NCBI GenBank assembly: GCA_963715985.1
Contig: CAVQSP010000014.1
Span: 512,001 to 576,000 of the forward strand
Origin: an uncultured Thermoleophilia bacterium
Lineage (GTDB): Bacteria; Actinomycetota; Thermoleophilia; UBA2241
DNA: 64,000 nt
Reading direction: 5' to 3'
Part shown: one piece after another, positions 1 through 64,000 of the stretch
How the letters are laid out: each line of letters begins with the position of its first letter
Position numbering within the stretch: position 1 is the first letter of the stretch
Notes under the pieces: model-generated
Told to the model about the DNA's origin: nothing
Seen by the model: the letters and a program-made list of their open reading frames with translations, nothing else
The model's database searches: none
Position numbers and translations under genes: made by a program

Positions 1-249
1 GTCAACAAGGTCGTGCCGCCGGAGGAGCTCAGGGAGGCCACGGAGAAGTTCGTGAGCGACCTCCTGCGCAACAGCCCGGCCATCCTCAAGATGGCCAAGA
101 TCGCCGTCAACAAGTCGCTGGAGACGCCGTTGTCGGTGGGCATGAGCTATGAGCGCGACCTCTTCGCGCTATGCTTCGGCACGGAGGACCAGAAGGAAGG
201 CGCCACAGCGTTCCTCGAGAAGAGGAAGCCCACCTACTCGGGCAGGTAG
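1..249 (+). CDS. Enoyl-CoA hydratase/isomerase (crotonase) family, C-terminal part (5' end outside window)
   Basis: Typical crotonase tail 'AILKMAKIAVN...GMSYERDLFALCFGTEDQKEGATAFLEKRKPTYSGR'. Confidence 0.9.
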   Translation, partial: VNKVVPPEELREATEKFVSDLLRNSPAILKMAKIAVNKSLETPLSVGMSYERDLFALCFGTEDQKEGATAFLEKRKPTYSGR

Positions 250-304
250 GTCCTGGCGGGCGAGGGCGACCCGGCGTGTGAAGGGGAGTCGGAGGAGGAC
301 TGTG

Positions 305-1177
305 ATGGCGAAGGACGATGTGGCCGGGTCGCGGCGCCGGGGAGGCCAGGCAGGGGGCGCCCGGCGCAGCGGCGAGGGCGGTGACTCGAGCATCGTGCGC
401 ACGCTGGCCTCGGGCATGGCTCTGCTGGGTCTGTTCGACGCCGAGCATCGCCAGTGGAGTCTGGACGAGATGGTGGCGCGCCTCGGGGTGTCGCGCATGA
501 CCGCCTACCGCATCGCGCGCACCTTCCAGAGCACCGGCCACCTCGTCAGCGATCCGGCGGCCGGCGGGTACCGTCTCGGGCCGGCCATGCTGGCGGGCAT
601 CTACCTGGCCGAGGGCTTCGCCCAGCTCGTCGAGGTCTCGCGGCCGTATCTCGAGTCGCTCGTGGATCAGACCGGGGAGCTGGCCGCCCTGGCGGTCGAG
701 CTCGACGGCATGGCCGTCTGCGCCGATCTCGTCGCGTCCGCCCGGCCCTTCGTCCTCGAGATCGCCGTAGGGCGTGTGATCGGCGACACCGCCAACGCGC
801 ACGGCAAGATGTTCGCGGCCATGAAGCCGGATGCCGAGCGTGCGCTCATCGCCGCACAGCCGCACAGGCGACTCACGGCAGCGACCATCACGGAGCCCGC
901 CGCGCTCGCCGCCGAGCTGGACAAGATCAGGGCGGAAGGGCTCGCCTGGGACTTCGAAGAGCACGACCTCGGCACCTGCGCGGTGGTCGCCCCGGTGCGC
1001 GACCAGACGGGAGCCGTCATCGCCACGCTCGGCGTCGTGGTCCCGACCGGTCGCTTCGGCGTCGAGGCGCGACAGGCCTGCGCGGACGCGGTGCGGGCTA
1101 CGGCCGCCGCGCTCTCGGAGTTCTACGGGTACGCACCGCGGGGCGGGCGGAGCAGGCCGGAACGCGACAACGCGTAG
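305..1177 (+). CDS. IclR family transcriptional regulator
   Basis: N-terminal HTH 'RTLASGMALLGLF...SRMTAYRIARTF...YRLGP'; C-terminal 'TANAHGK', 'EEHDLGTCAVVAPVRD'; GGAGG RBS upstream. Confidence 0.9.
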   Translation: MAKDDVAGSRRRGGQAGGARRSGEGGDSSIVRTLASGMALLGLFDAEHRQWSLDEMVARLGVSRMTAYRIARTFQSTGHLVSDPAAGGYRLGPAMLAGIYLAEGFAQLVEVSRPYLESLVDQTGELAALAVELDGMAVCADLVASARPFVLEIAVGRVIGDTANAHGKMFAAMKPDAERALIAAQPHRRLTAATITEPAALAAELDKIRAEGLAWDFEEHDLGTCAVVAPVRDQTGAVIATLGVVVPTGRFGVEARQACADAVRATAAALSEFYGYAPRGGRSRPERDNA

Positions 1178-1182
1178 TCTGC

Positions 1183-1210
1183 TTGTCAACATACGATATT
1201 CCAGTATCAT
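1183..1210 (+). promoter_or_regulatory. Putative sigma70 promoter (TTGTCA-N16-TATCAT) overlapped by the palindrome ACGATAT-TCCA-GTATCAT
   Basis: AT-rich patch upstream of the aminotransferase; same geometry recurs at 6713-6740. Confidence 0.5.
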
Positions 1211-1270
1211 AAGCGCATTCCGCCCGGATGACCGGCGGTCGTCGAGGATTTCACACAGCAAGGGGACGCC

Positions 1271-2656
1271 ATGACGAGCAGGGAAGCACGCGAAGCAGAA
1301 CTGGTGGAGCTGTCCTGGCCGGACGCGCCCAAGATGGTGACCGAGGTGCCGGGTCCCAGGGTCGTCGCACTCATGGAAGAGTCGGCCAAGTACGAGTCCT
1401 TCACGCGGGGCGGCGGCGGGTTCCCCGTCATCCTCGAGCAGGGCAAGGGCGTGACAGTCAAAGACGCCGACGGCAACCTCTACATCGACATGGCCGCAGG
1501 CGTGGCCGTCAACGCCGTGGGCCGCGCTCACCCGAAGGTGCTGGACGCCATCCGGCGGCAGTGCGACGTCATCATGCACACCACGGACATCACCAACCCC
1601 AAGCGGATCGAGCTGGCCAAGAAGGTCTCTTCGGTGATGCCGGAGGGTCTGGCGGGCAACTGTCACACGGCCGTGTATCAGGCCGGCAGCGACGCCGTCG
1701 AGACGGCCATCAAGTTCGCGAGGGCCTACACGGGGCGCTCGCAGATCGTCGCCTTCCACGGTGCCTACCACGGCGTGTGGATGGGCACCGCAGCGCTCAC
1801 CACGTCCTACAACTACCGCCACGGCTGGGGTCCGATGATGCCCGGCGTCATCCACCTGCCGTACGCCTACTGCTATCGCTGCCCCTTCGGCATGGAGTAC
1901 CCGGCCTGCGACCTGCAGTGCGGCAAGTACGTCGACCAGGTGCTCAACGGTCCCTACACGGGCGCCGACGACGTCGCCGCGGTGATCATCGAGTGCCAGC
2001 AGGGCGAGGGCGGTTACGTCGCCCCGCCGCCGGAGTTCCTCGAGGCGATCAAGGCCGCCTGCGAGAAGAACGGCTGCCTCTTCATCGCCGACGAGGTGCA
2101 GGCCGGCGCCGGGCGCACCGGCAAGATGTGGGCCGTCCAGTATTCGCACGTGGTCCCCGACATGCTCACGTGGGGCAAGGGCATGGGCGGCGACATGCCC
2201 ATGGCCGGGGTGACCTACCGCGCAGACATGGAGAGCGCCCTGCGCGAGGGCTCTCAGCCGAGCACCTTCGCCGGCAACGCCATGGGCTGCGAGGTCTGCA
2301 TGACGAACATCGACCTGATCACCGACCCGGAGACCGACCTCATCGGCAGGGCGGCGGAGCTGGGCGCGGAGATCAAGGGCACCTTCGTGGACGCGATGTC
2401 GAGCGTGAAGTGCATCGGCGACGTGCGCGGCAACGGGCTCATGATCGGCATCGAGGTGGTGGCCGACCAGAAGACCAAGGAGCCGCTCGGCGACAAGACC
2501 GGCGAGATCGCGATGAAGCTGCTCAACCGCGGCATCCTCATGACGCCGTGTGGGCGGCACGGCAACGTGTTCCGCTTCATGCCGCCGCTCACGGTGCCGC
2601 GCGACTACGCCGTGAAGGCCACCGAGATCATGCTCGATATCCTCAAGGAGTACTGA
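1271..2656 (+). CDS. Class III PLP aminotransferase (GabT/omega-amine type)
   Basis: 'DADGNLYID', 'GSDAVETAIK', 'FHGAYHG', 'FIADEVQAGAGRTG', PLP lysine in 'WGKGMGG'. Confidence 0.92.
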   Translation: MTSREAREAELVELSWPDAPKMVTEVPGPRVVALMEESAKYESFTRGGGGFPVILEQGKGVTVKDADGNLYIDMAAGVAVNAVGRAHPKVLDAIRRQCDVIMHTTDITNPKRIELAKKVSSVMPEGLAGNCHTAVYQAGSDAVETAIKFARAYTGRSQIVAFHGAYHGVWMGTAALTTSYNYRHGWGPMMPGVIHLPYAYCYRCPFGMEYPACDLQCGKYVDQVLNGPYTGADDVAAVIIECQQGEGGYVAPPPEFLEAIKAACEKNGCLFIADEVQAGAGRTGKMWAVQYSHVVPDMLTWGKGMGGDMPMAGVTYRADMESALREGSQPSTFAGNAMGCEVCMTNIDLITDPETDLIGRAAELGAEIKGTFVDAMSSVKCIGDVRGNGLMIGIEVVADQKTKEPLGDKTGEIAMKLLNRGILMTPCGRHGNVFRFMPPLTVPRDYAVKATEIMLDILKEY

Positions 2657-2758
2657 GGCCGCTCCGCGCTTCCAGTCTCATTCCGGCGGCAGGGCCCCAC
2701 GCTCGTGGCCCTGCCGCCGGATCACGTTGTCCCCCCAACACCCCTCAGGAGGGTCGTG

Positions 2759-3577
2759 ATGTCCGACGCGCTGCACTTCATCCAGGTCGGCGAGCTCGTC
2801 AAGGGGATCAGCGAGGGCACCCTGCCGCCCGCGGAAGAGCTGGCCGGGTCCTCTCTCGCCCTGTACGTCGAGGACGGGCGCGTGGTGCGACTCGCGTTCG
2901 CCGCTGGTGGGGGCCTCAGCTGGCAGGTCGAAGACGGCCCCGGAGCGGGCGAGCGCGGGGAGGAGCGGTGTCTCATCACGCGGCCTCGCGATGGCGTCTT
3001 CGTGGTCGACTACGTCAGCAGCACGCGTCAGGCCACATCGATGACGATCGTGCTCGACCTGCGGCGGCAGGCGGCGACGCTGGTCGCCGGCACGCTGCCC
3101 ACCGCAGAGGAGGCCGCGCGGGGCGCCTTCGCCCTCGCCACGGCGGGCGAGGAGCTCACGCTTGTGCGCTGCGAGATCGTCCGTGCCGCCATCGACCGCC
3201 CGTTCACCGCCGCGGACCACCCTCATGTGCCCACCGGCGAGCTCGTGGGCAAGCGCGTGCAGTACGTCTACAGCGCCACCGAGAAGTACGAGCACATCTA
3301 CCTCAACGAGAACCTGTACACCTGGCAGTGCCTCGAAGGGAGCGAGAAGGGTCTCGCCGACACCGACCGCTGCCACTACCGCAGGATCGCGGACGACCTC
3401 TACCTCTTCGTGTGGCGCGAGAAGGTCATCCCCACGCTCGGCGTCGTCATGGTGGACTGGCGTGAGAAGCGCTCCAACGGCAAGCTGTTCGGCTACGAGT
3501 CCAGCGACTTCGGCGCCCTCTCCAACACGCCCATCGCCTCCGTGGCCACGCTGCTCAACGTCACGACCTACGTCTGA
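2759..3577 (+). CDS. MoaF-family protein (two lipocalin/phenolic acid decarboxylase-like beta-barrels)
   Basis: 'HVPTGELVGKRVQYVYSATEKYEHIYLNENLYTWQCLEGSEKGLADTDRC...LYLFVWREKVIPTLG'; AGGAGG RBS. Confidence 0.8.
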   Translation: MSDALHFIQVGELVKGISEGTLPPAEELAGSSLALYVEDGRVVRLAFAAGGGLSWQVEDGPGAGERGEERCLITRPRDGVFVVDYVSSTRQATSMTIVLDLRRQAATLVAGTLPTAEEAARGAFALATAGEELTLVRCEIVRAAIDRPFTAADHPHVPTGELVGKRVQYVYSATEKYEHIYLNENLYTWQCLEGSEKGLADTDRCHYRRIADDLYLFVWREKVIPTLGVVMVDWREKRSNGKLFGYESSDFGALSNTPIASVATLLNVTTYV

Positions 3578-3696
3578 CCAGGGCCGGGCTCGTGCCACGC
3601 CTCGCGGCACGTACCCCAAGGGGTTGTCAGGTCGCCCTTCCTGCGGTACGTTCCTGCCTTCACGCATTTGCACTATCGCGGGCGAGAGAATTGGCC

Positions 3697-3723
3697 CAAA
3701 TGGCCAACAGCTAGCCATTTGAT
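3697..3723. promoter_or_regulatory. Inverted repeat CAAATGGC-N9-GCCATTTG, candidate operator
   Basis: 8-bp inverted repeat in an AT-richer intergenic patch; TAGCCATTT also matches the reverse complement of 28650-28658. Confidence 0.35.
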
Positions 3724-3955
3724 GCGGGCGGCGCAGGGCGCCGGCCGCGAGCGGACGAAAGGAGCCGGCACCCGAGACGATCGTGACCTCGCGAGCAGCG
3801 GCCCGTGTCTGTCGCAGCCCGCGTCCCGGGGTCGTGGGGCCGGGGGACGTGCGGCGTGGCAGCAACGACCACGGGGCGTCGTCGCGTCCAGCATGTGCAG
3901 TGCTTCTGAGCGGCAAGCGCAGCTCTACTGACAGCTTTCTAGGGGGACTGAGACT

Positions 3956-5188
3956 ATGCAGAAGAGAGTCGTCTTCATCATCCTGGCGCTCGTGCTCGCG
4001 GTCGGCGTACTCGTGATCGGGGCGTGCGGCGGATCGTCCGGGGACACCGGGGCTCGCGACGAATCGTCCTCACCCGCGCCGGCGGCCACCGGCGAGCCGC
4101 TCAAGATCGGCTTCAACGAAGGCTTCAGTGGCTTCATGGCGGTGGACGCCCAGCTCACCGAGCACGGCATCAAGGTGGCGCTGGAGGAGGTCGGCAACCA
4201 GTGGATGGGCCGGCCCATCGAGTACTTCAAGGCCGACAACGCCTCCGACCCGGTCCAGGCCGTGGACAAGGCGCGCCAGCTCGTGGAGAGTGACGGGATC
4301 CAGGTCATGCTCGGGCCGATCTTCTCGCCCTCGAACGCCGCGGTCACCGACTACCTCGCCAAGGCCGGCGGGATCCCCTCCATCTCGATCTTCGGCCAGC
4401 CCACGGTCAACCTCAAGACCGCCAACTACCTGTCGTTCATCCCGGCCGGCATGTTCTCGATGGACGGCTACGTGCTCGGCAAGTACGCCTCCGAGACGCT
4501 CGGCTACAAGACCGCCAACGCCATCAGCCTCGAGGACACGACCGGGCACGAGCTCATGAAGGGCTTCCAGACCGGCTTCGAGGAGGGCGGCGGCAAGATC
4601 GTCAGCAACCAGTTCGTGCCGATCGACACGGTGGACTTCAGCTCGTACCTGACCACGCTCAAGCCGGCGGACTGCACCTACAACTGGATCTTCGGCAACG
4701 GCACCGGGCCGTTCATCAAGCAGTACCACGACTACGGCCTCACGGCGCCGCTCGTCCTCACCATGGCCGACGACCTGCAGGAGCCGACCATGCAGGAGCT
4801 CGGCGACATGGCCCTCGGCATCATCGGCGAGGACCACTACCTGTCGACGATGGACAACGAGCTGAACAAGAAGTTCGTCGCCGAGTACGAGGCGATGTGG
4901 CCGGGCGAGCTGCCCAACATGGACTCCTACGGCGGGTACACCGCCGTGATGATGTTCCTCGAGGCCGTCAAGCAGACCAACGGCGACACCTCGCCCGAGG
5001 CGCTCAAGAAGGTGCTGGCGACGCTCAGCATGGACACGCCGAGCGGCAAGATAACGATGTCGGCCTACGACACGGCGTTCATCGGCACCGGCGACCTCGC
5101 CATCTGCGAGACCGAGCTCGTGGACGGCAACTACCGCTGGATGCCCGTCTACACGTACGAGCAGATCCTGTTCGAGAATCCGTGGTGA
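3956..5188 (+). CDS. LivK-type ABC substrate-binding lipoprotein (aromatic acid-binding subgroup likely)
   Basis: Lipobox VIGA-C; 'EPLKIG', 'GRPIEYFKADNASDP', 'VDFSSYL'. Confidence 0.9.
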   Translation: MQKRVVFIILALVLAVGVLVIGACGGSSGDTGARDESSSPAPAATGEPLKIGFNEGFSGFMAVDAQLTEHGIKVALEEVGNQWMGRPIEYFKADNASDPVQAVDKARQLVESDGIQVMLGPIFSPSNAAVTDYLAKAGGIPSISIFGQPTVNLKTANYLSFIPAGMFSMDGYVLGKYASETLGYKTANAISLEDTTGHELMKGFQTGFEEGGGKIVSNQFVPIDTVDFSSYLTTLKPADCTYNWIFGNGTGPFIKQYHDYGLTAPLVLTMADDLQEPTMQELGDMALGIIGEDHYLSTMDNELNKKFVAEYEAMWPGELPNMDSYGGYTAVMMFLEAVKQTNGDTSPEALKKVLATLSMDTPSGKITMSAYDTAFIGTGDLAICETELVDGNYRWMPVYTYEQILFENPW

Positions 5189-5251
5189 GCGGGAGGCGCG
5201 GGATGACCGAGCCTGGTCCGCCCGCACCGTGATCTGGTGAAGACGCAGTGA

Positions 5252-5285
5252 GGGGAGGGCCGCGGCCGGCGCCGCGGCCCTCCCC
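5252..5285. terminator. Perfect 15-bp GC hairpin after the binding-protein gene (terminator or mRNA stabiliser)
   Basis: GGGGAGGGCCGCGGC-CGGC-GCCGCGGCCCTCCCC; no U-tract. Confidence 0.5.
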
Positions 5286-5409
5286 GTGTGAGGGCGCAGC
5301 GCTGCGGTCGCGACTCCGGTCGTGAGGCCGCCGTGAGCCCATCGACCTCAAGGAGCGCCGGCGTCACGATGCCTCCGCGTCGGGCGCAGGAGGTGAAAGG
5401 AGCCCAGCC

Positions 5410-6582
5410 GTGTCCAGTGCTCTTCCCGGTCTCGAGTTCTTGTCGCCCGCGCGCTTCATCTTCGGCTTCGGCACCTGCGCGCGCCTCGCGGCAGAGGTGC
5501 GGGCGCTGGGCGGCACCAAGGCGCTGGTGGTGACCAAGAAGTCGATGGTGGAGCGCGGCGACGTGGCGCCCGCCTTCCGCTCGCTGGACGAGGGGCGCGT
5601 CCCGTATGCCGTCTACGACGGCATCCAGCCGGACGCGCCCATCGGGCTCGTGGACGAGGCCCTGGCCGTGCTGAGGGCGGAGGGCTGCGACCTGGTCATC
5701 GGTCTCGGCGGCGGCAGCGCCATGGACATCGCCAAGTGCGTCGCCGTCGCCGCCACCAACGACGTGGGCCTGCGCGACATGCTGGGCCACGGGCGGGTGC
5801 CGCGACGGGGCCTGCCCAAGATCGTGGTGTCCACCACGCACGTGGCGGGCGCCGACACCGGCTCCGCAGCCGTGCTCCAGATCGACGCGCACACGCACGA
5901 GCACGGCGTGGTGGACAGCCCGTTCCTGCTCGCCGACGTGGTCCTCAACGACCCCGAGCTCACGCTGACGATGGGCGCCGAGGCCACCGTGGACACCTGC
6001 CTGGACACGCTGGTGACCGGCATCGAGTGCCTCACGGGGAGGCAGGCGAACCTCCTGTCCGACTTCTACAGCGAGAGCATCCTGAGGATCTGCGCCAGGT
6101 ACATGCCGGTCGTGGTCGCCGACGGCGCCGATCGCGAGGCGCGCTACAACCTGGCGCTGGCCGCGAGCATGGGTGGCTGGGCGTACATGAGCTCGTTCAT
6201 CGGCGCCGTGCACGGCATCTCGTACGGTGTGGCCGCAGTGTGCGAGCTGACGCACGGCCGGTCCATGGCGGCCATCCTGCCGGCCGTGATGCGCTACAAC
6301 CTGCAGACGCGTCCGGCGCCCTTCGTGCGCATCGCCGACATCCTGGGCGCGCGAGCGCCCGAAGTGGCGGACTTCAAGGTCGCCAGGCTCTCGGTGGTGG
6401 CGGTGGAGGAGCTGCTCGACAGCGTCGGCGTCGCGCATCGCCTGCGCGACTACGGGCTGGCGCGCGAGCAGATCGGTGAGGTCGCGGACCTCGCCTGGGC
6501 ACAGATCGACGACTTCCTGGAGTCCAACGCCCGACCCTTCGGTAGGGCGGAGGTCGAGGGCATCCTGGGCGAGGCGTACTGA
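5410..6582 (+). CDS. Iron-containing alcohol dehydrogenase
   Basis: 'IGLGGGSAMDIAK', 'GAVHGISY', 'THGRSMA'; GTG start after AAGGAG. Confidence 0.9.
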   Translation: MSSALPGLEFLSPARFIFGFGTCARLAAEVRALGGTKALVVTKKSMVERGDVAPAFRSLDEGRVPYAVYDGIQPDAPIGLVDEALAVLRAEGCDLVIGLGGGSAMDIAKCVAVAATNDVGLRDMLGHGRVPRRGLPKIVVSTTHVAGADTGSAAVLQIDAHTHEHGVVDSPFLLADVVLNDPELTLTMGAEATVDTCLDTLVTGIECLTGRQANLLSDFYSESILRICARYMPVVVADGADREARYNLALAASMGGWAYMSSFIGAVHGISYGVAAVCELTHGRSMAAILPAVMRYNLQTRPAPFVRIADILGARAPEVADFKVARLSVVAVEELLDSVGVAHRLRDYGLAREQIGEVADLAWAQIDDFLESNARPFGRAEVEGILGEAY

Positions 6583-6712
6583 TGCGGGACCGGCCCTCTG
6601 AAACGCCGATATCACGTGTCGTGCAGTCTCGCTCTTGGGCACGCGCACAGTCAGGCGGGGCGGCGTAAGGGGCGTCTCCAGGACGGAGGCGGGGGGCCGG
6701 CAAGGAATCCTC

Positions 6713-6740
6713 TTGCAATCATGTGATATCGCTATATCAT
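6713..6740 (+). promoter_or_regulatory. Putative promoter (TTGCAA-N16-TATCAT) with palindrome GTGATAT-CGCT-ATATCAT
   Basis: Same palindrome type and spacing as 1183-1210; upstream of the liv operon. Confidence 0.5.
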
Positions 6741-6973
6741 TCCTCGTCGAAGCGTTGCAGAAACGGGCCGGCTCCGCTCCAGTACGGCCAGCGGAACGTG
6801 TCAGAATGTGCGGCGCAAGGTGAAGGACGGCCCGCCTCTTCGTGGACGAGGCGGCAGGCGCCGGCCACACAGCAGCGTGCAGGAGGTGGATGCCAGGTCC
6901 AGGACGTTGACCGTGCCAGCCGGCACGCTGCCGGATCATTGACGGAGTGCTCGTCTCGACGCTAGGGGGGCGT

Positions 6974-7834
6974 GTGAGCACCTTCACCATCACGACGCTG
7001 AACGGCGTTTCCTACGCGTTCATCCTGTTCCTGCTCGCCGCGGGATTCTCCCTGACGTTCGGCGTCATGGGGGTCATCAACCTCGCTCACGGCGCCCTCT
7101 ACATGATGGGGGCGTACTTCGGCCTCGCGATGCTGAGCAGGCTCGACACCTTCTGGCTCGGCGTCGTCGTCGCCGCCATCGGGACCGGCCTCATCGGGCT
7201 GGGCATCTACTACTTCTTCCTGCGCCACCTGTACGGCAAGGTGCCCGAACAGGCGGTCCTCACGATCGGCTTGAGTTACGCCTTCGCGAACATCGTCCTG
7301 TGGGTCTGGGGCCCGTTCGCGAAGATGGGCATGACGCCGTCGCTGTTCACCGGGGTGGTGCGCGTGGGGACCCTCGCGTTTCCCATCTACCGGCTGTTCA
7401 TCATCGGCATCGGGCTGGTGGTCCTGGCCGTGCTGTGGTGGATGCAGGACAAGACGCGCGTGGGCGCCATCATCCGCGCGGGCATGGACAACAAGGAGAT
7501 GACGCGCAGCCTGGGCATCAACTACGGGCTCGTCAGCACCTTGGTCTTCCTGTTCGGCGCCGCCCTCGCCGGCTTCGCCGGCATGCTGGGGGCGCCCATC
7601 CTCGGCGCCTTCCCCTCCATGGGCGATGCGCTCCTCCTGCTGACCCTCATGGTCGTGGTTGTCGGCGGCACCGGCTACATCCAGGGCACGATGCTCGGCG
7701 CCCTCGTCATCGGGCTGCTGGATACGTTCGGCAAGGCGTACGTGCCGCAGGTCGCCCTGTTCACCTCCTATGTGGTCTTCCTCGTCGTCCTGCTCGTCCG
7801 GCCCAGCGGCCTCATCGGCCGCAAGGTGTTCTGA
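6974..7834 (+). CDS. livH: Branched-chain amino acid-type ABC permease LivH
   Basis: 'LAAGFSLTFGVMGVINLAHGALYMMGAY', 'TRVGAIIRA', 'VVVVGG'. Confidence 0.9.
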   Translation: MSTFTITTLNGVSYAFILFLLAAGFSLTFGVMGVINLAHGALYMMGAYFGLAMLSRLDTFWLGVVVAAIGTGLIGLGIYYFFLRHLYGKVPEQAVLTIGLSYAFANIVLWVWGPFAKMGMTPSLFTGVVRVGTLAFPIYRLFIIGIGLVVLAVLWWMQDKTRVGAIIRAGMDNKEMTRSLGINYGLVSTLVFLFGAALAGFAGMLGAPILGAFPSMGDALLLLTLMVVVVGGTGYIQGTMLGALVIGLLDTFGKAYVPQVALFTSYVVFLVVLLVRPSGLIGRKVF

Positions 7835-8900
7835 TGGCTGCGCAAGCCGAGACCCAGCTTCTTGATGGGCAGCCTCTTCACCCGCAAGGCGGTGGCCGCG
7901 CAGGGGAAGAGGACGCCGGCCTCGTGGCTGACGACCCTGCTGCCGGTCATCGTCATCGCCGTCCTGCTCCTGCTGCTGCCGACCTTCGTGCCGTCGTACA
8001 TCCAGAGCCTCGTGACCAAGATGATGATCTTCGCGCTCTTCGGCGTGAGCATGAACATCCTGTGGGGGTACGGCGGCATCCCGACCTTCGGCCATGCCGC
8101 CTTCTTCGGCTTCGGCGGCTACTGCTGCGGCATCCTCATCGTGCACGGCGGCATCAGCAACTTCTGGGCTGAACCTCATCCTCGCCATCCTCCTCACTGC
8201 GCTGCTCGCCGCCGGCCTGGGCATCCCGGCCTTCCGCGTGTATGGCGTGGGAGCGTCGGACAACCCCATCTACTTCCTGCTGGTCACACTGGCCTTCGGA
8301 GAGCTCCTGGTGCGCGTGGCGATCTCGGCCCGCTCGCTCACGGGAGGCTCCACCGGGCTGGCGGGCATCCCGTATCCGCAGCTCGGCATACCCGGCGTCA
8401 CCATCGACTCGCAGAGCTTCTACTTCCTTGTGTTCGGCATCGTCGTGGTGTGCCTGCTCCTCATCTACAGGCTGTACAACTCGCACTATGGCTACGCCAT
8501 GCGCGGCATCCACGACAACGAGCGCCGCATGCAGGCGCTGGGCTACAACACGTGGATGTACAAGTACACGTCGTACATCATCGCCGGCGCGTTCGGCGGC
8601 ATCGCCGGCGTGCTGTTCGCCTACTTCGGCGGCGTCATGGTCCCCGCCAACATGGGCATGGCGATGACCGACATCGTCTTCCTCATCGTGATCCTGGGCA
8701 GCGCTTCGGTCTATCTCGGGCCCATCGTCGGCGCCGTCGTCGTGGTCGGCGTCGAGTATCTTGCGAGCCTGTATGCGCCCGACCGCAACCCGCTCATCAT
8801 GGGCGCCATCATCGTGTTCGTCATCATGGTGATCCCGCAGGGTATCGGCGTGATGCTCCTCAACCTGTGGAGGAGGCTGATCCGTGGCAGCGCTTCTTGA
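7834..8900 (+). CDS. livM: ABC permease LivM (frameshifts near 7855 and 8168)
   Basis: 'NILWGYGGIPTFGHAAFFG' continues in another frame as 'YFLLVTLAFGE...TGGSTG...MRGIHDNERRMQALG'. Confidence 0.85.
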
Positions 8901-9648
8901 GGTACAGGGTCTCTCTGTGCACTTCGGCGGCCTTGCCGCCGTCAAGGACGTGACCTTCGACGTGGAGCAGGGTGAGCGCCTGGCCATGATCGGCCCCAAC
9001 GGGGCCGGCAAGACCACGCTCTTCAACCTGCTCACCGGGCAGCTCAAGCCGTCCGGCGGCACGGTGAGGTTCAAGGGCAAGGACATCACGCACGCAGCAG
9101 TCTACGCGCGCACACAGCTCGGCATCGCGCGCTCCTTCCAGATCACGAGCTTGTTCCCCAACGAGACCGTGCGGGTCAACGCGCTCCTCGGCCTGCAGGG
9201 CACGAGCGCAGGCCGGTATCGCGTGTGGGGCGTCTTCAACAGGGACAAAGCGCTGCGCGCCGCGGCGCAGGAGCTGCTGGAGTCCATCGAGCTCTGGGAC
9301 AAGCGGGACGAGGCCGTAAGCTCGCTGGCCTACGGCGAGCAGCGCAAGCTGGAGATGGGCCTCAGCCTCGCGAGCGATCCCGAGCTGCTGCTCCTGGACG
9401 AGCCGAGCTGCGGGCTCACGCCCACGGAGAGCGCGGACATCACCTCGCGCATCCGCGACCTCGGCGCCAAGATCACCGTGCTCATGATCGCCCACGACAT
9501 GGACCTGGTCTTCGGCGTGGCCGAGCGCATCATCCTGCTGCACTACGGCGAGATCTCCGCCGAGGGCACCTGCGACGAGATCCGCGCCAATCAGACGGTC
9601 AAGGACATCTACATGGGATCCCACAAGCACAAGACCCGGGACGCGTGA
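8884..9648 (+). CDS. livG: ABC ATPase LivG
   Basis: 'FGGLAAV', Walker A GPNGAGKT, 'LAYGEQR', 'LLLDEP'. Confidence 0.92.
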   Translation: MAALLEVQGLSVHFGGLAAVKDVTFDVEQGERLAMIGPNGAGKTTLFNLLTGQLKPSGGTVRFKGKDITHAAVYARTQLGIARSFQITSLFPNETVRVNALLGLQGTSAGRYRVWGVFNRDKALRAAAQELLESIELWDKRDEAVSSLAYGEQRKLEMGLSLASDPELLLLDEPSCGLTPTESADITSRIRDLGAKITVLMIAHDMDLVFGVAERIILLHYGEISAEGTCDEIRANQTVKDIYMGSHKHKTRDA

Positions 9649-9655
9649 GCGGGCC

Positions 9656-10378
9656 ATGCTGGAGATCAAGGACATCCACACCTGGTACGGCGACAGCTAC
9701 GTGCTGCAGGGCGTCTCACTCGAGGTGAAGGACGCCACCGTGGTGGCCCTCCTGGGCCGCAACGGCATGGGCAAGACCACCACGATCCGCTCCATCATGG
9801 GGCTGACGCCGCCCAAGAAGGGCAGCATCGTCTTCAACGGCAAGGAGACGGTGGGCATGCCGTCCTACGAGATCGCGCGGCTGGGGATCGGACTCGTCCC
9901 GCAGGGCCGGATGATCTTCCCGTCACTCTCGGTGAACGAGAACCTCACGATGGCGGCGCGGAACACCGCCGGCAAGCAGGATGCGTGGACGCTGGACAAG
10001 GTGTTCACCGTGTTCCCCAAGCTCAAGGAGCGCCAGAAGAACAAGGGCAACCTGCTCAGCGGCGGCGAGCAGCAGATGCTCTGCATCGCGCGGGCGCTGA
10101 TGACGAACCCCGACCTCATCCTGCTTGACGAGCCGTCGGAGGGTCTCGCGCCGATCGTGGTCCAGGAGGTGTTCCGGGTCATCGAGCAGCTCAAGGCCGC
10201 GGGGCAGTCGATCCTGCTCGTGGAACAGGACTTCGCCATGGCCATGGACGTGGCCGATCACGCCTTCATCATGAGCAAGGGCTCAGTGGTATGGGACGGC
10301 ACCGCCGACGAGCTTGTCGACAACGAGAAGGTCAAGGCCACGTACCTCGGCGTCGGGGACGAGGCCGAGGAGTGCTAG
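9656..10378 (+). CDS. livF: ABC ATPase LivF
   Basis: GRNGMGKT, LSGGEQQM, LLDEPSEG. Confidence 0.92.
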   Translation: MLEIKDIHTWYGDSYVLQGVSLEVKDATVVALLGRNGMGKTTTIRSIMGLTPPKKGSIVFNGKETVGMPSYEIARLGIGLVPQGRMIFPSLSVNENLTMAARNTAGKQDAWTLDKVFTVFPKLKERQKNKGNLLSGGEQQMLCIARALMTNPDLILLDEPSEGLAPIVVQEVFRVIEQLKAAGQSILLVEQDFAMAMDVADHAFIMSKGSVVWDGTADELVDNEKVKATYLGVGDEAEEC

Positions 10379-10434
10379 GGGCTTAGCTCGCGGCGGGACC
10401 GCCGCGCGAAAACCACAAGTACGGAGGGGTAGAG

Positions 10435-11673
10435 ATGCGCTACTGCACGCTCAAAATCCTGGTCATCACCGCTGTCCTGGCCGTGAGCGGCCTCGCCGTG
10501 ATCGCCTGCGGCTCGGGCTCCGGGTCCACCGGCGCCCGGGACGAGACCGGCGCGGCGTCGCCGGCGCCGGCGGCCACCGGCGAGCCGCTCAAGATCGGCT
10601 TCGACGAGGGCTTCACCGGCTTCATGGCCATGGACGCAAGCCTGGCCGAGCAGGGCATCCTCACGGCCATCGACATGGTCGGCGGGCAGTGGATGGGCCG
10701 GCCCATCGAGTACTTCAAGGCCGACAACGGTTCAGACCCGGTGCAGGCCGTGGACAAGGCCCGGCAGCTGGTGGAGAGCGACGGCATCCAGTACATGGCC
10801 GGGCCCATCTTCTCGCCGGCCACCGCGGCCGTCACGGACTACCTGGCCAAGGCCGGCGGCATCCCGCAGTGCTCCATCGTGGGGCAGCCGAGCGACAACC
10901 TGAAGACGGCCAACGGCCTGGCCTTCATGCCGAACGGGCTGTACAGCTCCCAGGGCTACTACTTCGGCAAGTACGCCGCCGAGCAGCTCGGATACAAGAC
11001 GGCCAACTGCATCAACTACGAGGACACCGCCGCGCGTCAGCTGCAGGCGGGCTTCGAGAAGGGGTTCGCCGAGGGCGGCGGCAAGGTGCTGAGCACGCAG
11101 TACGTGCCCATCGACACCGTCGACTTCAGCTCGTACCTCACCACCCTCAAGGGCGCCGACTGCACCTACTTCTGGGTGTTCGGCAACGGCGCCGCGCCGT
11201 TCGTGAAGCAGTACAACGACTACGGCCTCACGGCGCCGCTCATCGCCCCGATGTCGAACAACTTCAGCGAGCAACAGCTGGCCGACCTGGGCGAGCTCGG
11301 CCTGGGCATGGTGGCCTGCGACTTCTACTCGCCGGAGGTCCAGAACGACCTCAACACCAAGTTCGTCGAGGCGTACAAGGCCAAATGGGACGGCGCCTAC
11401 CCGCCACCCCAAGCGTTCGGCGGCTGGCAGGCCGTGGAGCTCTTCCTGCAGGGCGTCAAGGCGACGAGCGGCGACACCACTCCGGCAGCCCTCATCGAGG
11501 CGATGTCGACGATCACGCTCGACACGCCCGCCGGCAGCGTGACCATGGAGCCGTACCAGACCGCCTTCACGCCGGTCCGGGACTGGTACATCCTCGAGAC
11601 GCAGAAGGTCGGCGACCGCATCGCCTGGGTGCCGATCTACACGTACGAGCAGGTGCAGCTCAACGAGAAGTGA
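10435..11673 (+). CDS. Second LivK-type substrate-binding lipoprotein, close paralog of 3956-5188
   Basis: Lipobox VIA-C; long identical stretches shared with the first copy. Confidence 0.9.
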   Translation: MRYCTLKILVITAVLAVSGLAVIACGSGSGSTGARDETGAASPAPAATGEPLKIGFDEGFTGFMAMDASLAEQGILTAIDMVGGQWMGRPIEYFKADNGSDPVQAVDKARQLVESDGIQYMAGPIFSPATAAVTDYLAKAGGIPQCSIVGQPSDNLKTANGLAFMPNGLYSSQGYYFGKYAAEQLGYKTANCINYEDTAARQLQAGFEKGFAEGGGKVLSTQYVPIDTVDFSSYLTTLKGADCTYFWVFGNGAAPFVKQYNDYGLTAPLIAPMSNNFSEQQLADLGELGLGMVACDFYSPEVQNDLNTKFVEAYKAKWDGAYPPPQAFGGWQAVELFLQGVKATSGDTTPAALIEAMSTITLDTPAGSVTMEPYQTAFTPVRDWYILETQKVGDRIAWVPIYTYEQVQLNEK

Positions 11674-11717
11674 CGGCGCTCGCGAGGCTCGCACTCGGGT
11701 ACGACCGACCAGGAGTG

Positions 11718-11754
11718 CCGGGGGCCTCACGACGCTGCGTCGTGAGGCCCCCGG
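11718..11754. terminator. Long GC hairpin after the second binding-protein gene
   Basis: CCGGGGGCCTCACGACGC-T-GCGTCGTGAGGCCCCCGG. Confidence 0.5.
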
Positions 11755-11829
11755 GCGTCGCATGCCGGGGCGTCGTGGCGGCGCCCACAGTCGCCGGGTC
11801 AGCCCGGCCGGCAGGAGAGGACCGCTGAG

Positions 11830-12279
11830 ATGGCAGAAGGCAAGTACGACAAGTACGTGATCGATGACCCCAAGCTCGTCACGGAGCTTGCCCACCACGA
11901 CTTCACCGACGTGTCGGGCATCACCTTCCCGGACGAGGTCTTCATCGACAGGGACCTCGCCGGCGAGTCGAACCAGTGGCTCGACATCATGTGGATCTGG
12001 GACGAGCCGACCCCGCCGGACCTGCTCGGCGCTCACGTGCATCCATTCGACGAGATCGTGCTGCTGATCGGCTCGAACGCGCGCGATACGAAGGACTTCG
12101 GCGGCTCGCAGATCGACTGGTGGATGGGCGAGGGCGACGAGGCCGAGTACTTCCGCATCGAGAGGACGACAGCCATCTACGTGCCCAAGGGTCTTGTGCA
12201 TGGCCCCATGAAGTTCCCGCGGATCGTCGCGCCGGTGCTCAACGTGGTCATCGGGCTGAACAGCGGGGACTACGCCTGA
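11830..12279 (+). CDS. Uncharacterised cupin-fold protein
   Basis: Cupin motif 1 'AHVHPFDE' and motif 2 'IYVPKGLVHGP'; GAGAGGA RBS. Confidence 0.75.
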   Translation: MAEGKYDKYVIDDPKLVTELAHHDFTDVSGITFPDEVFIDRDLAGESNQWLDIMWIWDEPTPPDLLGAHVHPFDEIVLLIGSNARDTKDFGGSQIDWWMGEGDEAEYFRIERTTAIYVPKGLVHGPMKFPRIVAPVLNVVIGLNSGDYA

Positions 12280-12349
12280 CGGGTGGCTGGGGCCGGGACC
12301 TGAGAGGTCGTGGCGGCCCTGGGCGAAGCGCCCCGCGGTCGCCGCGACC

Positions 12350-12968
12350 GCGCGACTACGAGAAGCTGGCCTCCGCGTGGGACCGCTACCACAGGGACTT
12401 CCTCCCCGATGTGCAGGCGGACCCTCTGCTGCCCGGACGCCCCTTCGACCTCCTGGGCGGCCGCTTCCTCAGCTGGCCGGGGCACGGGGTGGAAGACGAT
12501 ACCCCGTGGCAGTACGTCGAGGCAGAGTACATGAAGGCGGAGGACTACGACGCCTTGATCGCCGACCCTTCAGGCTACTTCATGCGGTCCCTCCTGCCGC
12601 GCATCGCCGAGGGCTTCGAGCCGTTCGCCGGCCTCGACCCGTTCACGGACTTCCTCGAGGCGGTGAACCTGCCGTTCAACATCATCCCGTTCGCGGAGCC
12701 GGGCTTCCTCGAGGGGATGAAGAGGCTCGCGGCGGCCGCGACGGCGGCCGTCGAGTATCTCGAAGCGGTCACGGCCATGGGCGCCCGCGTCACGGCTCGC
12801 CTCGGCCTGCCGACGCTCACCTCCGGGATGGTCAAGGCGCCCTATGACATCCTTGCCGACACCCTGAGGGGCACACGGGGCATCGCCACGGACCGCTACC
12901 GGCGGCCCCACGAATGCGGTGGCGGGCGGCTCCCCTCGCGGCTGGGGGAGCCGCCCGCCACCGTGTAG
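12350..12968 (+). pseudogene. Internal fragment of a uroporphyrinogen decarboxylase / cobamide methyltransferase family gene
   Basis: 'SWPGHG...QYVEAEYMKAEDYDALIADPS...APYDILADTLRGTRGIATDRYRRP'; no clear start, and the C-terminal half is missing. Confidence 0.65.
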
Positions 12969-12973
12969 TCGGG

Positions 12974-15584
12974 TCAGACCTGCCGTGCGTCCGGCAGCCG
13001 CTCCACCTCGATGAGGCAGGTGTTGCACGCCATGCCCGGCGAGGTGGGCGTGATGAAGCGCTTGGACGTGAGCATGTTGATGCAGCCGGCGAGGTCGGGG
13101 GAGTGGCCCGGCTCGCCGGACGGCCGGTAGTCGGCGCACGACTCGTAGGAGTGCGCCGTGCCCGGCCGCACGCGCTCGGTGACGTACGCGGCGAGGATCA
13201 CCTCGCCGCGCTCGTTGAAGGCGCGCACGAGGTCGCCGTGGGCGACGCCGCGCGCCTCCGCGTCCTCCGTGCTGAGGCGGATGATCCAGTAGCGCCGGCC
13301 GTCGTCCTTGAGCAGGCGGTGCTCCTCGATGTCGTCGGCCCACCCGTCTTTGCCGTCCCCGTGCGTGTGGAAGCTGAAGCGCGGGTGGGGCGAGAGGAGC
13401 TGCAGCGGGAAGCGCTCTGTGAGGTGCGTGGTGTGGTGCCCCTCCCAGCTCTCGATGTACTGCGGGCCCATGGCGGGGCGCTCCTCGTCCACCACGTCGC
13501 CGGAGGCGTAGAAGCGGGTGAGGCTGGAGCTGACGAACTCGATCTTGCCGGTGGTGGTCTGCAGGCCCTTGCCGCCGACCGTGTCCCACGGCGGCGGGCC
13601 CCAGTCGGGCGTGTCCCGCTTGCGGTCCTCGGCGAACCAGCGCAGCGCCGGCGTGTACGGCTTGTCCTCGGGCACGGGCACCACGTAGTAGCCCTTCTCG
13701 CGGAAGTCGTCCCACGAGATGTGCTGCGGCATGTCGCTGGCGTCGAAGATGCGCTTGACCCAGTCCAGCTCGGTCATGCCGCCGTCGGTGTAGATGTCGC
13801 CGATGCCCATCTTCGCCAGCGAGCAGGGCGAAGATCTCGTAGTCGGACCTGGACTCGCCGAGCGGCTCCACGCACTTCTGCTGCAGGACGATGATGCGGT
13901 GGTTCACCTGCTCGAACTTGTGCGTGCCGTAGCCGGAGGCGTGCGCCCAGTCACCGATGTCCCAGCGCTCGAAGTTGGTGCAGGCGGGCAGCACGATGTC
14001 GGCGAAGCGCGTCTCGCCCTCCATCCAGATGGACTGGTTCACGACGAAGGGGATCTCGCCCTCGCGGTAGGCGGTCACGTAGCGGTTGGTCTCGGTCATG
14101 GTGCCGAAGAAGGAACCACCGTACCGGTAGTACATCTCCACGTGCGGGTAGCCCGGCGCCGGGTACTTGTACTCGGGGAACTGCGCCTCGATGGACGAGC
14201 CGCAGAAGCCTTTGCCGTTCCAGCGCAGCTCTTCGTGCCGCATGGCCTCCGGGATGCGCAGGCGCGGCACGGTCTGCCCCTCGGTGGAGTGCTGCGGGTT
14301 GCTGATGAAGCCGCCGTCCGGCCACATGCGGCTGGCCAGCTTCTTGCCCGCGGCCGTGCCGGCGACGTCGCCGGAGATGCCGCCCTCGGCGTAGCCGGGG
14401 AAGAAGAAGTCGGCGTCGAACGGCACGCCGCTGGTGGTGGACCAGAGGTTGCTGCCCGGCTTGCCGAGGCCCTGCATGGCGACGAGGGCGATCATGGCGC
14501 GCGCCCACTCGTTGCCGCTGGAGGCGCGGCAGGCGCCGCCCCAGCCGCCCTGGCCGCCCGCGGCGAGCATGGTCTTCCTGCGGCCCCAGCGGCGGGCCAG
14601 GGCGCGGATCTGGCGGGCGGGGACGCCCGACTCCTCCTCGGCCCAGGCGGGCGTCTTGGGCAGCCCGTCGCTCTCGCCGAGCACGTACGCCTTCCACTCG
14701 TCGAACCCGTGCGTGTGCGTGGCCACGTACTCCGTGTCGTAGGTGCCCTCGGTGAGCCAGGTGTGGGCGATGGCGAGGGCCAGCGCCACGTCGGTGCCCA
14801 GGCGCGGCGCCAGCCACTTGCCGCCTATCAGGGCCGCCGTGTGGTTGTGGTAGGGGTCGATGAACACCATCTCCACGCCGAGCTGCTTGAGCCAGTCGCG
14901 GCGGGAGGTGCTCTCGAAGGAGGCGTAGACGCCGCCGGTGGTCTCGGGGTCCGATGACCAGAACACCATCATCTCGGTGTGCTTGAGCGCGTCCTCGAGG
15001 AGGTCGTACTGCTCGGGGATGCCGAGGCGGTGGCTGAAGCCCCACATGTGGGCGCCGCCCCACTGCCAGCCCTCCCAGCTGTCCGGGTTGTGCTCGCCGT
15101 AGGTGTAACCGACCAGGTTCATGAAGCGGTTGTAGGCGCTGAAGCGGTAGCCGACGTTGCCCCACAGGTGGTGCGAGCCGGGGGTCGTGAGCATGCCCGC
15201 CGGACCGACCTCGCGCTTGATGCGCACGATCTCGGCGGCCACGATGTCGAGGGCCTCGTCCCAGCTGATGGGCTCGTAGCCGGACTCGCCGCGCTTGTGC
15301 GTGTTGCGCGCCCCGTCGGGGTCGAAGTCGACCCGCTTGAGGGGCGTGAGGATGCGCGAGGGCGAGTAGATGGTGGCGCGGTGCGCCACGGTCCACGGGG
15401 AGAGCGTGGTCTTGCGCGGGGGCGAGAACGAGCGCCCGCGCGCCTCGATCTTCCACGAGGGCGCATCGTCGTCGTCGAGCTGCAGAGGGATGATGCGCTG
15501 GATGCGTCCGCCGGCCACGTCGACGTGGACGGGGCCGCCGGTGGTGAGGCTGGTCAGTCGCCTGACGGGCTGCGTGGCGTGCAT
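12974..15584 (-). CDS. athL: Pyrogallol-phloroglucinol transhydroxylase alpha-subunit homolog (Mo-bisPGD); frameshift near 13816
   Basis: 'TGGPVHVDV', 'SHHLWGNVGYR', Ser-ligand motif 'NPDSWEGW', 'FPGYAEGGISGD', 'GLQTTTGKIEF', 'SPHPRFSFH'; no Tat signal and no N-terminal FeS motif. Confidence 0.88.
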
Positions 15585-15804
15585 GCTCGGGTCACCGTCC
15601 GTGTGGGTTGGATGCAGTCGGAGTCTACCGGAACGGGCGGTCCGTTGCACGGTACGGAGCGCAGCCCCAGCCTCGGGAGAGCCGCCCGCGCGGGCCCGTG
15701 TCAGGGCTGTGACCGCGGCCGCGAAGAGGCCGGCCCGCGGCGCCTGAGACGGCGGCGCCGCGGGCCGGCCGGGGGTCAGCCGTGACGATCGCGCAGGCCG
15801 GCGC

Positions 15805-18012
15805 TCAGGCCTTTCCGTAGGTCGGCACGGTGCCGTAGTTCTCGCGTGTGGAACACCTCGTCCTGCATGTCCTCGTCGGCGGCCTTGTAGACCTTGCAGA
15901 TGAGGCAGGTCATGTCGGGCGACCCGTACATGGGGTCGAGGTGGTCGTTGCTGGTCAGCACGTTGGGGTTCGAGATGAACACACCGTGGTACCCCTTGGC
16001 CGGCTCCTCCGGATAGAACCAGTTGGCGGTGCACATGATCATGTCCTTCTTGATGCCCGCGAAGGCGTGCAGCTTCTGGCGGATGCGGCCGCGCTGCGTC
16101 TCGATCCAGATGATGTCGCCGTCCTCCACACCGTACTTCTCGCAGGTCTCCGGGTGCATCTGGCACTGCGGGAACTCCATGTAGCTGCGCAGCCAGGGGA
16201 TGTTGCGGTACTGGCCGAGGAAGTAGAAGGGCTGGCGGAAGCCGGTGCTCAGGAGGAGCGGGTACTCCTTGAACAGCTCCGGCGTGCTGACCGGGCTCTC
16301 GCCCGGCTCGCGGAACACCGGCAGCGGGTCGTACCCGAGCGACTCGAGGTGGTTCGACTTGAACTCGAACTTCTTGCTCGGGGTGGGGAACCCGCCACCC
16401 TCGTGCCAGTAGTCGGTCTTGTACTTGTAGTACACCTGGTCGGGCCCCATGCAGCCGCTGATGAGGTTCTTGCTGAAGTCCTTCCAGGTCATGGTGCCGT
16501 TCATGCCCTTGCGGACCTGGTAGTCGAGCAGCGAGGGGACGTCCTCGAACCACTTGTCGGGCACGACGCGCTTGCCGACCTCGTTGAAGATCCAGGCGTC
16601 GGCCTTGCGCCTCGCCGGGCGGGTCGATGACCTTGTTGTGCGCCTCGATCATGAACCGCGGGTGCATGTCGTACACGTCGTCGAGCTCGAGCCAGTGGGC
16701 GGCCGGCAGCACGATGTCGGCCGCCTCCGCCATCGGCCCCATGAAGAGGTCGGTGTGCGACATGAACTCGACCTTCTCGATGGCCGCGACGACCTCTTTG
16801 GTGTTGGCCATGTGCACGATCTGCTGCCCGCCGACGCTGAACCAGACCTTGACCGGGCTCTTGCCGTCGTTGATGGCCTTGACCATCGTGTCGGGATTGC
16901 ACGTGCGGGCGGCGCCCATCTTGTACGTGTCGCCGCCGATGATCTTGCTCGCCATCTCCGGGGTGATCGGCAGCTCCAGGAAGAAGTCCTCGATGAGGCC
17001 GGTCTCCGGCAGGACCCAGGTGATCATGCTGCCCGGCCGCTCGATGTTGCCCGCCAAGCCCATGAGGCAGGTGATGGCGCGCAGCGTGTGGCCGCAGTTG
17101 GCCTGGCGCTCGAGGGAGCTGCCGACCTGGATGCAGCCCGGCGTGTCGACGGCCCACATCTCGGCTGCCGTCGTCACGTGCTCCTTGGGGATCCAGCAGA
17201 TGTCGGAGACCTTCTCCGGAGTGAAGTCCTTGACGCGCTCGCGGAGCTCGTCGAACCCGAACGTCCAGTCCTCGACGAACTCCTTGTCCCAGAGCTCCTG
17301 CTCGATGATGTGGTTCATCATCCCCATGGCCAGGGCGCAGTCGGTGCCCACGCGCGGCTGGATCCAGAGCGAGGCCCGCGAGGCATACGCCGTGGCTCGC
17401 GGGTCGATGATGATGAGGTTCTTGCAGTAGTCGAGCGAGTTGATGAACCAGTAGGCCATCTCGGAGTCGGCGCTGCTGATCTCCAGCTGCTTGGCCCACA
17501 TGATCTGGGTCTTGGGGAACTCGCCGCCCCAACCGTGGTAGTCGCAGTACAGGCGGCCGTAGCCCGTCACGAGGCCGTAGAGCCCGAGCCGCGGGCTGTG
17601 ACACACGTAGCCGGGCGTGATGGCGTTGCCTGTGCCGAGCGAGCGCGCCATCTTCATGGTGTAGCGGTTATAGCCGCGGCCCGGTGCCCTGTGAGATGGC
17701 GATGGTGTGCGGGCCCGGGTCGGCGATCGCCGCCTTCATCTTCTCGGCGATCGTGTCGAGCGCCTCGTCCCAGCTGATGCGCTCCCACTTGCCCTCGCCC
17801 TTCTTGCCGACCTGCTTCATCGGGTGCTTGATGCGATACGGGTTGTCGATGTGCTGGATGCTCGAGAGGCCCTTGGAGCACATCGTGCCGTTGGTGGTCG
17901 AGTCCGGATTGCCTTGGATGTGGACGATCACGCCGTCTTCGACGGTGACGATGACGCCGCAGCCGCCGTGACAGCTCTTGCACGTCGTGAGGATCTGCTT
18001 GCGCTCAGCCAT
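15805..18012 (-). CDS. Mo/W-bisPGD oxidoreductase catalytic subunit, acetylene hydratase / catechol dehydroxylase-related; frameshifts near 17680, 16610 and 15840
   Basis: FS0 motif 'CKSCHGGC...C', probable Cys ligand in 'GYVC', 'ADIVLPAAHWLE', 'TPSKKFEF', 'GESPVSTPELFKEYPL'; no Tat signal. Confidence 0.82.
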
Positions 18013-18046
18013 TGTCTCCCTTTTCCGACAGGCCCGGAGGCCGGCC

Positions 18047-19024
18047 TCACGCGACCTTTGGAAGGACGGACCGGTAGATCCCGACCTTGAGGACGGAGTA
18101 CTTCAGGGCGAACGCCCCGATCGTGTGGCAGACGATCGCCACGACCAGCAGCGACTCGGTGCTTGTCGTCTCGCCCATGAACAGCGTCGCGAACGAGATG
18201 ACCAGCGGAGTGACGATGCCGAGGATCACGAGCAGGATCCAGAACACCCAGGCGGTGCTTCCCTTGATCAGGTCCTGCGCGGCGAGCTCGGCGGTCGAGT
18301 GCTTGCGGTAGGCGCGGACCAGGTAGCCGGCGATCAGCAGGGCGTTGACGATGAGGAGGATGCGGCTCCAGGACTCCAGTGTGTCGATGGCCACGTCCTT
18401 GCCTGTCATCAGGCTCACGCCCATGGTGAGGGCCAGACCGTCGGCGATGCCCATGATGACGAACACGATGGGCAGCAGGCCGGTGTTCCAGAAGGGGAGG
18501 CTCTTGCAGTAGCTCATGGCGAAGCCGCAGTACACGCCGGTGAGGACGATGAACACGCCGGCGACGATGCCGACGATCCAGGCGAGCACCGTGACGACGT
18601 CTGCAGCCGAGGCGCTGAGGTCGACCCAGTGCAGCAGGTACCACAGGACGATCTGCAGGAAGCCGGTGGCCGCGAACACGATCGAGAAGAACATCCCCCT
18701 GGCGAACCACGAGGTCTTCCAGGCCTTCGTGAACGGGGGGATCGCGCGCCAGAAGTTGCGCTTTCTGCCGAGGTACAGGAAGTGCAGCGGCAGCTTGAAG
18801 AGCATGATCAGCGCCCAGCCGAGCACGGTGGCCCACCAGGCGCCGGTGGTGATCCCCCAGATCCCGGCGATCAGGCCCACGAGGTACGTGCCCATGCCGA
18901 GCGCGGAGAAGACCTCGGCGAGCCACACGAGGATGCCCTTGCCGGAGATCCACTCCTTCTGGCGCATGGGCTTGACCATCCACTCGTGGGTGGTGATCCA
19001 CTGGCGGCGGGTCTGCGCCTTCAT
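18047..19024 (-). CDS. nrfD: NrfD/PsrC-family membrane anchor (quinone-interacting)
   Basis: About 8 hydrophobic segments; 'RQKEW', 'HFLYLGR', 'TSWFARG', 'YCGFAM...PFWN'. Confidence 0.82.
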   Translation of the reverse strand: MKAQTRRQWITTHEWMVKPMRQKEWISGKGILVWLAEVFSALGMGTYLVGLIAGIWGITTGAWWATVLGWALIMLFKLPLHFLYLGRKRNFWRAIPPFTKAWKTSWFARGMFFSIVFAATGFLQIVLWYLLHWVDLSASAADVVTVLAWIVGIVAGVFIVLTGVYCGFAMSYCKSLPFWNTGLLPIVFVIMGIADGLALTMGVSLMTGKDVAIDTLESWSRILLIVNALLIAGYLVRAYRKHSTAELAAQDLIKGSTAWVFWILLVILGIVTPLVISFATLFMGETTSTESLLVVAIVCHTIGAFALKYSVLKVGIYRSVLPKVA

Positions 19025-19812
19025 GACGTCACCTCCGCCTCATCCTTGTCGTGGCCGTGGATGCGCCGGTACGCGTCGCGGTCGACGGTGCTCAGGTGCT
19101 GGATGTGACTGCCCGTCTGCGCCTCACGCGGCGCGCTGTTGGACGGCGCACCGCCCAGCCTGTAGTCGATGTAGTACACCGAGGGATCGGTGGCGTACTC
19201 CGTGCGCAGCTGAAAGCCGATGCGGTCGCGGATGAGCCGCGAGACGTTGCTGTCCGGGTCGTCGAGATCGCCGAAGGTGAGAGCCCGCGCCTGGCACGTG
19301 TTGACGCACGCGGGGGTGGCGTCGCGGTCGATGCCGGGCCACAGCCCCTTGGACATCCCGTCGTCGATGCGCTCCGCGCAGAAGTTGCACTTCTCGGTGG
19401 TCCCCCGCTGGTGCGGGTAGAGCTCCTTGCCCTTCTTCTCGAAGCGGGTCTTCTCGTAGCCGGGGAAGTAGCCCGGGTCCTTGTCCTTGGAGAGGAAGGT
19501 GCGGTTCTGGTATGGGCAGGCGATCACGCAGTACCGGCAGCCGATGCATTTGTTCGAGTCGATGACGACGATGCCGTCCTCGCGCTGGTGCGACGCCTCC
19601 GTGGGGCACACGTGCACGCACGGGGCATCGGCACACTGGTTGCAGCGCACCGGGTACGTGCTGACGTCCACGGCGCCGTCCTCGTCCACCTCATAGGCGA
19701 TGAGCTTGACCCAGGTGATGTGAAGCGGCAGGAAGTGCTCGATCCTGCAGGCGGCGACGCAGGCGTGGCAGCGCATGCACTTCGCCAGGTTGATGACCAT
19801 TCCCCATCTCAT
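19021..19812 (-). CDS. NrfC/DmsB-type four-cluster Fe-S subunit
   Basis: CMRCHACVAAC, CNQCADAPCVHVCP, CIGCRYCVIACPY, KCNFC...PACVNTC. Confidence 0.9.
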   Translation of the reverse strand: MRWGMVINLAKCMRCHACVAACRIEHFLPLHITWVKLIAYEVDEDGAVDVSTYPVRCNQCADAPCVHVCPTEASHQREDGIVVIDSNKCIGCRYCVIACPYQNRTFLSKDKDPGYFPGYEKTRFEKKGKELYPHQRGTTEKCNFCAERIDDGMSKGLWPGIDRDATPACVNTCQARALTFGDLDDPDSNVSRLIRDRIGFQLRTEYATDPSVYYIDYRLGGAPSNSAPREAQTGSHIQHLSTVDRDAYRRIHGHDKDEAEVTS

Positions 19813-19876
19813 CGGCGTTCTCCTGTTCGCCGGCGGACTGGTCCCGCGTCAGGGGGCGCGACGGCGACGCGGTCTC

Positions 19877-20693
19877 CTATCGCGCAAGGGGGATGTCTCC
19901 CAGGCTCACGTCGTTCTCGGTGCTGACTTCGCGGCTGGCGCGGCGCGAACCCCTCCGCGCTGATGGTGAGCGCGTACGTGCCCTCCTCGAGCCCGGTGAT
20001 CCAGAAGTCGCCGAACGCGTCGGTCGCGACGGTGACGGCCTCGCCGCCCCCGGCGGGGGTCGCGGTGCACACGGCGCCGGTCACGACCTCCTTCTCGACC
20101 GGGTCGTACACCGTGCCGGCGATGAACCTCTTCGGCACGTTGAGGTAGTAGACGCGTGGCTTCGTGCCGAGCTCCGGCTTCCTGACCTCGGCCTTGGCGA
20201 TGAGCTCGGCGAACTCGCTCTCCTCGCCGAACTTGAGCGCTGCGGTCGGGCACGAGTCGACGCAGCGCGGCACGTCCCACTCACCGCTGTCCAGCAGGTG
20301 CGCACAGCCGGTGCACTTCTGCGCCAGGTTGAGGTCGTCGTTGAAGTAGATGGAGCCGTACGGGCAGGAGTCGACGCAGGCCTTGCAGCCGGTGCAGAGG
20401 TCGGTGTCGATGATGACGAGGCCGTCGTCGCGCTTGTACATCGCGCCTTCCACCTTGCAGGACGCCATGCAGGGCGCGTCGTCGCAGTGGTTGCAGTGGT
20501 TGGCGACGTAGTGCATGCGCACCTGGGGCACCTGGCCGCAGATGTACTCGTCCACGCGCATCCAGAACTGGCCGCTGTCCGGCTGGGGCTTGGCGATGGG
20601 AGCCCAGTCGTTGCCGACGTGCTCGTCCTTGCAGGCGAACTGGCAGCCGAAGCAGCCGTTGCAGACGCCGACGTCTACGATGAATGCCTTCAT
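19877..20693 (-). CDS. Transhydroxylase beta-subunit-like Fe-S protein with C-terminal beta-sandwich; frameshift near 19945
   Basis: 'CNGCFGCQFACKDEHVGNDW...QPDSGQFWM', 'KCTGCAHLLD...PRCVDSCPT', 'TDAFGDFW'. Confidence 0.85.
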
Positions 20694-20695
20694 GG

Positions 20696-23327
20696 TCAGC
20701 TGTTACCTCCCTCGACCACCCAGCCGTTGAAGCGCAGACCGGCGCCGGGGTCGTATTCTCTCTCGAAGGCCTCGGGGTACTCCGAGCGCCAGTGCTCCCA
20801 CTCCTCGGGCTTGATCTTCTGCACGTCCGCGAGGTAGCCGCTGGTGGCCTGGCCGCAGGCGTTCTTGGATGTCAGACCGTGCGGGGCGATGGTGTTGATG
20901 GCGCCGCCGCGGTCGACCTTGCCGGGGATGATGGGGTCGTGCCGGGCGCCGTGGTCGATGTAGGCCACGCCCGCCATCATGCGCTCCCACACGCAGGCGC
21001 CGGCGAGCACGATGCCGCGCTCGTTGAAGATCTTGACGATCTCGCCGTGCTTGATGCCGCGCGCTTCCGCGTCCACCGGGTTCAGCCACACAGGCTCGTA
21101 GTTGTAGTTGTCCGGGCCGAGGACCTTGCCGGTCGGCGTCTCACGCGCCCACGTGCAGTCGTCGCCCTGGGCGTGCGTCCGCCAGCGGGGGTGGTTCGAC
21201 ATGAGGATGAGCGGGAACATGTCGGCGCGCTCGCTGGAGAGCCGCTCGTCGTGCGTGATGCCCTTCTCGATCCACTTGGGGATGCCGGGGCGCTCCCTGT
21301 CGTCGGGGAAGTGCGTGGCGAGCCGCTCGGAGTAGAACTCCAGCAGGCCCGACGGGGTCTTGAGCGGATGGTTCTCGGGGTCCTCGTAGAACTCACGCAG
21401 GCCCGGAGGATCCTGCTCCCAGTCCTCTGCGGTCGGGAAGACGCAGTACTGCTTCTCCTTGAACTCGTCCCAGGTCATGTACCGATCGACGTGCATGCAC
21501 TCGTAGATCTCCTTCTCGAGATCCTCGATCGTCTTGCCCTTGGTGACCTGCTCCGTCATGCCCAGCTTCTCGGCGACCGCAAGCACGATCTCGTAGTCGC
21601 TCTTGGATTCGCCGACCGGCTCGATCGCCTTCTCCTGCAGCATGCAGGTCTGGTACGGCGGTCCCTGCCGGACGTTGGTGAGGACGTCCTCGACCTCCAT
21701 CGTCGTGTTCGCCGGCAGGATGACGTCGGCGTACAGGCAGTCGTTCTCCAGCCACGGATGCTGCGCGACGCAGAACTCGATGCTCTCATCGCGGTGCGCC
21801 TCGATGGTCCAGTTGCCGTGGTTCCAGCAGGTGATGCGGCAGGGCGTGTCGGTCCAGATCATGTGGAGCCTGGTGCCGCCTTCTTCCGGCGGGTTCGGGA
21901 ACTGGTAGTCGATGAACTGGTCCTCCGTCTCGGCGTTCTGCGCGCCGGTGCCGGAGAAGTGGATGGTCTCGCTGTTGAGGATGGCCTCCTGGATCAGCGT
22001 CTTGGGGATGTTCTGCGTGCCCCAGGCGTCGACGCTGCTCTGCACGGGGATGCGCAGGCCGTGGCTGAGGGAGGGGTTGAAGTAGCGGAAGTTCTCCAGA
22101 GACTCGGCGCGAGGCATGCCGAAGTACGAGAACTGCCACTGGTGCACGCCGGGGCCGCCGAGGCCCTGCATGCCGAGCAGGATGCACTCGAGGCGGCCGG
22201 GCTCGTGCGAGTAGGGGCCGCGGACCATGGAGCCGCCGAAGTAGTGCAGGATCGAGGTGCACTGCTTGGCGAACTCGCGTGCGAGCGCCTTGATCGTCCA
22301 CTCGGGGATGGCGGTCTTCTTGGAGGCCCACTCCGGCGTCTTGGGGATGCCGTCCTCCTCGCCGAGCACGTAGGCGGCGACCTTGTCCATGCCGACGGCG
22401 TGGGTGGCCACGTAGTCCTTGTCCCACGTGTCCTCCTTGAGCCACACGTGGATGATCGCGAGCTGCAGCGCGGCGTCGGTGTTGGGGAGGATGGGGATCC
22501 ACTTGTCGGCGTGGACGGCAGCACCGAAGTTGAGCTCGGGGCAGATGTAGATCTGCTTGATCCCGACCTTGGTGAAGAAGTAGCTGATGTTGGTCGCGTT
22601 CTGCCCGGTGAAGCCCCACGGCGTGGTCTCGTCGTCGCAGCCCCACTTGAGCACCATGTCGCAGTGCTCGACGACGTCCTTCAGGACGTTCAGCTGGGGC
22701 GCCATCATGCCCTGGAAGCCGTGGCCCCAGACGTGCTTGGAGCCCCAGTACCAGCCCTCCCAGCTGTCCGGCTGGCGGACCTGCAGGGTGAAGCCGCCCA
22801 TCTCGTCGAGCAGGCGGGCGCTGTGGCCGTGCGGGGTGTGGATGGTCTTGCTCTCGCCGTGGCCGTCGCCCTGGACGAGGATCGCCGCCGGGCCCGTACT
22901 GCTTGTGGATCCGTGCGATCTCCTTGGCGATGATGTCCGTCGCCTCGTCCCAGGAGATGCGCACGTACTTGCTCTTGCCGCGGTTCTGCGGGTTGCGCTC
23001 GCCGTCGGGGTCCCAGTCGACGCGCTTGAGCGGGTATTTGACGCGGTTGGGTGAGTACGTGCGCTTCTTGTAGGCGGTCATGTAGGGCGCCGGGCGCGAC
23101 CGCATGCCCGGTTCCAGGGTCTCGCCGTTGCGCTCCAGCTTCCAGGGGCGGAAGCTCTCACCGTCGTACTTCCAGTCGAACTGGAACGGCCGGATGCGCA
23201 CGATCTTGCCGTCCTTGACGTCCACCATGACCTCGCCGGTGCCGCCGAGGAGGCCGCCCTGCGACAAGGCCCTGATGACGGTCTTGTCCGGGGTCACGTC
23301 GACCTTCTTGCGCTCTCTGTCTGTCAT
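20696..23327 (-). CDS. Divergent transhydroxylase-family Mo enzyme alpha subunit; frameshift near 22890
   Basis: 'YPLKRVDWDPDGERNPQNRGKSKYVRISWDEA', 'QGDGHGESK' in place of SHH, 'QPDSWEGWYWG', 'SNHPRWRTHAQGDD'. Confidence 0.82.
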
Positions 23328-23376
23328 CTCGATCGCTGTCCTTTCGCCATCGTCGAAGGGGCCCTGAGGAGGCACA

Positions 23377-24234
23377 TCAATCAGGTGACACGGAAGACGG
23401 CCGGGATGGGTTCCAGCCGAGGTAGGCGGAGAGCGAGGCGGCCGCGCTCTTGACGGCGCGCGTGCAGAGCTCGCGTTCGTCGGGGCCGAAGCGCCCGGTG
23501 GGCATGACCACGGACATCGCGGCGACAACGTTGCCGAGCTGGTCGCGGACGGGCGCGCCGACCGCACAGATGCTGGGGAAGAGCCCCTCCACGTCGTAGG
23601 CCACGTCGTCCTCGACGACGCGGTCGAGCTCGTTCGCGAGCGCCTCGGGGTCGGTGACCGTATACGGCGTGTGCCGGCGCCGCGCCTGTGCCAGCACTTC
23701 GGCGCGCTTCTCCGGCGGAGCGAAGGCGGTGAAGATCTTGCCGTGCACGGAAGCGAGGTCGCCGATGATGCGCCCCGGGGCGACGTCGCGCTTGAAGGGT
23801 CGTGCGGAGTCGATGTTGGCAACACTCACGGGCGTGCCGTCCACCGGCACCGCCAGAGTGACCGACTCGCCGGTCTCATCGAGAAGCTGCTGCAGGAACG
23901 GGCGCGCGTGCTCCACGAACTCGGAGTAGTCCTCGACCACGTAGGCCATGGCGATGGTGGCGGGGCCGAGGTGGTACTGGTTGGTCGTGGTGTCGCGGAC
24001 CAGGAACTCTGCGGCCTCCAGCGTGCGGACCATGCGATACACGGTCATGCGCAGGAGGCCGGTGCGGGCGGCCATCTCGTCGATGGTCCACTCACGACGG
24101 TCCACGTCGAACAGCGAGAGGATAGAGAGGCCGCGCGCGAGAGCGCGCACGGTGAGCGGGTCGGTCTCGGCCGGTCTGTCGTGCACGCCGCCGGCCTGAC
24201 CGCCATCGCGAGCCTGTGCTGCGGTGGTCGTCAT
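23377..24234 (-). CDS. IclR family regulator, paralog of 305-1177
   Basis: 'VRALARGLSILSLF...RMTVYRMVRTL...YHLGP', 'ASVHGK', 'ICAVGAPVRD'. Confidence 0.9.
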   Translation of the reverse strand: MTTTAAQARDGGQAGGVHDRPAETDPLTVRALARGLSILSLFDVDRREWTIDEMAARTGLLRMTVYRMVRTLEAAEFLVRDTTTNQYHLGPATIAMAYVVEDYSEFVEHARPFLQQLLDETGESVTLAVPVDGTPVSVANIDSARPFKRDVAPGRIIGDLASVHGKIFTAFAPPEKRAEVLAQARRRHTPYTVTDPEALANELDRVVEDDVAYDVEGLFPSICAVGAPVRDQLGNVVAAMSVVMPTGRFGPDERELCTRAVKSAAASLSAYLGWNPSRPSSVSPD

Positions 24235-24288
24235 GCCATCCCCCTTGTCGGACCCCGATGCCTCTTGCCTGGCGCCGTTGCACAGGAG

Positions 24289-24336
24289 TACGATATTCGC
24301 GTTGCTATCAGACGATATCAGCGTTTTGACGATATG
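24289..24336. promoter_or_regulatory. Divergent control region with three ACGATAT half-sites
   Basis: tACGATATt, gACGATATc and gACGATATg between iclR and the third Mo enzyme; same half-site as 1193. Confidence 0.45.
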
Positions 24337-24418
24337 CAAGGTGTCTGGTCGTTCGGCGTCGCCCGGCGGGGGTCATGGCCGCGGCAGCGCTCCACGGGAG
24401 CCGGTGGGAGGTCGCCCA

Positions 24419-26947
24419 ATGAGTGAACAGGTCTTCACCAATCTGACGAACTGCGGGCCGGTGTCCGTGTACGTCAGGGACGGGGTGGTCACACGGATCC
24501 TGCCGCTCGTGGCGGACGAGGCCGACTTCCGGCCCTGGACGATCGAGGCGGGGGGCAAGCAGTACTCCCCGCCGAAGAAGTTCAACCTGGCGCCGATGGT
24601 GCACGCCGAGCGTCGGCGCCTCTATTCGGACGAGCGCATCAAGTACCCGATGAAGCGCGTCGACTTCGACCCGAACGGCGAGCGTAACCCCCAGAACCGC
24701 GGCAAGTCGGCGTACGAGCGCATCTCCTGGGACGAGGCGCTCGACATCGTCTCGGGGGAGATCGCGCGCGTGAAGAACGAGTACGGCAGCTCGGCCATCA
24801 GCGGCATGACCTCGTCGCATCACAACTGGGGCATCGTCGGCTACAAGATGGGCCCGTTCATGCGCTTCATGAACTGCCTCGAGGCCACCCCGGTCTTCGA
24901 CAACCCGGACAGCTGGGAGGGGTGGCACTGGGGCGCCACGCACACCTACGGCTTCTACTGGCGCCTTGGCATGCCCGAGCCGTTCGACAATCTGCAGGAC
25001 GTGCTCAAGAACTCCGAGATGATCGTCCTCTGGTCGAACGACCCCGATACCACGCGCGGCACCTACTCGGGCCAGGAGTCGGCCATCTGGCGCACGTGGC
25101 TCAAGGAGAAGGGCGTCCCCACAGTCTTCATCGATCCCTTCCACAACTACACGAACGCGCTCTTCGACGAGGGCAAGTGGATCGCCCCGCGTATGGGCAC
25201 CGACACGGCGCTGGCGATGGCGATCGCCTACGTGTGGATCACCGAGGACACGTACGACAAGGAGTACGTCGCCGACCGCACCATCGGCTTCGACGAGTTC
25301 AAGCCGTACGTGCTCGGCGAGACGGACGGCGTGCCCAAGACGCCGGAGTGGGCGGCCGAGGAGTCCGGCGTCGAGGCGCGCGTCATCCGCACGCTGGCGC
25401 GGGAGTGGGCCGGCAAGCGCACCGCCCTCGCGGCCGGCGCGCGGGGCGGCGAGGGCAGCGCGTGCCGGACCGCCTACGGCACCGAGTGGGCGCGGATGAT
25501 GGTGCTCCTCCAGGCCATGCAGGGTCTGGGCAAGCCGGGCATCACCATCGGCGGGATCTCGATGGGCGCTCCGGCGGACTTCGAGACCTGGTTCCCGGCC
25601 TACGCCGAGCCGCAGGGGCGCATGTCCCACTCGACGAAGGCGGCCGACTACATCCCGAAGAACTCCACGAAGCAGAGGCTGTGGCGGCTCACGGTGCCGG
25701 ACGCCATCCTGGATCCTCCCGTGGAGTGGGACGGCGCCGGCTTCTGCGGGCAGTCGCTCGAGCAGCAGTTCGAGCACTTCGTGTATCCGGCCGAGGGCTG
25801 CTCCGAGATCAAGCTCTGGTACCGCTACGGCGGCTCCTTCATGGGCACCATGTCCGACACCACCAAGTGGGTGCGCATGTACCAGAGCCCCAAGCTCGAG
25901 TTCGTCGTCAACCAGGACGTGTGGTTCAACAGCGAGACGCGTATGGCCGACGTCATCTTGCCGGCCTGCAGCAACTTCGAGCGCGACGACCTCGGCGAGT
26001 TCGCCGCCTGCGGCGGCTACACCACGAACTCGCACTCGGGCAACAACTACCGCGTCATCGTGCGTGAGCAGAAGTGCATCGAGCCCCTCTGGGAGTCCAA
26101 GTCCGACTACCAGATCCTCGCTGCCCTTTCCGAGCGGCTCGGCATCTACGACGAGTTCACGGACGGCGGCAAGACCGAGATCGACTGGGCCAAGGCGTTC
26201 TACGACTGCTCCGACCTGGCCAAGGTGCTCGACTGGGAGACCTTCGACAAGAAGGGCTACCACATCATCAACGCCCCCGAGGACTACGAGCCCAAGCCGT
26301 GCCTGCGCTGGTTCGCGGAGGGCCGCGCCTGCGACACGCCCGACACCGGCAACCCGAAGCGCGGCACCGACAAGGCGCACGAGCTCGGCACCTACAGCGG
26401 CAAGATCGAGTTCTCGTCCGAGAGCCTCAAGGCTCACTTCCCGGACGACCAGGAGCGGCCTGTCTCTCCCCGGTACATCGAGAGCTGGGAGGGCCATCAC
26501 ACGACCGAGCTCATCGAGAAGTACCCGCTGCAGCTCATGTCGCCGCATCCGCGCTTCTCGTTCCACTGCCACTACGACAAGCACACCGACTGGCTCGACG
26601 ACATCCCCGTCCACCGCATCAAGAAGGACGGCTACGCGTGGTGGCCGGTGCGCATGAGCCCGGCGGACGCGGACGCGCGCGGCATCCGCAACGGCGACAT
26701 CGTGCGCCTGTACAACGACCGCGCGTCCGTGCTCTGCTGCGCGGTCGTCACCGAGCGGATCCGCCCGGGCATCGTGCACAGCTACGCGTCGTCGGCCAAG
26801 TACGACCCGCTCGAGCCCGGCAAGGCCGACTCGGTCGACAAGGGCGGGTGCGTGAACATGCTGACGCCGTCGCGGATGGTCAGCCGGCACGCCCCGGGCA
26901 TGACGCCCAACTCGTGTCTCATCGACATCGCGAAGTGGGAGGGCTGA
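24419..26947 (+). CDS. athL: Third transhydroxylase-family Mo enzyme alpha subunit (intact ORF)
   Basis: 'TNCGPVSVYV', 'SSHHNWGIVGYK', 'DNPDSWEGWHWG', 'FPAYAEP', 'FAACGGY', 'SPHPRFSFH'; GGGAGG RBS. Confidence 0.87.
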   Translation: MSEQVFTNLTNCGPVSVYVRDGVVTRILPLVADEADFRPWTIEAGGKQYSPPKKFNLAPMVHAERRRLYSDERIKYPMKRVDFDPNGERNPQNRGKSAYERISWDEALDIVSGEIARVKNEYGSSAISGMTSSHHNWGIVGYKMGPFMRFMNCLEATPVFDNPDSWEGWHWGATHTYGFYWRLGMPEPFDNLQDVLKNSEMIVLWSNDPDTTRGTYSGQESAIWRTWLKEKGVPTVFIDPFHNYTNALFDEGKWIAPRMGTDTALAMAIAYVWITEDTYDKEYVADRTIGFDEFKPYVLGETDGVPKTPEWAAEESGVEARVIRTLAREWAGKRTALAAGARGGEGSACRTAYGTEWARMMVLLQAMQGLGKPGITIGGISMGAPADFETWFPAYAEPQGRMSHSTKAADYIPKNSTKQRLWRLTVPDAILDPPVEWDGAGFCGQSLEQQFEHFVYPAEGCSEIKLWYRYGGSFMGTMSDTTKWVRMYQSPKLEFVVNQDVWFNSETRMADVILPACSNFERDDLGEFAACGGYTTNSHSGNNYRVIVREQKCIEPLWESKSDYQILAALSERLGIYDEFTDGGKTEIDWAKAFYDCSDLAKVLDWETFDKKGYHIINAPEDYEPKPCLRWFAEGRACDTPDTGNPKRGTDKAHELGTYSGKIEFSSESLKAHFPDDQERPVSPRYIESWEGHHTTELIEKYPLQLMSPHPRFSFHCHYDKHTDWLDDIPVHRIKKDGYAWWPVRMSPADADARGIRNGDIVRLYNDRASVLCCAVVTERIRPGIVHSYASSAKYDPLEPGKADSVDKGGCVNMLTPSRMVSRHAPGMTPNSCLIDIAKWEG

Positions 26948-26951
26948 TCAG

Positions 26952-27780
26952 ATGCGCCTCGGCATGCTCATAGACGTCACCAGGTGCAGCGGCTGCCACA
27001 ACTGCTTCCTGGCCTGTCGTGACGAACACTACGGCAACGAGTACCCCGGCTACTCCGCGGCCCAGCCCCTGAACGGCCAGTTCTGGATGCAGGTCAGGGA
27101 GGTCGAGGGCGGCAAGTACCCGCGGCCCCGGCTCAACTACATCGCCATCCCCTGCCAGCACTGCCGGAACGCGCCGTGCCTCGACGCCGCCAAGGACGGC
27201 GCGGTGTATCGCCGCGAGGACGGGATCGTGATGATCGATCCCGAGAAGGCGAAGGGGCAGGACCAGATCGTGGCCTCCTGCCCCTACCGCGTCATCTACT
27301 GGAACGCCGAGCTGGAACTGCCGCAGAAGTGCGGCCTCTGCGCCCAGCGTCTCGACAGCCGGCGACAGGCAGCCGCGTTGCGTGGAGTCGTGCCCGACGG
27401 GTGCGATGGCGTACGGCGACCTCGACGATCCCGGGTCCGAGATCGCCAAGCGCCTCGAGGAAGTCTCGTCCGAGGTCCTGCATCCCGAGTACGGGACGGA
27501 TCCTCTGGTGACCTACGCCGGCCTCCCGGGCCGCATGGTCGCCGGCGAGGTCGTGCTCGAGGGCAGCGACGTCTGCGCCGAGGGCGTCAAGGTCACGCTC
27601 CAGGGCGACGGGGTCTCCCTGGAGACGGCGTCGAGGACGTTCGGCGACTTCGCCTTCGAGCGCCTGCCGCAGAGCAAGGCGTTCACGGTCACCGTCGCCG
27701 CCGACGGCTTCACGCCGCAGGTGTTCGACGTGAAGACGCACACCGACGTCGATCTCGGCGAGGTCGTGCTGACGAAGTAA
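26952..27780 (+). CDS. bthL: Transhydroxylase beta subunit homolog; frameshift near 27360
   Basis: 'CSGCHNCFLACRDEH...SAAQP...QFWM', 'CQHCRNAPC', 'DPEKAKGQDQIVASCPYRVIYWN', 'FGDFAFE'. Confidence 0.85.
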
Positions 27781-27801
27781 GGGCGCTATCAAGGTGCGCC
27801 G

Positions 27802-27858
27802 CTGAGGCGGCGGGCGTGGCGGGAGTGCACGACGTCCCCGCCGCGCCCGCCGCCTCGG
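27802..27858. terminator. GC hairpin between convergent genes
   Basis: GAGGCGGCGGGCGTGGCGGG ... CCCGCCGCGCCCGCCGCCTC. Confidence 0.45.
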
Positions 27859-27862
27859 TGGT

Positions 27863-28594
27863 TCAGGTGGCGCTCGCGCCCAGCCCCGAAGCCTCGAGGG
27901 CGCGGGTCATCAGCTGCCGGACCCTGCACACGTGCGACACGGCGGCAGCGGCGGCGCGCCCGGGGTCCTGCTCGCGGATCGCGGCCACGATCTGCTCGTG
28001 CGTGGCGAAGACGTCGTCCTCGGAGCTGTCGAGGAGCTCTTCGTCCACGGGCAGGAAGAGGTCGGCGCGCACCGCGTTCATGGCCAGCGCCAGACGCGAG
28101 CTGTGGGCGGCGCGGGCGATGCTGCGGTGGATGCCGGCATCCGCCTGGAAGAGCGAGGCGCGGCGGCGGTTGTCGCGCTCCTCGGCGAGGGCGCGCTCGA
28201 TGTCGTCGAGCTCTGCCTCCGTGCGGCGCTCCGCGGCCAGCTCGGCGAGCCGGCTCTCGATGGTGATGCGGAACTCGAAGATGTCGTCGAGCTCGCGGCG
28301 GTGCAGGGCCATCCACTGGTCCCAGCACTTCTGCAGAGCCTGCACGTCGCTCACACGCGAGCCGCCGTGGGCGCCGCGCGTGGTCACGAGGTAGCCGGTG
28401 CTCTCCAGCGACTTGAGCGCAAGGCGGAGGGTGACGCGTGAGATCCCCAGGCGCGCGGCCAGTTCGGTGGCAGGGGGGAGGCGGTCGCCCGGGCCCAGCT
28501 CGCCCCAGAAGATGAGGGCGCGCACGTAGCGCTCGGCGCTCTCGCTGGCCGTGCCGGGGGTGAGAGACATGTCGTCGAAGCTCTGTTCGCTCAT
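27863..28594 (-). CDS. GntR/FadR family regulator (FCD domain)
   Basis: 'LGPGDRLPPATELAARLGISRVTLRLAL...RGAHGGS', 'EFRITIE', 'ADAGIHRSIA', 'HEQIVAAI'. Confidence 0.9.
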   Translation of the reverse strand: MSEQSFDDMSLTPGTASESAERYVRALIFWGELGPGDRLPPATELAARLGISRVTLRLALKSLESTGYLVTTRGAHGGSRVSDVQALQKCWDQWMALHRRELDDIFEFRITIESRLAELAAERRTEAELDDIERALAEERDNRRRASLFQADAGIHRSIARAAHSSRLALAMNAVRADLFLPVDEELLDSSEDDVFATHEQIVAAIREQDPGRAAAAAVSHVCRVRQLMTRALEASGLGASAT

Positions 28595-28634
28595 GCCACC
28601 GAGTCCGTTCGTGTACGGCGTGATTGTAGCAGGC

Positions 28635-28670
28635 TTGACATGAATATCTAAATGGCTACCATCTATACAA
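28635..28670 (+). promoter_or_regulatory. Promoter TTGACA-N16-TACCAT with FadR-like near-palindrome AAATGGCTACCATCT
   Basis: AT-rich divergent intergenic region between gntR and the ACD-ior operon. Confidence 0.55.
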
Positions 28671-28716
28671 TTCAACGGGATCCCGGCAGCCCGCCGGGGT
28701 GATGAGAGGAGCCGCG

Positions 28717-30905
28717 ATGCCCGCCGACGTCCACGATGCGCGCGAGGTCGCGGCAGGCATCGTCGAGGGGGCGCTCAGGGCGGGTCGGCCGGCCCTCGAT
28801 GAGGCGGCCGCCAAGCAGGTCCTGGCCGCCTACGGCATACCCGTTCCGGCCGGCGGTGTCGTGCATTCGGCGCCGGAGGCGGTCGACCTGGCCGCAGCGC
28901 TGGGCGGGCCGGTGGCTCTGAAGGCCGCCGGCGCCCTCATCCAGCACAAGACGGAGGCCGGCCTGGTCCTGCTCGACCTGCGCACGCCCGACGAAGTCGG
29001 CGCCGGCTACGCGATCCTCGCGGAGCGCGGCGGCGACGCTCTGGAGGGCGTGCTCGTGGAGCAGATGGTGGCCGGCAGCCGCGAGTTCCTGATCGGCATG
29101 AAGCGCGACGCCGCCTTCGGTCCCGTAGTGACGTTCGGCCTGGGCGGGACCATGACCGAGGTGTTCCGCGACATCGTTCTGGCGATCCCCCCTGTCGCTG
29201 ACGACGATGTCGCGGAGCTCCTCGGCCTCATCAAGTCCAGGGCGCTGCTCGGCAACTTTCGCGGGCAGCCGGCCGTGGACCGCGACAAGCTCGTCGCGAT
29301 CTTCCAGGCCGTCGCGCGCCTCGCCGCCGAGCAGCCGCGCATCGCGGAGATCGACGTGAACCCGCTGCTCATCGCCGGCGACTCGCCGGTGGCCGCGGAC
29401 GCGCTGATCGTGCTCGGGGCGGAGGCGCGCGCAGGTGCCGGCGCACAGGGCGTTCACCCCCGACCTGGAGGCCGTGCTGGCGCCCCGGTCTGTCGCCATC
29501 GTCGGCGCCTCCGACGACGTCGTGAAGTGGGGAGGGTCGGCGCTCAAGAACATCATGGCCGGCGGGTTCGAGGGAGCCATCTACCCGATCCACCCCAAGG
29601 GCGGCGAGTTCTTCGGCTTGCCCGTGTATCCGAGTCTCGCCGACACGCCCGAGCCGCCGGACATGGCGCTGCTCGCCGTCGGCGCCGCTCGCGTCCCCGA
29701 CATGGTCGCGGAGTGCGGCGCCAGGGGCGTGCGGTCCGCCGTCGCCATCGCCGCCGGCTTCGCCGAGACGGGGGAGGCCGGGGAGGAGGCCGAGCGGACG
29801 CTGGCCCAGACGGCCGACGAGGCCGGCGTGACGCTCATCGGCCCCAACTGCATGGGCATCATCGCCAACGCCACCAGCTTGCACGCGACCGGCTTCATCG
29901 CCCTGCACCCCCGCCCCGGCAAGCTCGCCATCGTCTCCCAGTCCGGCAACCTCGGCGTCCAGCTGACGGAGCTCGCCGACCGTAGGGACGTGGGCGTACG
30001 CTGCTTCATCGGCGTCGGCAACGAGGCGCAGGTGAGCGCCGTGGACGTGGTCGACTACCTGTCGCGCGACGACGGCACGGCCTCCGTACTCATGTATCTC
30101 GAGGGCATCGACGACGGCCGTCAGCTGCTCGACGTGGCGCGAGCGACCGGCCGGAAGAAGCCGGTCGTCGTGCTGCGGGGCGGCCTCACGGAGCACGGGG
30201 GCAAGGCCGCCGCGTCGCACACCGGCGCCATGGCCGGTTCCGCGGCCGTCTTCGAGGCCGCGGCGCGCCAGGCCGGCCTCGTCACCTGCACCTCGGTACA
30301 GGAAGCGCTCGACCTGACGATCTGTCTTGCGCACCTCCCGCTGCCCAGAGGCCGCCGCATGGCCATCGTCACCAACGGTGGCGGCGCCGGCGTCCTCGCC
30401 GCCGATGAGATGTCTCGCCACGAGCTCATGCTCGTCGACCCCCCGCAGGAACTGCTGGACGAGCTCGACACCATCCTGCCGCCGTTCTGGAGCCGCCGGA
30501 ACCCGATCGACATGGTGGCCATGGCCGGCGGCGACGTCGCCCATCGCGTGCTCTCGGCGGTCGCCAAGAGCCCGGCTGTGGACGGCATCGTCGTCCTCTC
30601 GGTCCTCGGCGTGCCCAACACGGGTGACGAGGTGCGCTCCCAGAGCCTCACCGGCGACTACGACGACTTCAGCCCCTGGGAGAAGACGCTACCTCGACCT
30701 CGTCGCCGACCTCATGCGCGAGACCGGCAAGCCCATCATCAACGTCCCCGACCTGCCCCTGCGCCGGGCGCTTCACGCCGGCGACCACCTGTACACTCCC
30801 GTCGTGGTGTCCACGCCGCGCAACGCCGCGCTCGTTCTCGCGCGTATGGCGAGCTATGGCGCCTGGCGCCACGACACGAATCCGCGACCGAAGGATCCCG
30901 CATGA
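28717..30905 (+). CDS. ADP-forming acyl-CoA synthetase (ACD), ATP-grasp domain N-terminal to CoA-binding domain; frameshifts near 29433 and 30688
   Basis: 'HKTEAGLV', 'FGPVVTFGLGG', 'EIDVNPL', then 'PRSVAIVGAS', 'IGPNCMG', 'SQSGN', phospho-His 'AASHTGAMAG', 'NPID'. Confidence 0.87.
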
Positions 30906-32758
30906 GCACGACCGACGTAGCGGGGGCGAGCCGGGAGACAGCCGCCCCGCAGCTGGAGATCATGTCCGGCAACGAGGCCATCGCCCGCGGCGCCTGGGAG
31001 GCGGGCGTACGCTTCGCCTCGGCCTATCCCGGCACGCCGAGCACCGAGATCATGGAGAACCTCGCCGGCTACGACGGCGTGTACGCCGAGTGGGCGCCCA
31101 ACGAGAAGGTCGCCGTCGAGGCCGCCACCGGCGCGTCCATGGCGGGCGCCCGCGCCCTGGCGTGCATGAAGCACGTGGGCCTCAACGTCGCCGCCGACCC
31201 GTTCTTCTCGTCCTCGCACGTGGGCGTGACCGGCGGGCTTGTGATCGTCTCCGCCGACGACCCCGCCATGCACAGCTCGCAGGACGAGCAGGACAACCGC
31301 AACTACGCCAAGTTCGCGAAGATGCCCATGATCGAGGCGTCCGACGCCGACGAGATGCTCCAGTTCATCAAAGCGGCGTACGAGCTCAGCGAGTCGTTCG
31401 ACACGCCGGTGCTGTTCCGTACCACCACACGCACGTCGCACGCCCAAGGCGTGGCGCGGCTGGGCGAGCGGGTCCCCGAGGCCGAGCCACTCCTCACCCT
31501 CGACCGCGACCCCGCCAAGCACATCATGATGCCGCACAACGCGACCAAGCGGCACGTCTTCATCGAACAGCGCCTTCTGGACCTGGCCGAGTGGGCGGAG
31601 ACCACCGACCTGAACCGCGTGGAGATGGGCGACACCCGCGTCGGCATCGTCACCTCCGGCGCCGCCTACGGCTCCGCCAGGGAGGCGTTCCCGCGGGCCA
31701 GCTTCCTCAAGCTCGGCTTCACGTACCCGCTGCCTCGCCGCCTCATCGCCGACTTCCGCGCCAAGGTCGACAAGCTGTACGTGGTGGAGGAGCTCGATCC
31801 GTTCCTCGAGGAGCTCATCCGCCTGCAGGGCGTGCAGGTCGACGGCGGCAAGGACCTGCTGCCGCTGTGCGGCGAGTTCAACCCCGGCCTCGTGGCTCGC
31901 GCCCTCTCCGAGGCCGGCGTGCCCGGCGTGGACGAAGCGCTGCTGGTGGTGCCGGCCCCGGCGGCCGACGACCTGCCCGACCGGCCGCCGACCCTGTGCC
32001 CGGGCTGCGCGCACCGCGGCGTGTTCGTGGCCCTGCGCCGCCTGCGCACCTTCGTCAGCGGCGACATCGGCTGCTACAGCCTCGCCGCGCTGCCGCCGTT
32101 CGAGGCCATGCACTGCAGCACCTGTATGGGCGCCGGCATCAGCATGGCGCACGGCATGGCCAAGGTGCTCGACGAGGAGGCCGACCACCGCAACCGCCCG
32201 GTGGCCATCATCGGCGACAGCACCTTCTTCCACTCCGGCATCACGTCACTCCTCGACATCGCCTACAACCGCAGCGACGTGCTCACCATCATCCTGGACA
32301 ACCGCACCACCGCCATGACCGGCGGCCAGGAGAACCCGGGGATGGGGAAGACCCTGTCGGGCGCGCAGGCGCCGGACGTGGACATCCCCGCCCTCGTCCG
32401 CGCCCTCGGCATCTCGCGAGTGAGGGAGATCGATCCGCTCAACGTGGCCGAGACGCAGGCGGTGCTCAAAGAGGAGATCGCAGCGCGCGAGCCGTCGGTG
32501 GTCATCGCCACCTCGCCGTGCGTGCTGGAGTACCGCATCAAGCGCGAGGCCTACCGCGTCGACCCCGACCTCTGCACCGGCTGCAAGGTCTGCCTCAAGG
32601 CGGGGTGCACGGCGCTGAGCCTGTACCTGAACGACGAGGGTGAACGGCGCGTCGAGATCGACCCCACCGCCTGCAGCGGCTGCAGCGTCTGCTCGCAGCT
32701 CTGCAAGTTCGAGGCCATCATCGGTCCTGAGACCGCCGGCGGAGAGGATGCACGATGA
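30902..32758 (+). CDS. iorA: Indolepyruvate/arylpyruvate:ferredoxin oxidoreductase alpha subunit
   Basis: 'SGNEAIARG', 'YPGTPSTE', 'MKHVGLNVAAD', 'LCPGCAHR', 'GDSTFFHSG', C-terminal 2x[4Fe-4S]. Confidence 0.93.
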   Translation: MSTTDVAGASRETAAPQLEIMSGNEAIARGAWEAGVRFASAYPGTPSTEIMENLAGYDGVYAEWAPNEKVAVEAATGASMAGARALACMKHVGLNVAADPFFSSSHVGVTGGLVIVSADDPAMHSSQDEQDNRNYAKFAKMPMIEASDADEMLQFIKAAYELSESFDTPVLFRTTTRTSHAQGVARLGERVPEAEPLLTLDRDPAKHIMMPHNATKRHVFIEQRLLDLAEWAETTDLNRVEMGDTRVGIVTSGAAYGSAREAFPRASFLKLGFTYPLPRRLIADFRAKVDKLYVVEELDPFLEELIRLQGVQVDGGKDLLPLCGEFNPGLVARALSEAGVPGVDEALLVVPAPAADDLPDRPPTLCPGCAHRGVFVALRRLRTFVSGDIGCYSLAALPPFEAMHCSTCMGAGISMAHGMAKVLDEEADHRNRPVAIIGDSTFFHSGITSLLDIAYNRSDVLTIILDNRTTAMTGGQENPGMGKTLSGAQAPDVDIPALVRALGISRVREIDPLNVAETQAVLKEEIAAREPSVVIATSPCVLEYRIKREAYRVDPDLCTGCKVCLKAGCTALSLYLNDEGERRVEIDPTACSGCSVCSQLCKFEAIIGPETAGGEDAR

Positions 32759-33381
32759 GCGCACGTCCGACCTTCAACATCCTCATCTCCGGCGTCGGCG
32801 GCCAGGGCGTGGTGCTGGCCAGCTACGTGCTCAGCCGCTGCGCCCTGGCCGAGGGCTACGACGTCAAGCAGAGCGAGGTCCACGGCATGGCCCAGCGCGG
32901 CGGCTGTGTGACCAGCCACCTGCGCTTCGGCGACAAGGTCTACTCGTCGCTCATCACGCCCGGCACGGTGGACGTGCTGCTCTCCTTCGAGTCCGTGGAG
33001 GCGCTCCGCTACGTGCACTGGCTGAAGCCCGGCGGCCTGCTGGTCTACAACATGACGCGCGTGAACCCGAGCACCGTCTCGTCCGGGGCCGAGGAATACC
33101 CGGAGGGCCTGGCCGAGCGCATCGCGGAGGCCTGGCCCAACGTGCGCGCCCTGGACGCCAGCGCGCTGGCCGCCGAGGCCGGCACCGTCAAGGCGGCCAA
33201 CGTCGTGATGCTGGGAGCCATGGCGAGCGCGCTGCCCTTCGCGCCCGAGACGCTCGAGGACATCATCCGCCGCTCGGTGCCTCCGAAGACGGTCGACGTG
33301 AACCTCAAGGCGTTCCAGCTCGGCCGCGCCGTGCAGTCGGGCACGAGCGACGAGGCCGTGCCGGCCGCCGCCGGCGCATGA
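32755..33381 (+). CDS. iorB: Indolepyruvate/arylpyruvate:ferredoxin oxidoreductase beta subunit
   Basis: 'GVGGQGVVLAS', 'SEVHGMAQRGG', 'ANVVMLGA'. Confidence 0.93.
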   Translation: MSARPTFNILISGVGGQGVVLASYVLSRCALAEGYDVKQSEVHGMAQRGGCVTSHLRFGDKVYSSLITPGTVDVLLSFESVEALRYVHWLKPGGLLVYNMTRVNPSTVSSGAEEYPEGLAERIAEAWPNVRALDASALAAEAGTVKAANVVMLGAMASALPFAPETLEDIIRRSVPPKTVDVNLKAFQLGRAVQSGTSDEAVPAAAGA

Positions 33382-33475
33382 CGGCGAAGTCCGGCGGGCG
33401 GCCGCAGGTGCAGCCGCATCACGATAGCACCGGCCACCGCGTGGGCCGCAGACTGAGCGAAAGGACACCGCCGCC

Positions 33476-34100
33476 ATGAAGAGCACCACCTGGCAGGACG
33501 ACCACCCCTGGACCCACATCGACTGGGAGTTGAACGACGTCACCCCGTACCAGCTCAACTGGTTCTGGTGCAACATGGAGAAGGGCGACTACCTCTGGCA
33601 CCCCAACCAGCACAAGGGCTTCGAGTGGTGGATCAGCCTGGAGGAGGCCGGCGGCCCTCTCGGCAGCGTCCACATCGCGCCGCAGACGTGGAACGACGGC
33701 GTCAAGATCCGCCCGTACATCAAGTTCCCGCAGGCTTGAGGACGTCCCCGCCGAGATCAGGGACCTCATCAAGTACGACCACGTCGTCATCGCCGGCGCG
33801 ATCAGCATCCTCGGCGACAACGTGAAGCCCGACGATCCTGTGCTCGGCTACCGCGTGCACCAGTGGCAGAAGAGCGACAACGGCTGCGTCGGCATGTCCT
33901 CGGCCGTAGAGGCCAAGGAGAACGCGGCCGACGACGGGCTCATCTGGGCCGCTCACGCCAACGAGGAGGTCGGCAACTGGGAGGTCTTCCTGCCGACGCT
34001 CGTGCGCCTCTACCGAGTGATCACGGATCCCGAGATCGCCCCGTACTACTCCTTCCGGGTGGAGGGCGTGGGTCGCGAGGCGCGGTACGCAGAGCTCTGA
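33476..34100 (+). CDS. Short divergent PhlG/phloretin hydrolase-like (SRPBCC fold) protein; frameshift near 33730
   Basis: 'VTPYQLNWFW...LWHPNQH', 'YRVHQW', 'AHANEEVGNWEVFLP' parallel the PhlG motifs; joins ORFs 33476-33739 and 33822-34100. Confidence 0.62.
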
Positions 34101-34234
34101 GAGACAAAGCGCCTGCAGCCAGCAGGAGGCGGCGACCGACAACGGAAGCTGCGGCGCCGTCGGCAAGCAGGAGGCGATGGGTGTGACCTGCAACGTGTCC
34201 CGATCCTGTAGAGGCCGGTGACTGGGGGTATGCG

Positions 34235-35104
34235 ATGCTGAAGTTCATGCTGGCCAGCCGGAGCAAGCCGGAGCACACGAAGGAGCGTTACTACTTCGAG
34301 TGGGGCATCATCCACGTCGCCCTGATGGTGACCACCCCCACGGTGGTGTCGACCTTTCGCCGGTACGCCCAGCACTTCGTCCCGGATGGGCTCGACGGAG
34401 ACAGACTGCTCTTCCCGTTCTCTGAGATGGGCTGGGAGAACATGGCCGACCACTGGCTCGAGACCTGGGACGACCTCGTCCTCCCGTTCAAGTCCGACGA
34501 CTATCCCAACCGCATGCAGCCGCACAACTTCGGCGACAGCACCTTCGACCTGCAGCTGATGACCGGGGAGGAGCTGTACGCGGACGACGGGTACTACGCC
34601 GGCGGCGTGAAGCTGGTGCACTTCCTGCACCGGCGGCCGGACATCAGCCTGGAGGACTTCAAGGCGAAGTACCGCGCGCACGCCGAGCTGCTGCTGGCGG
34701 AGGGCGTGGGCCGGGGGCTGGTGCGCAAGTGCGTGCAGAACACCGAGACGCAGGGCGACCCCAAGTACTTCAAGGGGACGCTGTTCGAGCTCGGTGGGGT
34801 GAACACGTACTCCGGGGTCGAAGAACTGTGGTTCGACGACGTGGGCGCCGTCTATGAGTTCTGCGGCGACCCTGAACGGCGGGCTGCCCTGCTGGAGAGC
34901 TACGCCGGCTTCGCCGACGAGCAGACCTACTCCATGGTGACGACCGAGCGCGTGGTGTTCGACTGGGTCACTCCGGGCCACATCAGTCCGCAGCCGGCGG
35001 TGCTGCAGGAGGGCACCCTGGAGGCCGCGATCGACGGGCAAGGCTACAGAGGCTGGAGCGTACCCGGGTGGGAGAAGCGGACACGCCAGAACCGCTCGAC
35101 GTGA
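34235..35104 (+). CDS. Two-domain EthD (dimeric alpha+beta barrel) protein
   Basis: Repeated pattern 'KFM..SR.KP..TKERY...W...H...RYAQH' and 'KLVHFLHRRPDISLEDF..Y..H...KCVQN...GVEELWFD'. Confidence 0.75.
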   Translation: MLKFMLASRSKPEHTKERYYFEWGIIHVALMVTTPTVVSTFRRYAQHFVPDGLDGDRLLFPFSEMGWENMADHWLETWDDLVLPFKSDDYPNRMQPHNFGDSTFDLQLMTGEELYADDGYYAGGVKLVHFLHRRPDISLEDFKAKYRAHAELLLAEGVGRGLVRKCVQNTETQGDPKYFKGTLFELGGVNTYSGVEELWFDDVGAVYEFCGDPERRAALLESYAGFADEQTYSMVTTERVVFDWVTPGHISPQPAVLQEGTLEAAIDGQGYRGWSVPGWEKRTRQNRST

Positions 35105-36247
35105 CGCAGGCGGGTCCTGCCGGGAGTCCGCCGCCCGCCGGTGCCGGTGACGCGCGTCCCGCGGGCCAGTCCGAGCTCAGCGGGGGTCGCGCAGACGCTT
35201 TCGCCGCGGTGCTCATGGCGTTCGTGGCCCTGCAGACCGTGGGCATCGCGCTCATCCCGGTGGTCACGCCGTTCCTGAAGGACCACTACCAGCTGAGTGA
35301 CGCGCAGATCGGTCTGCTCACCTCTGCGTTCGCTCTTGCGGTCGCGCTCACGTCGATCCCCATGGGCCTGGCCACGGCACGGTGGGGCGGCCGGACGCTG
35401 CTCATCGCGGCCGCCCTCTTCCTGGCCGGGAGCCTCGTGTTCGCCGCCGCCGACTCCTAATCTGGTTTCTGGTGGGTCGCTTCATCCAGGGCATGGGCGC
35501 CGGGACAGGCCTCGGCACGGTCGGCACGCTGCTCATCATGCCGAGCATCGCCGCAGCCGGCGGGTACCACGCCGTGTTCATCGCGGCGGCGGTCTTCGGC
35601 GTCGCGCTCGCGGCGGCGGCGGTCTCACTCAGGGCCCTGCGGTCGCGGCCGGCGTGGAGCGACGCCCAGACCGTCGGCGCACTGATGCGCGCGCTCGGCA
35701 GGGCGGCCCTCAACCCGGGCGTCCTCGTGATGGCCGTGATGAACCTGACCGTCGTGGCCGTGGTGGTCGGCGTGCTCACGTGGACGCCGCAGTTCCTGCA
35801 CGACATGCACGGCGCATCGCTGGCTGTGGCGGCGTATCTCACCGCCACCATCGGTCTCTCGCAGACGGTGGGCAACCCGGCCGGTGCTGGAGCCATGACA
35901 CGCTGGGGCAAGAACGCAGTGCTCGTCGTCGGCTTGGGGCTGCTGGCCGTCTCGACGGCGCTCGTCCCCCTGGGTCCGGGGATCGTCGCGACCTTCATCG
36001 CGGTCATCGTGACCACGTTCCTTGCGGGAGCGATGCTGCCGCCCAGCCTCGCCATCGTCGCCGACGTGGCTCACGGCAACGAGGCGGTGGGCGCTGTCAC
36101 CGGTCTCATCGGCCTGTTCAACGTGGTCGGCTCGATGATCGCGCCTTGGATGTTCGGCGTGCTGCTGGACACGTACGGCACGGCGCCTGCTACCTCACGG
36201 CTCTGGTGAGTCCAGCCGTTCGGAGACCTCCGCGGCGGTCTTCTTGA
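35101..36247 (+). pseudogene. MFS transporter, disrupted (stop/frameshift near 35458 and 36180, apparent internal deletion)
   Basis: 'LSDAQIGLLTS', 'RWGGR', 'GRFIQGMGAG', 'LTWTPQFL'; TM4-TM5 segment appears to be missing. Confidence 0.6.
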
Positions 36248-36440
36248 CCGCTGCCGCGTGCCGGCGCATCTCGGCTTCGCTGGACCGCTCGACGGGACGA
36301 CGACATCCCCGAGCACGGATCGACCTGCGATCTCGCCACATCGCCACGGAGTGCAGGCAGGAGCCGCTACGCCTGATCCCGGAAGCGCGCACTTGGGGCG
36401 GCAGGCTCAATGACGCGGGCGCCACCCTTACTGCATGAGA

Positions 36441-36474
36441 AGGGGCCCGCTGCCCTTGCGGGCAGCGGGCCCCT
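36441..36474 (-). terminator. 15-bp hairpin with GCAA loop on the minus strand
   Basis: AGGGGCCCGCTGCCC-TTGC-GGGCAGCGGGCCCCT, downstream of the small membrane protein gene. Confidence 0.55.
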
Positions 36475-36505
36475 CTCGCGCCAGGGCAAGCCGTGGCGCG
36501 GTCTC

Positions 36506-36718
36506 TCAGACCGGCGGCCTGGACTTGGACGGAATGATCAACAAGATGATGATCGTTATCAGCGGGAAGAAGATCGCCAAGATGACCCAGAGGAGCGGAC
36601 TGCGACCCTTGCTCGCGGCGAGCAAGAACGTGAAGTAGATGAAGAGCATCCAGAAGACGATTGCGATGATCCACCACATCCACATCCAGAATGTGGTCGC
36701 CGCTATGACTCCGAGCAT
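36506..36718 (-). CDS. Small two-helix membrane protein
   Basis: 'WWIIAIVFWMLFIYFTFLLAASKGRSPLLWVILAIFFPLITIIILLIIP'. Confidence 0.7.
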   Translation of the reverse strand: MLGVIAATTFWMWMWWIIAIVFWMLFIYFTFLLAASKGRSPLLWVILAIFFPLITIIILLIIPSKSRPPV

Positions 36719-36911
36719 ACGTACCCCCCGACTACGAACCTTCATGACGCACGAAACATACTCACACCTGTGGCTGCTTTGGCAAGGATGACGTGCCAGA
36801 GCGAGTTGCCGGGAACGCTCACACGGACGCCGTTGCCACCGCGTCGCAGCAGCGGCTCCCTTGCTGGCACCCCGGAGCCTCCTCTGCGGTGAGGGCCTGC
36901 CGGCAGCAGAA

Positions 36912-36946
36912 GGGCGGCCCGTAGGTGCGATGCTCACGGGCCGCCC
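36912..36946 (-). terminator. GC hairpin downstream of the CMD-family gene
   Basis: GGGCGGCCCGT ... ACGGGCCGCCC. Confidence 0.4.
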
Positions 36947-37063
36947 GAAAGATGAAACGGACGGCGAGGGGGGACGCCGCGGGTCAGCCTTGGAGGCAAC
37001 TCGTCGTCAAGGGGCCGGGCGGGCCCGATCAGTCGTGAGCGCCGGCGCCGCTATTGCGCGCGA

Positions 37064-37500
37064 CTACTCGGCCAGCGGCAAGATCGCTTGGAACGTGGGG
37101 CTCTCGAAGACCTTGCCGAGGCAGGCGCCGCTCTCCTGGAGCTTGGCCTTGCCCACCGAGTAGCAGACGCAGAACGCGACTTCCATGAGCTCCTCGTCGG
37201 TCGCGCCGGCCGCCTTGGCGTTGCACGCCTGCGGCAGCACGCCGTCCCCCAGTGGCCGTTCATCATGGAGAGGCCCACGAGCAGCGGGTAGCGCGTCTTG
37301 GGCTCGAGGATACCCCGGTCGAGCTGACCGGTGAGTCGGCTCTGCGCGAACGCGTGCAGCATGTCCGACCTGTTCTTGACCGAGAAGTCCAGGCTGGGAT
37401 CGTCCGCCGGCTTGCCGTACCCCGGCCGCTGCTTGGCCCACGACGCGAGGACCTCCTCGGCGGCCGTCCGCGCGTACGGTTCCGTTCGGGTCCGGTGCCG
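37064..37500 (-). CDS. Carboxymuconolactone decarboxylase (CMD/AhpD) family protein; frameshift near 37245, start uncertain
   Basis: 'GILEPKTRYPLLVGLSM...' continuing as 'NAKAAGATDEELMEV'. Confidence 0.6.
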
Positions 37501-37582
37501 GTTGGGTACTCCTCGCAGCAGTGCCGGTGCGTTCGACCGGCGAGCAGCGCGGATCGGTCGGTCGTGTGGAAAGGAGCGCGAG

Positions 37583-37978
37583 ATGTCAGGCTGGGAGCAG
37601 GTCGCCGGGAGCGGCGAGAACGACCCCATCAAGCTCGCTGAGAGCGGAGAGAAGCAGCAGTGGTCCTTTCACGGCCACGTCTTCGAGTTCGAGTGCCGGC
37701 TCGCGCCGCACAAGTACCAGATGATCCCCAACGGCGTGCAGCTCGAAGTGAGCATCGCGGAGACGGCCGGCGGTGACCCGGCGAAGCCGATCGCGTGCAC
37801 GGAAGTGGCGACCCAGGGCGGTGAGGGAGCGGAGGTCGTGAGCGACTTCGACGAGTGGGCCCGGATCAACGCCCAGGCGAAGGTCAGGGAGATCTTCGCG
37901 TATGCCGGCAAGTGGGTGCTGGCACTCGAAGAGCTGGAGCGTATGGCGAACCCCGAGGCGCCGGCGGGAGAGGCCTAG
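37583..37978 (+). CDS. Hypothetical protein
   Basis: AAAGGAG RBS, GC3-biased codons, acidic globular sequence. Confidence 0.6.
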   Translation: MSGWEQVAGSGENDPIKLAESGEKQQWSFHGHVFEFECRLAPHKYQMIPNGVQLEVSIAETAGGDPAKPIACTEVATQGGEGAEVVSDFDEWARINAQAKVREIFAYAGKWVLALEELERMANPEAPAGEA

Positions 37979-38454
37979 CTCGTCGGGCTCTCCTGCTGCT
38001 GGCGAAGTACAGGAGTGCATACGTAAGTGTGTCGCCGAGGCGGGCCCTCGAGGCCGAACGGTCAGCGCGGAACAGGCCTGTCGAGTGATCGGCAGAAGCA
38101 CCGTCGAACAGGTCGGGCAGGAACAGGGATGCGAACCTCTGGGGAGCGTGTGATCGTCCGCGCGGACGTACCTCCACGGGGCACTGACGAACACGCCGTG
38201 GGCACCCCTTGCTGCGCGTGGACGTTGTCGGGAACACGGCTCCGCGCAGCTCGGACGATCCCGATCATCTCAGCCCGCGCCCTACAGGAGTCGTGTTGGA
38301 GCTCAGCGACGTCGAGTCGATCCGCGTGCCGGACGCGTCGGACGTCGTCGGCGAGGCCATCGGCGTGCTCACTCGCCGGTCCAGCGGGCCGAGTGCGCGA
38401 TGTCTCTCGAGCAAGTGGGAGCCGCAGACCGGCGTGGGCTCCCCTTTCGAGACG

Positions 38455-39668
38455 CTACTGAACGACCACGGTCCCGTGGTGGCACTGCGGACCCATCCAG
38501 CACTGCCATTCGTAGGAGCCGGGGGCCAGGCCGCTGGAGTGCCAGGTCAACGGGTCGGGATAAGCCCTGGTCTTGGTCAAGTCGCTCGCCGTCGTGAAGA
38601 AGATGGTCCTCCAGCACAGCATCCTGGCGCCGGTGAAGACGATGTCTACCGGCTTGTTCGCGGGCACCGTCGTCGTCGAGTCGAGGGGGTCCGAGTCGAT
38701 CGTCACTTGCTGGGCGGTCCGTCGACCACCAGCGTGCCGTAGTGGCAATCGTCCATCCAGCACTTCCAGGCGTAGCGCCCGTAGTCCAGGCCGGCCGTGT
38801 GCCAGATGAGGGGATCGGCGCTCGACTGCGCGAAGACACGGGAGTCGAACGCGATGCTCCGGTTGCAGCCCATGCCCTGGTCTGAGACGTCGCCGAAAGA
38901 GATGTCCGCCGGCAGGTACGGCAGGGCGTGCGTGTCGGCGTGGGAGGTCTGGGCGATGTCGATGTGCTGGGCGACGACCAGGCAGCCGGTGCCCCACTTG
39001 GGCATCGCGTCGCGCATCCAGTCGTAGCGCCCGGGGCGCAGACCCGAGGTGCGCCAGACCAGCCCGTCGGCGCTCACCTGCTCGAAGTCGCCCCAGATGA
39101 AGTGCGCGGCGCCGTTCTTCTTGGGGTCGTTGGAGGCCCAGTCGGCGGGGGTGCTGAACACGATCTCGAGCGGCGTGTCCGCGGGGGCCACGGTGTCCCG
39201 GAGCGCCGCCGTCAGCCACCCGTTGACGTTGGAGTCGATGGAGATGCGAAGAGCGGCCGGCTGGACGTCGAAGCGCGTCAGGGCGGACCTCTTCACGAGC
39301 TTGCCACCGCGATACTGGAACGCGCGGACGGCGTGTTCGCCCTCCGTCGGCACGGTGATCCGGCACGTGTACGCGGTCCCAGACGCGCCGTCGGGCGCCT
39401 TGGAGAGCGTGGCGCGGCACGTATCGATGACGTTCCACTGCCCGTCCGTGAGCTTGTACAGCTTGACGTCCACCGTGGCGCGAGACGACGTGGCCGACTT
39501 GGGCTTGATCACCCCGGAGACGTCGAAGGGTGCGCCTGCGACGGGCTCGGCCGAGACCTCCGGCTGGCTCACCGCGTAGGTGATCTTGGCGTTCGCCACC
39601 CCGGGCAGGCCGACGAAGAACGCCAGCACGAGTGCCGCCAGCAGCAGTCGCTTCACGGGACGTGACAT
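38455..39668 (-). CDS. Secreted protein: Ig-like domain plus three cupredoxin-like repeats; frameshift near 38710
   Basis: Signal peptide ending ANA; repeats ending 'GRYDWM...GCLVV', 'GRYAWKCWMDDCHYGTLVV', 'GSYEWQCWMGPQCHHGTVVVQ'. Confidence 0.65.
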
Positions 39669-39929
39669 GGTTTCCCTCCCAACGTCGCGGCGCCGAGCGT
39701 GGCCCCGGCGCCTCCCCGGCGTCATAGTACATTATGTATAGGCGCACTTATAGCATTCTATGTAGATCCGTGCCGCCTGGCGTCATTGGCAGCCGCACTC
39801 GGCCGGCCCGCTGCCCGGAATCCTCGCCTCGATGGGCAGCCCGGGCGGCGCCGAGGACCGCCGCGGAGAGCGGCACGGCGACGATCATGGCCGAGATGCT
39901 GGAGAGGGAGCGCTTCCTGCAACGGACTA

Positions 39930-40010
39930 CCGTGCCTGGCGCCGCCTCGTCCTCGCGCACTATCGCGGTGATGGCGTCCTTGAACGGGGCCAGTTGGGAG
40001 CCCCCGGCGC
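39930..40010 (-). mobile_element. Possible IS21 (IstA) transposase remnant
   Basis: 'SQLAPFKDAITAIVREDEAAPGTV' resembles the IstA 'SKLDPFK..I..LL..D...PATV' segment; no other IS parts seen. Confidence 0.25.
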
Positions 40011-40114
40011 TGCCTGCGCGGCGGCTGGGCAAGTCCGGCAGACTCCCGCCGCCCGCTCTTTCTGACGCAGGGTGGCGCAAGCCTTCCCGCGGCGCCGGCG
40101 CGCGTGCGAGGCCG

Positions 40115-41048
40115 TCAGGGTGCCGCGTCTGGCGGAACCGGCGGGCCTTCGCTCCACGAGCCGGTCGATGAGGCGCGGTAGTCGTCCAGCCGCCCGGTGA
40201 CATCGCCCTGACACCGGTACGCCGCCTCCACGGCGAGGAAGAGGAAGACGTGCGTCAGCATGATGTCGCGCTGGTCGTACTGGTCGTCCCAGGCCGCGCG
40301 CATGGCGACCTGCTCGATGGCGCCGTAGAGGCTGTAGGCCATGAGCTCGTCGGAGACCGGGGGAGAGGCTGGCCTGGGCCGCAGCGCGGCGAGGTCGGCG
40401 GCGGGCCCGGCGGCGATGAGGCGCAAGCGCCTCCTGCACGGCGGCGCGGGTCTCCGCGTCTTCCTGAAGGGCCTCCGCGCGCGCCAGGCCGAGCAGGTCG
40501 GGGCTCAGGCGCTGCAGGCCCCAGAACGCGTAGGTCCGCATGATGAGCCGCACGACGGGGTCGGGCTCCTGCGCCAGCGGCGGCTCGATGAGGCCGCTCA
40601 TCCAGCGCACGAACACGTTGAACGACTCGATGAACAGCTGCCGCTTGGTGGCGAATTGCGTGTAGAACAGCGGAGGCGTGACGCCGGCCTCCGTGATGAT
40701 GTCGGCGAGGCGGGTGCGTTTGTACCCCTTGCGCGCGAACTGGCGCGCCGCCGCCTGCAGGATCGCGGCGCGCGTCTCCGCGGCGCGCCGCGCCACGAGG
40801 TCGGGCTCGGCCGCGGTCTGGCGCTCGAGGAGCGGGCGGATGCTCGTCTTGATGGCCTCGAGGTCGGCGCCGGCGTGCTTGAGCCGGCGGATCTCCCCGA
40901 GCAGCTCGACGTGCACATCGCTGTAGAGGGCGCGGCTGGCGGCGGCCTTCTGGGCGGCCGGCAGCAGGCCCTCGCGCACGTAGAAGTAGATCGTGCTGCG
41001 CGGCGTGCTCGTGGCCGCTTCGAGCTCCGTGATCGTGAGCGCCTTCAC
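40115..41048 (-). CDS. MerR-HTH / TetR hybrid regulator; frameshifts near 40425 and 40170
   Basis: 'ITELEAATSTPRSTIYFYVREGLLP...YSDVH' followed by 'TRAAILQAAARQFARKGYKRTRLADIITEAGVTPPLFYTQFATK'. Confidence 0.8.
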
Positions 41049-41222
41049 CGCGATCTCCCTCCGGCGGCGGCTTCTGCGTGACCCGGGTCACGGCGACATT
41101 GACAGGACGGACCGCGTAACTCTAGCATACGAACCAGTGATGTATAGTCCTATAGCAGAGGTCGCTGCTCTGGTGGATGGACCGTCTGCGTGGATGCTCG
41201 AGCGGGGAGGTCCGGGTCTGCC

Positions 41223-41477
41223 ATGAACACCGTGACGATCGACTTCGAGGCGTGCACCGGCTGCAAGACGTGCTACCTGGCCTGCTTCGCCGACGTCATC
41301 CGCTGGGACGCCGAGGCCAAGCGGCCCATCGTCGCGTACCCGGAGGACTGCGTGCGCTGCAACGTCTGCGAGATCAACTGCAAGGATGAGGCGATCAACG
41401 TGGTCGCCGACTGGGACATGGACTTCCCGCCGGTCATCGAGCGCGGCTTCCCGTACACGGTAGGAGGCAAGCGATGA
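41223..41477 (+). CDS. AprB-like 2x[4Fe-4S] ferredoxin
   Basis: CTGCKTCYLACF...YPEDCVRCNVCEINC. Confidence 0.88.
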   Translation: MNTVTIDFEACTGCKTCYLACFADVIRWDAEAKRPIVAYPEDCVRCNVCEINCKDEAINVVADWDMDFPPVIERGFPYTVGGKR

Positions 41478-43188
41478 CCGTCCTCGAGGATCTGGGCCGG
41501 GTCGAGTCCGCCGACGTGCTCGTCATCGGCGGGGGCATCGGCGGGCTCGTTGCCGCGGTGGCCGCCAAGGAGAAGGACCCGGACGCCGACGTGCTGGTCG
41601 TCGAGAAGGCGAGCTCCGGCTGGGCCGGCCAGGCCAACAAGGGCGCCGGCGTGTGGTGGTACCTGGCGCCCGAGGACGATGTGGACCGCTTCGTGCAGTT
41701 CCACGTCGAGCACATCGGCCACTACATCGAGGACCAGGAACTGCTCGCCGACTTCGGCCGCCAGAGCCTGGCCACTCTGGAGCGCATGGACGGATGGACC
41801 GGCAAGTTCCAGCGCCGTGACGACGGGCAGTTCATCCACAAGCGCTTCAAGCCGTTCCTGCCCTGGAGCCTCACGGGCGCGGACCTCGACTTCATGCGCC
41901 CGCTCAAGCGCACCGCCCGCAAGCTGGGAGTGCGCTTCATCGACAAGACGTCGCTCACCGACCTGCTGACCGACGGCGGGCGCGTCGCCGGCGCCGTCGG
42001 GTTCAGTCTGCTGGACGGCAGCCCTCTCGTGGTGCAGGCCCCCGCCGCCGTCATCGCCACCGGCGGCCAGAGTTACCGCATCATGGGCATGTGGAGCTGC
42101 CAGCGCGGCGACGGGCTGGGCATGGCCTGGCGCGCCGGCGCGCAGATGCGCAACGCCGAGTGGGGGCCGTTCGCCCAGCTCGCCGGCAAGAAGGGCAAGG
42201 AGCCGCTCATCGGCTCCGAGGACGCGCTGTACAACGCCTGGCACGAGAAGCTCTCGCCGCGGTTCCGCGACGAGCTCGCGCCCGACGTCTGCGGCATGAC
42301 GAGCGCCGTGTGGTACCAGCAGATGGTGGCCGGCAACGGCCCGCTGGTGACGTTCCACCCAGAGAACTGGATGCTCGCCAACACCACGGAGGACCTGGAG
42401 GGCGGCACCGTGTGGGACCGCCCGGTGGCCATCAAGTTCTGGGAGACGCTCATCAGCCGGGTGCGCAGCGCCGACCCGCCGGGCGCCTTTCTCGAGGTGT
42501 TCCCGGCGGTCCTCGGCGAGCTCTCGCCGATCAAGGTGGATCACGGCATGGCGACGACGGTGCCCGGCCTGTTCGCCTGCGGCAACGCCTGCTACAACGG
42601 CTCCGGCTTGCCCGGCGCCGTGCCGGCCTCGCCCGGGCGCATGCGCGGGTCCGGCCTCTTCGGCGCCACCTGGATGGGCATCCGCGCCGGCGAGTCGGCG
42701 GTGGGCGCCGCCGGCGGCGCACAGGCCGACGCGATGCAGGCGGAAGCGCTCGTACGCGACGCGCTCGCGCCCCTCGAGCGCACGGACGGCGTGCCGGCGA
42801 TGGAGCTGGTGCGCGCCGTCCAAGACGGCCGTGAACCCGGTCGGCTACTCGATCTACAAGAGCGAGGAGCGCATGACCGAGGCGCTCCAGATGGTCCTTG
42901 ACGTCAAGGAGCGCCTCCCCCAAGTCGCGGCCACCGATCCGCACTACCTGGTGGCCGCCCACGACGCCCGCAACATGGCGCTGAGCGCCGAGCTCTTCTA
43001 CCGCACGGCGCTGGAACGCAAGGAGTCGCGCGGCTGGTTCATCCGCGAGGACTACCCCGAGCGCGACGACGCCGAGTGGCTCAAGTGGGTCAACGCCGAG
43101 CCCGACGGCGACGGGATGCGCATCTGGACCGAGGACGTCCCCGTCGCCGACTACCCGTTCCAGCCCGACCGCCCCCGAGAGGAGCTGA
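41474..43188 (+). CDS. AprA/SdhA-superfamily flavoprotein of unknown substrate; frameshifts near 42826 and probably 43175
   Basis: 'DVLVIGGGIGG', 'IATGG', 'GDGLGMAWRAGA', 'TTVPGLFACG', 'RKESRGWFIREDYPERDD'; no covalent-FAD His. Confidence 0.82.
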
Positions 43189-43193
43189 GCCGA

Positions 43194-44058
43194 ATGGCCG
43201 CCACGATGGAACGCCAGCCTCGCCCTCTGACCCCCGAGGAACAGGCGAAGCCCTACGCCAAGTTCTACACGATGGAGTTCCCGGGGCCGGACCCGGCGAC
43301 GGTGGCGCTCATGGCGCGTGACCGCCAGGTCCCGCAGGAGCAGATGCTCATGCCGGAGGACCTCAACAAGCTGCTCGACCCCGGCAACCTTCGAGACCGA
43401 GGTCGGCTGGGGCATGATGGACAACGGCGCCGGCTACATCGCCATGCGCCACGAGATGCCCGGCGTCACCGTCGAGATGGTCGACTGGTGGTTCGCGTGG
43501 CACCCGATCGAAGGCCTGCGCTACCGCATCTGGTACCCGCCGTACCACCTCGGCGTCCACGTCGACGAGTGGGCGCAGCCGCGGCTGCTCGACCCCGGCG
43601 TGCCCGTCCGCGACAAGTGCGAGAAGGTCGTCCACCACGTGACCGAGGACACCGGCGTGGGCACGGAGCACATCGACATCCACTTCCTCACGCCCGAGCA
43701 GATCGGCTTCGACATGAGCCGCTGGCACAAGCCGAACGTGGGCACCTTCGTCGGCGGCTTCGGGTGGAGCGTCAACGAACACCAGCCGCCGGAGATCCCG
43801 GCCGCCCCGGCCATCATGGTCCACTTCATCCGCGAGATGGAGGGCGGCGTCGAGTGGCGCACGCGCTTCTGGATGGGCTACACGATCCTGAACGGCCACC
43901 CGGTCCCCCTGCTGCCGCCGGGCATCCGCGTGCCCGAGGACGCCGTGTGCGGCCTCGCCAACCACAACATCTACGAGTACACACGGCTCAAGTCGCTGCT
44001 CCCGCTGGTCTACGCGGAGCTCGGCGGCACCGTACGTGTGACCGTACGCAGACGATGA
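43194..44058 (+). CDS. Phloretin hydrolase / DAPG hydrolase (PhlG) family, copy 1; frameshift near 43388
   Basis: 'MPGVTVEMVDWWFAWH', 'LRYRIWYPPYH', 'VTED', 'TRFWMGY', 'HNIYEYTRL..LLP'. Confidence 0.87.
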
Positions 44059-44088
44059 CCGTCGCAGCCAGAGGGGAGAGGTGACCGC

Positions 44089-44871
44089 ATGCTCAAGAGC
44101 ATCGTGATGATGGACCTGCCCATCGACGACATCGCGCCGATGGAACGCTGGTACTACGAGTCGCACTCGTCGGAGATCTCGCGCCGGTACGGCCCGTGGC
44201 TGCAGCGCCACGAGAGCTACGTGGCGCTCGACGCGCCCGAGGACGCGCGCCGGTTCGGCTTCTACAACTGGCGCGTCACCGAGACCTACTGGCGCGAGAT
44301 GCCGGAGTCCGGGGCCAAAGGCGCGTACTGCTTCACGCCGGCCCCGGTCTGGAACCCCGTCGCCACCTGCACCGTCCCAGCGCAGCCGGACAACGACTTC
44401 TTCGGCTGGGACGGGTTCTCCACGGACGGCGCCAGCATCCGCTGGTACATCCTGTTCCGGTATCCCCTCGGGGTACGCCTCAAGGACGGCGAGGACTGGT
44501 TCGTCAACGTGCACGCCCCGGAGGTGTGCAGGCAGCCGGGGCTCAAGCGCTTCTTCAGCTACAAGGTCGAGCAGGCGGCGATCCCGCTGCCCGGCATGTG
44601 GCACCCGGACGCCACGCCGCCGCAGGACATGATGATGGTGCAGTGGGACCGCGTGGTGGAGCTCTGGTACCCGAGCTTCAGTGCCTGGCGCAAGGCGGTC
44701 ATCGAGGAGCCACCGGCCTACACGGCACCGGAATGGGCGACCGACGACTTCTACAAGGACGGCCATGCCACGTACCCGTTCTTCAAGCCGGGCGTGGACT
44801 TCGTGAGCACGTTCCTGCTCGAGCGCCCCGCCGACGAGTTCCTGCGCGACACGCGCTACTACCGGCCATGA
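44089..44871 (+). CDS. Bacterial-type chalcone isomerase homolog
   Basis: 'ERWYYESH', 'RFGFYNWRVTETYW', 'DGASIRW...YPLGV...GEDWF', 'WDRVVELWY...W', 'PEWA...YPFFKP' are collinear with Eubacterium ramulus CHI as recalled from memory. Confidence 0.75.
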   Translation: MLKSIVMMDLPIDDIAPMERWYYESHSSEISRRYGPWLQRHESYVALDAPEDARRFGFYNWRVTETYWREMPESGAKGAYCFTPAPVWNPVATCTVPAQPDNDFFGWDGFSTDGASIRWYILFRYPLGVRLKDGEDWFVNVHAPEVCRQPGLKRFFSYKVEQAAIPLPGMWHPDATPPQDMMMVQWDRVVELWYPSFSAWRKAVIEEPPAYTAPEWATDDFYKDGHATYPFFKPGVDFVSTFLLERPADEFLRDTRYYRP

Positions 44872-44932
44872 GCGCGCCGTTCGTGAGCCGCTCGCGTCCC
44901 GTTCCAGCCATCGCCACCCGGAGGTCACGCTG

Positions 44933-45772
44933 ATGGCCGTCAGGACACTCACGCCCGAAGAAGAGGCCAAGCCGTACGCCAAGTACTACCACCGCCCGGT
45001 CACGCCGCCGGACGCGGACATGATCGCGCTGATCCAGCCCGACGTGCAGATCGACCCGGCCCTGGCGCTGCCGCCGGAGCGCATCAGCGACCTGCTCGAC
45101 CCCGGCTACCACGAGGTCGAGACCGGCTGGTGCATCATGCCCAACGGCAGCGGCTACCTGGCCGTGCACAACCGCATGCCCGGCGTGACCGTCGAGATGC
45201 TCGACTGGTGGTTCTGGTGGCACTCCATGGCCAGCGTGCGCTACGGCCTCTGGTACCCGCCGGGCCACTACGGCATCTCGATCAGCAAGAAGTCGCGCGC
45301 CAAGCTCAGTGACCCGAGCGTGCCGGCCAAGGAGAAGATCTACGGCCGCACCGACCACGTGGTCGAGGACATCGGCACGGGCGCGGAGGACATCTACATC
45401 TGCTTCTGCGCCCCCGAGGAGATGGGCTTCGACATGAGCCGATTCCACGCGCCGAACGTCGCGGCCGTGTACGGCGGCTACGGCTTCGACCAGCCGCAGG
45501 GCGCCAAGCCGAGCGACATCCGGGCGCCCGCCATCATGTGTCACTTCATCCGTGAGCTTCCGGACGGGGACGGCATCGAGTTCCGCTCGCGCTTCTGGAT
45601 GGGCTACAAGCTCATCGAGGGGCAGCCCGTGCTCGCCATCCCGCCCGGTGAGTCGGTGCCGGCCGATGTGCCCTACGGCCTCGCCGATCACAACGTCAGC
45701 GAGTACTGCAACCTCAAGTCGCTGCTGCCGGAGATCTGGGCCGAGTTCAAGGACGCCGACCCGGCGCTGTGA
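44933..45772 (+). CDS. Phloretin hydrolase / PhlG family, copy 2
   Basis: 'MPGVTVEMLDWWFWWH', 'WYPPGH', 'VVEDIG', 'SRFWMGY', 'HNVSEY'. Confidence 0.88.
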   Translation: MAVRTLTPEEEAKPYAKYYHRPVTPPDADMIALIQPDVQIDPALALPPERISDLLDPGYHEVETGWCIMPNGSGYLAVHNRMPGVTVEMLDWWFWWHSMASVRYGLWYPPGHYGISISKKSRAKLSDPSVPAKEKIYGRTDHVVEDIGTGAEDIYICFCAPEEMGFDMSRFHAPNVAAVYGGYGFDQPQGAKPSDIRAPAIMCHFIRELPDGDGIEFRSRFWMGYKLIEGQPVLAIPPGESVPADVPYGLADHNVSEYCNLKSLLPEIWAEFKDADPAL

Positions 45773-45794
45773 AGCCGGGCAGGGAGGAACCCCT

Positions 45795-46589
45795 ATGCCA
45801 ATGAAGCTGATGGCGGCGTCACGCCGCCGGCCCGGGCTGACCAGGGCCGAGTACTTCCGCTACATCGAGCACTACCACGGCACCGTGGCGCGCCTCGAGC
45901 GCTTCAAGATCGAGAAGTACATCCAGAACCACGTGATCGACGGCGCGTTCGGCGTGATCTCCGACGCGGGCGGCCACAAGAACAAGGTCGCCGACAGGGA
46001 CGCCGTCGTCGAGCTCCACTTCGACAGCTTCCGCGACATGCTGGCCACCCTCGAGCCCGAGGGCGTGACCGTGTCGCGCGCCAACCAGGACGGCCGTTTC
46101 TTCGCCGACGAGCCGACCAACATCATCGTGATGGCGGAAGAGACCGAGCTGCCCGTCGCCAAGCCCATGCCGGACTTCAACCCCGGGCTCGGCGAGCCGG
46201 GCAGGGGTGCGCTCAAGGTGATGCAGTACATCATGCGCCGGCCCGAGGTCTTCCCCCAGGACTTCCACCGGCTGTGGCGCCGCGCCCACGACGAGGCTCT
46301 GGCGGCGAGCCCCTACGCCAACGACATGTTCCGCAAGATCGTCGTGAGCAAGCGCTCGCGCGTGAACGACAACGACGCCGCGGCCCGCGCGCACTTCAAG
46401 ATGGTCGACCCGCCGGTGTACGACCTCGTGGTGTCGTTCGTCCTCGACAGCATCGAGCAGGCCGGCGCCTTCCGGCAGTACTTCGACGCCATCACCAGCA
46501 GCCCGCTGGTGTTCGCCGACTGGTCGGAGTCGTTCTTCCTCTACGTGAGGCCGGTGCGGATCATCGACGACGCGCCGCCGAAGGAGTAG
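45795..46589 (+). CDS. Two-domain EthD protein
   Basis: 'RRRPGLTRAEYFRYIEHYHG...KYIQNH...DAVVELHFDS' plus a second degenerate domain; GGGAGG RBS. Confidence 0.78.
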   Translation: MPMKLMAASRRRPGLTRAEYFRYIEHYHGTVARLERFKIEKYIQNHVIDGAFGVISDAGGHKNKVADRDAVVELHFDSFRDMLATLEPEGVTVSRANQDGRFFADEPTNIIVMAEETELPVAKPMPDFNPGLGEPGRGALKVMQYIMRRPEVFPQDFHRLWRRAHDEALAASPYANDMFRKIVVSKRSRVNDNDAAARAHFKMVDPPVYDLVVSFVLDSIEQAGAFRQYFDAITSSPLVFADWSESFFLYVRPVRIIDDAPPKE

Positions 46590-46593
46590 TGCC

Positions 46594-47502
46594 ATGCCGG
46601 ACATGACCAAGCCTGAATGGGCGGCCCAGAAGACCTACGACGAGAACCGGGCGTTCAGCAAGACCAAGGCCACCCGTCCGCCGCTCACGCCCGAGGAAGA
46701 GAAGCGCCCGTTCGCCAAGTACTACTACGACGAGATCCCGCAGCCGGATCCCGTGCACTACGCGATCATGGACGAGCCGATGGACCCGGCCGACGCGTTC
46801 TACCCGGAGGACATCAGCCGCCTCCTCGACGTGCCGGCGCTCGAGGCGGGGGTGGAGATCGGATGGTGCAACCTGCCCAATGGGGCCGGCTACATCGCCA
46901 ACCGGATCCACTACCCGGAGTTCACCGCCGACATGGTCGACTGGTGGTTCGCGTGGCACCCGCTCGAGGACCTGCGGTACCGCATCTGGTACCCGCCGCA
47001 GCACGCCGGCATCATGCTGAGCCCCATCGACCGTGCTCGCATCCTCGATGACTCCATCCCCAACCGTGAGAAGAACTGGGGCGTCGTCCACAACGTGACT
47101 GAGAACTGCGACAACGGCTACGAGAACATCGACATCGCCTTCCGCTCGCCGGCCGACGCGGGCTTCGACATGGAGAAGTTCGACAAGGTGGCGGCGACCA
47201 TGGCGGGTGGCATGGGCTGGGCCGTGACGGTCGACAAGACCGACGAGTCCATCACCGCGCCGGCGCTCATGGTCCACATGTTCTACGACGCTCCGGAGGG
47301 AGGGCTGATCCACCGCACGCGCTTCTGGATGGGCTACCGCTTCAACGAGGAGGACAAGCCCGAGCTGTGCCTGCCGCCTGGCGTGAGCGTGCCGGTCGAG
47401 GCCGTCCAGGGCCTGGCGCGGCACAACGTCAAGGAGTACACGCGGTGGCGCGAGTTCCTGCCGAGGATCTACGCGGAGCTGGGCCCGGGGATGTACTGCT
47501 AG
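46594..47502 (+). CDS. Phloretin hydrolase / PhlG family, copy 3
   Basis: 'MVDWWFAWHPLEDLRYRIWYPPQH', 'VTEN', 'TRFWMGY', 'HNVKEY'. Confidence 0.88.
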   Translation: MPDMTKPEWAAQKTYDENRAFSKTKATRPPLTPEEEKRPFAKYYYDEIPQPDPVHYAIMDEPMDPADAFYPEDISRLLDVPALEAGVEIGWCNLPNGAGYIANRIHYPEFTADMVDWWFAWHPLEDLRYRIWYPPQHAGIMLSPIDRARILDDSIPNREKNWGVVHNVTENCDNGYENIDIAFRSPADAGFDMEKFDKVAATMAGGMGWAVTVDKTDESITAPALMVHMFYDAPEGGLIHRTRFWMGYRFNEEDKPELCLPPGVSVPVEAVQGLARHNVKEYTRWREFLPRIYAELGPGMYC

Positions 47503-47614
47503 GGGTATCCCGTCGGGCATCGACGATTGAGTTGACCGCGTGAGGGCGGGGGCCGGGGCCGGCGTGCAGGACGTGGCCGCCCGGCCCGTGGCAAACCACG
47601 GCGAGCCGGGCATG

Positions 47615-48532
47615 CTAGGGTGTCAGCCAGCCGTGGGTGAGGTCCGGCGGCCGCTTCTCGGCACGTTCCGGCAGCGGCTCGCTCACGGGCCAGATGAGCT
47701 CCGTGGCGAAGTCCGCGGGGTCGGCCGTGTCCCGCTCGTCGCGGACGAAGCGCATCCGCAGCCGGCCGCGGAGGCCGCGGCCGCTGTCCGCGAGCCATTC
47801 GAGCTGTCTGGCGTAGGCGAAGCGGTAGCCGTCCTCGTAGAGACCTGAGAAGACGCTTCGCGCGAAGCGGCCGCCCTCGAGCTCGACGAGGTCCGCGGCT
47901 GGTGTGGTGGTCGCCTCTCCGGCCACGGGGAGGCAGAGCTCGTAGCGGAGCACGGTCTCGTCCCCGCCCGCGAGACCTTTGTCCGTCGGGTCGAGCAGTA
48001 CCACGTGTTCTCTCCCCGTCGGGGTGAGGCCGGACTCGGTGGCTCTATCGGCGAGCACGGCGGCGAGATCGATGTAGGACTCGTGGAACTCCGAGCGGGC
48101 CATCGTCCCCGACCAGCGCAGGCAGCGCTCCGGCGCGAGGTCGATGAGTTCGACGGCGGGAGCCGCGCGGAACATGGCGTCGAGCTCGTCGATCCTGCTC
48201 AAGAGCCGCAACGCCGCATCCAGGCGGGCCTGCTCCTGCTCGAGCCGCTGCTTCTGCTGCGTGAGGGTCTCTTCGAGACGATCCGTCGCAGCCGCGTCGA
48301 TGTACAGGCGCATCTCGTTCAGGGGTACGTCGAGCCGCCTGAGAAGGCGGATCATCTCGGCTGCCCGGATCGAGTGGACGTCGTAGGATCGGTATCCCGT
48401 CGCCTCGTCGACGTGCGCGGGCAGCAGGAGCCCGCGATCGGCGTACAAGCGAAGGGCACGATGGCTCAGCCCGGTCATGCGCGAGAAGATGCCGATCGGC
48501 ATCAGTCGCTCATCACCCCGTGGCGACCGCAT
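47615..48532 (-). CDS. MerR family regulator with GyrI-like effector domain (BmrR type)
   Basis: 'IGIFSRMTGLSHRALRLYADRGLLLPAHVDEATGYRSY', C-terminal 'TELIWPV'. Confidence 0.88.
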   Translation of the reverse strand: MRSPRGDERLMPIGIFSRMTGLSHRALRLYADRGLLLPAHVDEATGYRSYDVHSIRAAEMIRLLRRLDVPLNEMRLYIDAAATDRLEETLTQQKQRLEQEQARLDAALRLLSRIDELDAMFRAAPAVELIDLAPERCLRWSGTMARSEFHESYIDLAAVLADRATESGLTPTGREHVVLLDPTDKGLAGGDETVLRYELCLPVAGEATTTPAADLVELEGGRFARSVFSGLYEDGYRFAYARQLEWLADSGRGLRGRLRMRFVRDERDTADPADFATELIWPVSEPLPERAEKRPPDLTHGWLTP

Positions 48533-48628
48533 CTCCCGTCGTCCTTCCTGGTCCATGACGCCACTCTAGTCTCGGACGCGGAAGGTGGCCATCTTGCCGT
48601 CCGTCACCGCCCGCACGCGCGTCGCTCG

Positions 48629-48659
48629 TTGACTCTGACGCGGGTCAGTGTTCGAGACT
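48629..48659 (+). promoter_or_regulatory. MerR-type promoter TTGACT-N19-GAGACT with internal dyad
   Basis: ACTCTGAC-GCGG-GTCAGTGT dyad overlapping -35 and the spacer; divergent from the merR-family gene. Confidence 0.55.
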
Positions 48660-48732
48660 CTCTGAGCCGCGTCGCGCGCCGGCGCCGAGCACGCACTGTC
48701 TATCGCTACGGCCACTGTTCCAAGGGAGGCTG

Positions 48733-50248
48733 ATGAGTGTGAACGACATCGTCAATGGGCTCGCCGCGCTCGTCGGCCGCGACTACGTCGCGGCCGACCC
48801 GGCGAGCCTCCAGGAGTACGCGGGCGACGAGAGCTTCGTCCCGCGGCTGACGCCGTGGGCCGTGGCCCGGCCGGGCTCGGCCCAGGAAGTGCAGAAGGTC
48901 GTCGCCTGGGCCAACGAGACGGCGACGCCGCTCGTGCCGGTCAGCTCCGGCGGGCCGCACTTCCACGGCGACACGGTGCCCAGCGTGACGGGCGCCGTGA
49001 TGCTCGACCTGCGGCGGCATGGACAGGATCCTGCGTATCGACCGGCGCAACCGCATGGCGGTCATCGAGCCGGGCGTCACGTATCCCCAGCTGCAGGCCG
49101 CCCTGGCCGAGCAGGGCATGCGCGTGACGCCGCCGCTGCTGCCGCGGGCGAACAAGTCGGTCGTCGCGAGTCTGCTCGAGCGCCAGCCGACGCTCATCCC
49201 GCGCTACAACTTCCACCTGCCCGAGCCGCTGCGCAGCTGCGGCGTGGTGTGGGGAAACGGCGAGACCATGTTCACCGGCGAGGCCGGCAGCGGCCCCGAG
49301 TCGCTGGAGGCGCAGTGGCAGGCCGGCGGCGTGCAGGCCGACCCCAAGGGCCCGGCGCAGACCGACTTCTTTCGCCTGCTCACGGGCGCGCAGGGGACGA
49401 TGGGCGTCGTCACGTGGGCGGCGGTCAAGTGCGAGCTGCTGCCCGCCGCCCACGAGTTCGCGTTCGTGACGGCCGCCGACCTCGACGACCTGGTCGACCT
49501 CACCTACCGGCTCGACCGCATCCGGCTCGGCGATGAGGTGTTCATCGTCAACGACGCCTACCTGGAGCGGCTGCTTGCCTCGCAGCATGGGGGCAAGGTC
49601 GATCCCGACGAGCTGCCGGCGTGGACGCTCGTCCTTGGGTTCGGCGGGCGCGAGCACTTCGCCGCGGAGCGGGTCGCCGTCCAGAAGAAGGACGCGGCAT
49701 CGCTGGCCGGGGAGTTCGGCCTGACGCTGCAGCAGTCGATCCCCGGTGCGCTGACCGGTGACATCGCCGCCGCGATCGGCGCCTGCTGCGAGACGCCATG
49801 GAAGCTGGCGGCGGAGGGCGCCTGCGCCGACGTGTTCTTCGTGACCACTCTCGAGGAGGCGCCCGCGTTCGTCGAGATCGCGCACATCGTGGCCGACGGG
49901 TACGGGTACGCCGCGGAGGACGTCGGCGTGTACATCCAGCCCCAGCACCAGGGCGTGACGCACCACGTCGAGTTCAGCCTGCCCTACGACGGCTCGGACG
50001 CGGCCACCCGGGAGGACATGAAGGGCCTGTCCGACGACCTCGCCGCCAATCTCATGGCCGCCGGCGCCTACTTCAGCCGGCCGTACGGCTCGTGGGCTCA
50101 GCCCGTCTACAACCGCGATGCCGCCTCGCGCGACGCCCTGCGCAAGGTCAAGGCGATCTTCGACCCGGCCGGGAGTCATGAACCCCGGCAAGCTGTGCTT
50201 CGGGGCGCCGGATCGCGCCCGCGCGCGCTCGTCGAAAAGGAGGCCTGA
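48733..50248 (+). CDS. FAD-binding oxidoreductase (VAO/PCMH/GlcD superfamily); frameshifts near 49018 and 50172
   Basis: 'ARPGSAQEVQKVV', 'VPVSSG', 'DLRRMDRILRID', 'IEPGVT', 'GAQGTMGVVT', 'KAIFDP...NPGK'. Confidence 0.82.
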
Positions 50249-50249
50249 C

Positions 50250-51570
50250 ATGGCCCTCACCGACTATCGCGCCGACGCCATGCGCTGCACGCGCTGCAGC
50301 TACTGCAAGTGGATCCCCTTCGACCTCGTGAAGAGCCACCGCTTCGCCAAGGGCTGCCCATCGATCGAAGCCGGCAAGTTCCACGCCTACTCGGCCGGCG
50401 GCCGGCTCGTCACCATGCGCTCGCCTCCTCGACGGCCGCAGCGAGGTCACCGACCAGGTCGTCGACATCGCCTTCCGCTGCCAGCTCTGCGGCAACTGCG
50501 ACGTGGCCTGCAAGATGTGCCGCTACGACATGGAGCCCATCCTCGCGCTGCGCGAGCTGCGCGCGCACCTGGTCGAGATGGACCGGGTGCCGGAGTCGTA
50601 CCGGCCGCTCATCGAGCGCACCCGCGCCGGCCTCGCCGGCAAGGGCAAGACCCCGGCCGAGCGCAACGCCTGGGCTGAAGGGCTGGGCCTCGTGGACCCG
50701 ACCGTCGAGCCCGTCGACGTCGTCTTCTTCGCGGGCTGCAAGTACTCCCTCGAGGAGTCGCTGCGGGAGACCGTGCGCACGCAGGTGCGCGTGCTGCAGG
50801 CCGCCGGCCTCAGCGTGGGCATCATGCCCGAGGCCGGCTGCTGCGGCGGCCTCGCCGACAAGATGGGCTATCGTGACGAGGCCGCCAGGCCGGCACGAAG
50901 ATGCTCGAGCAGTGGGCCGCCGCCGGTGTGAAGACGGTGGTCACGCCGTGCGCCGACTGCCGGCACACGTTCACGCGCGCCTACCCGAAGTACGAGGGCG
51001 CGTCGGAGGACATGCCGGAGATCCTGCACACCGTCGAGTGCGTCGACAGGCTCGTGAAGGACGGGCGGCTCGAGCTCACCGCGCCCGTCCCGCTCACCGT
51101 CACCTACCACGACCCCTGCAACCTCGGTCGTCAGGGCGAGCCCTACACGCAGTGGGAAGGGGTCGAGAAGAAGATCTACGGCCAGGCGGTCGTCTACGAC
51201 CCGCCGCGACCGCGCCACAACGGCGCCAACGGCGTCTATGACGCGCCGCGCGACGTGCTCGCCGCCATCCCCGGCGTGGAGCTCGTCGAGATGGAGCGCA
51301 GCCGCGAGGCCGCCTGGTGCTGCGGCGCCGGCGGCGCCTGCCGCGAGGCGTTCCCCGAGTACTCGGCCGCGACGGCCGCAGAGCGCGTGGAGGAGGCGGC
51401 GTCGACCGGTGCTGAGGCGCTCGTCACCGCCTGCTCGCGCTGCGAGCTCAACTTCGCGGAGGCCGTGGCCGCCGACACCGCGTCGGGCGGCCCCGGCGCC
51501 GATCTGCAGGTCCACGACGTGCTGGAGCTCGTCGCGCTCTCCGCCGGCATCAGGGAAGGAGGCCTCATGA
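50250..51570 (+). CDS. GlcF/HdrD-like Fe-S protein with CCG domains; frameshifts near 50425, 50893 and probably 51553
   Basis: CTRCSYC, CQLCGNCDVAC, 'GCCGG', 'VTYHDPCNLGR', 'CCGAGG', 'TACSRC'. Confidence 0.82.
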
Positions 51571-53269
51571 GCCCGAGCTACGCCAAGCCCACCACGCCGG
51601 CCGAGACGGCCGCCGCCTCGGCGCAGATCACCGACGAGGCCTACCGCGCCCTCGAGGACATCGTCGGCGCCGACAACGTCTCGCGTGACGCCGCCATCCT
51701 CGACACGTACGCGTTCCAGTGGCTCGCCGAGCTGGTGCGCCCCGACCAGAGCCACTACATGCCGCGTCCGGCGGCCGTCGTGCTGCCCGGATCGACCGAA
51801 GAGGTCCAGGCGATCGTCCGCCTGGCCAACAAGTACGGCCTGAAGGTGAAGCCGCACGGGACCGGCTGGTACCACTGGTCCGGTCCCATCAAGGACTCCG
51901 ACGCGACGCTGCAGCTCGACCTGCGCCGCATGGACGCCATCGTCGAGATCGACGAGCAGAACATGTACGCGGTCGTCGAGCCGTACGTGATCGCCGCGCA
52001 GCTGCAGGCGGAGATCCTCCCGCTGGGCCTCAACCTCAACATCCCCGGCGTGGGCTGCTCCAGCTCGATCGTCGCCAGCGCCTGCGCTTACCACGGCGCC
52101 GGTCCGGACACCTACTACATGGGCGGCAACGCCGAGAACGTGCTCGGCATGGAGTGGGTCACGCCCGAGGGCGAGATCGTCCGCACCGGCTCGCTCGGCT
52201 AGCGGCGACGGCTGGTTCTGCAGCGAGGGCCCCGGCCCGTCCGTGCGCGGCATCTGCCGGGGCACGCTCGGCAGCCGCGGCGGCCTTGGCGTGTACACGA
52301 AGTGCGCGGTCAAGCTCGCCCCGCACTTCGGCCAGACCGAGTGGAACGTCGAGGGCACGTTGCCCGCGTACCGCCTGCCCGTGCACGAGAACCTGCGCGT
52401 CTACACGCTCGCGGTCCCGGACTGGGACGCCTGGGCGGACATCTACTACAGGATCTACGACAACGAGATCGGCTACATCTTCCACCGCCAGTTCAACCTC
52501 GCCGGCGCCGACCTCGGCCCCGCGTTCTGGCTCATGTACAACGACGCATCCAAGGTCGCTCTCGGACGTGCCTGAGCTGGTCGCCGATCCGGAGGTCGCC
52601 GCGCTCACCGAGGAGATGCGCATCAGCTTCCAGCTCATCCTCGCAGGGCGCTCCAAGGACGACATCGAGCTGCAGGACAAGATCCTCGACGCCATCCTCG
52701 AGGAGGTCGGCGGCTGGAAGGTCGAGCGCTTCTGCGAGCAGGATATGGCCGAGTTCACCAACGTCTACCTGCAGCGGCTCGGCCACAAGCACGTCAACTT
52801 CGTCTGGGCCGGCGGCTACATCGGCAGCTGGATGCAGTTCGGCACGCCGGACTGGGTCAAGGGCTACGTGCCCACGGCCATCGACGGCCTTGCGCGGGAC
52901 GCCAAGGACGGTCTGCTCGTGCAGTGCGGGGGAGACGCGATGATGGGCTCCGGCAGCGGCATCCCGCTGGGCGGCGCCACCGGCCTCGAGCAGTTCGTCA
53001 GCTACGACCCGGACGACCAGGCCTCGACCAAGGCCGGCATCAAGCACATGGAGGACGCGGTCAAGGATGCCGCCTCCATCAGCTACCCGCCGGGCAAGGA
53101 GTTCCTCTACCTGCAGATCGGCTGGACCGACGAGCAGATCTGGGACGCGCTCGCGCACGCCAAGCAGCCGCAGGTGTTCCACTACCAGCGGCAGATCAAG
53201 GAAGCATTCGACCCCAACGACGTCGGCGACAGGATGTATCCCACGCTGCCGGCCGACCGGGGAGAGTGA
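51567..53269 (+). CDS. Second FAD-binding oxidoreductase (PCMH-like); frameshifts near 52199 and 52555
   Basis: 'PAAVVLPGSTEEVQAIVRLANKY', 'LDLRRMD', 'GMEWVTPEGEIVRTGSLG...GPGPS', 'IKEAFDPN'. Confidence 0.82.
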
Positions 53270-53298
53270 CCCTCAGGCGCTGACGCGGCGCCAGTTCC

Positions 53299-53340
53299 GG
53301 AGCGGGGCGGCCCGCACGTCCCCCAGGGCCGCCCCGCTCC
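53299..53340. terminator. 15-bp hairpin between convergent genes
   Basis: GGAGCGGGGCGGCCC ... GGGCCGCCCCGCTCC. Confidence 0.55.
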
Positions 53341-53412
53341 GCACGATCCTGGCGTGAGACCCCGCGCCCGATGCCGCGTCGCGGCGCGGGCACCGACGAG
53401 CCGAAGGGCGCG

Positions 53413-54531
53413 TCAGTCCCCGCCAGGGAGCCGCAGCCTGACGAGGTGGCTGCCCACCACGGCAGCCAGCATGCCGAGAAGCTGCGGTTCCCCGCTCCGG
53501 GCGGGTCTCGAAAGCGAGAGGGTCAGCGTCAGCTCGACAGGACCCGAGGCGTCGGTCGCGGTCAGCACGTCCGCACCCTTCAGGGTGAGTCGGCGGCGGC
53601 TCCTTTCTCCCTCTTCCACGCCCTCAGCGGCTTCGCCGGCGCGGCTTCTGGAGAAGCCGGCGCTCATGCCACCGGCCGCGGCGACGCAGCTCACGGCGGC
53701 GAAGGTCTCGCAGGCGGACCGAGCGGCGGCCTCCAGGAGGCCGCCGATGTCGGCGGCTCTGCCGAGGGCCGCGACGGTGTCGCCGGCCACGTCGATGGCC
53801 GCGCAGATCTCCTCGATCTCGCGAGTGGCGGCTCTCGCGTCGGAGTATGTCTGGGCGTTGTGCAGGGCGACCGCTGCCTGCCCCGCGATCCCACTGCAGA
53901 TCCTCAGCTCCTGCCGCGAGTAGCGGCGCTCGCGGAGGTGATCCATCAGTTCGAGCAGGCCGATCGAGTGACCGCCGTAGACCATCGGCACCATGAGGAG
54001 GCTCTTGTCTCCGTCTCGGGCAAGCTCTCGCAGCTCGTCCGGGTCCGCGGCGGGATCGCTGAGATTGACGACCGCCGTGACCTGCTCTTCGAGGACATGG
54101 CGCGTGAGCGGGTAGCGCGAGAGCGCGTAGGTCCCCCGGTCGGGCAGACGACGGCCGCCGTCGTCGAAGTCGGCGAGCATCGTCACCGTTTGGGACAGGT
54201 CGTCGTAGGCAGAGATGGCGCAGAACTGGCAGTCCATGAGGCGCGTGAGTCGCTTCGCTATCTCCTTCAGCAGGTCGGTCAGCTCGAGTCTGCTGACCAG
54301 CGCCAGGGACGTCTCGAGCAGCGTGTCGACCTCGCGCTCGCGGGCCCGGCGGGCGGCCATGTGGTTGCTGTCCCCGATCTGTTGGGCGAGCGCCTCCACG
54401 TCTTCTTCACGGATGCGCCTGTGCCCTCCGGGGGTCCGCGTGCACGGCAGAAGACCGCTGGCCGTCCATCGGCGGACCGTGTGGGGCGCCACTCCGAGCC
54501 GCAACGCCGCGCGCTGCACATTGAGGTACAT
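53413..54531 (-). CDS. Excisionase/BldC-like HTH fused to a GAF domain (sensor-regulator)
   Basis: 'YLNVQRAALRLGVAPHTVRRW..SGLLPC.RTPGGHRR', GAF 'SLLMVPM...IGLLE...QAAVALHNA'. Confidence 0.8.
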   Translation of the reverse strand: MYLNVQRAALRLGVAPHTVRRWTASGLLPCTRTPGGHRRIREEDVEALAQQIGDSNHMAARRAREREVDTLLETSLALVSRLELTDLLKEIAKRLTRLMDCQFCAISAYDDLSQTVTMLADFDDGGRRLPDRGTYALSRYPLTRHVLEEQVTAVVNLSDPAADPDELRELARDGDKSLLMVPMVYGGHSIGLLELMDHLRERRYSRQELRICSGIAGQAAVALHNAQTYSDARAATREIEEICAAIDVAGDTVAALGRAADIGGLLEAAARSACETFAAVSCVAAAGGMSAGFSRSRAGEAAEGVEEGERSRRRLTLKGADVLTATDASGPVELTLTLSLSRPARSGEPQLLGMLAAVVGSHLVRLRLPGGD

Positions 54532-54712
54532 CTACCACCTCTCGCTTCGAAAAGTGTCAGGTTAGTTGAAGTTCTCGTCAGCACCTCTGTCAAGACCGTT
54601 GAGGAGATAGTCCTGTAAATCGGCGTGAAGCGTGACACGATTCGTCAAGAAACCCGCAGCCATTGATTCAAGTCGCGGAGGCTTGGGTGGCTGCTCTGGA
54701 AAGGTGTGAGTC

Positions 54713-55918
54713 ATGCGAGTACTGCAGTTGGGCGTTGGTTCCGTCGGCGAAGTGACGGCGCGCACCGTAGCCACGGAGCCCGAGGTGACCTCGGTCGTCC
54801 TCGCCGACATCGATGAGTCGCGGCTGGCCGCCGTGGCCTCCAGGCTTCCTGAGGGCAAGGCGACGACACTGCCGCTCGATGTGCGCGACAAGGATGCGCT
54901 CGTCAGAGCGTTGTCGGAGGTCGATCTCGTCATCAACGGCCTCATCCCCGAGGTCAACCTCGACGTCATGGCGGCCTGTCTGGAGGCCCGTACGAACTAC
55001 CTCGACATGGCCGCGGCCGGGCCACGTGACATCGTCGGCACCGCCGACGTCGACGAGGAGCTGGCGCTGCACGACGAGTTCAAGAAGGCCGGACTGACGG
55101 GTCTGGTCTTCTTCGGCATCGACCCCGGCGCGAGCGACGTCTTCGCGCGCAGCCTGTACGACCAGTTCGACACGGTCGAGCGCCTCACGGTGCTCGACGG
55201 CGACAACTCCAGCGCCGAGGGCGTCGACTACGCGCCGAGCTTCTCGCCGACCACCATGGTCGAGGAGTGCCTGATCCTGCCGCCCCACGCCTTCGAGAAC
55301 GGCAAGAGCATCCGCCGCACCTCGCTCTCGAAGAACTTCGACTTCACCTTCCCGGAGCCGGTCGGGCAGCTCACGGTGTGGAACGTCGACCACGAGGAGT
55401 CGCAGCTGATGCCGCTCTTCCTCGGCGACAAGGGCCTCAAGAACGCCGACTTCTTCATCGCCCTCGACCCGGACTGGGCGAACCTGCTGCTGGCCTGGCG
55501 TCGCCTCGGATTCGACCACAACAAGGAGATCGAGTTCGAAGGCGCCCGCTTCCGGCCGCTCGACCTGCTGGTCTCGCGCCTGCCCAAGTCGGTCGACCTC
55601 ATCGGCAAGATGCACGGCGCCGTCTGCGTCGGCACGCTGGCCGAGGGCACGATCGGCGGGAAGCGCGTGCGGCGCTTCATGTACCAGATCACGTCGCACG
55701 ACCAGGCGTTCGCGGAGCACGGCGTTCAGGGCACCGGCTGGCAGACAGGTGTGCCCGCCGCCTGCGCCGGCATCATGCTGGCGAAGGGGCTCGCTCCGAC
55801 GAACGGCGTCTATGCGCCCGAGCAGATCGACCCGGCGCCGTTCCTCGAGCTCATGACGAAGCACGGCACGCCCTGGGGTGTCGTAGACCTGCCCGCGGAC
55901 GAAGAACTGCCGATCTGA
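54713..55918 (+). CDS. Saccharopine dehydrogenase family oxidoreductase (carboxy(nor)spermidine synthase-like)
   Basis: GxGxxG 'LGVGSVG', 'NYLDMA', 'GIDPG', 'VDHEE', 'QTGVPAA', 'GVYAPEQIDP'. Confidence 0.82.
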   Translation: MRVLQLGVGSVGEVTARTVATEPEVTSVVLADIDESRLAAVASRLPEGKATTLPLDVRDKDALVRALSEVDLVINGLIPEVNLDVMAACLEARTNYLDMAAAGPRDIVGTADVDEELALHDEFKKAGLTGLVFFGIDPGASDVFARSLYDQFDTVERLTVLDGDNSSAEGVDYAPSFSPTTMVEECLILPPHAFENGKSIRRTSLSKNFDFTFPEPVGQLTVWNVDHEESQLMPLFLGDKGLKNADFFIALDPDWANLLLAWRRLGFDHNKEIEFEGARFRPLDLLVSRLPKSVDLIGKMHGAVCVGTLAEGTIGGKRVRRFMYQITSHDQAFAEHGVQGTGWQTGVPAACAGIMLAKGLAPTNGVYAPEQIDPAPFLELMTKHGTPWGVVDLPADEELPI

Positions 55919-55939
55919 GACCGAGTCGGGGGGCGGAAC

Positions 55940-57354
55940 GTGTCTGAGCAGCTCCGGAGGGTGCGGATACCACTCCTCACCGCCGTGGCCATGATCTTCA
56001 TCTTCGTGTCCTCGGGCGCCTTCGGCATCGAGGACATGGTGGGCAGCGACGGGTCAGGGCCGGGCCTGACCCTCCTGCTGCTCCTCGTGCTGCCCCTGGT
56101 CTGGGCGCTGCCGATGGCGCTCGTGTGCTCGGAGCTCGGCTCGGCGATCCCCGAGGAGGGCGGCTACTACGTCTGGACCCGGCGTGCTCTGGGCGAGTTC
56201 TGGGGCTTTCAGTGCGGCTGGTGGGCGTGGACCTGCCAGTGGGTCGACTCGGCCGTCTACATCGCCCTCGTCCAGGGCTACATCGCCACGTGGTGGCCGC
56301 AGCTGAACGCCTGGGAGATCTGGGGCATCGGCGCGATCCTGATCGCCGTGTTCGCCTACACCAACATCCGCGGCCTCAACATCATCGCCATCAGCTCGGC
56401 GATCTTCACGGTCATCATCGTCGCACCCTTCGTCGTACTCATCGTCCTGGGGTTCTCTCACTGGCACGGCTCGCCCCTGCAGCCGTTCATCCCTCCCGGC
56501 GAGTCGTTCCTGAACAGCCTCAACTACGGACTCGCCATCGGCGTCTGGATGTACTCGGGCTTCGACTCGATGTCGACCCTGGCCGGCGAGATGGAGAACC
56601 CCCGGCGCATCATCCCGAAAGCGCTGATGATCGCCACGCCGATCATCGTGGCGCTGTACTTCCTGCCGACCCTGGCCGGCCTCGCCGGCGTGGACGGCTG
56701 GGCGGACTGGGCGACGACGGGCGGTACGTCGTTCGTGGAGGTCGCGAAGTCGCTGGGCGGCCCGATCCTGGGCTACGCGATGCTCGGGGCCGCCGTGATC
56801 AGCAACCTGGCGCTCTATCAGGACTACCTCACCAGCGGCTCTCGCCCCGCCTACTCGATGGCCGAGGACAGGCTTCTGCCGAGGGTGCTCACCAAGGCGC
56901 ACCCGAAGTACGGCACGCCGTTCATCTCCATCCTGTTCCTCGCCGGCCTCAACCTCGTGCTCATCATGGGCACCTTCGCCAACCTCGTGGTCATCGACGT
57001 GATGCTGAACATGTTCTACTACCTGCTCATCTTCGTCGCCGCGATCCGCCTGCGACAGAAGGAGCCGGACCTGGAGCGGCCGTTCCGGATCTGGGGCAAC
57101 ACCGCGGTGCTGGCTGCGATCTGCGCGCCGGCGATCTTCATCGCGCTGGCGACGATCTACACCAACGCGGTGGACACCGAGACGAGTCATCTTCGGTCGC
57201 GCGAGCTTCACCGTTCTGGTAGTTACCTTCGGCTGGTACGGGATAGGCGGGCTTATCGGACTGCATCGCCGGACCGATCGCCTATCTGGTCTTCAAGCGG
57301 ACTCTCGGAGGGAGGTCCGACAAGCACGACAGGGACACGGCGGCCGCCGGCTGA
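55940..57354 (+). CDS. APC family permease, polyamine/amino acid type; C-terminal frameshifts near 57190-57270
   Basis: 'VSSGAFGIEDMV', 'ELGSAIPEEGGYYVW', 'WMYSGFDSMSTLAGEMENP', 'LRQKEPDLERPFR'. Confidence 0.85.
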
Positions 57355-57387
57355 GTGTCCGCGCACGCTATGAAACGGGGGAGAACG

Positions 57388-59439
57388 ATGACGCGACGTC
57401 TTGGACCACTCTGTGTGCTCGTCGTCTGTGCGCTGGCGCTGCTTGCGCCGGGCGTCGCCGGGGCGGCGACACAGACCTACGATCAGGCCGTCGAGCAGCT
57501 GATCAGCGATGGCTACCCGCAGACCATCGAGACGTACCTCGACAGCCTGGGCGCGAACCCGCTCGGCTTCCGTCTTGCCGGCACCGATGCCGAGCAGGCG
57601 GCGAGCCGGTATCTCGCTGCGGAGCTCAAGGACATGGGCCTGAGCAACGTGCGCCTCGAGCCGGTGCCGGTCGATGCCTACGAGCTCCTCGGCGCGAGCG
57701 TCACCGTCGGCAGCCGTGCGATGACGGCCTCGCAGTTCCCGGGTATTCCCGGCACCTCGCCCACGGGCATCACCGGCGACGTCGTGTATGTGCACGACGG
57801 CACCGCTGCCGACTTCGACGCCGCCGGCGATGTGACCGGCAAGATCGTCCTCGTCGACACCTTCCTCGAGGACTTCTGGCTCAACTCGCCGGGCGCCGAG
57901 GCTACTCTCCGCGGCGCCACCGCCGTGATCGCCACGTACGGCCCTCACAGCTACCCGTGGTATTCGATCGCCCCGGACGCGCTGGGATCGAACGACGGTG
58001 AGTACATGGACCACTGGGTGCCGTTCGTCTACATCTCCCGCCAGGATGGGGACTGGCTCAAGAGCCGGCTCGAGTCGGGGACGGCCGCGGCGACCGTCAA
58101 GAGCGCCGTGGAGATCACCCCGCACGACTTCGACGACCCTGAGGCCGGGGGCGTGGGCTACAACGTGGTCGCCGAGCTGCCCGGCACCTCCGGCGACGAC
58201 GGGTTCGTCCTCGTCACTTCGCATCAGGACGCCCACTTCCGCTGCGGTCTCGACGACACGGGCGCCCTGGTCGCCGAGATGACCATGGCCAAAGCCATGA
58301 TGATGAGCGGCGCCAAGCCGAAGCGTACGGTCGTCTTCCTGCTCACGAGCGGTGAGGAGTTCGGCTACGGCAACTCCTACTTCGACTACCTCACCGGCGC
58401 CTGGTGGGCGATCAGCCACACGCATCCCGACTGGGCCGGCAAGGCGGTCGCGATGCTCAACCTGGAGTGCTTCGCGCGACCCGGAGCGGCGTCTGCGAAC
58501 ACCTCGCCCGAGCTGGCGCGGTGGCTGCGCCGGGTGGCAAAGGAGAACGACGACCTGTTGCCCTGGGGGATGAACGTGACGGCCGTCAAGAGTTCGTGGG
58601 ACGACGGCTGGCCGCTGCTCGCCTCCGGCGTGCCCTCCTTCACCATGTCGGCCGCGGGTGACGACTTCTGGGAGCGCTATCACTCCACGTGGGAGACCAA
58701 GGAGACCATCAGCTGGCAGTACCTCGGCAAGCTCACGCGCTTCGTGGGCGCCGTGCAACGCAAGCTCGACGGGGGCCTGCTGCCGTACGACCTGCCGAGT
58801 CGTGCTCAGAGCGTCCAGGCGTCGGTACAGGCGCCGTTGCTGCGTGCCGCCGGCGTCCCCGCCGCCGACGTGACGGGCCTCGTGCGCGCGGCAGACCGAT
58901 TCCAGGCGGCCGCCGGCCGCTTCGCCGCCCGCAAGGCGACTATCCCGACCTCCCGCCACGCCGCCGTCAACAAGCGCCTGCTTGACGTGGTGAGGGACAT
59001 CGACGCGAACCTCACGGGCCTCAGTGCCTTCGAGGAGACGGTGTACCCGCACCAGCAGGTGCTGTGGGACGTCCTCAGCCTCAACGCGACGCTGGCCGAG
59101 CTCGGGCGCGCCACGCCGCGGCCCGCCAAGGCGCTCAAGGCGCTCATCAACGTGGGCAAGACCTACTACGGCCTGGAGTTCAGCCCCGAGGTGTACGCCG
59201 AGGACCTCTCACGCCTCGAGCCGGACTACCCGCTGCTCACCTGGGGCGCCCTGGGTCATCTCGCGCCGCAGCTCAACGTCGTGGAGCAGTACCGTCTCAT
59301 CGAGAAGGGGAAGTACGCGGAGGCCGCGGCCGATCTGAAGCCGCTGCGTGACGGCGACCGTGTCGAGCTGGTGAGCCGGGTCAAGAGCCTGCGAGCCCTG
59401 CTGCAGCGACTCACGCCTCGCATCAACGCTCTGCGCTGA
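57388..59439 (+). CDS. Secreted M28 family metallopeptidase with PA domain
   Basis: Signal peptide; 'RLAGT', 'DVTGKIVL', 'NVVAELPG', 'SHQDA', 'GLDDT', 'GEEFG', 'YHS'. Confidence 0.85.
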   Translation: MTRRLGPLCVLVVCALALLAPGVAGAATQTYDQAVEQLISDGYPQTIETYLDSLGANPLGFRLAGTDAEQAASRYLAAELKDMGLSNVRLEPVPVDAYELLGASVTVGSRAMTASQFPGIPGTSPTGITGDVVYVHDGTAADFDAAGDVTGKIVLVDTFLEDFWLNSPGAEATLRGATAVIATYGPHSYPWYSIAPDALGSNDGEYMDHWVPFVYISRQDGDWLKSRLESGTAAATVKSAVEITPHDFDDPEAGGVGYNVVAELPGTSGDDGFVLVTSHQDAHFRCGLDDTGALVAEMTMAKAMMMSGAKPKRTVVFLLTSGEEFGYGNSYFDYLTGAWWAISHTHPDWAGKAVAMLNLECFARPGAASANTSPELARWLRRVAKENDDLLPWGMNVTAVKSSWDDGWPLLASGVPSFTMSAAGDDFWERYHSTWETKETISWQYLGKLTRFVGAVQRKLDGGLLPYDLPSRAQSVQASVQAPLLRAAGVPAADVTGLVRAADRFQAAAGRFAARKATIPTSRHAAVNKRLLDVVRDIDANLTGLSAFEETVYPHQQVLWDVLSLNATLAELGRATPRPAKALKALINVGKTYYGLEFSPEVYAEDLSRLEPDYPLLTWGALGHLAPQLNVVEQYRLIEKGKYAEAAADLKPLRDGDRVELVSRVKSLRALLQRLTPRINALR

Positions 59440-59488
59440 GCCACGACGTCGCGCCCTGACGGGCGCTCGAGGCCGGGGAACCCGACGC

Positions 59489-59529
59489 GATCAGGCGGCC
59501 GCCGTCAGGCGGCCGCCTGATCCGTTTGT
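59489..59529 (+). terminator. Intrinsic terminator candidate
   Basis: GATCAGGCGGCCGCC-GTCA-GGCGGCCGCCTGATC followed by CGTTTGT. Confidence 0.6.
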
Positions 59530-59749
59530 GGGCGCCGGCACGGGAGCAGAACGGGCAGCCGTCCGCTCGCAAGGAAGAAGCGTCGGTGGACGAGCTCATC
59601 CAACGGGGCGGCGGCTCTGAGGCGATGGCCGGACTCACATGCCCGGAGAGCGCGGTGGTCGCGGCGCAGGTCGGCGGAACTCCCCATGGCCTCGAGGGGC
59701 GCGTGCGTCCGCCGCCTCAGGGGCCGGGTCCCTGAGTCCGCAAGTGCAG

Positions 59750-59780
59750 TTGACAATTCCGCTAACTCTCATTTAGATAT
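59750..59780 (+). promoter_or_regulatory. Promoter region with TTGACA and CATTTAGATAT
   Basis: The 11-mer is the exact reverse complement of 28644-28654. Confidence 0.4.
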
Positions 59781-59856
59781 GTGGACTTCGCTGCGACGAC
59801 TAGCCTAGCTCTCGTTTAGTTGAGTGGACTTCTGACCGGAGGATGGGGAGGACCGC

Positions 59857-60079
59857 TTGAACGCCATCCAGATCGACTTCGACGCCTGCACCGGCTGTCA
59901 GACGTGCTACGAGGCCTGCTTCATGGACGTCTTCCGCTGGGACGCCGCCGCGGAGAAGCCCATCGTCGCCTATCCGGAAGACTGCGTGGAGTGCAACAAG
60001 TGCGAGCTCGAGTGCCCGGAGGAGTGCGTCACGGTCGATCCCCGACTTCGCCGGCATGTACTGGCCGCAGGTGGTGTGA
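59857..60079 (+). CDS. Second AprB-like ferredoxin (TTG start; frameshift near 60036)
   Basis: CTGCQTCYEACF...YPEDCVECNKCELECP; GGAGG RBS. Confidence 0.82.
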
Positions 60080-60080
60080 C

Positions 60081-61803
60081 GTGGCGACGCTGGAATCACT
60101 CGGCACCGTGCTCTCCGCCGACCTCCTGATCGTCGGCGGCGGCATCGCCGGCCTCGCCTGCGCCATCCGCGCCAAGGAGGTCGATCCCGAGGTCGACGTG
60201 CTCGTCCTCGACAAGGTCGTCTCCGGCTGGGGCGGCAAGGCCAACAAGGGCGGCGGCAACATCGTCTTCATGGACCCCGCCGACGGCATCGACACCTTCC
60301 TCGACTTCCACCTGCACAACGTCGGCGAGTTCCTCGAGGACCAGGAGCTCCTGCGCGACTTCGCCAACGAGTCGCGCGGCAACCTCGAGCGCCTCGAGAG
60401 CTGGGGCGTGCACATCTACCGCGACGAGGCCGGCGAGCCCAAGTACGTGCGCTGGCTGCCCGAGCAGCCGTGGCGCATGGCCGTCCTCGACCAGGACCTC
60501 ACGCTCAACATGGCCAAGCACGCGCGCCAGCTCGGCGTGCGCTTCCGCGACCGCGTGGAGATCGTCGACCTGCTCAAGGACGGCGACGCGCGTCTGCGGC
60601 GCCGTCGGCTTCGGCATGCTCGAGGGCGAGTGCATCATCGTGCAGGCCGGCGCCGTCGTGCTGGCCAACGGCAACCAGTGCTTCAAGCTGATGCCGCGCT
60701 GGTCCAGCGCCGGCGGTGAGGGCATCGCCGCCGCCTACCGCGCCGGGGCCGCGATGCGCGGCGCCGAGTTCGGCAACTTCATCAACTGGGTGTTCACCGA
60801 TACCAAGGAAGTCTGCCAGGGCGCCGAGGACGTGCTCTACAACAGCAAGGGCGAGAACATCTCCAAGCGCGTGCGCCCCACCCTCGAGTCCGACGTGGCC
60901 TCCAAGGAGGTCGTCGAGTGGTGGCGCGAGATGCAGGCCGGCAACGGCCCCATCTGCGCCAACATGGCGGAGAACTACGTGAACAACGAGATCGTCCCCG
61001 CCTTCCACGAGGACAAGCTGGCCGTGCGCCCGGTCAGCATGAAGTTCTGGGGCCTGACGATCGGCAAGGCCATGGCCGCCTCCACGGTGCGCGGCCCCAT
61101 GCAGCCGGTGATGCCGGGCCTCAACGCCGAGCTCTCGCCGCTCAAGGTCGACCACGAGATGGCGACCAGCCTGCCCGGGCTCTTCGCCATCGGCGACGCC
61201 TGCTATGCGGGCTCCTGCCTCGCCGGCGCCGTGCCGGCTCCCCCCGGGCGCATGCGCGGCTCCGGCCTCGGCTTCGCCACCTTCTCCGGCGTGCGCTGCG
61301 CCCCGGCGGCGGTGGCGGCGGCCAGAGCCGGGGCGGCGACGCCCGACGCGGCGCAGGCGGAGGCGCTCAAGGCGCGCGTCTTCGCGCCGCTCGGGCGCAG
61401 CGGCATGGCGGCCCCCGAGCTGGTGCACGCGGTGCAGGACGTCATGGCGCCCGTGGGCTACAGCATCTACAAGAGCGCCGAGCGTATGAACGAGGCGCTC
61501 GAGAAGGTGCTGGCGCTCAAGGAGCAGGTGCCGCGGCTCGCCGCCCCGGACCCGCACTACCTGGCCGCCTGCCACGTCGCCGAGGCCATGGTCCTCGGCG
61601 CCGAGCTGTTCTACCGCGCCTCCCTCGCTCGCGAGGAGTCGCGCGGCTGGCACCTGCGCGAGGACTTCCCGGAGCGCGACGACGCCGGCTTCCTCAAGTG
61701 GATCGAGCTGCGCGACGCCGGCGGCGAGATGGCGGTGTCGCTGCACGACGTGCCGATCGAGAGGTATCCCGTGCAGGCAGACGGGAGCGAGGTCCCGGCT
61801 TGA
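60081..61803 (+). CDS. Second AprA/SdhA-superfamily flavoprotein, paralog of 41474; frameshift near 60590
   Basis: 'DLLIVGGGIAG', 'GWGGKANKGGG', 'ELSPLKVDHEM', 'PGRMRGSGL', 'REESRGWHLREDFPERDD'. Confidence 0.82.
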
Positions 61804-61862
61804 TGGACGTGCGGACCCGAGTCACCGTCCTCGGCGTCCCGGAGCTCACGGGGGGGTCCAGC

Positions 61863-62747
61863 ATGGGCGTGACCCAGTGGCTGCAGCTGCTGATCTCGGG
61901 CGTCGTGGCCGGCTCCATCTACGCGCTCGTGGGGCTCGGGTACGTGACCATCTACCGTACCTCCCGGGTCGTGAACTTCGCCCAGGGCTCCTTCGTCATG
62001 CTCGGCGCGCTGATCACCTACTCGCTGCTGACCGAGCGCGGTCTGCCGTTCTGGCTCGCGGGGATCCTTGCCGTGGTCGTGGTGGTGGCGATCGCGGTGG
62101 CGATGTACTTCCTGGTCATCGCCCCCATCATGAAGGTCTCGCTCGTCTCGATGATCCTCGTGACCATCGGCGTCAGCCTCTTGCTCGAGAACCTGGCTCT
62201 GGTGAAGTGGGGCGGCTATGGCCTGGGCATCCCGGCGTTCCCGGGCGACCGCACGCTGCATTTGTGGAAGCTCACCTTCGAGGTGCAGAGCATCTGGGTG
62301 ATCGGGGTCGCCTTGCTGCTCTTCCTGGGGTTGTACCTGCTGTCCAACCGCACCCGGGTGGGCAAGCAGATGACGGCCACGGCCAGCGACCCGCTCTCGG
62401 CCAGCCTCTCCGGCATCTCGACCACCCGGATGGTCGTGCTCGCGTTCGCGATCAGTGCGGCAATCGGCGCCATCGGTGGCATCTGCGTGGGCTCCATAAG
62501 CGCCATGAGCTACGCCTCGGGCGGCGTCCTCGGGCTGGCCGGCTTCATCGCCGCCATCGTCGGCGGCTGGGGCAAGAGCAGCGGGGCCATCGTCGGCGGG
62601 CTGACGGTGGGCATCGCCGAGTCCCTCGCCTCCGGCTTCCTGCCCGGCGGGTACCGAAGCGCCGTCGCCTACGTGCTGCTCATCATCATCCTGTACTTCC
62701 GGCCCTCGGGTATCCTGGGCACCGGGGCCGCGGAGGCCGACGGATGA
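61863..62747 (+). CDS. livH: LivH-type ABC permease
   Basis: 'GSIYALVGLGYVTIYRTSRVVNFAQG', 'TRVGKQM', 'AAIVGG'. Confidence 0.88.
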   Translation: MGVTQWLQLLISGVVAGSIYALVGLGYVTIYRTSRVVNFAQGSFVMLGALITYSLLTERGLPFWLAGILAVVVVVAIAVAMYFLVIAPIMKVSLVSMILVTIGVSLLLENLALVKWGGYGLGIPAFPGDRTLHLWKLTFEVQSIWVIGVALLLFLGLYLLSNRTRVGKQMTATASDPLSASLSGISTTRMVVLAFAISAAIGAIGGICVGSISAMSYASGGVLGLAGFIAAIVGGWGKSSGAIVGGLTVGIAESLASGFLPGGYRSAVAYVLLIIILYFRPSGILGTGAAEADG

Positions 62748-64000
62748 GCGCCCGGGCGGAGCAGCCCGCCGCTCAGGCCGCGCCCCGCGGCGGCAACCGC
62801 TTCGTGTCCGCCGCGTTGTTCGCGAAGCTGGCCGTCATCGCGGTGCTGGCCGTGTGGCCATTCTTCTACAGCGATCTCTACACGCTCAGCTGGATGACCT
62901 TCGCCGGCCTGTCCCTGATGGTCGTGGTCAGCGTCTACCTCATCATCGCGCAGGCCGGTCAGCTCTCGTTCGGTCACGCCGCCTTCTACGGCGTCGGCGC
63001 CTACACGGCCGCGATCCTCTCGATGAAGTACAACGTTCCCACGCTCTTGGCGCTGCTGGCCGGCGCCGCACTTGCGGGTCTGATCGCGGTCGTCATAGGA
63101 CGCCCGGTGCTGCGCCTGCGCTACTTCTATCTGGCGCTGGCGACGATCGGCCTCGGCATCATCTTCAGTGCCCTCATCGTCGAAGCGCGCGGCGTGACCG
63201 GGGGCACTCTCGGCCTCGCGCCGGTGCCGCCCCTCGATCTCTTCGGGTTCAAGGTGGACACCTACATGCGCCAGTACTACGTCGTGTGGATCGTCGCCTT
63301 GCTCATCCTGCTGTTCACCGAGCGCGCCCTCGGCATGCGTGTCGGTCGCGCCCTGCGGGCCCTCGCGACGAGCGAGATCGCGGCGGAGACCCTCGGCGTG
63401 CGCACCGCGAACTGGAAGCTCGTGGCGTTCGTCGCCAGCGCCGTCTTCTGCGCCATCGCCGGCGCGCTGTACGCCTTCACGCTGGCGGCGATCACGCCCG
63501 GGGCGTTCGCCTTCGGCGCCGCCATCCTGCCGATCATCATGATGCTGATCGGCGGCGGCGGGTCCATCTGGGGCGGGCTGGTCGGAGCCGTGCTGATGAC
63601 GTGGCTCTCCAACTCGCTCTCCGGCACGCAGCAGTGGAGCGGGGTGATCTACGCCGCCATCATGATCCTCCTGCTCCTGTTCCTGCCGATGGGCATCACC
63701 GGGTTGTTCACGAAGCGCCGCCTGGTCAGCGTGAAGACCGCCTTCCGCCGGCAGAGCCGGGCCGAGACGCTCGAGTGCGCCACCGTGGCGGAGGCCGACG
63801 GTTCCACCGCAGCGTGCGAGACGCAGGTGGCGCTGCCGGTCTACGTGCCCGAGCACGCGAATCCCGCGCTCGACGAGGGTTCGCCGGGTACCCTGTTCGC
63901 CGACCTGCGGCGGCAGGGGTCGGGGAACGAGGGAGAAGAGCTGCTGAGGATCCGGGACGTCTCCGTCGACTTCGGCGGGCTGCGGGCGGTGAACGAGGTC
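62744..64000 (+). CDS. LivM permease fused to LivG ATPase (3' end outside window)
   Basis: Translated by hand: 'AGQLSFGHAAFYGVGAY', 'YLALATIG', 'GRALRA', ending 'LLRIRDVSVDFGGLRAVNEV'. Confidence 0.82.
   Translation, partial: MSARAEQPAAQAAPRGGNRFVSAALFAKLAVIAVLAVWPFFYSDLYTLSWMTFAGLSLMVVVSVYLIIAQAGQLSFGHAAFYGVGAYTAAILSMKYNVPTLLALLAGAALAGLIAVVIGRPVLRLRYFYLALATIGLGIIFSALIVEARGVTGGTLGLAPVPPLDLFGFKVDTYMRQYYVVWIVALLILLFTERALGMRVGRALRALATSEIAAETLGVRTANWKLVAFVASAVFCAIAGALYAFTLAAITPGAFAFGAAILPIIMMLIGGGGSIWGGLVGAVLMTWLSNSLSGTQQWSGVIYAAIMILLLLFLPMGITGLFTKRRLVSVKTAFRRQSRAETLECATVAEADGSTAACETQVALPVYVPEHANPALDEGSPGTLFADLRRQGSGNEGEELLRIRDVSVDFGGLRAVNEV

Follow-up and report, generated by a model that had tools for sequence, protein, structure and literature searches.

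A conserved gene island for putative oxygen-independent flavonoid and trihydroxybenzene breakdown in an uncultured wetland actinobacterium

We consider it reasonably probable that an uncultured, wetland-dwelling Thermoleophilia-type actinobacterium carries here a genuine, conserved island of catabolic genes, whose five separately regulated modules could together turn flavanones, flavanonols and trihydroxybenzenes into phloroglucinol and aryl acids without molecular oxygen. Within the window (the whole stretch of 64,000 nucleotides that was analyzed), Pfam scans of positions 12974–53269 located nearly all of the gene classes proposed by an initial annotation where it had placed them. Confirmed in this way were the chalcone isomerase (CHI) homolog, the ferredoxin/flavoprotein pair, ACD, IorAB, the FAD/CCG triad, two EthD proteins, and three transhydroxylase-family and one acetylene-hydratase-type molybdenum enzyme with NrfCD-like partners. 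The argument draws on gene content, homology, kept catalytic motifs, a gene order shared between species, and the proximity of a gene set for the phloroglucinol pathway. The island is coherent in silico, with gene functions predicted from sequence and substrates assigned provisionally throughout.

The initial annotation had joined C-ring, A-ring and B-ring steps in one island. Sequence and synteny bear out the joining, but the layout is one of five modules parted by regulators rather than a single operon, and five regulators imply separate control. Its description of anaerobic polyphenol degradation fits the predicted chemistry, which is oxygen-independent; "anaerobic bacterium", however, goes too far, since the genome has genes for the terminal oxidases COX1 and cytochrome bd. 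The combination had also been thought undescribed, but PMC8084988 already presents the concept of a CHI/FCR/PHY/PGR/IPOR pathway in anoxic wetland MAGs; the pathways are known in kind, and it is the lineage that is undescribed.

The predicted C-ring operon

The operon (41190–47502) begins with a 2×[4Fe–4S] ferredoxin (41190–41477, +; Pfam Fer4, scan placement 41148–41474), whose stop overlaps the start of an FrdA/AprA-like flavoprotein (41474–43185, +; Pfam FAD_binding_2 and Succ_DH_flav_C, scan placement 41390–43200) by 4 nt in the ORF coordinates; operon spacing is tight. Junction alignment and indel comparison place extra bases in the flavoprotein gene near 42825 and near 43170. The latter hides its stop codon, and the apparent flavoprotein–hydrolase fusion at this junction is an artifact. 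The closest solved relatives of the flavoprotein are FrdA (E 6e-26) and the APS/PAPS reductase alpha subunit, with every NCBIfam match under its cut-off. Oxidored_FMN, which we take to be the family of Fcr, has zero matches in the window's own genome (88.8% complete) and matches in 13 of 14 control genomes, which makes the ferredoxin–flavoprotein pair the candidate chalcone/flavanone reductase. It would reduce the enone to a dihydrochalcone, replacing the absent Fcr.

The chalcone isomerase homolog is indeed present. CHI1 (44089–44871, +; Pfam Chalcone_N 37.1 bits, cut-off 25, scan placement 44059–44868) aligns with E. ramulus CHI (3zph/4d06, E 6e-11) over three collinear stretches, although at 45 bits it is distant from characterized CHI. 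The alignment pairs His33 and Asp36, whose roles in CHI are given in PMC9694015, with His26 and Glu29 of CHI1, both near-invariant among 20 homologs. By this alignment, the catalytic His of flavanone-opening CHI is kept, and CHI1 would convert a flavanone to a chalcone, or a flavanonol to an auronol.

Three genes encode members of the PhlG/phloretin hydrolase family of C–C hydrolases: PhlG1 (43190–44058, +; Pfam DAPG_hydrolase 213 bits, scan placement 43231–44055), with a start and RBS defined by junction alignment and an extra base near 43388; PhlG2 (44933–45772, +; 240 bits, scan placement 44807–45769); and PhlG3 (46594–47502, +; 213 bits, scan placement 46549–47499). They account for all three DAPG_hydrolase matches in the genome, and all keep the ligand-motif positions H/E/HxxxE. 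The paralogs are nearer M. abscessus phloretin hydrolase than PhlG (for PhlG2, E 6e-38 to phloretin hydrolase 5xey and 6e-28 to PhlG 3hwp), and their 100–105 bits fall far short of the NCBIfam equivalog cut-off, 600. These diverged PhlG/Phy paralogs may hydrolyze the aryl-ketone bond to give phloroglucinol and an aryl-C3 acid.

Both EthD proteins of the initial annotation were recovered. EthD protein 1 (45795–46589, +; Pfam EthD 50.3 bits, scan placement 45438–46586) lies in the C-ring operon, and EthD protein 2 (34235–35104, +; 40.8 bits, scan placement 34187–35101) lies upstream of it. The former is a tandem ferredoxin-like alpha+beta barrel (AF2 model of an ortholog, pLDDT 75, pTM 0.80) whose Foldseek matches are of the coproheme decarboxylase/chlorite dismutase/ABM type, E. 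ramulus CHI 3zph_C coming in 47th place; it may serve as an accessory cofactor-free isomerase or tautomerase.

The founding member of the PhlG family, going by its NCBIfam name, hydrolyzes 2,4-diacetylphloroglucinol, and all three paralogs are far from any equivalog cut-off. The operon might then act on non-flavonoid aryl ketones (microbial or plant acylphloroglucinols, phlorotannin fragments, polyketides), with its CHI-like and EthD members helping as cofactor-free tautomerases or in a cyclase-like role, and the island would be phloroglucinol-centered rather than a flavonoid pathway. In line with this, the EthD fold resembles antibiotic/polyketide monooxygenase-like and anthrone-oxidase-like proteins, a relative's cluster (G027) holds a SnoaL-like gene, and 51 of 79 loci of the CHI-like family lack a PhlG in the surrounding 10 kb, so that the family as a whole is not tied to flavonoids. 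We nevertheless regard this alternative as unlikely, given the closer similarity of the hydrolases to phloretin hydrolase, the kept catalytic His, the enone-reductase candidate in the same operon as PhlG and CHI, and downstream aryl-C3/aryl-C2 acid modules without a role in acetyl-phloroglucinol breakdown. Flavonoid C-ring opening remains our preferred reading of the operon.

Molybdenum enzymes and predicted side-chain modules

AthL#1, a pyrogallol–phloroglucinol transhydroxylase-like large subunit (12974–15640, −, 5' end approximate; Pfam AhtL-like_1st, Molybdopterin and Molydop_binding, scan placement about 12977–15640), is a near-ortholog of the Pelobacter transhydroxylase and carries the active-site motifs. 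The ortholog in a relative, G013, aligns with 4v4c over its full length (1157 bits); all four motif blocks are present in the window's own sequence, SHHLWGNVGYR, HNPDSWEG and FPGYAEG being found in its frames, and there is one frame switch near 13806–13816. Next to it lies an acetylene-hydratase-type Mo/W enzyme that has an Fe4S4 domain at its N-terminus (15776–18012, −; Pfam Molybdop_Fe4S4, Molybdopterin and Molydop_binding, scan placement 15779–18102; frame switches at about 16610 and 17700), the G013 ortholog of which has acetylene hydratase 2e7z as its closest solved relative (270 bits). Its N-terminus (MAERKQILTTCKSCHGGCG) has no twin-arginine signal, in contrast to the E. lenta dehydroxylases, which carry one according to PMC7028382. 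Following it are an NrfD-type membrane subunit (18047–19024, −; Pfam NrfD E 3.6e-16, scan placement 18050–19039), an NrfC/DsrO-type 4Fe–4S subunit (19021–19812, −; Pfam Fer4 families, scan placement 19024–19848; NCBIfam DsrO 184.8 bits, under the cut-off of 200) and a BthL-like small subunit (19809–20693, −; Pfam Fer4_11 and CarboxypepD_reg).

AthL#2 (20696–23370, −, 5' end approximate; Pfam, with AhtL_1st at 23067–23237) is divergent: motif alignment shows the Asp-Ser Mo-ligand motif kept and the His144 and Tyr404 regions not kept. It has one frame switch near 22894, and the alignment of its G013 ortholog with 4v4c reaches 421 bits. Beyond an IclR-type regulator (23377–24339, −; Pfam IclR_C and HTH_IclR), AthL#3 (24224–26947, +; Pfam AhtL-like_1st and Molybdopterin, scan placement 24200–26944) scores 879 bits against 4v4c and keeps the motif residues except for R153K. 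Its BthL-like small subunit (26952–27780, +) matches Pfam Fer4_11 and CarboxypepD_reg on two frames, with one switch near 27358. The AthL/BthL enzymes would shuffle hydroxyl groups, turning pyrogallol-type rings into phloroglucinol, and the acetylene-hydratase-type enzyme with its NrfCD-like partners may connect a (de)hydroxylation of the ring with the quinone pool in the membrane.

A GntR/FCD regulator (27863–28675, −; Pfam) separates these genes from ACD, an ADP-forming acyl-CoA synthetase (28699–30900, +, ends approximate; Pfam CoA_binding_2, Succ_CoA_lig and Ligase_CoA_2). ACD is broken by frame switches near 29415–29462 and 30681; in G013, where the ortholog is intact, ATP-grasp_5 is present as well. 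The alpha subunit of an indolepyruvate/arylpyruvate:ferredoxin oxidoreductase, IorA (30900–32758, +, start approximate; Pfam POR_N, TPP_enzyme_C and Fer4, scan placement with ACD 29408–32755), has a G013 ortholog just under the NCBIfam IOR_alpha cut-off (642.9 and 650.9 bits), and IorB (32755–33381, +; Pfam POR, scan placement 32731–33378) exceeds that for the indolepyruvate oxidoreductase beta subunit (252 bits, cut-off 237). Together (28699–33381) they would convert arylpyruvate to arylacetate with ATP formation. The flanks hold an aminotransferase, Liv-type transporters and a peptidase, and with these genes IorAB/ACD fits aromatic amino-acid catabolism equally well.

Beside IorAB is a protein of 207 aa with a Bet v1 fold and His/Glu motifs like those of PhlG (33446–34100, +; one extra base at about 33730). 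It has no Pfam or NCBIfam match; LWHP..H and H-x3-E are invariant, the best Foldseek match is phloretin hydrolase 5xey_D (E 6.3e-5), and VIA-align Z scores are 10–11.5 for many PR-10 proteins and 10.1 for PhlG 3hwp. Four PhlG/phloretin hydrolase genes had been proposed initially; three stand on Pfam DAPG_hydrolase, while the fourth is this divergent look-alike. It is possible that it is a minimal fourth PhlG-family hydrolase, which may supply arylpyruvate through diketone cleavage.

The FAD/FeS triad (48733–53269) follows a MerR regulator with a GyrI-like, ligand-binding domain (47615–48556, −; Pfam). Its first FAD_binding_4 flavoprotein, of the GlcD/VAO superfamily (48733–50248, +; Pfam on two frames), has frame switches near 49014 and 50175 and an intact 556-aa ortholog in G013. 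The CCG-domain Fe–S subunit, GlcF/HdrD-like (50250–51560, +, ends approximate; Pfam CCG), has switches near 50423 and 50886, and its G013 and G027 orthologs have Fer4_8 and two CCG domains. The second flavoprotein (51560–53269, +, start approximate; Pfam FAD_binding_4) has an extra base at 52203 and a switch near 52553. The best solved relatives of its ortholog's FAD domain are VAO/eugenol-oxidase/PCMH-type enzymes (E 4e-14 to 1e-7), followed by D-lactate dehydrogenase/glycolate oxidase (2e-7 to 1e-6), and are ambiguous. The triad would oxidize an aryl-C3 acid, either aryl-lactate to arylpyruvate or a 4-hydroxyphenylpropionate by benzylic dehydrogenation. Published chemistry has the FCR/PHY route give 3,4-dihydroxyphenyllactate and phloroglucinol, and the triad/IorAB/ACD logic would continue from that product.

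Frame switches in the assembly

Comparison with relatives' ORFs (tblastn) gave 41 candidate frame switches, of which 20 are backed by at least two ORFs; 18 of these fall inside 12974–53269. So many multiply supported breaks within 40 kb could mean that the island is a decaying pseudogene set in this strain, and only 9 of the 41 sites are at homopolymers of at least 4; a CHI2 paralog of relatives is also missing from the window's genome. We find genuine decay very improbable. Short-read contigs from four other wetland metagenome runs show 1-nt or 2-nt deletions against the window at six or more predicted break sites, in a comparison that covers 12 of 24 rows and in which 8 of the 10 multiply supported sites compared have no row among the matches listed. 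Codon-position GC signal is strong in every shifted frame, breaks continue upstream of the window, relatives in few long contigs break at other sites, and completeness of 88.8% with contamination of 7.29% fits split marker genes. The frameshifts look like assembly indels; those that the initial annotation had marked for polishing are real features of the assembly.

Conservation and the phloroglucinol genes

A complete phloroglucinol-pathway gene set (IclR–3HCDH–BKACE–SDR–thiolase–two cyclases–CoA transferase) lies 0–10 kb upstream of the window. Its composition matches the C. scatologenes phloroglucinol cluster as given in PMC10470551, and it would take phloroglucinol to acetyl units.

The arrangement recurs in other species. 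Among 22 orthologous CHI loci (CHI at 65% identity or more), all have PhlG inside 10 kb, 21 the MerR-TetR regulator, 20 EthD, 11 the FAD/FeS triad and 10 the flavoprotein; these counts come from kin genomes and hence are not independent. DAPG_hydrolase occurs in 13 of 41 genomes and AhtL above cut-off in 17. A lack of co-occurrence had been named beforehand as telling against the island; instead, all 10 Chalcone_N-positive genomes of the 41 carry both DAPG_hydrolase and AhtL, and in several species the modules lie near one another. Of the five CHI-positive relatives that were compared, four (G011, G013, G024 and G027) have the PhlG/CHI, AthL and phloroglucinol-type cyclase modules inside about 50 kb; in the window's own genome these modules span about 55 kb. 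BKACE falls in the same span in G011, G013 and G024, and on other contigs in G027. Nearly the whole island is repeated in G013. In G027, which belongs to a different family within the class, EthD–PhlG–CHI–PhlG, the triad, AthL–BthL, a third PhlG, a flavoprotein and two cyclases lie inside 23 kb; this cluster also includes the SnoaL-like gene. The arrangement is more than chance.

The stretch at 35068–39950 (no strand assigned) has no counterpart at the matching place in G013 or G015, and 35058–40132 has no blastn match of at least 300 bases in either. Besides an MFS transporter (35068–36209, +; MFS_1, the sole Pfam match of the stretch), it holds a repeat protein of 340 aa (38703–39725, −; 66-nt repeats spaced 252–260 nt) and weakly coding sequence, and it is probably outside the conserved island. 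The MerR-TetR fusion regulator follows, divergent from the C-ring operon (39960–41048, −; Pfam MerR_1 and TetR_N; one frame switch near 40384–40431).

Such a strain-specific insertion, together with five different regulators and amino-acid genes in both flanks, raises the question of whether these are independent operons in a general aromatic-catabolism region, with IorAB–ACD and its flanks serving aromatic amino-acid fermentation, the Mo enzymes tannin/gallate or other substrates, and only 41190–47502 dihydrochalcones. Four of the genome's seven AthL-type genes are outside the window, a second AthL and phloroglucinol cluster is on another contig, and in G015 the 683-kb contig that bears the C-ring module shows no AthL in the roughly 40 kb to each side of it, the AthL genes of G015 being on another contig. 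Co-location of the same modules across two families of the class, however, makes this quite improbable in our view. Furthermore, a CHI paralog directly follows ACD–IorA–IorB at seven loci, three of which also have the Bet v1-fold protein, and at those three AthL–BthL is directly upstream of ACD–IorAB.

We retain the reading of a catabolic island with separately controlled modules. The predicted oxygen-independent opening of flavonoids and release of phloroglucinol would bear on the decay of plant polyphenols in waterlogged soils.

Layout and integrity of the island

The island (12974–53269) lies in a 4.35-Mb genome of 22 contigs (completeness 88.8%, contamination 7.29%), within a window (G000:C14:512001–576000) whose GC content per 2 kb is 0.65–0.72 and whose GC at third codon positions is about 0.9. 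Gene classes were called by Pfam scans of frame-selected ORFs, and nearly all of those named in the initial annotation were recovered where it had placed them. A tightly spaced operon on the minus strand comprises AthL#2 (20696–23370), a BthL-like gene (19809–20693), an NrfC/DsrO-like 4Fe-4S protein (19021–19812), NrfD (18047–19024), an Fe4S4-type molybdenum enzyme (15776–18012) and AthL#1 (12974–15640), where AthL denotes the large and BthL the small subunit of pyrogallol-phloroglucinol transhydroxylase-like enzymes; an IclR gene (23377–24339) lies upstream of it. AthL#3 and its BthL occupy the plus strand at 24224–27780 and are followed by a divergent GntR gene, by ACD, IorA and IorB (28699–33381, plus), by the gene for a 207-aa protein without family assignment (33446–34100, plus) and by EthD2. 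After an insertion, a divergent MerR–TetR regulator stands upstream of a plus-strand operon (41190–47502) that encodes a ferredoxin, a flavoprotein, PhlG1, the chalcone isomerase homologue CHI1, PhlG2, EthD1 and PhlG3. A divergent MerR–GyrI regulator separates this operon from a FAD_binding_4/CCG/FAD_binding_4 triad (48733–53269, plus). The five regulators in the island imply separate control, and no Rfam family reaches its gathering score in the window.

The insertion (35068–39950, about 5 kb) has no counterpart at the same place in the relatives G013 and G015. Within it are the gene for an MFS transporter, a stretch of about 2.5 kb that is weakly coding and matches no family, and a 340-aa ORF on the minus strand with three 66-nt repeats at a spacing of 252–260 nt; apart from short chance matches, a repeat search of 34000–41500 returned only these 66-nt repeats inside a single ORF. 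Read depth is reduced across the insertion in the four wetland runs that were aligned. At the other end of the island, one or two plus-strand ORFs (11746–12968; 177 aa and 330 aa, which lie in different frames and may be a single broken gene) abut the 3' end of AthL#1 and give a strong coding signal with no Pfam or NCBIfam match. The left flank (1232–12276) encodes a class-III aminotransferase, MoaF, a Liv-type ABC transporter with two binding proteins and an iron alcohol dehydrogenase.

Many of these genes are interrupted in the assembly. A tblastn comparison with ORFs of relatives gives 41 candidate frame switches in the window, some of which are gene boundaries or errors in the relatives' own sequences; 20 are backed by at least two ORFs, and 18 of these 20 fall inside the island. 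Homopolymers offer no general explanation, since runs of at least four identical bases occur at only 9 of the 41 junctions. Part of 41190–51189 is contained in 24 public runs (22 wetland, one soil, one sediment, none of them listed as RNA; shares of 0.06–0.37), and contigs from the four top-ranking runs, each of which bears the label wetland metagenome, were aligned to 33400–53300, where all 30 depth bins are covered in each run. Among the 12 of 24 indel rows listed, seven coincide with six predicted frame-switch sites: a single base of the window is absent from the other contigs at 33730, at 42825 or 42827, and at 43388, 50175 and 52203, and two bases are absent at 37246. Eight further multiply supported sites in 33400–53300 have no row among those 12. 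Because indels sit at predicted sites, the codon-position signal is undiminished in every shifted frame of the window, and the relatives bear their frame breaks at other places, we read the frameshifts as assembly indels. The island genes are probably intact in nature.

The window also shows apparent gene fusions. In G013 the flavoprotein and PhlG1 form a single 853-aa ORF (FAD_binding_2, Succ_DH_flav_C and DAPG_hydrolase), and no stop separates them in the window either, so that the two could be taken for one flavoprotein–hydrolase. An alignment of nine sequences across this junction shows the fusion to be an artefact: in seven of the nine, a TGA stop is accompanied by a ribosome-site-like GAGAGGAG motif with an ATG a few bases on, and the window and G013 each bear one extra base upstream, not the same one. 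The single 1116-aa ACD–IorA ORF of the window is likewise not real, as G013 has two genes.

The CHI1–PhlG operon

CHI1 is the sole Chalcone_N (PF18232) match in the genome (37.1 bits against a cut-off of 25), in agreement with the chalcone isomerase homologue noted initially. It is a distant match to the Eubacterium ramulus enzyme (3zph, 4d06; E = 6.4e-11), with residues 2–69, 89–156 and 185–235 collinear with 8–76, 133–200 and 212–255 of 3zph, so that both ferredoxin-like domains are spanned. In PMC9694015, His33 of this type of enzyme is catalytic and polarised through Asp36, while His73 is not catalytic. CHI1 aligns His26 with His33 and Glu29 with Asp36, both nearly invariant in 20 homologues, and has Thr at the position of His73.

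We compared the surroundings of 79 CHI-family loci within 10 kb. At the 22 loci where CHI is at least 65% identical to CHI1, the neighbours are PhlG (22/22), a MerR–TetR regulator (21/22), EthD (20/22), the FAD/FeS triad (11/22), the flavoprotein (10/22) and an aldehyde:ferredoxin oxidoreductase (9/22). Ten loci carry a CHI at least 90% identical, all from entries titled as metagenome-assembled genomes (MAGs), nine of uncultured Thermoleophilia and one of Deltaproteobacteria. PhlG lies near only 6 of the remaining 57 loci, so that flavonoid metabolism does not account for the whole CHI family. Tandem CHI-family pairs without PhlG occur at several loci (L067, L087, L090, L092, L094, L097, L098 and others), from MAGs titled Acidobacteriaceae, Gammaproteobacteria, Dehalococcoidales and others.

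PhlG1–3 are full-length DAPG_hydrolase (PF18089) matches at 213, 240 and 213 bits (cut-off 22.7). PhlG2 matches the Mycobacterium abscessus phloretin hydrolase (5xey) at E = 6e-38 and PhlG at E = 6e-28, and all three keep the residues aligned with His123, Glu154, His259 and Glu263 of 5xey (H/E/HxxxE), which we take to be the zinc ligands. Mutual identity is 44–50%, and they have separate orthologs in another family (65% and 78% identity), which points to old paralogues that may differ in specificity. They score 100–105 bits against the NF047887 equivalog for 2,4-diacetylphloroglucinol hydrolase, PhlG proper (NCBIfam cut-off 600), and are best classed as PhlG-family members, not PhlG equivalogs.

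The initial annotation had counted four such hydrolases, a number that does not hold at family level: the genome has three DAPG_hydrolase matches, all in the window. An ORF at 38706–39731 is unrelated (BLASTP against PhlG2, E = 1.3 or worse), leaving the 207-aa protein (33446–34100) as the sole candidate for a fourth. It has no Pfam match, its LWHP..H and H-x3-E motifs are invariant among homologues, and it lies near 14 of the 79 CHI-family loci. Profile alignment with PhlG2 by hhalign is not significant (probability 9%). A model of an ortholog (pLDDT 69.5, pTM 0.69) returns the M. abscessus phloretin hydrolase 5xey_D as top Foldseek match (E = 6.3e-5, TM 0.52/0.44), and in VIA-align it reaches Z = 10.1 with PhlG 3hwp over 168 residues, where many Bet v1/PR-10 proteins tie at Z = 10–11.5. 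We class it as a protein of Bet v1 fold and a possible minimal hydrolase of the PhlG family.

Both EthD proteins reported initially are present, EthD2 after the 207-aa protein and EthD1 between PhlG2 and PhlG3. The EthD1 model (pLDDT 75, pTM 0.80) is a tandem ferredoxin-like barrel, a fold class it has in common with bacterial CHI, and one could suspect a cryptic isomerase; 3zph ranks 47th in Foldseek and hhalign gives a probability of 3%, which argues against any specific relation.

The unassigned flavoprotein–ferredoxin pair of the initial annotation stands as the first two genes of the operon, which overlap by 4 nt. The flavoprotein resembles FrdA and the alpha subunit of APS/PAPS reductase and falls under every NCBIfam cut-off. 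A search for Oxidored_FMN, the family of enoate-reductase type to which we take Fcr to belong, found no match in the genome (88.8% complete), and the same search was positive in 13 of 14 control genomes. At a gut Eubacteriaceae CHI locus (L102), where a long reductase ORF was sought, no ORF of at least 600 aa lies within 5 kb of CHI. A second ferredoxin and FrdA-like flavoprotein pair, interrupted by a single frame switch near 60577, is found at 59836–61800; in G013 and G015 this pair lies inside the island, between the 207-aa protein and EthD2, a position from which that of the window is displaced by about 25 kb.

Molybdenum enzymes, ACD–IorAB and phloroglucinol-type genes

All three transhydroxylase-family enzymes named initially contain the AhtL-like first domain (PF21423). 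Against the large subunit of the Pelobacter transhydroxylase (structure 4v4c), the AthL#1 ortholog scores 1157 bits over its full length, AthL#3 879 and the AthL#2 ortholog 421. We take His144, Tyr152/Arg153, Asp174–Ser175 and Tyr404 of 4v4c to have functional roles. AthL#1 keeps the residues at His144, Tyr152, Arg153, Asp174, Ser175 and Tyr404, and the window's own sequence reads SHHLWGNVGYR, HNPDSWEG and FPGYAEG; AthL#3 has Lys at the Arg153 position, and AthL#2 keeps only the Asp–Ser pair and is without the His144 and Tyr404 regions. Genes for BthL-like proteins (Fer4_11 and CarboxypepD_reg) follow AthL#2 and AthL#3; none directly adjoins AthL#1, which lies in a common operon with AthL#2. 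The full-length alignment of AthL#1 and the domain make-up of the small subunits resemble the Pelobacter transhydroxylase. Unlike that system, the island carries three paralogues, the genome has seven AthL-type genes, and the AthL#1/AthL#2 operon includes an acetylene-hydratase-type enzyme and NrfCD-like proteins.

The relation of the fourth molybdenum enzyme to acetylene hydratase was correctly noted: 2e7z is the best solved match (270 bits, followed by FdhF at 161), and NrfC- and NrfD-like genes adjoin. It carries no twin-arginine (TAT) signal, its N-terminus leading directly into the Cys motif. The smaller dehydroxylases of Gordonibacter may differ from those of Eggerthella lenta in this signal. 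PMC7028382 names acetylene hydratase as the closest relation of the catechol dehydroxylases and places their genes beside those of a 4Fe-4S protein and a membrane anchor; compared by description, the island enzyme is like the Eggerthella/Gordonibacter Dadh, Cadh, Hcdh and Dodh in being a bis-MGD enzyme whose nearest characterised relative is acetylene hydratase, in its 4Fe-4S and membrane-anchor neighbours and in the phylum of its host, and unlike the E. lenta enzymes, for which that paper describes a TAT export signal.

IorAB and ACD are present as first described (28699–33381). IorB exceeds its NCBIfam cut-off (252 against 237 bits), and IorA, scored on the G013 ortholog, falls just under (642.9 against 650.9). 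Together with the flanking aminotransferase, Liv-type transporters, amino-acid permease and peptidase, IorAB and ACD would also fit amino-acid catabolism. The triad had been called GlcD/F-like. Its kinship to that superfamily stands, but an identity as glycolate oxidase does not, with glcD at 59–68 bits against a cut-off of 568 (NCBIfam). The FAD domain of the third subunit is nearest to VAO/eugenol-oxidase/PCMH-type proteins (E = 4e-14 to 1e-7), with D-lactate dehydrogenase and glycolate oxidase ranking after them and all matches weak, so that by homology the assignment of the triad is ambiguous.

A phloroglucinol-type gene set lies on the same contig in the 10 kb upstream of the window: IclR, a 3-hydroxyacyl-CoA-dehydrogenase-like (3HCDH-like) gene, BKACE (which we take to be PF05853), SDR, thiolase, two cyclase-family genes (the second frame-broken), a family III CoA transferase and a second thiolase-like gene. 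In the upstream locus L107 (G000:C14:492001–512000) this set spans about 11063–19449, 0.5–9 kb before window position 1, with SDR, cyclase-family, 3HCDH-like and BKACE genes clustered at 11063–17813, 2–9 kb upstream. After the set comes an enoyl-CoA hydratase gene, whose end occupies window bases 1–246. In G013 nothing but the aminotransferase and an amino-acid permease gene lies between AthL#1 and the phloroglucinol-type genes. Further upstream (L107, 1562–10078) lie a xanthine-dehydrogenase-type molybdenum set (Fer2_2, MoCoBD_1/2, FAD_binding_5) and the gene of an aldehyde:ferredoxin oxidoreductase, each of them interrupted by frame breaks. A second polyphenol cluster, on contig 13 (L108/L109, G000:C13:465001–500000), combines three AthL-type genes and molybdenum-related genes (MobA/MobB and a molybdate-type ABC transporter) with another phloroglucinol-type set; it further includes three IclR genes, and two SDRs, a 3HCDH-like gene, a cyclase, a cupin, BKACE and a Liv-type transporter are found in it.

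PMC10470551 gives PGR, DPGC, TfD, TAL and thiolase, with family assignments, for the phloroglucinol cluster of Clostridium scatologenes, and DAPG_hydrolase genes adjoining the cluster in Mycobacterium. The upstream set is like that of C. scatologenes in family composition (SDR, cyclase, here in two copies, 3HCDH-like, BKACE and thiolase), and unlike it in being joined to AthL-type enzymes, a CHI homologue, IorAB–ACD and the triad.

Conservation among relatives and a proposed pathway

The combination of modules recurs in related genomes. G013 repeats the island module by module at 84–90% nucleotide identity, and in G027, from another family of the class, 23 kb contain EthD–PhlG–CHI–PhlG, an aldehyde oxidoreductase, the triad, AthL–BthL, a SnoaL-like gene, a third PhlG, a flavoprotein and two cyclases. 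A span of about 50 kb takes in the PhlG, AthL and cyclase modules of G011, G013, G024 and G027, with BKACE inside it in the first three and on other contigs in G027; G015 is the exception and keeps the modules apart. Across 41 genomes of the genus and class, DAPG_hydrolase is found in 13, AhtL above cut-off in 17 and Chalcone_N in 10, and all 10 of the last are among both the 13 and the 17, counts that describe and do not test the association, since these genomes are kin and not independent. The co-occurrence elsewhere on which the initial annotation staked its proposal is thus present. At seven loci a second group of CHI paralogues (about 50% identity) directly follows ACD–IorA–IorB, and three of the seven also have the 207-aa protein and, directly upstream, AthL–BthL; the module of the window is without this paralogue.

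These genes are best read as a putative pathway. CHI1 would open flavanones to chalcones or contract flavanonols to auronols, the ferredoxin–flavoprotein pair would reduce the enone, and PhlG1–3 would cleave the aryl–ketone bond to yield phloroglucinol and an aryl-C3 acid. In published work, taxifolin gives 3,4-dihydroxyphenyllactate by the FCR/PHY route; the triad could oxidise this product to the arylpyruvate or, alternatively, dehydrogenate 4-hydroxyphenylpropionate. IorAB would then form arylacetyl-CoA and ACD arylacetate and ATP, AthL enzymes would convert pyrogallol-type rings to phloroglucinol, the upstream set would break phloroglucinol down to acetyl units, and the acetylene-hydratase-type enzyme with its NrfCD-like partners may couple catechol (de)hydroxylation to the quinone pool. 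The initial annotation had called the system anaerobic, which fits a predicted chemistry that would run without oxygen but not the organism: heme-copper oxidase subunit I (COX1; G000:C13:213624–214964) and cytochrome bd subunit I (G000:C14:109265–110554) are encoded, and the organism is therefore probably not a strict anaerobe.

A bolder reading, which we consider rather unlikely, is that the island holds non-homologous solutions for two anoxic flavonoid steps. A ferredoxin-dependent, FrdA/AprA-like flavoprotein would carry out the enone or C-ring reduction instead of Fcr, and the ACD–IorA–IorB module, joined in relatives by the second CHI paralogue and in some by the 207-aa protein, would convert auronols such as alphitonin to phloroglucinol and arylacetate. 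The ring-opened 1,2-diketone would be hydrolysed to an arylpyruvate and then oxidatively decarboxylated with a gain of ATP. This auronol conversion is still termed "hypothesised" in a 2024 preprint. Were both substitutions true, wetland Thermoleophilia would be dedicated, energy-conserving flavonoid degraders.

Flavanone and flavanonol degradation in E. ramulus and Flavonifractor plautii, described in PMC8398226 and PMC9694015, uses CHI, Fcr and Phy and has Flr upstream of them. In common with it, the island has a CHI homologue with the catalytic His, Phy-family hydrolases and the same predicted products, phloroglucinol and an aryl-C3 acid. It differs in a genome without an Oxidored_FMN match, in the ferredoxin and FrdA/AprA-like flavoprotein of its operon, in three diverged Phy paralogues and EthD proteins, and in its host, a high-GC environmental actinobacterium; its genes are all clustered, whereas the gut study reports co-occurrence and not clustering (PMC8398226). 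Holophaga and Sporomusales MAGs from anoxic wetland soil express CHI, FCR, PHY, PGR and IPOR according to text of PMC8084988. They are like the island in habitat type and in the idea, here a prediction, that cleavage of the C ring works in concert with the reduction of phloroglucinol and the oxidation of arylpyruvate. They belong to other phyla and use FCR, and that text describes no single gene island ("gene cluster" has 0 occurrences in it).

The combination had been thought undescribed, and we found no account in the literature of the island, of a ferredoxin–flavoprotein replacing Fcr or of Thermoleophilia that catabolise flavonoids; supplementary tables, such as PMC10470551 Supplementary data 4 and the CAMPER cluster notes, lay outside this search and may list clusters. 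The enzymes and the pathway idea, on the other hand, are known from PMC8084988, PMC10470551, PMC8398226 and PMC7028382. Everything said here on the function of the island rests on sequence, and the concept is already published. Near-identical island sequence is found in four wetland metagenome runs; the island is conserved and recurs widely in wetland data sets. CHI1 with its flanking PhlG genes offers a compact marker set for metagenome surveys. The island also provides clonable candidates for as yet unassigned enzymes, namely a chalcone/flavanone reductase linked to ferredoxin, the three diverged paralogues of phloretin hydrolase, a minimal PhlG-like protein and an energy-conserving arylpyruvate-to-arylacetate branch. 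Under the "enzyme latch" idea, polyphenols hold back decomposition in waterlogged soils, and, to our knowledge, evidence for their oxygen-independent degradation has hitherto come from a few phyla and gut Firmicutes. To these degraders the island would add an abundant, uncultured actinobacterial lineage.

Follow-up and report, generated by a model that had tools for sequence, protein, structure and literature searches.

Two different molybdenum enzymes are encoded on either side of one iron-sulfur and membrane-protein module in this locus, which raises the question of which enzyme the module serves, and for what reaction. An earlier note on this DNA had read the module as a quinone-coupled anchor, with a role for the transhydroxylase-like enzyme as well. 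We set that note against the whole 64,000-nt stretch of DNA analyzed here (the window), in which the five-gene core lies on the minus strand. Altogether the locus presents an uncharacterized, widely conserved membrane-anchored Mo enzyme paired with unusual transhydroxylase relatives in a soil-type actinobacterial cluster. The probable role of this cluster is the anaerobic transfer or removal of hydroxyl groups of plant polyphenols.

Layout of the locus

Gene calls and Pfam assignments confirmed the minus-strand order described before: AthL1, its beta subunit, an NrfC/DsrO-like protein, NrfD and an acetylene-hydratase-like Mo subunit, here called MoX. All 12 translated pieces belong to the expected Pfam families, with E values of 1e-7 to 1e-33. 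The lower limit of the MoX gene, given as 15805 in the earlier note, had to be moved, as the stop codon is at 15776-15778.

Features of the locus, with positions counted in the window
Feature	Coordinates	Strand	Description
AthL3	12977..15584	-	transhydroxylase-like large subunit after MoX; Pfam Molydop_binding on C-terminal piece
MoX	15779..18012	-	acetylene-hydratase-like bis-MGD catalytic subunit; Pfam Molybdop_Fe4S4, Molybdopterin, Molydop_binding
NrfD	18050..19024	-	integral membrane subunit, 8 predicted helices; Pfam NrfD 3.4e-16
NrfC/DsrO-like	19024..19812	-	four [4Fe-4S] motifs, no signal peptide; Pfam Fer4 families
BthL1	19877..20693	-	beta subunit; Pfam Fer4_11 3.2e-26, C-terminal CarboxypepD_reg-like domain 3.5e-14
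AthL1	20699..23327	-	divergent pyrogallol-phloroglucinol transhydroxylase large-subunit relative; Pfam AhtL-like_1st, Molybdopterin, Molydop_binding
IclR-family regulator	23380..24339	-	directly upstream of AthL1, same strand; Pfam IclR_C 2.6e-29, HTH_IclR 1.8e-10
AthL2	24419..26944	+	divergently transcribed, intact; close relative of solved transhydroxylase large subunit
BthL2	26952..27780	+	AthL2 beta partner, three-cluster type; Pfam Fer4_11, CarboxypepD_reg on second frame

Two more transhydroxylase-like large subunits accompany the core. AthL2 scores 878.9 bits against 4v4c_A, the large subunit of pyrogallol hydroxytransferase, with residues 7-843 covered, and its partner BthL2, judged by eye, is missing the same Cys residues as 4v4c_B. 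AthL3, which has no beta gene of its own, falls inside the transhydroxylase-like (TH-like) clade and keeps H144, R153, D174, S175 and Y404. The IclR cluster occurs in 29 of the 80 related loci, every one from Actinomycetota.

The five core genes are not all intact as assembled: AthL1, BthL1 and MoX are frameshifted by single bases. Thermoleophilia loci 84-88% identical in DNA served as the reference for indels. AthL1 has one extra base near 22883 (compared with L007, L009 and L037), leaving pieces 23327..22884 and 22882..20699. MoX has extra bases near 17680 and 16610 and is spread over three frames, whose pieces are collinear with P0003, an intact 734-aa homologue. Two single-base gaps near 19950 interrupt BthL1, with the frame switch between about 19953 and 19933, and the BthL1 ORF as assembled extends to 19812. 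AthL3 is frameshifted near 13812-13832, and the two frames of BthL2 join at 27359/27361.

If these frameshifts were real, the cluster would be decaying in its source organism and the genes would be pseudogenes, and the number of breaks speaks for this: five indel sites in four genes (15779-23327 plus AthL3) and another in BthL2. Against decay, every indel is a single base relative to three relatives, in surrounding DNA that is 86-97% identical, and at the protein level the pieces match intact homologues with 86-97% identity and carry no in-frame stops. Unrelated genes in other parts of the window also show truncated Pfam coverage and overlapping coding frames, which suggests like breaks there. 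Together these features fit consensus errors in the assembly. Assembly indels are the most likely source of the frameshifts, and we regard decay as highly improbable.

The membrane module and MoX

All loci were collected via MoX, so the counts of AthL1-MoX linkage are conditional on its presence. NrfC lies directly upstream of NrfD-MoX in all 76 loci with enough upstream DNA, and NrfD is present in 75 of 78. Because this order is kept, NrfC and NrfD are assigned to MoX, and the five core genes are two units, NrfC-NrfD-MoX and AthL1-BthL1. The picture of two Mo enzymes flanking the module is right for the arrangement here, which is peculiar to Thermoleophilia, but the module belongs to one of them.

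The AthL1-BthL1 pair adjoins MoX in 33 of the 80 loci, which span seven phylum labels. The AthL1-type gene is upstream in nine loci, from Thermoleophilia and Actinomycetes, and downstream in 24, from Thermodesulfobacteriota, Acidobacteriota, Pseudomonadota, SAR324 and others. For another 28 of the 80, all fully flanked, no AthL1-type gene was scored within 10 kb at the threshold used, and at the edge of five of those loci AthL1 or BthL1 is matched in part. Since the pair is elsewhere downstream or outside 10 kb, a membrane anchor for the transhydroxylase-like enzyme does not follow. L062 and L063 keep NrfC-MoX-AthL1 without NrfD, L063 also with BthL1. After MoX, the Dehalococcoidales and Chloroflexia loci have only a cytochrome-b-like gene, a UbiA prenyltransferase and a methyltransferase, which suggests that MoX can work without AthL1 nearby. 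The substrate of MoX may be of a more general kind.

Hydropathy gives 8 helices for the window NrfD, with 23 Lys and Arg residues on the N-terminal side versus 1 on the other; all 19 orthologues compared follow suit (13-21 versus 0-3). The predicted topology is strongly N-in/C-in, so NrfC-NrfD-MoX should face the cytoplasm. A twin-arginine motif was sought at and upstream of every start and none was found, in keeping with the earlier statement that neither Mo subunit has a Tat signal; both Fe-S subunits likewise carry no export signals. Precedents for complexes of such build facing the cytoplasm include SoeA and bacterial SreA (PMC10100899, Table 1). The closest NCBIfam model to NrfC is DsrO (182.6 bits, under the cut-off of 200), and its orthologue ORFs are 253-268 aa long in 64 of 69 cases.

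MoX itself is, as had been noted, related to acetylene hydratase. Its closest solved relative is 2e7z_A, against which P0003 scores 281 bits, versus 174 for FdhF, 165 for FdhH, 146 for thiosulfate/polysulfide reductase and 102 for ArrA. The HMMER alignment bears out two residue assignments made earlier: His15, within CKSCHGGC (residues 11-18), stands opposite the catalytic Asp13 of acetylene hydratase, and the probable ligand Cys137 stands opposite its Cys141 and residue 140 of FdhH, the W/Mo ligand position. The position of FdhH Arg333 is Leu in MoX, an insertion carries the family motif YCDYHGW, and the N-terminus is short and invariant in 19 of 19 sequences. In trees built with FastTree only, the family is one clade (12 of 12 rows, SH-like support 100). 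Its members are about 735 aa long and 68-97% identical across phyla; beyond the listed members, the nearest representative has 52% identity and the full-length ones after it no more than 41%. Such strong conservation is as compatible with a housekeeping-type respiratory substrate as with a polyphenol.

The transhydroxylase-like pair

The closest solved relative of AthL1 is also 4v4c_A (8.5e-95), but its intact orthologue in L009 reaches 436 bits versus 879 for AthL2. AthL1-type genes form a separate FastTree clade (37 rows, SH-like support 100) that excludes the TH-like paralogues. Of its 37 rows, 36 keep H144, D174 and S175; Y404 is replaced by Leu in 33 and R153 by Pro or Thr in 36. In the solved transhydroxylase, Tyr404 and Arg153 are taken to be cosubstrate-side residues. 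In BthL1 orthologues all 16 Cys are invariant (19 of 19), making four complete Fe-S motifs; 4v4c_B is missing four of these in the alignment (189.5 bits), and the solved beta subunit has three motifs. Given a full four-cluster beta subunit and an alpha subunit without Tyr404 and Arg153, we infer from sequence that AthL1-BthL1 is a net-redox, water-dependent hydroxylase and not a redox-neutral transferase.

Phenolic-pathway neighborhood

BKACE/3HCDH pairs also function in other pathways. Near MoX there are SDR genes (28 loci), 3HCDH-like genes (22) and BKACE genes (17), and L063 has the one-strand order SDR-Cyclase-Cyclase-NrfC-MoX-AthL1-BthL1. The combination of the SDR with two cyclases is seen again in L055, L061 and L062, and L037 has two cyclases and an SDR. 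In the five loci examined, the SDR-BKACE-3HCDH trios of Actinomycetes have no cyclase gene beside them, and the NCBIfam search gave no model naming the SDR, BKACE or 3HCDH neighbor proteins as phloroglucinol enzymes. SDR, cyclase, 3HCDH and BKACE are the four families of the characterized phloroglucinol pathway as described in PMC10470551.

The window itself contains the canonical transhydroxylase pair (AthL2-BthL2), three PhlG-family hydrolases, a chalcone-isomerase-like gene and FAD reductases. The surrounding genes are of both polyphenol and phloroglucinol type, and this context points to tri- and tetrahydroxybenzenes feeding phloroglucinol at least as strongly as to the DOPAC, hydrocaffeate or catechin proposed earlier.

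Proposed mechanism and alternatives

We tentatively propose, with somewhat less than even confidence, that two enzymes act on one polyhydroxybenzene pool, with hydroxylation by AthL1 and reductive dehydroxylation by MoX, feeding phloroglucinol, while the quinone pool serves as buffer or sink. The chemistry of this proposal rests on family resemblance and gene neighborhood. From sequence and gene order, NrfC-NrfD-MoX would be a three-subunit Mo/W-bis-MGD enzyme of polysulfide-reductase-like build facing the cytoplasm. Its electron path would connect MoX (catalytic site and one [4Fe-4S]), NrfC (four clusters) and NrfD (a membrane quinone/quinol site). AthL1 would keep the Ser-Mo ligand and the His/Asp pair, with BthL1 as a four-cluster wire. 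With a trihydroxybenzene as substrate, either pyrogallol or hydroxyhydroquinone, AthL1 would form 1,2,3,5-tetrahydroxybenzene, releasing two electrons, and MoX, as a putative relative of the catechol dehydroxylases, would then strip the hydroxyl flanked by two others, consuming two electrons and giving phloroglucinol. The electrons may pass directly between the Fe-S subunits or via the menaquinone pool through NrfD; the quinone pool could also be a net donor, making dehydroxylation an electron sink. Phloroglucinol would enter the reductase/cyclohydrolase/lyase pathway, which is encoded nearby in several lineages.

In line with the earlier note, NrfC-NrfD-MoX might instead be a stand-alone terminal reductase for catecholic flavonoid products (DOPAC, hydrocaffeate, catechin-type), with menaquinol as donor, dehydroxylation as an electron sink and AthL1-BthL1 only a neighbor in the pathway. 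This is unlikely, though it agrees with the family and residue pattern of MoX, the fully flanked loci with MoX and no AthL1, and the quinone-type biosynthesis genes and cytochrome b of the Dehalococcoidales loci. Gut catechol dehydroxylases are described as supporting growth as electron acceptors (PMC7028382), and in catechin-amended peat, high expression is reported for genes with a catechol dehydroxylase annotation (PMC12203004). The flavonoid-type genes of the window and a chalcone-isomerase-like gene 4.4 kb from MoX in L012 also favor it, but such genes are rare within 10 kb of MoX (chalcone-isomerase-like in 2 of 80 loci, PhlG in 0 of 80). It does not explain the loci that lack NrfD, or why a single AthL clade is tightly linked to MoX in 33 loci whatever the gene order. 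Moreover, the known dehydroxylases described in PMC11887054 and PMC7028382 are Tat-exported or soluble two-subunit enzymes, none of them anchored and facing the cytoplasm.

MoX might also work oxidatively, hydroxylating or dehydrogenating a phenolic with water and passing electrons via NrfC-NrfD to the quinone pool, like resorcinol hydroxylase in function while from a different Mo-enzyme family. Sulfite-oxidizing SoeABC is likewise cytoplasm-facing and quinone-linked in PMC10100899 (Table 1), the same source gives resorcinol hydroxylase as a precedent for hydroxylating a ring anaerobically with water and a net release of electrons, and MoX adjoins phloroglucinol-consuming genes. We find this quite improbable: the only redox-active characterized relatives reported for the branch in PMC7028382 are reductive dehydroxylases, AthL1-BthL1 is already hydroxylase-like, and if both enzymes were oxidative, the loci lacking NrfD would have no electron acceptor. 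There is also a slim chance that the substrate is small and inorganic or generic (sulfur, selenium or arsenic species), with the proximity to polyphenol genes incidental or regulatory. The PsrABC-like architecture, the DsrO match of NrfC, the extreme conservation across phylum labels and the Chloroflexota loci with respiratory-type neighbors only would all fit. The bit scores, however, place MoX much nearer acetylene hydratase than the thiosulfate/polysulfide and arsenate-type reductases, and MoX has no Tat signal, whereas the Psr, Phs, Ttr and Arr catalytic subunits are periplasmic in PMC10100899 (Table 1). The AthL1 linkage recurs in two gene orders, and in L063 MoX sits within the SDR-cyclase...AthL1 cluster.

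Comparison with known systems

AthL1 resembles the solved transhydroxylase (4v4c) in its AhtL-like first domain, the Ser175 position and the His144/Asp174 pair, and BthL1 in its C-terminal CarboxypepD_reg-like domain; they differ in the lower score, the loss of Tyr404 and Arg153 and the retained fourth-cluster Cys residues. A proposed functional model for the pair, likened by description only, is RhLS, the resorcinol hydroxylase of Aromatoleum anaerobium, a cytoplasmic transhydroxylase relative with a Ser ligand (PMC10100899, Table 1) that performs net oxidative water-dependent ring hydroxylation. The descriptions of RhLS compared here mention no acetylene-hydratase-like partner enzyme.

Acetylene hydratase (2e7z), which to our knowledge has no redox partners, shares with MoX the N-terminal Cys cluster motif and the Cys at the metal-ligand position. 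MoX differs from it by His for Asp13, the YCDYHGW insertion and its obligate NrfC/NrfD gene partners. Acetylene hydratase is described as a cytoplasmic hydratase (PMC10100899). SoeABC sulfite dehydrogenase, in the same source, has the Mo, Fe-S and NrfD-type anchor subunits and the cytoplasmic active site expected for NrfC-NrfD-MoX, but its catalytic subunit is from another branch of the family. The gut Coriobacteriia catechol dehydroxylases (Dadh/Hcdh/Cadh; Dodh), reported as nearest to acetylene hydratase (PMC7028382), resemble MoX as described in their bis-MGD cofactor, Fe-S partner and electron-sink dehydroxylation. According to PMC11887054, Eggerthella-type enzymes also have a membrane subunit and Gordonibacter-type ones are cytoplasmic. 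The MoX family forms a tight clade of its own and is linked to transhydroxylase relatives, and the predicted combination of a cytoplasmic MoX with NrfC and NrfD matches neither type as described.

Gene content and frame breaks in the window

The G+C content of the window is 65-72%, so open frames were judged by third-position G+C together with family matches. All 12 translated pieces matched the expected Pfam families. No curated NCBIfam cut-off was reached by any of 11 pieces; DsrO came closest, scoring 182.6 bits for NrfC, the Fe-S protein, where 200 are required. The earlier note had read three things from the sequence: the order of the genes, a CKSCHGGC motif in MoX, and an absence of Tat motifs. 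All three are correct.

Features of the window, with position, strand and remarks
Feature	Position	Strand	Remark
IclR regulator	24339..23380	minus	
AthL1, divergent transhydroxylase-like large subunit	23327..20699	minus	one frameshift
BthL1, beta subunit paired with AthL1	20693..19877	minus	frame change near 19950
NrfC-like Fe-S protein	19812..19024	minus	
NrfD, membrane anchor	19024..18050	minus	
MoX, acetylene-hydratase-like bis-MGD Mo subunit	18012..15779	minus	two frameshifts
AthL3, extra large subunit	15584..12977	minus	one frameshift; after MoX; no beta gene of its own
AthL2, canonical-like large subunit	24419..26944	plus	divergent; 878.9 bits against 4v4c_A over residues 7-843
BthL2	26952..27780	plus	beta subunit of AthL2; three-cluster type
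Aminotransferase and MoaF	1232-3574		
GntR, ADP-forming acyl-CoA synthetase, indolepyruvate-type oxidoreductase set	27866-33378		
Ferredoxin and FAD-binding reductase pair	41148-42898		
PhlG (DAPG/phloretin-hydrolase) domain genes, three	43231-44055, 44807-45769, 46549-47499		
Chalcone-isomerase N-domain gene	44059-44868		
EthD gene	45438-46586		

P0003, an intact MoX homologue of 734 aa, aligns to the window gene across three frames. The cluster was compared with three loci of 84-88% DNA identity (L007, L009 and L037). Relative to these, the window carries a single additional base in AthL1 and another in AthL3, two additional bases in MoX, and two one-base gaps in BthL1. BthL2 also shifts frame, and the window pieces are otherwise 86-97% identical to intact proteins. 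Signs of frame breaks are seen outside the cluster at about 8050, 28700-32755, 44807-46586 and 49001-52199. In the window a LivM-like permease has truncated Pfam coverage, a CoA-ligase piece is in frame with an indolepyruvate-oxidoreductase-like gene, an FAD_binding_4/CCG oxidase lies in three pieces, and high-GC3 frames overlap elsewhere. These signs of breaks in unrelated genes suggest an assembly-wide indel problem. The breaks in the cluster, which the earlier note does not mention, are taken as assembly indels, with a low probability of being genuine.

MoX family

A word-indexed search with MoX picked out 2835 candidates, 749 of which matched at E <= 1e-3. The top 120 of these 749 are 69-97% identical to the middle fragment of MoX and carry generic names only; conservation across the family is 68-97% identity, and no functional name for it was found in the databases. 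When 50%-identity representatives were searched exhaustively, 16961 matches at E <= 1e-3 were obtained, and among the matches listed the nearest full-length representative outside the family is 52% identical and the next at most 41%. In a tree of 91 rows, made like all trees here with FastTree only, the 12 MoX rows form a single clade on a long stem with an SH-like support of 100. Judged by its sequences, the MoX family is discrete, very conserved and unnamed.

MoX has the Pfam domains Molybdop_Fe4S4, Molybdopterin and Molydop_binding. The solved structure nearest to P0003 is acetylene hydratase (281 bits), ahead of FdhF of the hydrogen-dependent CO2 reductase (174 bits), formate dehydrogenase FdhH (165 bits), thiosulfate reductase (146 bits) and ArrA (102 bits). 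Residues C11, C14, C18 and C137 of MoX align with Cys residues of acetylene hydratase, with C137 at the metal-ligand position. Asp13 of acetylene hydratase sits beside the second cluster Cys and has a role in hydration; it is paired with His15 of MoX, a residue shared by all 19 of 19 members of the family. Of 135 representatives with a length of 600 aa or more, 97 have the C-x2-C-x3-C motif, with His after the second Cys in 33 of the 97, and a Tat-like motif is found in 10 of the 135.

The reading of MoX as a formate dehydrogenase was prompted by its Cys-His pair, Cys137-His138, which aligns with FdhH residues 140-141, and by a JGI label, 'selenocysteine-containing dehydrogenase'. It was ruled out because FdhH Arg333 pairs with Leu and because both formate-dehydrogenase-type references score 165-174 bits against 281 for acetylene hydratase. 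With His15 at the Asp13 position, Cys137 at the ligand position and Leu at Arg333, MoX therefore belongs neither to the known type of hydratase nor to the formate dehydrogenases. An invariant YCDYHGW stretch (MoX residues about 150-165, window about 17560-17520) is opposite a gap when MoX is aligned to acetylene hydratase, and was specific enough to be used as the pattern for a genome scan.

NrfC-NrfD-MoX unit across genomes

The scan used one genome per species. The pattern matched 351 times; 226 of these matches were confirmed to be relatives, and the best 80 of the 226 were kept as loci L001-L080. Every kept record is titled as a MAG, and all statements on synteny apply to loci that have MoX. 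These best 80 carry seven phylum labels; by phylum there are 38 loci from Actinomycetota, 15 from Chloroflexota, 13 from Thermodesulfobacteriota, four each from Pseudomonadota and Acidobacteriota, two from Myxococcota and four unassigned.

Among these best 80 loci, NrfC is found directly upstream of MoX on the same strand in 76 of the 76 with at least 1.9 kb upstream, and NrfD is directly upstream in 75 of 78, the exceptions being L024, where the hits are split, and L062 and L063. NrfC-NrfD-MoX is thus the unit. In L062 and L063, which come from different assemblies (about 9150-12200), NrfC is followed directly by MoX without NrfD, the gap in L063 being 66 nt, and AthL1 comes after MoX, followed by BthL1 in L063. 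This NrfD-less arrangement could represent a soluble version of the system.

Topology of the module

No Tat motif was found on AthL1, BthL1, NrfC or MoX, and the N-terminus of MoX is short and invariant. NrfC has four Cys motifs, read from its translation, and their Cys are invariant in 19 of 19 orthologues. Its ORFs are 253-268 aa long in 64 of the 69 loci (in the five remaining loci they measure 221-279 aa or, for L037, result from an artefactual read-through), and the longest NrfC ORFs in five low-GC loci are 253-280 aa. The NrfD of the window has eight hydrophobic segments, with 23 Lys and Arg on the side of the termini versus 1 on the opposite side; counted in fixed helix blocks, 19 of 19 orthologues have 13-21 versus 0-3. 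By the positive-inside rule this bias places the long loops and both termini of NrfD in the cytoplasm, and since neither NrfC nor MoX has an export signal, both must be cytoplasmic. Cytoplasm-facing enzymes of such build are known, SoeA and bacterial SreA being listed in Table 1 of PMC10100899. The NrfC-NrfD-MoX module is probably cytoplasm-facing and quinone-linked. A complex prediction of NrfC and NrfD with BthL1 as partner reached a best score of 0.27 against a mark of 0.32, and was not used for or against binding.

AthL1-BthL1 and its paralogues

Adjacency of an AthL1-type gene was scored at a threshold of at least 55% identity over at least 300 aa. Such a gene adjoins NrfC-NrfD-MoX in 33 of the 80 loci (best 80 of 226): upstream in nine, all of them Thermoleophilia or Actinomycetes, and downstream in the rest, 23 on the same strand and one on the opposite strand. 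No gene reached this threshold in 28 loci that extend at least 9 kb to either side of MoX, five of which have partial matches at the edge, or in 19 truncated loci. The genes form two units, NrfC-NrfD-MoX and AthL1-BthL1.

The large-subunit tree has 58 rows, a biased sample taken wholly from the window or from at most 10 kb around MoX. In it the AthL1 type is a single clade of 37 rows with an SH-like support of 100, taking in all nine upstream copies and 22 of the 28 immediately downstream copies; the remaining six downstream copies are Thermoleophilia AthL3-type genes, within a transhydroxylase-like clade of 19 rows. The AthL1 family is 65-93% identical across many MAGs, and no functional name for it was found in the databases. 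One member has the same MAG name as locus L079 and lies on another contig. The AthL1/AthL2/AthL3 layout is also seen in other Thermoleophilia (L001, L007, L009, L014, L015 and L037), and the Desulfatiglans-type loci L041, L042 and L050 have two tandem AthL1-BthL1 pairs after MoX, from two sub-clades.

Residue numbers of the solved pyrogallol-phloroglucinol transhydroxylase were transferred through the alignment of AthL2 to its large subunit, 4v4c_A. The first domain of AthL1 is AhtL-like (Pfam PF21423), and H144, D174, S175 and W176 are kept in 36 of the 37 rows of its clade. Other positions are changed: Y404 is Leu in 33 of 37, R153 is Pro in 32 and Thr in 4, H145 is Gly, and Y152 is Thr or Ala. 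At these positions the AthL2 and AthL3 clades retain the residues of the solved enzyme, with the exception of Lys at R153 in AthL2, and AthL2 itself keeps H144, D174, S175 and Y404. Tyr404 and Arg153 of the solved enzyme presumably sit on the cosubstrate side. On the beta side, 16 Cys arranged in four motifs are conserved in all 19 BthL1 orthologues. Four of them are missing from 4v4c_B, the solved beta subunit, when it is aligned to BthL1: the fourth in motif 2 and the three in motif 3. By eye the BthL2 of the window resembles 4v4c_B in the absent Cys. The full four-cluster wire and the altered pocket suggest net electron exchange by AthL1-BthL1, which on these residue patterns is not an ordinary transhydroxylase.

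Neighbouring genes

Near MoX, among the best 80 of 226 loci, there is an SDR in 28, a 3-hydroxyacyl-CoA-dehydrogenase-like (3HCDH) gene in 22, a BKACE gene in 17 and an IclR regulator in 29. An indolepyruvate-type oxidoreductase is present as its gamma subunit in 18 and its TPP subunit in 16, an ADP-forming CoA ligase in 14, and the genes of an aminotransferase, alanine dehydrogenase, aldehyde oxidoreductase and MoaF module in 11-17. All of these counted genes are in Actinomycetota loci except for six SDR genes, one TPP-oxidoreductase gene and one CoA-ligase gene.

The characterised phloroglucinol pathway, as laid out in PMC10470551, consists of PGR (an SDR), DPGC (a cyclase), TfD (3HCDH-like) and TAL (a BKACE). 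All four Pfam families occur beside MoX, and never were all four seen in one locus. SDR-BKACE-3HCDH sets are found in Actinomycetes loci, and no cyclase gene was found in the five of these that were screened further (L012, L017, L024, L028 and L035). In L063 one strand reads IclR, SDR, cyclase, cyclase, NrfC, MoX, AthL1, BthL1 and a TRAP transporter, with no NrfD. An SDR and two cyclases are also present in L055, L061 and L062, L037 has two cyclases and an SDR, and L065 has a fragment at the locus edge. The neighbouring SDR, BKACE, 3HCDH and cyclase proteins had no specific NCBIfam match, only generic or sub-threshold names.

The window also holds genes that resemble those of flavonoid breakdown: chalcone isomerase and phloretin hydrolase act in a flavonoid pathway yielding phloroglucinol, according to the introduction of PMC10470551. 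Within 10 kb of MoX in the best 80 of 226 loci, a chalcone-isomerase-like gene is seen in 2, an FAD reductase in 4 and PhlG in none, and because they are so rare there, the flavonoid genes are not used as main evidence.

Several other neighbourhoods were recorded. In Actinomycetes a module of class-III aminotransferase, alanine dehydrogenase, aldehyde:ferredoxin oxidoreductase, MoaF, TetR and a LIV-type ABC transporter stands beside NrfC-NrfD-MoX (L010, L011, L016, L018, L019, L022, L031, L076 and others); its aminotransferase and MoaF are present in the window, and its substrate is perhaps an amine. Also in Actinomycetota, GntR, an ADP-forming acyl-CoA synthetase and the alpha and gamma subunits of an indolepyruvate-type 2-oxoacid:ferredoxin oxidoreductase lie within 10 kb of MoX, both in the window and in L003, L004, L012, L017, L020, L022-L024, L030, L035, L064 and L076. 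In four Chloroflexota loci (L068, L073, L075 and L080; about 12100-16800) genes for a UbiA prenyltransferase and a UbiE-like methyltransferase come after MoX. A cytochrome-b561/FdnI-like membrane protein is encoded immediately behind MoX in L073, L075 and L080, and a radical-SAM gene is present in L068 and L075. Upstream, L073 carries an FmdE-like gene and a group-3-like NiFe hydrogenase.

Possible function

Gene content, the division into two units, conservation, the missing export signals, the residue patterns and the neighbourhoods are what the sequences show. We infer that MoX is a quinone-linked enzyme acting on polyhydroxybenzenes and that AthL1-BthL1 is a net-redox hydroxylase; together they would yield phloroglucinol, with NrfD coupling both to the quinone pool. 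The parts of this reading differ in strength. A phenolic substrate for MoX is somewhat favoured, and reductive dehydroxylation by MoX is a tentative assignment that we hold a little doubtful. The earlier note had proposed instead that the MoX module respires catecholic acids on its own, with dehydroxylation as the electron sink, and this is a live rival. In a study of catechin-amended peat, annotated catechol dehydroxylase genes were highly expressed, and FCR, PHY, PGR and transhydroxylase genes were expressed as well (PMC12203004).

A closer association of the two enzymes can be imagined, in which AthL1-BthL1 and NrfC-MoX form a 'split transhydroxylase', and we think it improbable; direct electronic coupling between the MoX and AthL1-BthL1 enzymes is likewise unlikely. 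In such a system a hydroxyl from water would be added at one Mo site and a neighbouring hydroxyl removed at the other, while two electrons would pass between the sites via eight Fe-S clusters. NrfD would tie this Fe-S wire to the menaquinone pool, so that the enzymes could run as a redox-neutral pair or use dehydroxylation as a respiratory sink. Transhydroxylase has tetrahydroxybenzene as its cosubstrate; the neutral mode would convert pyrogallol or hydroxyhydroquinone to phloroglucinol without supplied tetrahydroxybenzene, and the NrfD-less L062 and L063 would be a soluble, strictly neutral form.

If true, the split transhydroxylase would be a widespread unrecognised route by which plant polyphenols in anoxic soils, peat and sediments are channelled into the phloroglucinol pathway. 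The loss of carbon from peat and wet soils is held back or allowed by how tannins and flavonoids are degraded anaerobically, the subject of the 'enzyme latch' debate (PMC10470551). The module offers a cloneable candidate for polyphenol processing or respiration in uncultured Thermoleophilia, Acidobacteriota, Desulfobacterota and Dehalococcoidales, and a set of marker genes to look for in metatranscriptomes from soils amended with polyphenols.

Comparison with known systems

In the literature as far as its text was available, no description was found of an NrfC-NrfD-MoX module or of a dehydroxylase together with NrfD, and the only characterised anaerobic hydroxyl-shuffling enzymes found were the soluble transhydroxylase, resorcinol hydroxylase and the gut catechol dehydroxylases. 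The pyrogallol-phloroglucinol transhydroxylase has in common with AthL1 the AhtL-like first domain, the Ser175 ligand, His144 and Asp174, whereas AthL1-BthL1 lacks the Tyr404 and Arg153 of that enzyme and has four Cys motifs in the beta subunit where the solved one has three clusters. AthL2-BthL2, in contrast, is close to it over the full length, active-site residues included apart from Lys at R153.

Acetylene hydratase is like MoX in its bis-MGD fold, its N-terminal [4Fe-4S] Cys motif and its Cys metal ligand, but it has Asp13 where MoX has His15. It is a stand-alone, non-redox enzyme that is not known to have electron-transfer partners, whereas MoX has NrfC and NrfD genes upstream. Cytoplasmic formate dehydrogenase has a Sec/Cys-His pair at the position of the Cys-His pair of MoX, but its Arg333 is replaced by Leu in MoX. 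The PsrABC-type enzymes have adjacent genes for a catalytic subunit, a four-cluster protein and an NrfD anchor, as does the MoX module, whose NrfD has eight helices, but they export the catalytic/Fe-S dimer via Tat, and MoX and NrfC have no Tat motif.

The indirect evidence bearing on a grouping of MoX with Dadh, Hcdh, Cadh, Dodh and Cldh is that acetylene hydratase is its nearest solved structure. The described catechol dehydroxylases come in two forms. The Eggerthella type is exported and has three subunits, with a Tat signal, an Fe-S subunit and a membrane anchor (PMC7028382, PMC11887054); the Gordonibacter type is soluble, with two cytoplasmic subunits and no membrane anchor (PMC11887054). 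The MoX module shares its Fe-S and anchor genes with the former, but MoX is without Tat and has its short, invariant N-terminus; it shares a cytoplasmic location with the latter, but lacks NrfD outright only in L062 and L063. Being both cytoplasmic and anchored, it fits neither form as these texts describe them, and would be a new, third architecture, cytoplasm-facing and quinone-anchored, that is genetically tied to a distinct transhydroxylase clade.

Follow-up and report, generated by a model that had tools for sequence, protein, structure and literature searches.

Gene content and layout

The window, by which is meant the whole 64-kb stretch of DNA analysed, comes from a soil actinobacterium and carries a co-directional series of genes on the + strand from 28717 to about 36209. 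These encode, in order, an ADP-forming acyl-CoA synthetase (ACD), IorA, IorB, a short PhlG-like protein, a tandem EthD protein (EthD2) and an MFS carrier, and they face a divergent GntR/FCD regulator (Table 1). The label sPhlG is used below for the 207-aa short PhlG-like protein and its family, and loci of other genomes are denoted by L and a number. A preliminary description of this DNA had listed IorAB and ACD followed by C-C hydrolase-like, EthD and MFS genes opposite a GntR regulator; all of these genes were found, and Pfam and NCBIfam matches confirmed the arrangement. Its gene models missed the frameshifts in the ACD and MFS genes and the two-barrel tandem structure of the EthD protein, and the position at which it ended the cluster, 36247, proved to be the end of a wrong-frame ORF, the MFS stop lying at 36209. 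Its observation that the operon holds no aromatic amino acid aminotransferase was borne out by a Pfam search, in which 27863-36247 was free of aminotransferase domains; the closest aminotransferase in the window is of class III (1232-2653).

The regulator combines an N-terminal GntR HTH with a C-terminal FCD domain. Orthologue alignments span 28594 to 27878, while the mechanical ORF reaches a TTG at 28675. All sigma-70-like consensus matches in 27700-36600 fell in the gap between the regulator and ACD genes (3 found against 0.4 expected), one on the + strand (TTGACA-16-TACCAT, 28635-28662) and two on the - strand; no inverted repeat of at least 8 nt was found in this promoter-like region. Chance does not account for the gene arrangement: of 15 related Thermoleophilia-clade loci 14 preserve the order, and other phyla repeat the sPhlG-Ior linkage in operons with a different order of genes.

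Table 1. Features of the cluster and its surroundings, in window coordinates
Feature	Position	Strand	Basis
Pyrogallol-hydroxytransferase-like molybdoenzyme	24224-26947	+	PF21423 AhtL-like_1st (2.9e-15), Molybdopterin, Molydop_binding, Fer4_11
Fe-S/CarboxypepD_reg beta subunit of the molybdoenzyme, frameshift ~27360	26952-27780	+	Frame analysis
GntR/FadR-type regulator (GntR HTH + FCD)	27878..28594	-	Pfam FCD 3.6e-19, GntR 4.6e-13
Divergent promoter-like region, AT-rich, GntR-ACD gap	28623..28662		Sigma-70-like consensus matches only
ADP-forming acyl-CoA synthetase (ACD), fused beta-alpha, two frameshifts	28717..30905	+	Pfam, NCBIfam, intact orthologues
IorA, indolepyruvate (arylpyruvate):ferredoxin oxidoreductase alpha subunit, intact	30902..32758	+	TIGR03336, Pfam
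IorB, beta subunit, intact	32755..33381	+	NF005322, POR
sPhlG, 207-aa short divergent PhlG/phloretin-hydrolase-like protein	33476..34100	+	Read-through, homologues, hhalign, AF2, Foldseek
EthD2, 289-aa tandem dimeric alpha+beta-barrel (EthD-type), intact	34235..35104	+	PF07110, AF2, Foldseek
MFS transporter	35101..36209	+	MFS_1 (Pfam) in both pieces; L001 orthologue alignment
Flavonoid island, outside the ACD-Ior cluster	39960..47499	+	
MerR-TetR regulator, flavonoid island	within 39960..47499	-	Pfam
Ferredoxin, flavonoid island	41148-41477	+	Pfam
FAD_binding_2 flavoprotein, flavonoid island	41459-43166	+	Pfam, frame analysis
Three DAPG hydrolases, flavonoid island	43231, 44807, 46549	+	Pfam
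Bacterial chalcone isomerase, flavonoid island	44059-44868	+	PDB 4d06 match 4.9e-11
EthD protein, flavonoid island	45438-46586	+	Pfam
FAD_binding_4 + CCG lactate/glycolate-oxidase-like genes	49001-52202		

Among the surrounding genes, the molybdoenzyme and its beta subunit also adjoin sPhlG in L039 and L057 (AthL 65-66% identical), and the FAD_binding_4 and CCG genes have counterparts next to an OYE gene in L001. DAPG hydrolase 2 of the flavonoid island matched phloretin hydrolase 5xey (2.8e-38) and PhlG 3hwp (5.6e-28).

Frame breaks

Five frame breaks were located in about 9 kb, in the Fe-S beta subunit, ACD (twice), sPhlG and MFS genes, and their correction rests on intact orthologues in L001, L007, L009 and L013. 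The ACD breaks (~29415-29444 and ~30685) spread the gene over three frames of the window. In sPhlG, comparison with L001, L013 and L002 revealed one extra nucleotide near 33731-33735, and the reading frame changes at 33733/33735; intact 207-aa homologues are up to 94% identical. In the MFS gene the frame changes at ~35460: alignment of the L001 orthologue covers 35101-35457 in frame 1 and continues over 35463-36197 in frame 3, and the C-terminus is about 30 aa shorter than in that orthologue.

So many breaks in so short a stretch, the truncated MFS C-terminus and further broken genes elsewhere in the window could mean that the cluster is a decaying pseudogene array, inactive in this genome whatever the family does in others. 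Every break, however, consists of one inserted or deleted base, and identity is high to either side of it (97% and 92% in the case of sPhlG); in-frame stops have not built up, and the sister MAGs L020 and L021, of the same series, show different single-base indels in the same gene. Differing single-base indels with high flanking identity are the pattern expected from long-read assembly errors; the cluster indels look like such errors, and decay is very improbable.

IorAB and ACD

Both oxidoreductase subunits scored at equivalog level, with TPP and 4Fe-4S domains present. IorA reached 668.3 bits against the TIGR03336 (IOR_alpha) cutoff of 650.9 and has TPP_enzyme_C, POR_N and Fer4 domains, and IorB reached 252.6 bits against the NF005322 cutoff of 237, with a POR match of 9.3e-44. 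Stop and start codons overlap at both junctions, ACD with IorA (ATG at 30902) and IorA with IorB (ATG at 32755). All four ACD domains were detected with Pfam (ATP-grasp_5, 8.3e-63; CoA_binding_2, 3.8e-24; Succ_CoA_lig, 4e-46; Ligase_CoA_2); the window copy needs two frame changes and scored 423.8 against TIGR02717, under its cutoff of 567. Intact ACD orthologues are fused proteins of 731-772 aa, and the 745-aa ORF of L009 contains the complete set of domains.

Ior with ADP-forming ACD is the pair through which arylpyruvates are used in archaeal peptide fermentation. The present cluster shares equivalog-level IorA and IorB and the complete ACD domain set with archaeal and clostridial arylpyruvate fermentation, in which IOR with ACD or Ptb-Buk is a known system; Ptb-Buk occupies the slot of ACD in sPhlG loci of other phyla. 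It differs from that system in its fused beta-alpha ACD polypeptide, in the missing aminotransferase and in the source proposed for the 2-oxo acid, which would be flavonoid C-C hydrolysis and not an amino acid.

Sequence and predicted fold of sPhlG

The sPhlG of the window had no Pfam, NCBIfam or PDB sequence match, its read-through form none in Pfam even at E<=10 and its intact homologue P0002 none in Pfam at E<=0.01; the family HMM matched no PDB chain. The window protein falls short of the PF18089 gathering score, and 60 of 112 relatives matched PF18089 at E<=0.01 (best 1.5e-7). Homology was evident at the profile level: in hhalign, the family aligned with the three DAPG hydrolases of the window over 158 columns (94% probability, E 1.4e-7), and its profile matched proteins of 245-290 aa from about residue 55 onward (E 1e-19 to 1e-13). 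Three of these longer proteins were scanned; P0251 (260 aa) reached PF18089 exactly at the gathering score of 22.7 bits, and P0255 and P0272 had no Pfam match. The family is small, with 229 representatives at E<=1e-3 among 1.84 billion. Fusions occur in nature, of FAD_binding_2/Succ_DH_flav_C with an sPhlG-like domain (P0235) and of SnoaL_4 with DAPG_hydrolase (P0305).

The preliminary description had made its reading depend on an SRPBCC/PhlG fold, and the AF2 model (pLDDT 94.5, pTM 0.91) is indeed SRPBCC/Bet v1-like, with PhlG and phloretin hydrolase (Phy) as the nearest solved structures. Foldseek placed PhlG 3hwp at rank 1 (E 1.9e-6) and phloretin hydrolase 5xe5/5xey at ranks 3 and 5-7 (E ~1e-5), with TMq values of 0.58-0.60 for the PhlG/Phy matches. 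A Bet v1-like fold is thus common to the sPhlG model and to PhlG (3HWP), Phy (E. ramulus; M. abscessus 5XE5/5XEY) and PF18089. Unlike PhlG/Phy, which have about 275-300 aa, members of the sPhlG family have 206-211 aa and no N-terminal domain, alignments to longer proteins beginning at residue 55-90.

Residues W41, H42, P43, H46, H66, Q70, H128, H160 and E164 were invariant in 112 sPhlG sequences. The WHPxxH and HxxxE motifs are shared with PhlG/Phy: LWHPNQH and H160-x3-E164 align with LWHPWCH and HxxxE of the M. abscessus phloretin hydrolase and also with the DAPG-hydrolase paralogues of the window, in which H123, H264 and E268, likewise invariant, correspond to H46, H160 and E164. The metal site of PhlG is formed by His/Glu/His/Glu ligands. 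One of the four appears to be replaced in sPhlG, since the canonical Glu position (E156 in the paralogues) aligns at the sequence level with the invariant Gln70. Additional invariant histidines are H42, H66 and H128.

EthD2 and its likeness to chalcone isomerase

EthD2 matched PF07110 over residues 134-229 (41 bits against a gathering score of 22), the Atlas clusters nearest to it are 93-99% EthD, and it is 82% identical to its orthologue in L024, likewise downstream of sPhlG. Its AF2 model (pLDDT 82.3) contains two beta-alpha-beta barrels, and the Foldseek matches were the anthrone-oxidase-like 5f9p (top) and the E. ramulus chalcone isomerase chains 4c9s, 4d4f and 3zph (TM ~0.46-0.50). The predicted tandem ferredoxin-like barrel is similar in size to the E. 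ramulus chalcone isomerase (3ZPH, 4C9S, 4D06), whose chains are among the best structural matches, but the top match lies elsewhere and EthD2 is not a member of that family by sequence. EthD2 was accordingly rejected as a bacterial chalcone isomerase (CHI), the likeness being at fold level only (no Chalcone_N match; hhalign 13.5%, E 0.0021). CHI and EthD2 genes occur together in L002, L013, L036 and L051, so the two need not be interchangeable.

Neighbourhoods of sPhlG in other genomes

Neighbours within about 7 kb were surveyed at 79 sPhlG loci from other genomes. IorA/B genes were found at 20 (14 of the 15 in the Thermoleophilia clade, 6 of the remaining 64), and all 6 of the latter also carry Ptb and/or Buk, or ACD. 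A TPP 2-oxoacid-decarboxylase-type enzyme is encoded at 5 further loci. CHI-like genes were present at 15/79, EthD2 at 26/79, CHI-like and/or EthD2 at 37/79, flavone reductase (FLR)-like genes at 10/79 and phloroglucinol-pathway genes (cyclase, BKACE or 3HCDH) at 15/79. At least one linked module was seen at 49 loci and none at 30; among the latter is most of a 14-row clade of Lachnospiraceae, Eubacterium and other Bacillota, whose copies are mostly beside LysR regulator and O-demethylase-type genes. The names of the known alphitonin converters E. ramulus, F. plautii and Catenibacillus decagia were not among the sPhlG family carriers listed.

On the sPhlG tree the Ior label requires 6 changes (bootstrap 5-95%: 6-6), placing the linkage at six separate points, and it spans Bacillota, Acidobacteriota, Pseudomonadota and Actinomycetota. 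The L061 operon reads Buk-Ptb-x-IorA-IorB-CHI-sPhlG-FLR, its FLR-like gene matching FLR structure 7d38 at 1e-59; sPhlG directly adjoins IorAB-Ptb-Buk in L075 (Tissierella pigra) and L042 (Aminicella lysinilytica); and a CHI gene stands between iorB and sPhlG in L001, L002 and L013. The survey of ior operons for PhlG-like neighbours suggested in the preliminary description thus found them in several phyla, in the company of CHI, FLR-like and phloroglucinol-pathway genes, and flavonoid and phloroglucinol genes are also the company of PhlG/Phy. One BKACE neighbour scored over the cutoff for 3,5-dioxohexanoate:acetyl-CoA acetone transferase, which agrees with the published phloroglucinol pathway. 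Genes like those of the Clostridium scatologenes phloroglucinol cluster (PGR, DPGC, TfD, TAL), namely SDR, cyclase, 3-hydroxyacyl-CoA-dehydrogenase-like and BKACE genes, flank sPhlG in 15-21 loci. The accessible part of the paper on that pathway reports such genes beside DAPG_hydrolase genes and does not single out the short sPhlG family. The window itself has no pathway genes of this type, nor were FLR-like, PGR, cyclase, BKACE or 3HCDH genes found in it.

These neighbourhoods bear on whether the cluster simply serves ordinary aromatic amino-acid or arylpyruvate fermentation by Ior and ACD, with sPhlG, EthD2 and MFS as unrelated downstream passengers. The equivalog-level scores of IorA and IorB, their archaeal pairing with ACD, and the class-III aminotransferase and branched-chain amino-acid ABC transporter genes elsewhere in the window would suit such a role. 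Passengers would hardly be linked to Ior at six tree positions in four phyla and in varied gene orders, together with CHI, FLR-like and phloroglucinol genes, or be separated from iorB by a CHI gene; with no aminotransferase in the cluster, this explanation is quite unlikely.

Two further readings would leave Ior without a supply from sPhlG, and together they too are unlikely, though somewhat less so: sPhlG may act on a different acylphloroglucinol, of the phloretin or DAPG kind, or may have no catalytic activity and bind or escort a ligand as a Bet v1-type protein. Ligand binding is the sole function of many Bet v1/SRPBCC proteins, and it is proteins of this kind that occupy the Foldseek ranks under PhlG/Phy; the seemingly replaced metal ligand, the missing N-terminal domain and the 30 loci devoid of linked modules point the same way. 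The invariant His/Glu set matching the PhlG/Phy motifs argues against a mere binder, and repeated adjacency to 2-oxo-acid enzymes (Ior at 20 loci, TPP at 5) is unexpected for phloretin-type cleavage because that yields arylpropionate. The linkage suggests that the product of sPhlG is a 2-oxo acid, unlike the acetate or arylpropionate released by PhlG/Phy.

Proposed route of flavonol breakdown

There is about an even chance that the operon serves a branch of flavonoid breakdown (flavonol/flavanonol) and not amino-acid fermentation, with sPhlG cutting an auronol or alpha-diketone to phloroglucinol and arylpyruvate, and Ior and ACD converting the latter to arylacetate with formation of ATP. A taxifolin-type flavanonol would be ring-contracted to an auronol (alphitonin, maesopsin) by bacterial chalcone isomerase, perhaps with help from the tandem EthD protein as isomerase or tautomerase. 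As a metal-dependent Bet v1-fold C-C hydrolase, sPhlG would detach the phloroglucinol ring from the acyl carbonyl to which it is bonded in the ring-opened alpha-diketone form, yielding phloroglucinol and arylpyruvate, a cleavage for which the balance holds (C15H12O7 + H2O = C6H6O3 + C9H8O5). IorAB would decarboxylate arylpyruvate oxidatively to arylacetyl-CoA, reducing ferredoxin, and the fused ACD would form arylacetate and ATP; the MFS protein may transport substrate or product, and the GntR/FCD protein may control the divergent promoter. The overall reaction, quercetin + 2 H2O = phloroglucinol + 3,4-dihydroxyphenylacetate + CO2, is redox-neutral, so Ior-reduced ferredoxin could pay for the first flavonol reduction. 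CHI adjacency would fit a flavanone/chalcone route too, and at loci with a TPP enzyme that enzyme could itself cleave the diketone.

Arylpyruvate might instead arise by way of aryl-lactate, if sPhlG cleaved the alpha-hydroxy-dihydrochalcone formed from taxifolin by an Fcr-type reductase to phloroglucinol and aryl-lactate, and a separate lactate dehydrogenase then supplied Ior and ACD. Near sPhlG, 5 loci have OYE/Pyr_redox_2 enoate-reductase-type genes, which we take to be of the Fcr type, and FAD_binding_4 and CCG lactate/glycolate-oxidase-like genes occur in the window (Table 1) and beside the OYE gene of L001. Production of 3,4-dihydroxyphenyllactate by Catenibacillus scindens is known from the literature, and an Fcr and Phy path to this compound has been described. 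The window, however, already encodes three long DAPG/phloretin hydrolases of the canonical type to do this work, the compact sPhlG-IorAB operons of L042, L061, L067 and L075 contain no dehydrogenase, and the alphitonin-forming CHI is a commoner direct neighbour than the OYE type (15 against 5 loci), all of which makes the aryl-lactate route improbable.

For the auronol route, CHI is known to make alphitonin from taxifolin. The preliminary description had stated that enzymes of the alphitonin step lack assignment, and the literature searched agrees: 3,4-dihydroxyphenylpyruvate from alphitonin cleavage is termed hypothetical, the conversion of alphitonin to 3,4-dihydroxyphenylacetate and phloroglucinol was still hypothesised in papers of 2024, a 2026 review assigns no enzyme to it, and no paper assigning an alphitonin-cleaving enzyme was found. 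IPOR was co-expressed with CHI, FCR and PHY in MAGs from polyphenol-fed soil. Taken as a whole, the interpretation given in the preliminary description is partly supported.

A broader proposal, which we hold tentatively and consider somewhat more likely wrong than right, is that sPhlG is the missing auronol (alphitonin/maesopsin) C-C hydrolase and that flavonol breakdown becomes a redox-neutral fermentation when this enzyme acts together with CHI or EthD2, with IorAB, and with ACD (or Ptb-Buk). One substrate-level ATP would be formed per quercetin, and the ferredoxin reduced by Ior would be re-oxidised by a flavonol-reducing flavoprotein, alike in soil Thermoleophilia, Acidobacteriota, Proteobacteria and Clostridia.

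Biological significance

Bacteria that break down quercetin form arylacetates, 3,4-dihydroxyphenylacetate among them, as major products, and the pairing of sPhlG with arylpyruvate oxidoreductase and ATP-forming CoA ligase genes, recurring across phyla, could be the long-missing step from flavonols to phloroglucinol and arylacetate. With a candidate enzyme family at hand and its operon partner conserved, the alphitonin step becomes directly testable, and the sPhlG gene would mark the capacity to turn flavonols into arylacetates in metagenomes of gut and soil. If the proposal is true, the PhlG/Phy hydrolase lineage extends to alpha-dicarbonyl substrates, and the B-ring/C-ring half of flavonols is a source of ATP for anaerobes, a point of relevance to polyphenol turnover in anoxic soil.

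Gene organization and reading frames

The layout of the 27.8-36.2 kb region was derived from codon-position G+C, ORF listing, and family scans. The G+C content of the window is approximately 65-72%, and a genome scan placed its closest relatives in public genomes among uncultured Thermoleophilia MAGs. About 120 bp of AT-rich sequence separates the GntR/FCD regulator gene from the gene for the ADP-forming acyl-CoA synthetase (ACD), and sigma-70-like promoter matches within the 8.9 kb scanned were confined to this gap (3 against 0.4 expected), which contains no inverted repeats of 8 nt or longer. The stop and start codons overlap at ACD/IorA and at IorA/IorB, the latter being the subunits of indolepyruvate (arylpyruvate):ferredoxin oxidoreductase (Ior), and the family scan detected no aminotransferase domain within the cluster. 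The preliminary description had proposed an ACD-IorAB operon with genes for a PhlG-like hydrolase, an EthD protein, and an MFS protein, and lacking an aromatic amino acid aminotransferase. This gene set is confirmed by the layout, the equivalog scores of IorA and IorB, the overlapping codons, and the lack of an aminotransferase in the cluster. Its end point for the MFS gene, 36247, proved to be the end of a wrong-frame ORF; in the orthologue alignment the true frame stops about 30 residues short of the orthologue in locus L001.

Features of the window, with reading-frame breaks and family scores
Feature	Position	Strand	Remarks
Second Mo/Fe-S/NrfD set	18050-23077	-	
Pyrogallol-hydroxytransferase-like molybdoenzyme (PF21423 domain 1) and Fe-S/CarboxypepD_reg beta subunit	24224-27780		Fe-S subunit: frame switch near 27360
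GntR/FCD regulator	27878-28594	-	From orthologue alignment
ACD	28717-30905	+	Three frames; breaks near 29415-29444 and 30685
IorA	30902-32758	+	NCBIfam equivalog, 668.3 vs cutoff 650.9
IorB	32755-33381	+	NCBIfam equivalog, 252.6 vs cutoff 237
sPhlG (short PhlG-like protein)	33476-34100	+	207 codons; frame switch at 33733/33735
EthD2 (EthD protein)	34235-35104	+	289 aa
MFS gene	35101-36209	+	Frame switch near 35460
ORF	37328-37975	+	Coding-like codon-position G+C
ORF	38706-39731	-	Coding-like codon-position G+C
Flavonoid island	39960-47499		
FAD_binding_4 and CCG genes	49001-52202		Glycolate-oxidase/D-lactate-dehydrogenase-like
Second ferredoxin and FAD_binding_2 flavoprotein pair	59836-61776		Frameshift near 60578
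Ferredoxin-flavoprotein-permease block	59836-62735		

Intact orthologues from four relatives (loci L001, L007, L009, and L013) were aligned back onto the window. In the relatives, ACD is encoded as a single beta-alpha fusion of 731-772 aa; the L009 copy contains the domains ATP-grasp_5, CoA_binding_2, Succ_CoA_lig, and Ligase_CoA_2. At the break in sPhlG the window sequence is one base longer than those of L001, L013, and L002, the sister MAGs L020 and L021 carry other single-base indels a few bases away, and sequence identity is equally high on either side of each of the breaks in these alignments. The breaks are read as long-read assembly errors and not as gene decay, which the alignments suggest and do not prove; that the broken frames are true pseudogenes in this genome is considered very improbable. 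Fragmentation or division between two frames affects many other genes as well (12977-18102, 26952-27780, 40175-41057, 41459-43166, 49001-52202, and 60039-61776), namely Mo-enzyme pieces, the Fe-S subunit already listed, the MerR-TetR regulator, both flavoproteins, and a FAD_binding_4/CCG oxidase, which fits an indel-prone long-read assembly.

The flavonoid island lies about 6 kb downstream and comprises a MerR-TetR regulator (frameshifted), a ferredoxin, an FAD_binding_2 flavoprotein (frameshifted), three canonical 2,4-diacetylphloroglucinol (DAPG)/phloretin hydrolases, a bacterial chalcone isomerase (CHI), and another EthD protein (EthD_B). The pair formed by EthD_B and the third hydrolase recurs in loci L067 and L077 at 62-64% identity; EthD-type proteins thus pair repeatedly with PhlG-type hydrolases. 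The second ferredoxin and flavoprotein pair, 80-86% identical to that of L004, is orthologous to a block found behind sPhlG in relatives, and the branched-chain-type permease gene behind it is 95% identical to that of L004. This block directly follows sPhlG in L003-L009 and lies about 26 kb away in the window, where, compared with the relatives, the EthD gene has shifted to a position beside sPhlG. The two ORFs between the MFS gene and the island matched no Pfam family at E<=0.01, and the 64-kb window contains no Rfam families, tRNAs, or genes for FLR-like proteins, PGR, cyclase, BKACE, or 3HCDH.

Family, predicted fold, and putative active site of sPhlG

The frame of sPhlG was read through with one four-base step, giving protein P0001. 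This protein had no Pfam match even at E<=10, no NCBIfam match, and no meaningful PDB sequence match; the family HMM likewise matched no PDB sequence, and BLASTP against the three DAPG hydrolases of the window gave weak local alignments (E 0.8, 0.18, and 0.009). It groups with intact proteins of 206-211 aa in a tight family (223 candidates, of which 179 match at E<=1e-3), and its best homologue is 94% identical over its full length. When 1.84 billion representatives were searched with the family profile, only 229 matched at E<=1e-3; the number fell to 128 at a threshold of 1e-10 and to 36 at 1e-30, and fragments were frequent among the matches.

At the profile level a relationship to PhlG, the DAPG hydrolase, becomes apparent. 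The DAPG_hydrolase family PF18089 was reached at E<=0.01 by 60 of 112 family members (best 1.5e-7), hhalign against the three DAPG hydrolases of the window gave 94% probability (E 1.4e-7, 158 columns), and the neighbours of sPhlG in a language-model atlas were DAPG_hydrolase clusters. The profile also finds proteins of 245-290 aa from about residue 55 onward (E 1e-19 to 1e-13); among three of these that were scanned, P0251 alone reaches PF18089, exactly at the gathering score of 22.7 bits, and P0255 and P0272 had no Pfam match. Two natural fusions were found: P0235 (749 aa) joins an FAD_binding_2/Succ_DH_flav_C (fumarate-reductase-type) flavoprotein, of a family that also follows sPhlG in Thermoleophilia loci, to an sPhlG-like domain, and P0305 (378 aa) joins SnoaL_4 (NTF2-like cyclase/isomerase) to an sPhlG-like/DAPG_hydrolase domain.

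The intact homologue P0002 was modelled with AlphaFold2 (112 sequences; pLDDT 94.5, pTM 0.91). The top structural match of the model in the PDB was PhlG 3hwp (E 1.9e-6), together with the Mycobacterium abscessus phloretin hydrolase (Phy) 5xe5/5xey (E about 1e-5, TMq 0.58-0.60), and below these structures ranked generic Bet v1/SRPBCC proteins. The preliminary description had staked its hydrolase on an SRPBCC/PhlG fold, and it stands on this point because PhlG and Phy structures are the best matches of the model. Residues invariant across the 112 sequences include W41, H42, P43, H46, H66, Q70, H128, H160, and E164. The LWHPNQH motif of sPhlG has its counterpart in LWHPWCH of the solved phloretin hydrolase, whose HxxxE is matched by H160-x3-E164, and Gln70 aligns with the invariant E156 of the window paralogues, the third canonical ligand position; the aligned positions are presumably the zinc-site ligands of PhlG. 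Compared with the PhlG/Phy family proper, sPhlG lacks the N-terminal domain and direct Pfam membership and has one ligand apparently changed. It is treated as a PhlG/Phy relative that forms a separate short subfamily. It seems unlikely that sPhlG acts on another acylphloroglucinol or is a non-catalytic binder.

The sequence of EthD2 contains one Pfam EthD domain (residues 134-229), and in its AlphaFold2 model (18 sequences, pLDDT 82.3) two beta-alpha-beta barrels follow one another. The best structural match was the anthrone-oxidase-like 5f9p (E 4.9e-8); CHI of E. ramulus (4c9s, 4d4f, 3zph, and 8b7u) also matched (E 7e-7 to 1.3e-5, TM 0.43-0.49), followed by coproheme decarboxylase and chlorite-dismutase-type proteins. 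A sequence search of the PDB gave nothing meaningful for EthD2, and hhalign against the CHI-like proteins gave only 13.5%. Since the structural likeness is not accompanied by kinship at the sequence level, EthD2 is described as CHI-like in architecture but its identification as a CHI was rejected; a role as isomerase or tautomerase is a lead only.

Genomic context in other genomes

A scan of species-representative genomes yielded 282 matched stretches, 259 of which encode relatives of sPhlG; the best 80 of the 259 correspond to 79 distinct loci. ORFs lying up to about 6 kb from sPhlG, 727 in all, were called and clustered, clusters were named by Pfam, NCBIfam, and PDB, and the survey was supplemented by tblastn with the proteins of the window. 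Among these 79 loci, IorA/IorB lay within about 7 kb of sPhlG in 20, a TPP enzyme closest to 2-oxoacid decarboxylases (PRK08266, 730 bits) in 5 more, ACD, Ptb, or Buk in 20, a CHI-like gene in 15, EthD2 in 26, an FMN_red protein in 10, and cyclase, BKACE, or 3-hydroxyacyl-CoA-dehydrogenase-like genes in 15. Of the 79 loci, 49 had one or more of these modules within about 7 kb and 30 had none; the latter include most of a clade of 14 rows made up of copies from Lachnospiraceae, Eubacterium, and further Bacillota, in which the sPhlG neighbours are mostly a LysR regulator and O-demethylase-type genes. Names of known alphitonin degraders (E. ramulus, Flavonifractor, or Catenibacillus) did not occur among the matches listed when an uncultured Eubacterium copy served as query for a second homologue search.

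Linkage to IorA/IorB was seen in 14 of 15 loci of the Thermoleophilia clade versus 6 of 64 others among the best 80 of 259, and all six of the Ior-linked loci outside Thermoleophilia also hold Ptb and/or Buk, or ACD. Of the operons, the clearest are Buk-Ptb-x-IorA-IorB-CHI-sPhlG-FLR in L061 (Oscillospiraceae MAG), where FLR denotes flavone reductase, Ptb-Buk-IorA-IorB-sPhlG-EthD2 in L067, Ptb-Buk-sPhlG-IorA-IorB in L075 (Tissierella pigra), and LysR, sPhlG-IorA-IorB-Ptb-Buk-MFS in L042 (Aminicella lysinilytica); three proteobacterial loci (L039, L046, and L057) have SDR-3HCDH-BKACE-LysR-TPP enzyme-EthD2-sPhlG. Cultured carriers include T. pigra (sPhlG at 9974-10597 of L075), A. lysinilytica (9998-10636 of L042), and Clostridium puniceum (L059). 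On a maximum-likelihood tree of 67 sPhlG rows, from which 12 loci without a single-ORF gene were omitted (including L011, L020, L021, L024, and L042), the Ior-linked label requires six changes (bootstrap 5-95%: 6-6), so that the linkage does not descend as a single block. The survey of PhlG-like genes beside ior that the preliminary description had called for thus found a recurrent association. Beside this recurrence and a cluster devoid of aminotransferase domains, the reading of the ACD-Ior genes as a plain amino-acid fermentation operon carrying passenger genes is rated quite improbable.

In L001, L002, and L013, iorB and sPhlG are separated by a CHI-like gene, and the CHI-like set retains the His aligned to His33 of E. 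ramulus CHI, whose catalytic role is inferred from how PDB entry 8b7u is titled. The FMN_red protein of L061 matches the flavone reductase structure 7d38 at 1e-59. One BKACE example passes the cutoff for 3,5-dioxohexanoate:acetyl-CoA acetone transferase, and the BKACE, cyclase, and dehydrogenase genes near sPhlG agree with the phloroglucinol pathway as published.

Several Bacillota and Acidobacteriota loci, namely L022, L023, L026, L031, L045, and L047, have corrinoid O-demethylase-type genes by sPhlG (URO-D-like methyltransferases, DUF1638, and RACo activator), and L079 has an alpha-L-rhamnosidase nearby; these neighbours hint at methoxylated or glycosylated flavonoids as substrates. Directly upstream of the GntR-ACD-Ior genes of the window are the pyrogallol-hydroxytransferase-like molybdoenzyme and its Fe-S beta subunit, beyond which lies a second Mo/Fe-S/NrfD set. 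The AthL-like pair also occurs beside EthD2-sPhlG in L039 and L057 (65-66% identical), which suggests a common role in trihydroxybenzene chemistry.

Proposed route and alternatives

PhlG and Phy cut the bond that joins a phloroglucinol ring to an acyl carbonyl, and a ring-opened auronol is a 1-(2,4,6-trihydroxyphenyl)-3-aryl-propane-1,2-dione. A cut of this type by sPhlG on the ring-opened auronol would give phloroglucinol and an arylpyruvate, with which the elemental balance holds. The arylpyruvate would then be the substrate of Ior, or of the TPP decarboxylase in aerobes and denitrifiers, and the resulting arylacetyl-CoA would be converted to arylacetate and ATP by ACD or Ptb-Buk. For the earlier steps, the conversion of taxifolin to alphitonin by CHI and the reduction of flavonols by FLR are described in the literature. 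With CHI, FLR, Ior or TPP enzyme, and ACD or Ptb-Buk, each enzyme of a quercetin-to-arylacetate route thus adjoins sPhlG in at least one genome. Because the overall balance (quercetin + 2 H2O = phloroglucinol + 3,4-dihydroxyphenylacetate + CO2) is redox-neutral, the ferredoxin reduced by Ior could pay for the first flavonol reduction; ferredoxin genes precede both flavoprotein copies of the window. Auronol cleavage by sPhlG coupled to Ior and ACD is given about an even chance.

Alternatively, sPhlG might cleave an Fcr-derived alpha-hydroxy-dihydrochalcone to an aryl-lactate, which a dehydrogenase would then oxidize. Among Catenibacillus species, C. decagia forms the arylacetate and C. scindens the aryl-lactate. 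FAD_binding_4 and CCG genes lie near flavonoid genes both in the window and in L001 (15047-17074), and may encode an aryl-lactate dehydrogenase that would link an Fcr/Phy aryl-lactate route to Ior. With the CHI-like genes that stand beside sPhlG also in view, this alternative is considered unlikely.

In the parts of the publications that were available, a 2024 paper terms arylpyruvate a "hypothetical intermediate", a 2024 preprint states that alphitonin "is then hypothesized to be degraded", and a 2026 review assigns the formation of alphitonin and not its cleavage. A 2021 soil study, in its available text, reports indolepyruvate oxidoreductase expressed along with CHI, FCR, and PHY and suggests that this oxidoreductase makes phenylacetates, naming no source enzyme for phenylpyruvate. 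Titles and abstracts since 2022 gave no alphitonin-cleaving enzyme, and no literature was found joining alphitonin with indolepyruvate, or dihydroxyphenylpyruvate with quercetin and phloroglucinol, all of these searches covering sources other than subscription journals and bioRxiv supplements. The enzyme families themselves are already known; what appears to be new is a short subfamily with a predicted alpha-dicarbonyl substrate and an apparently conserved coupling to Ior and ATP formation.
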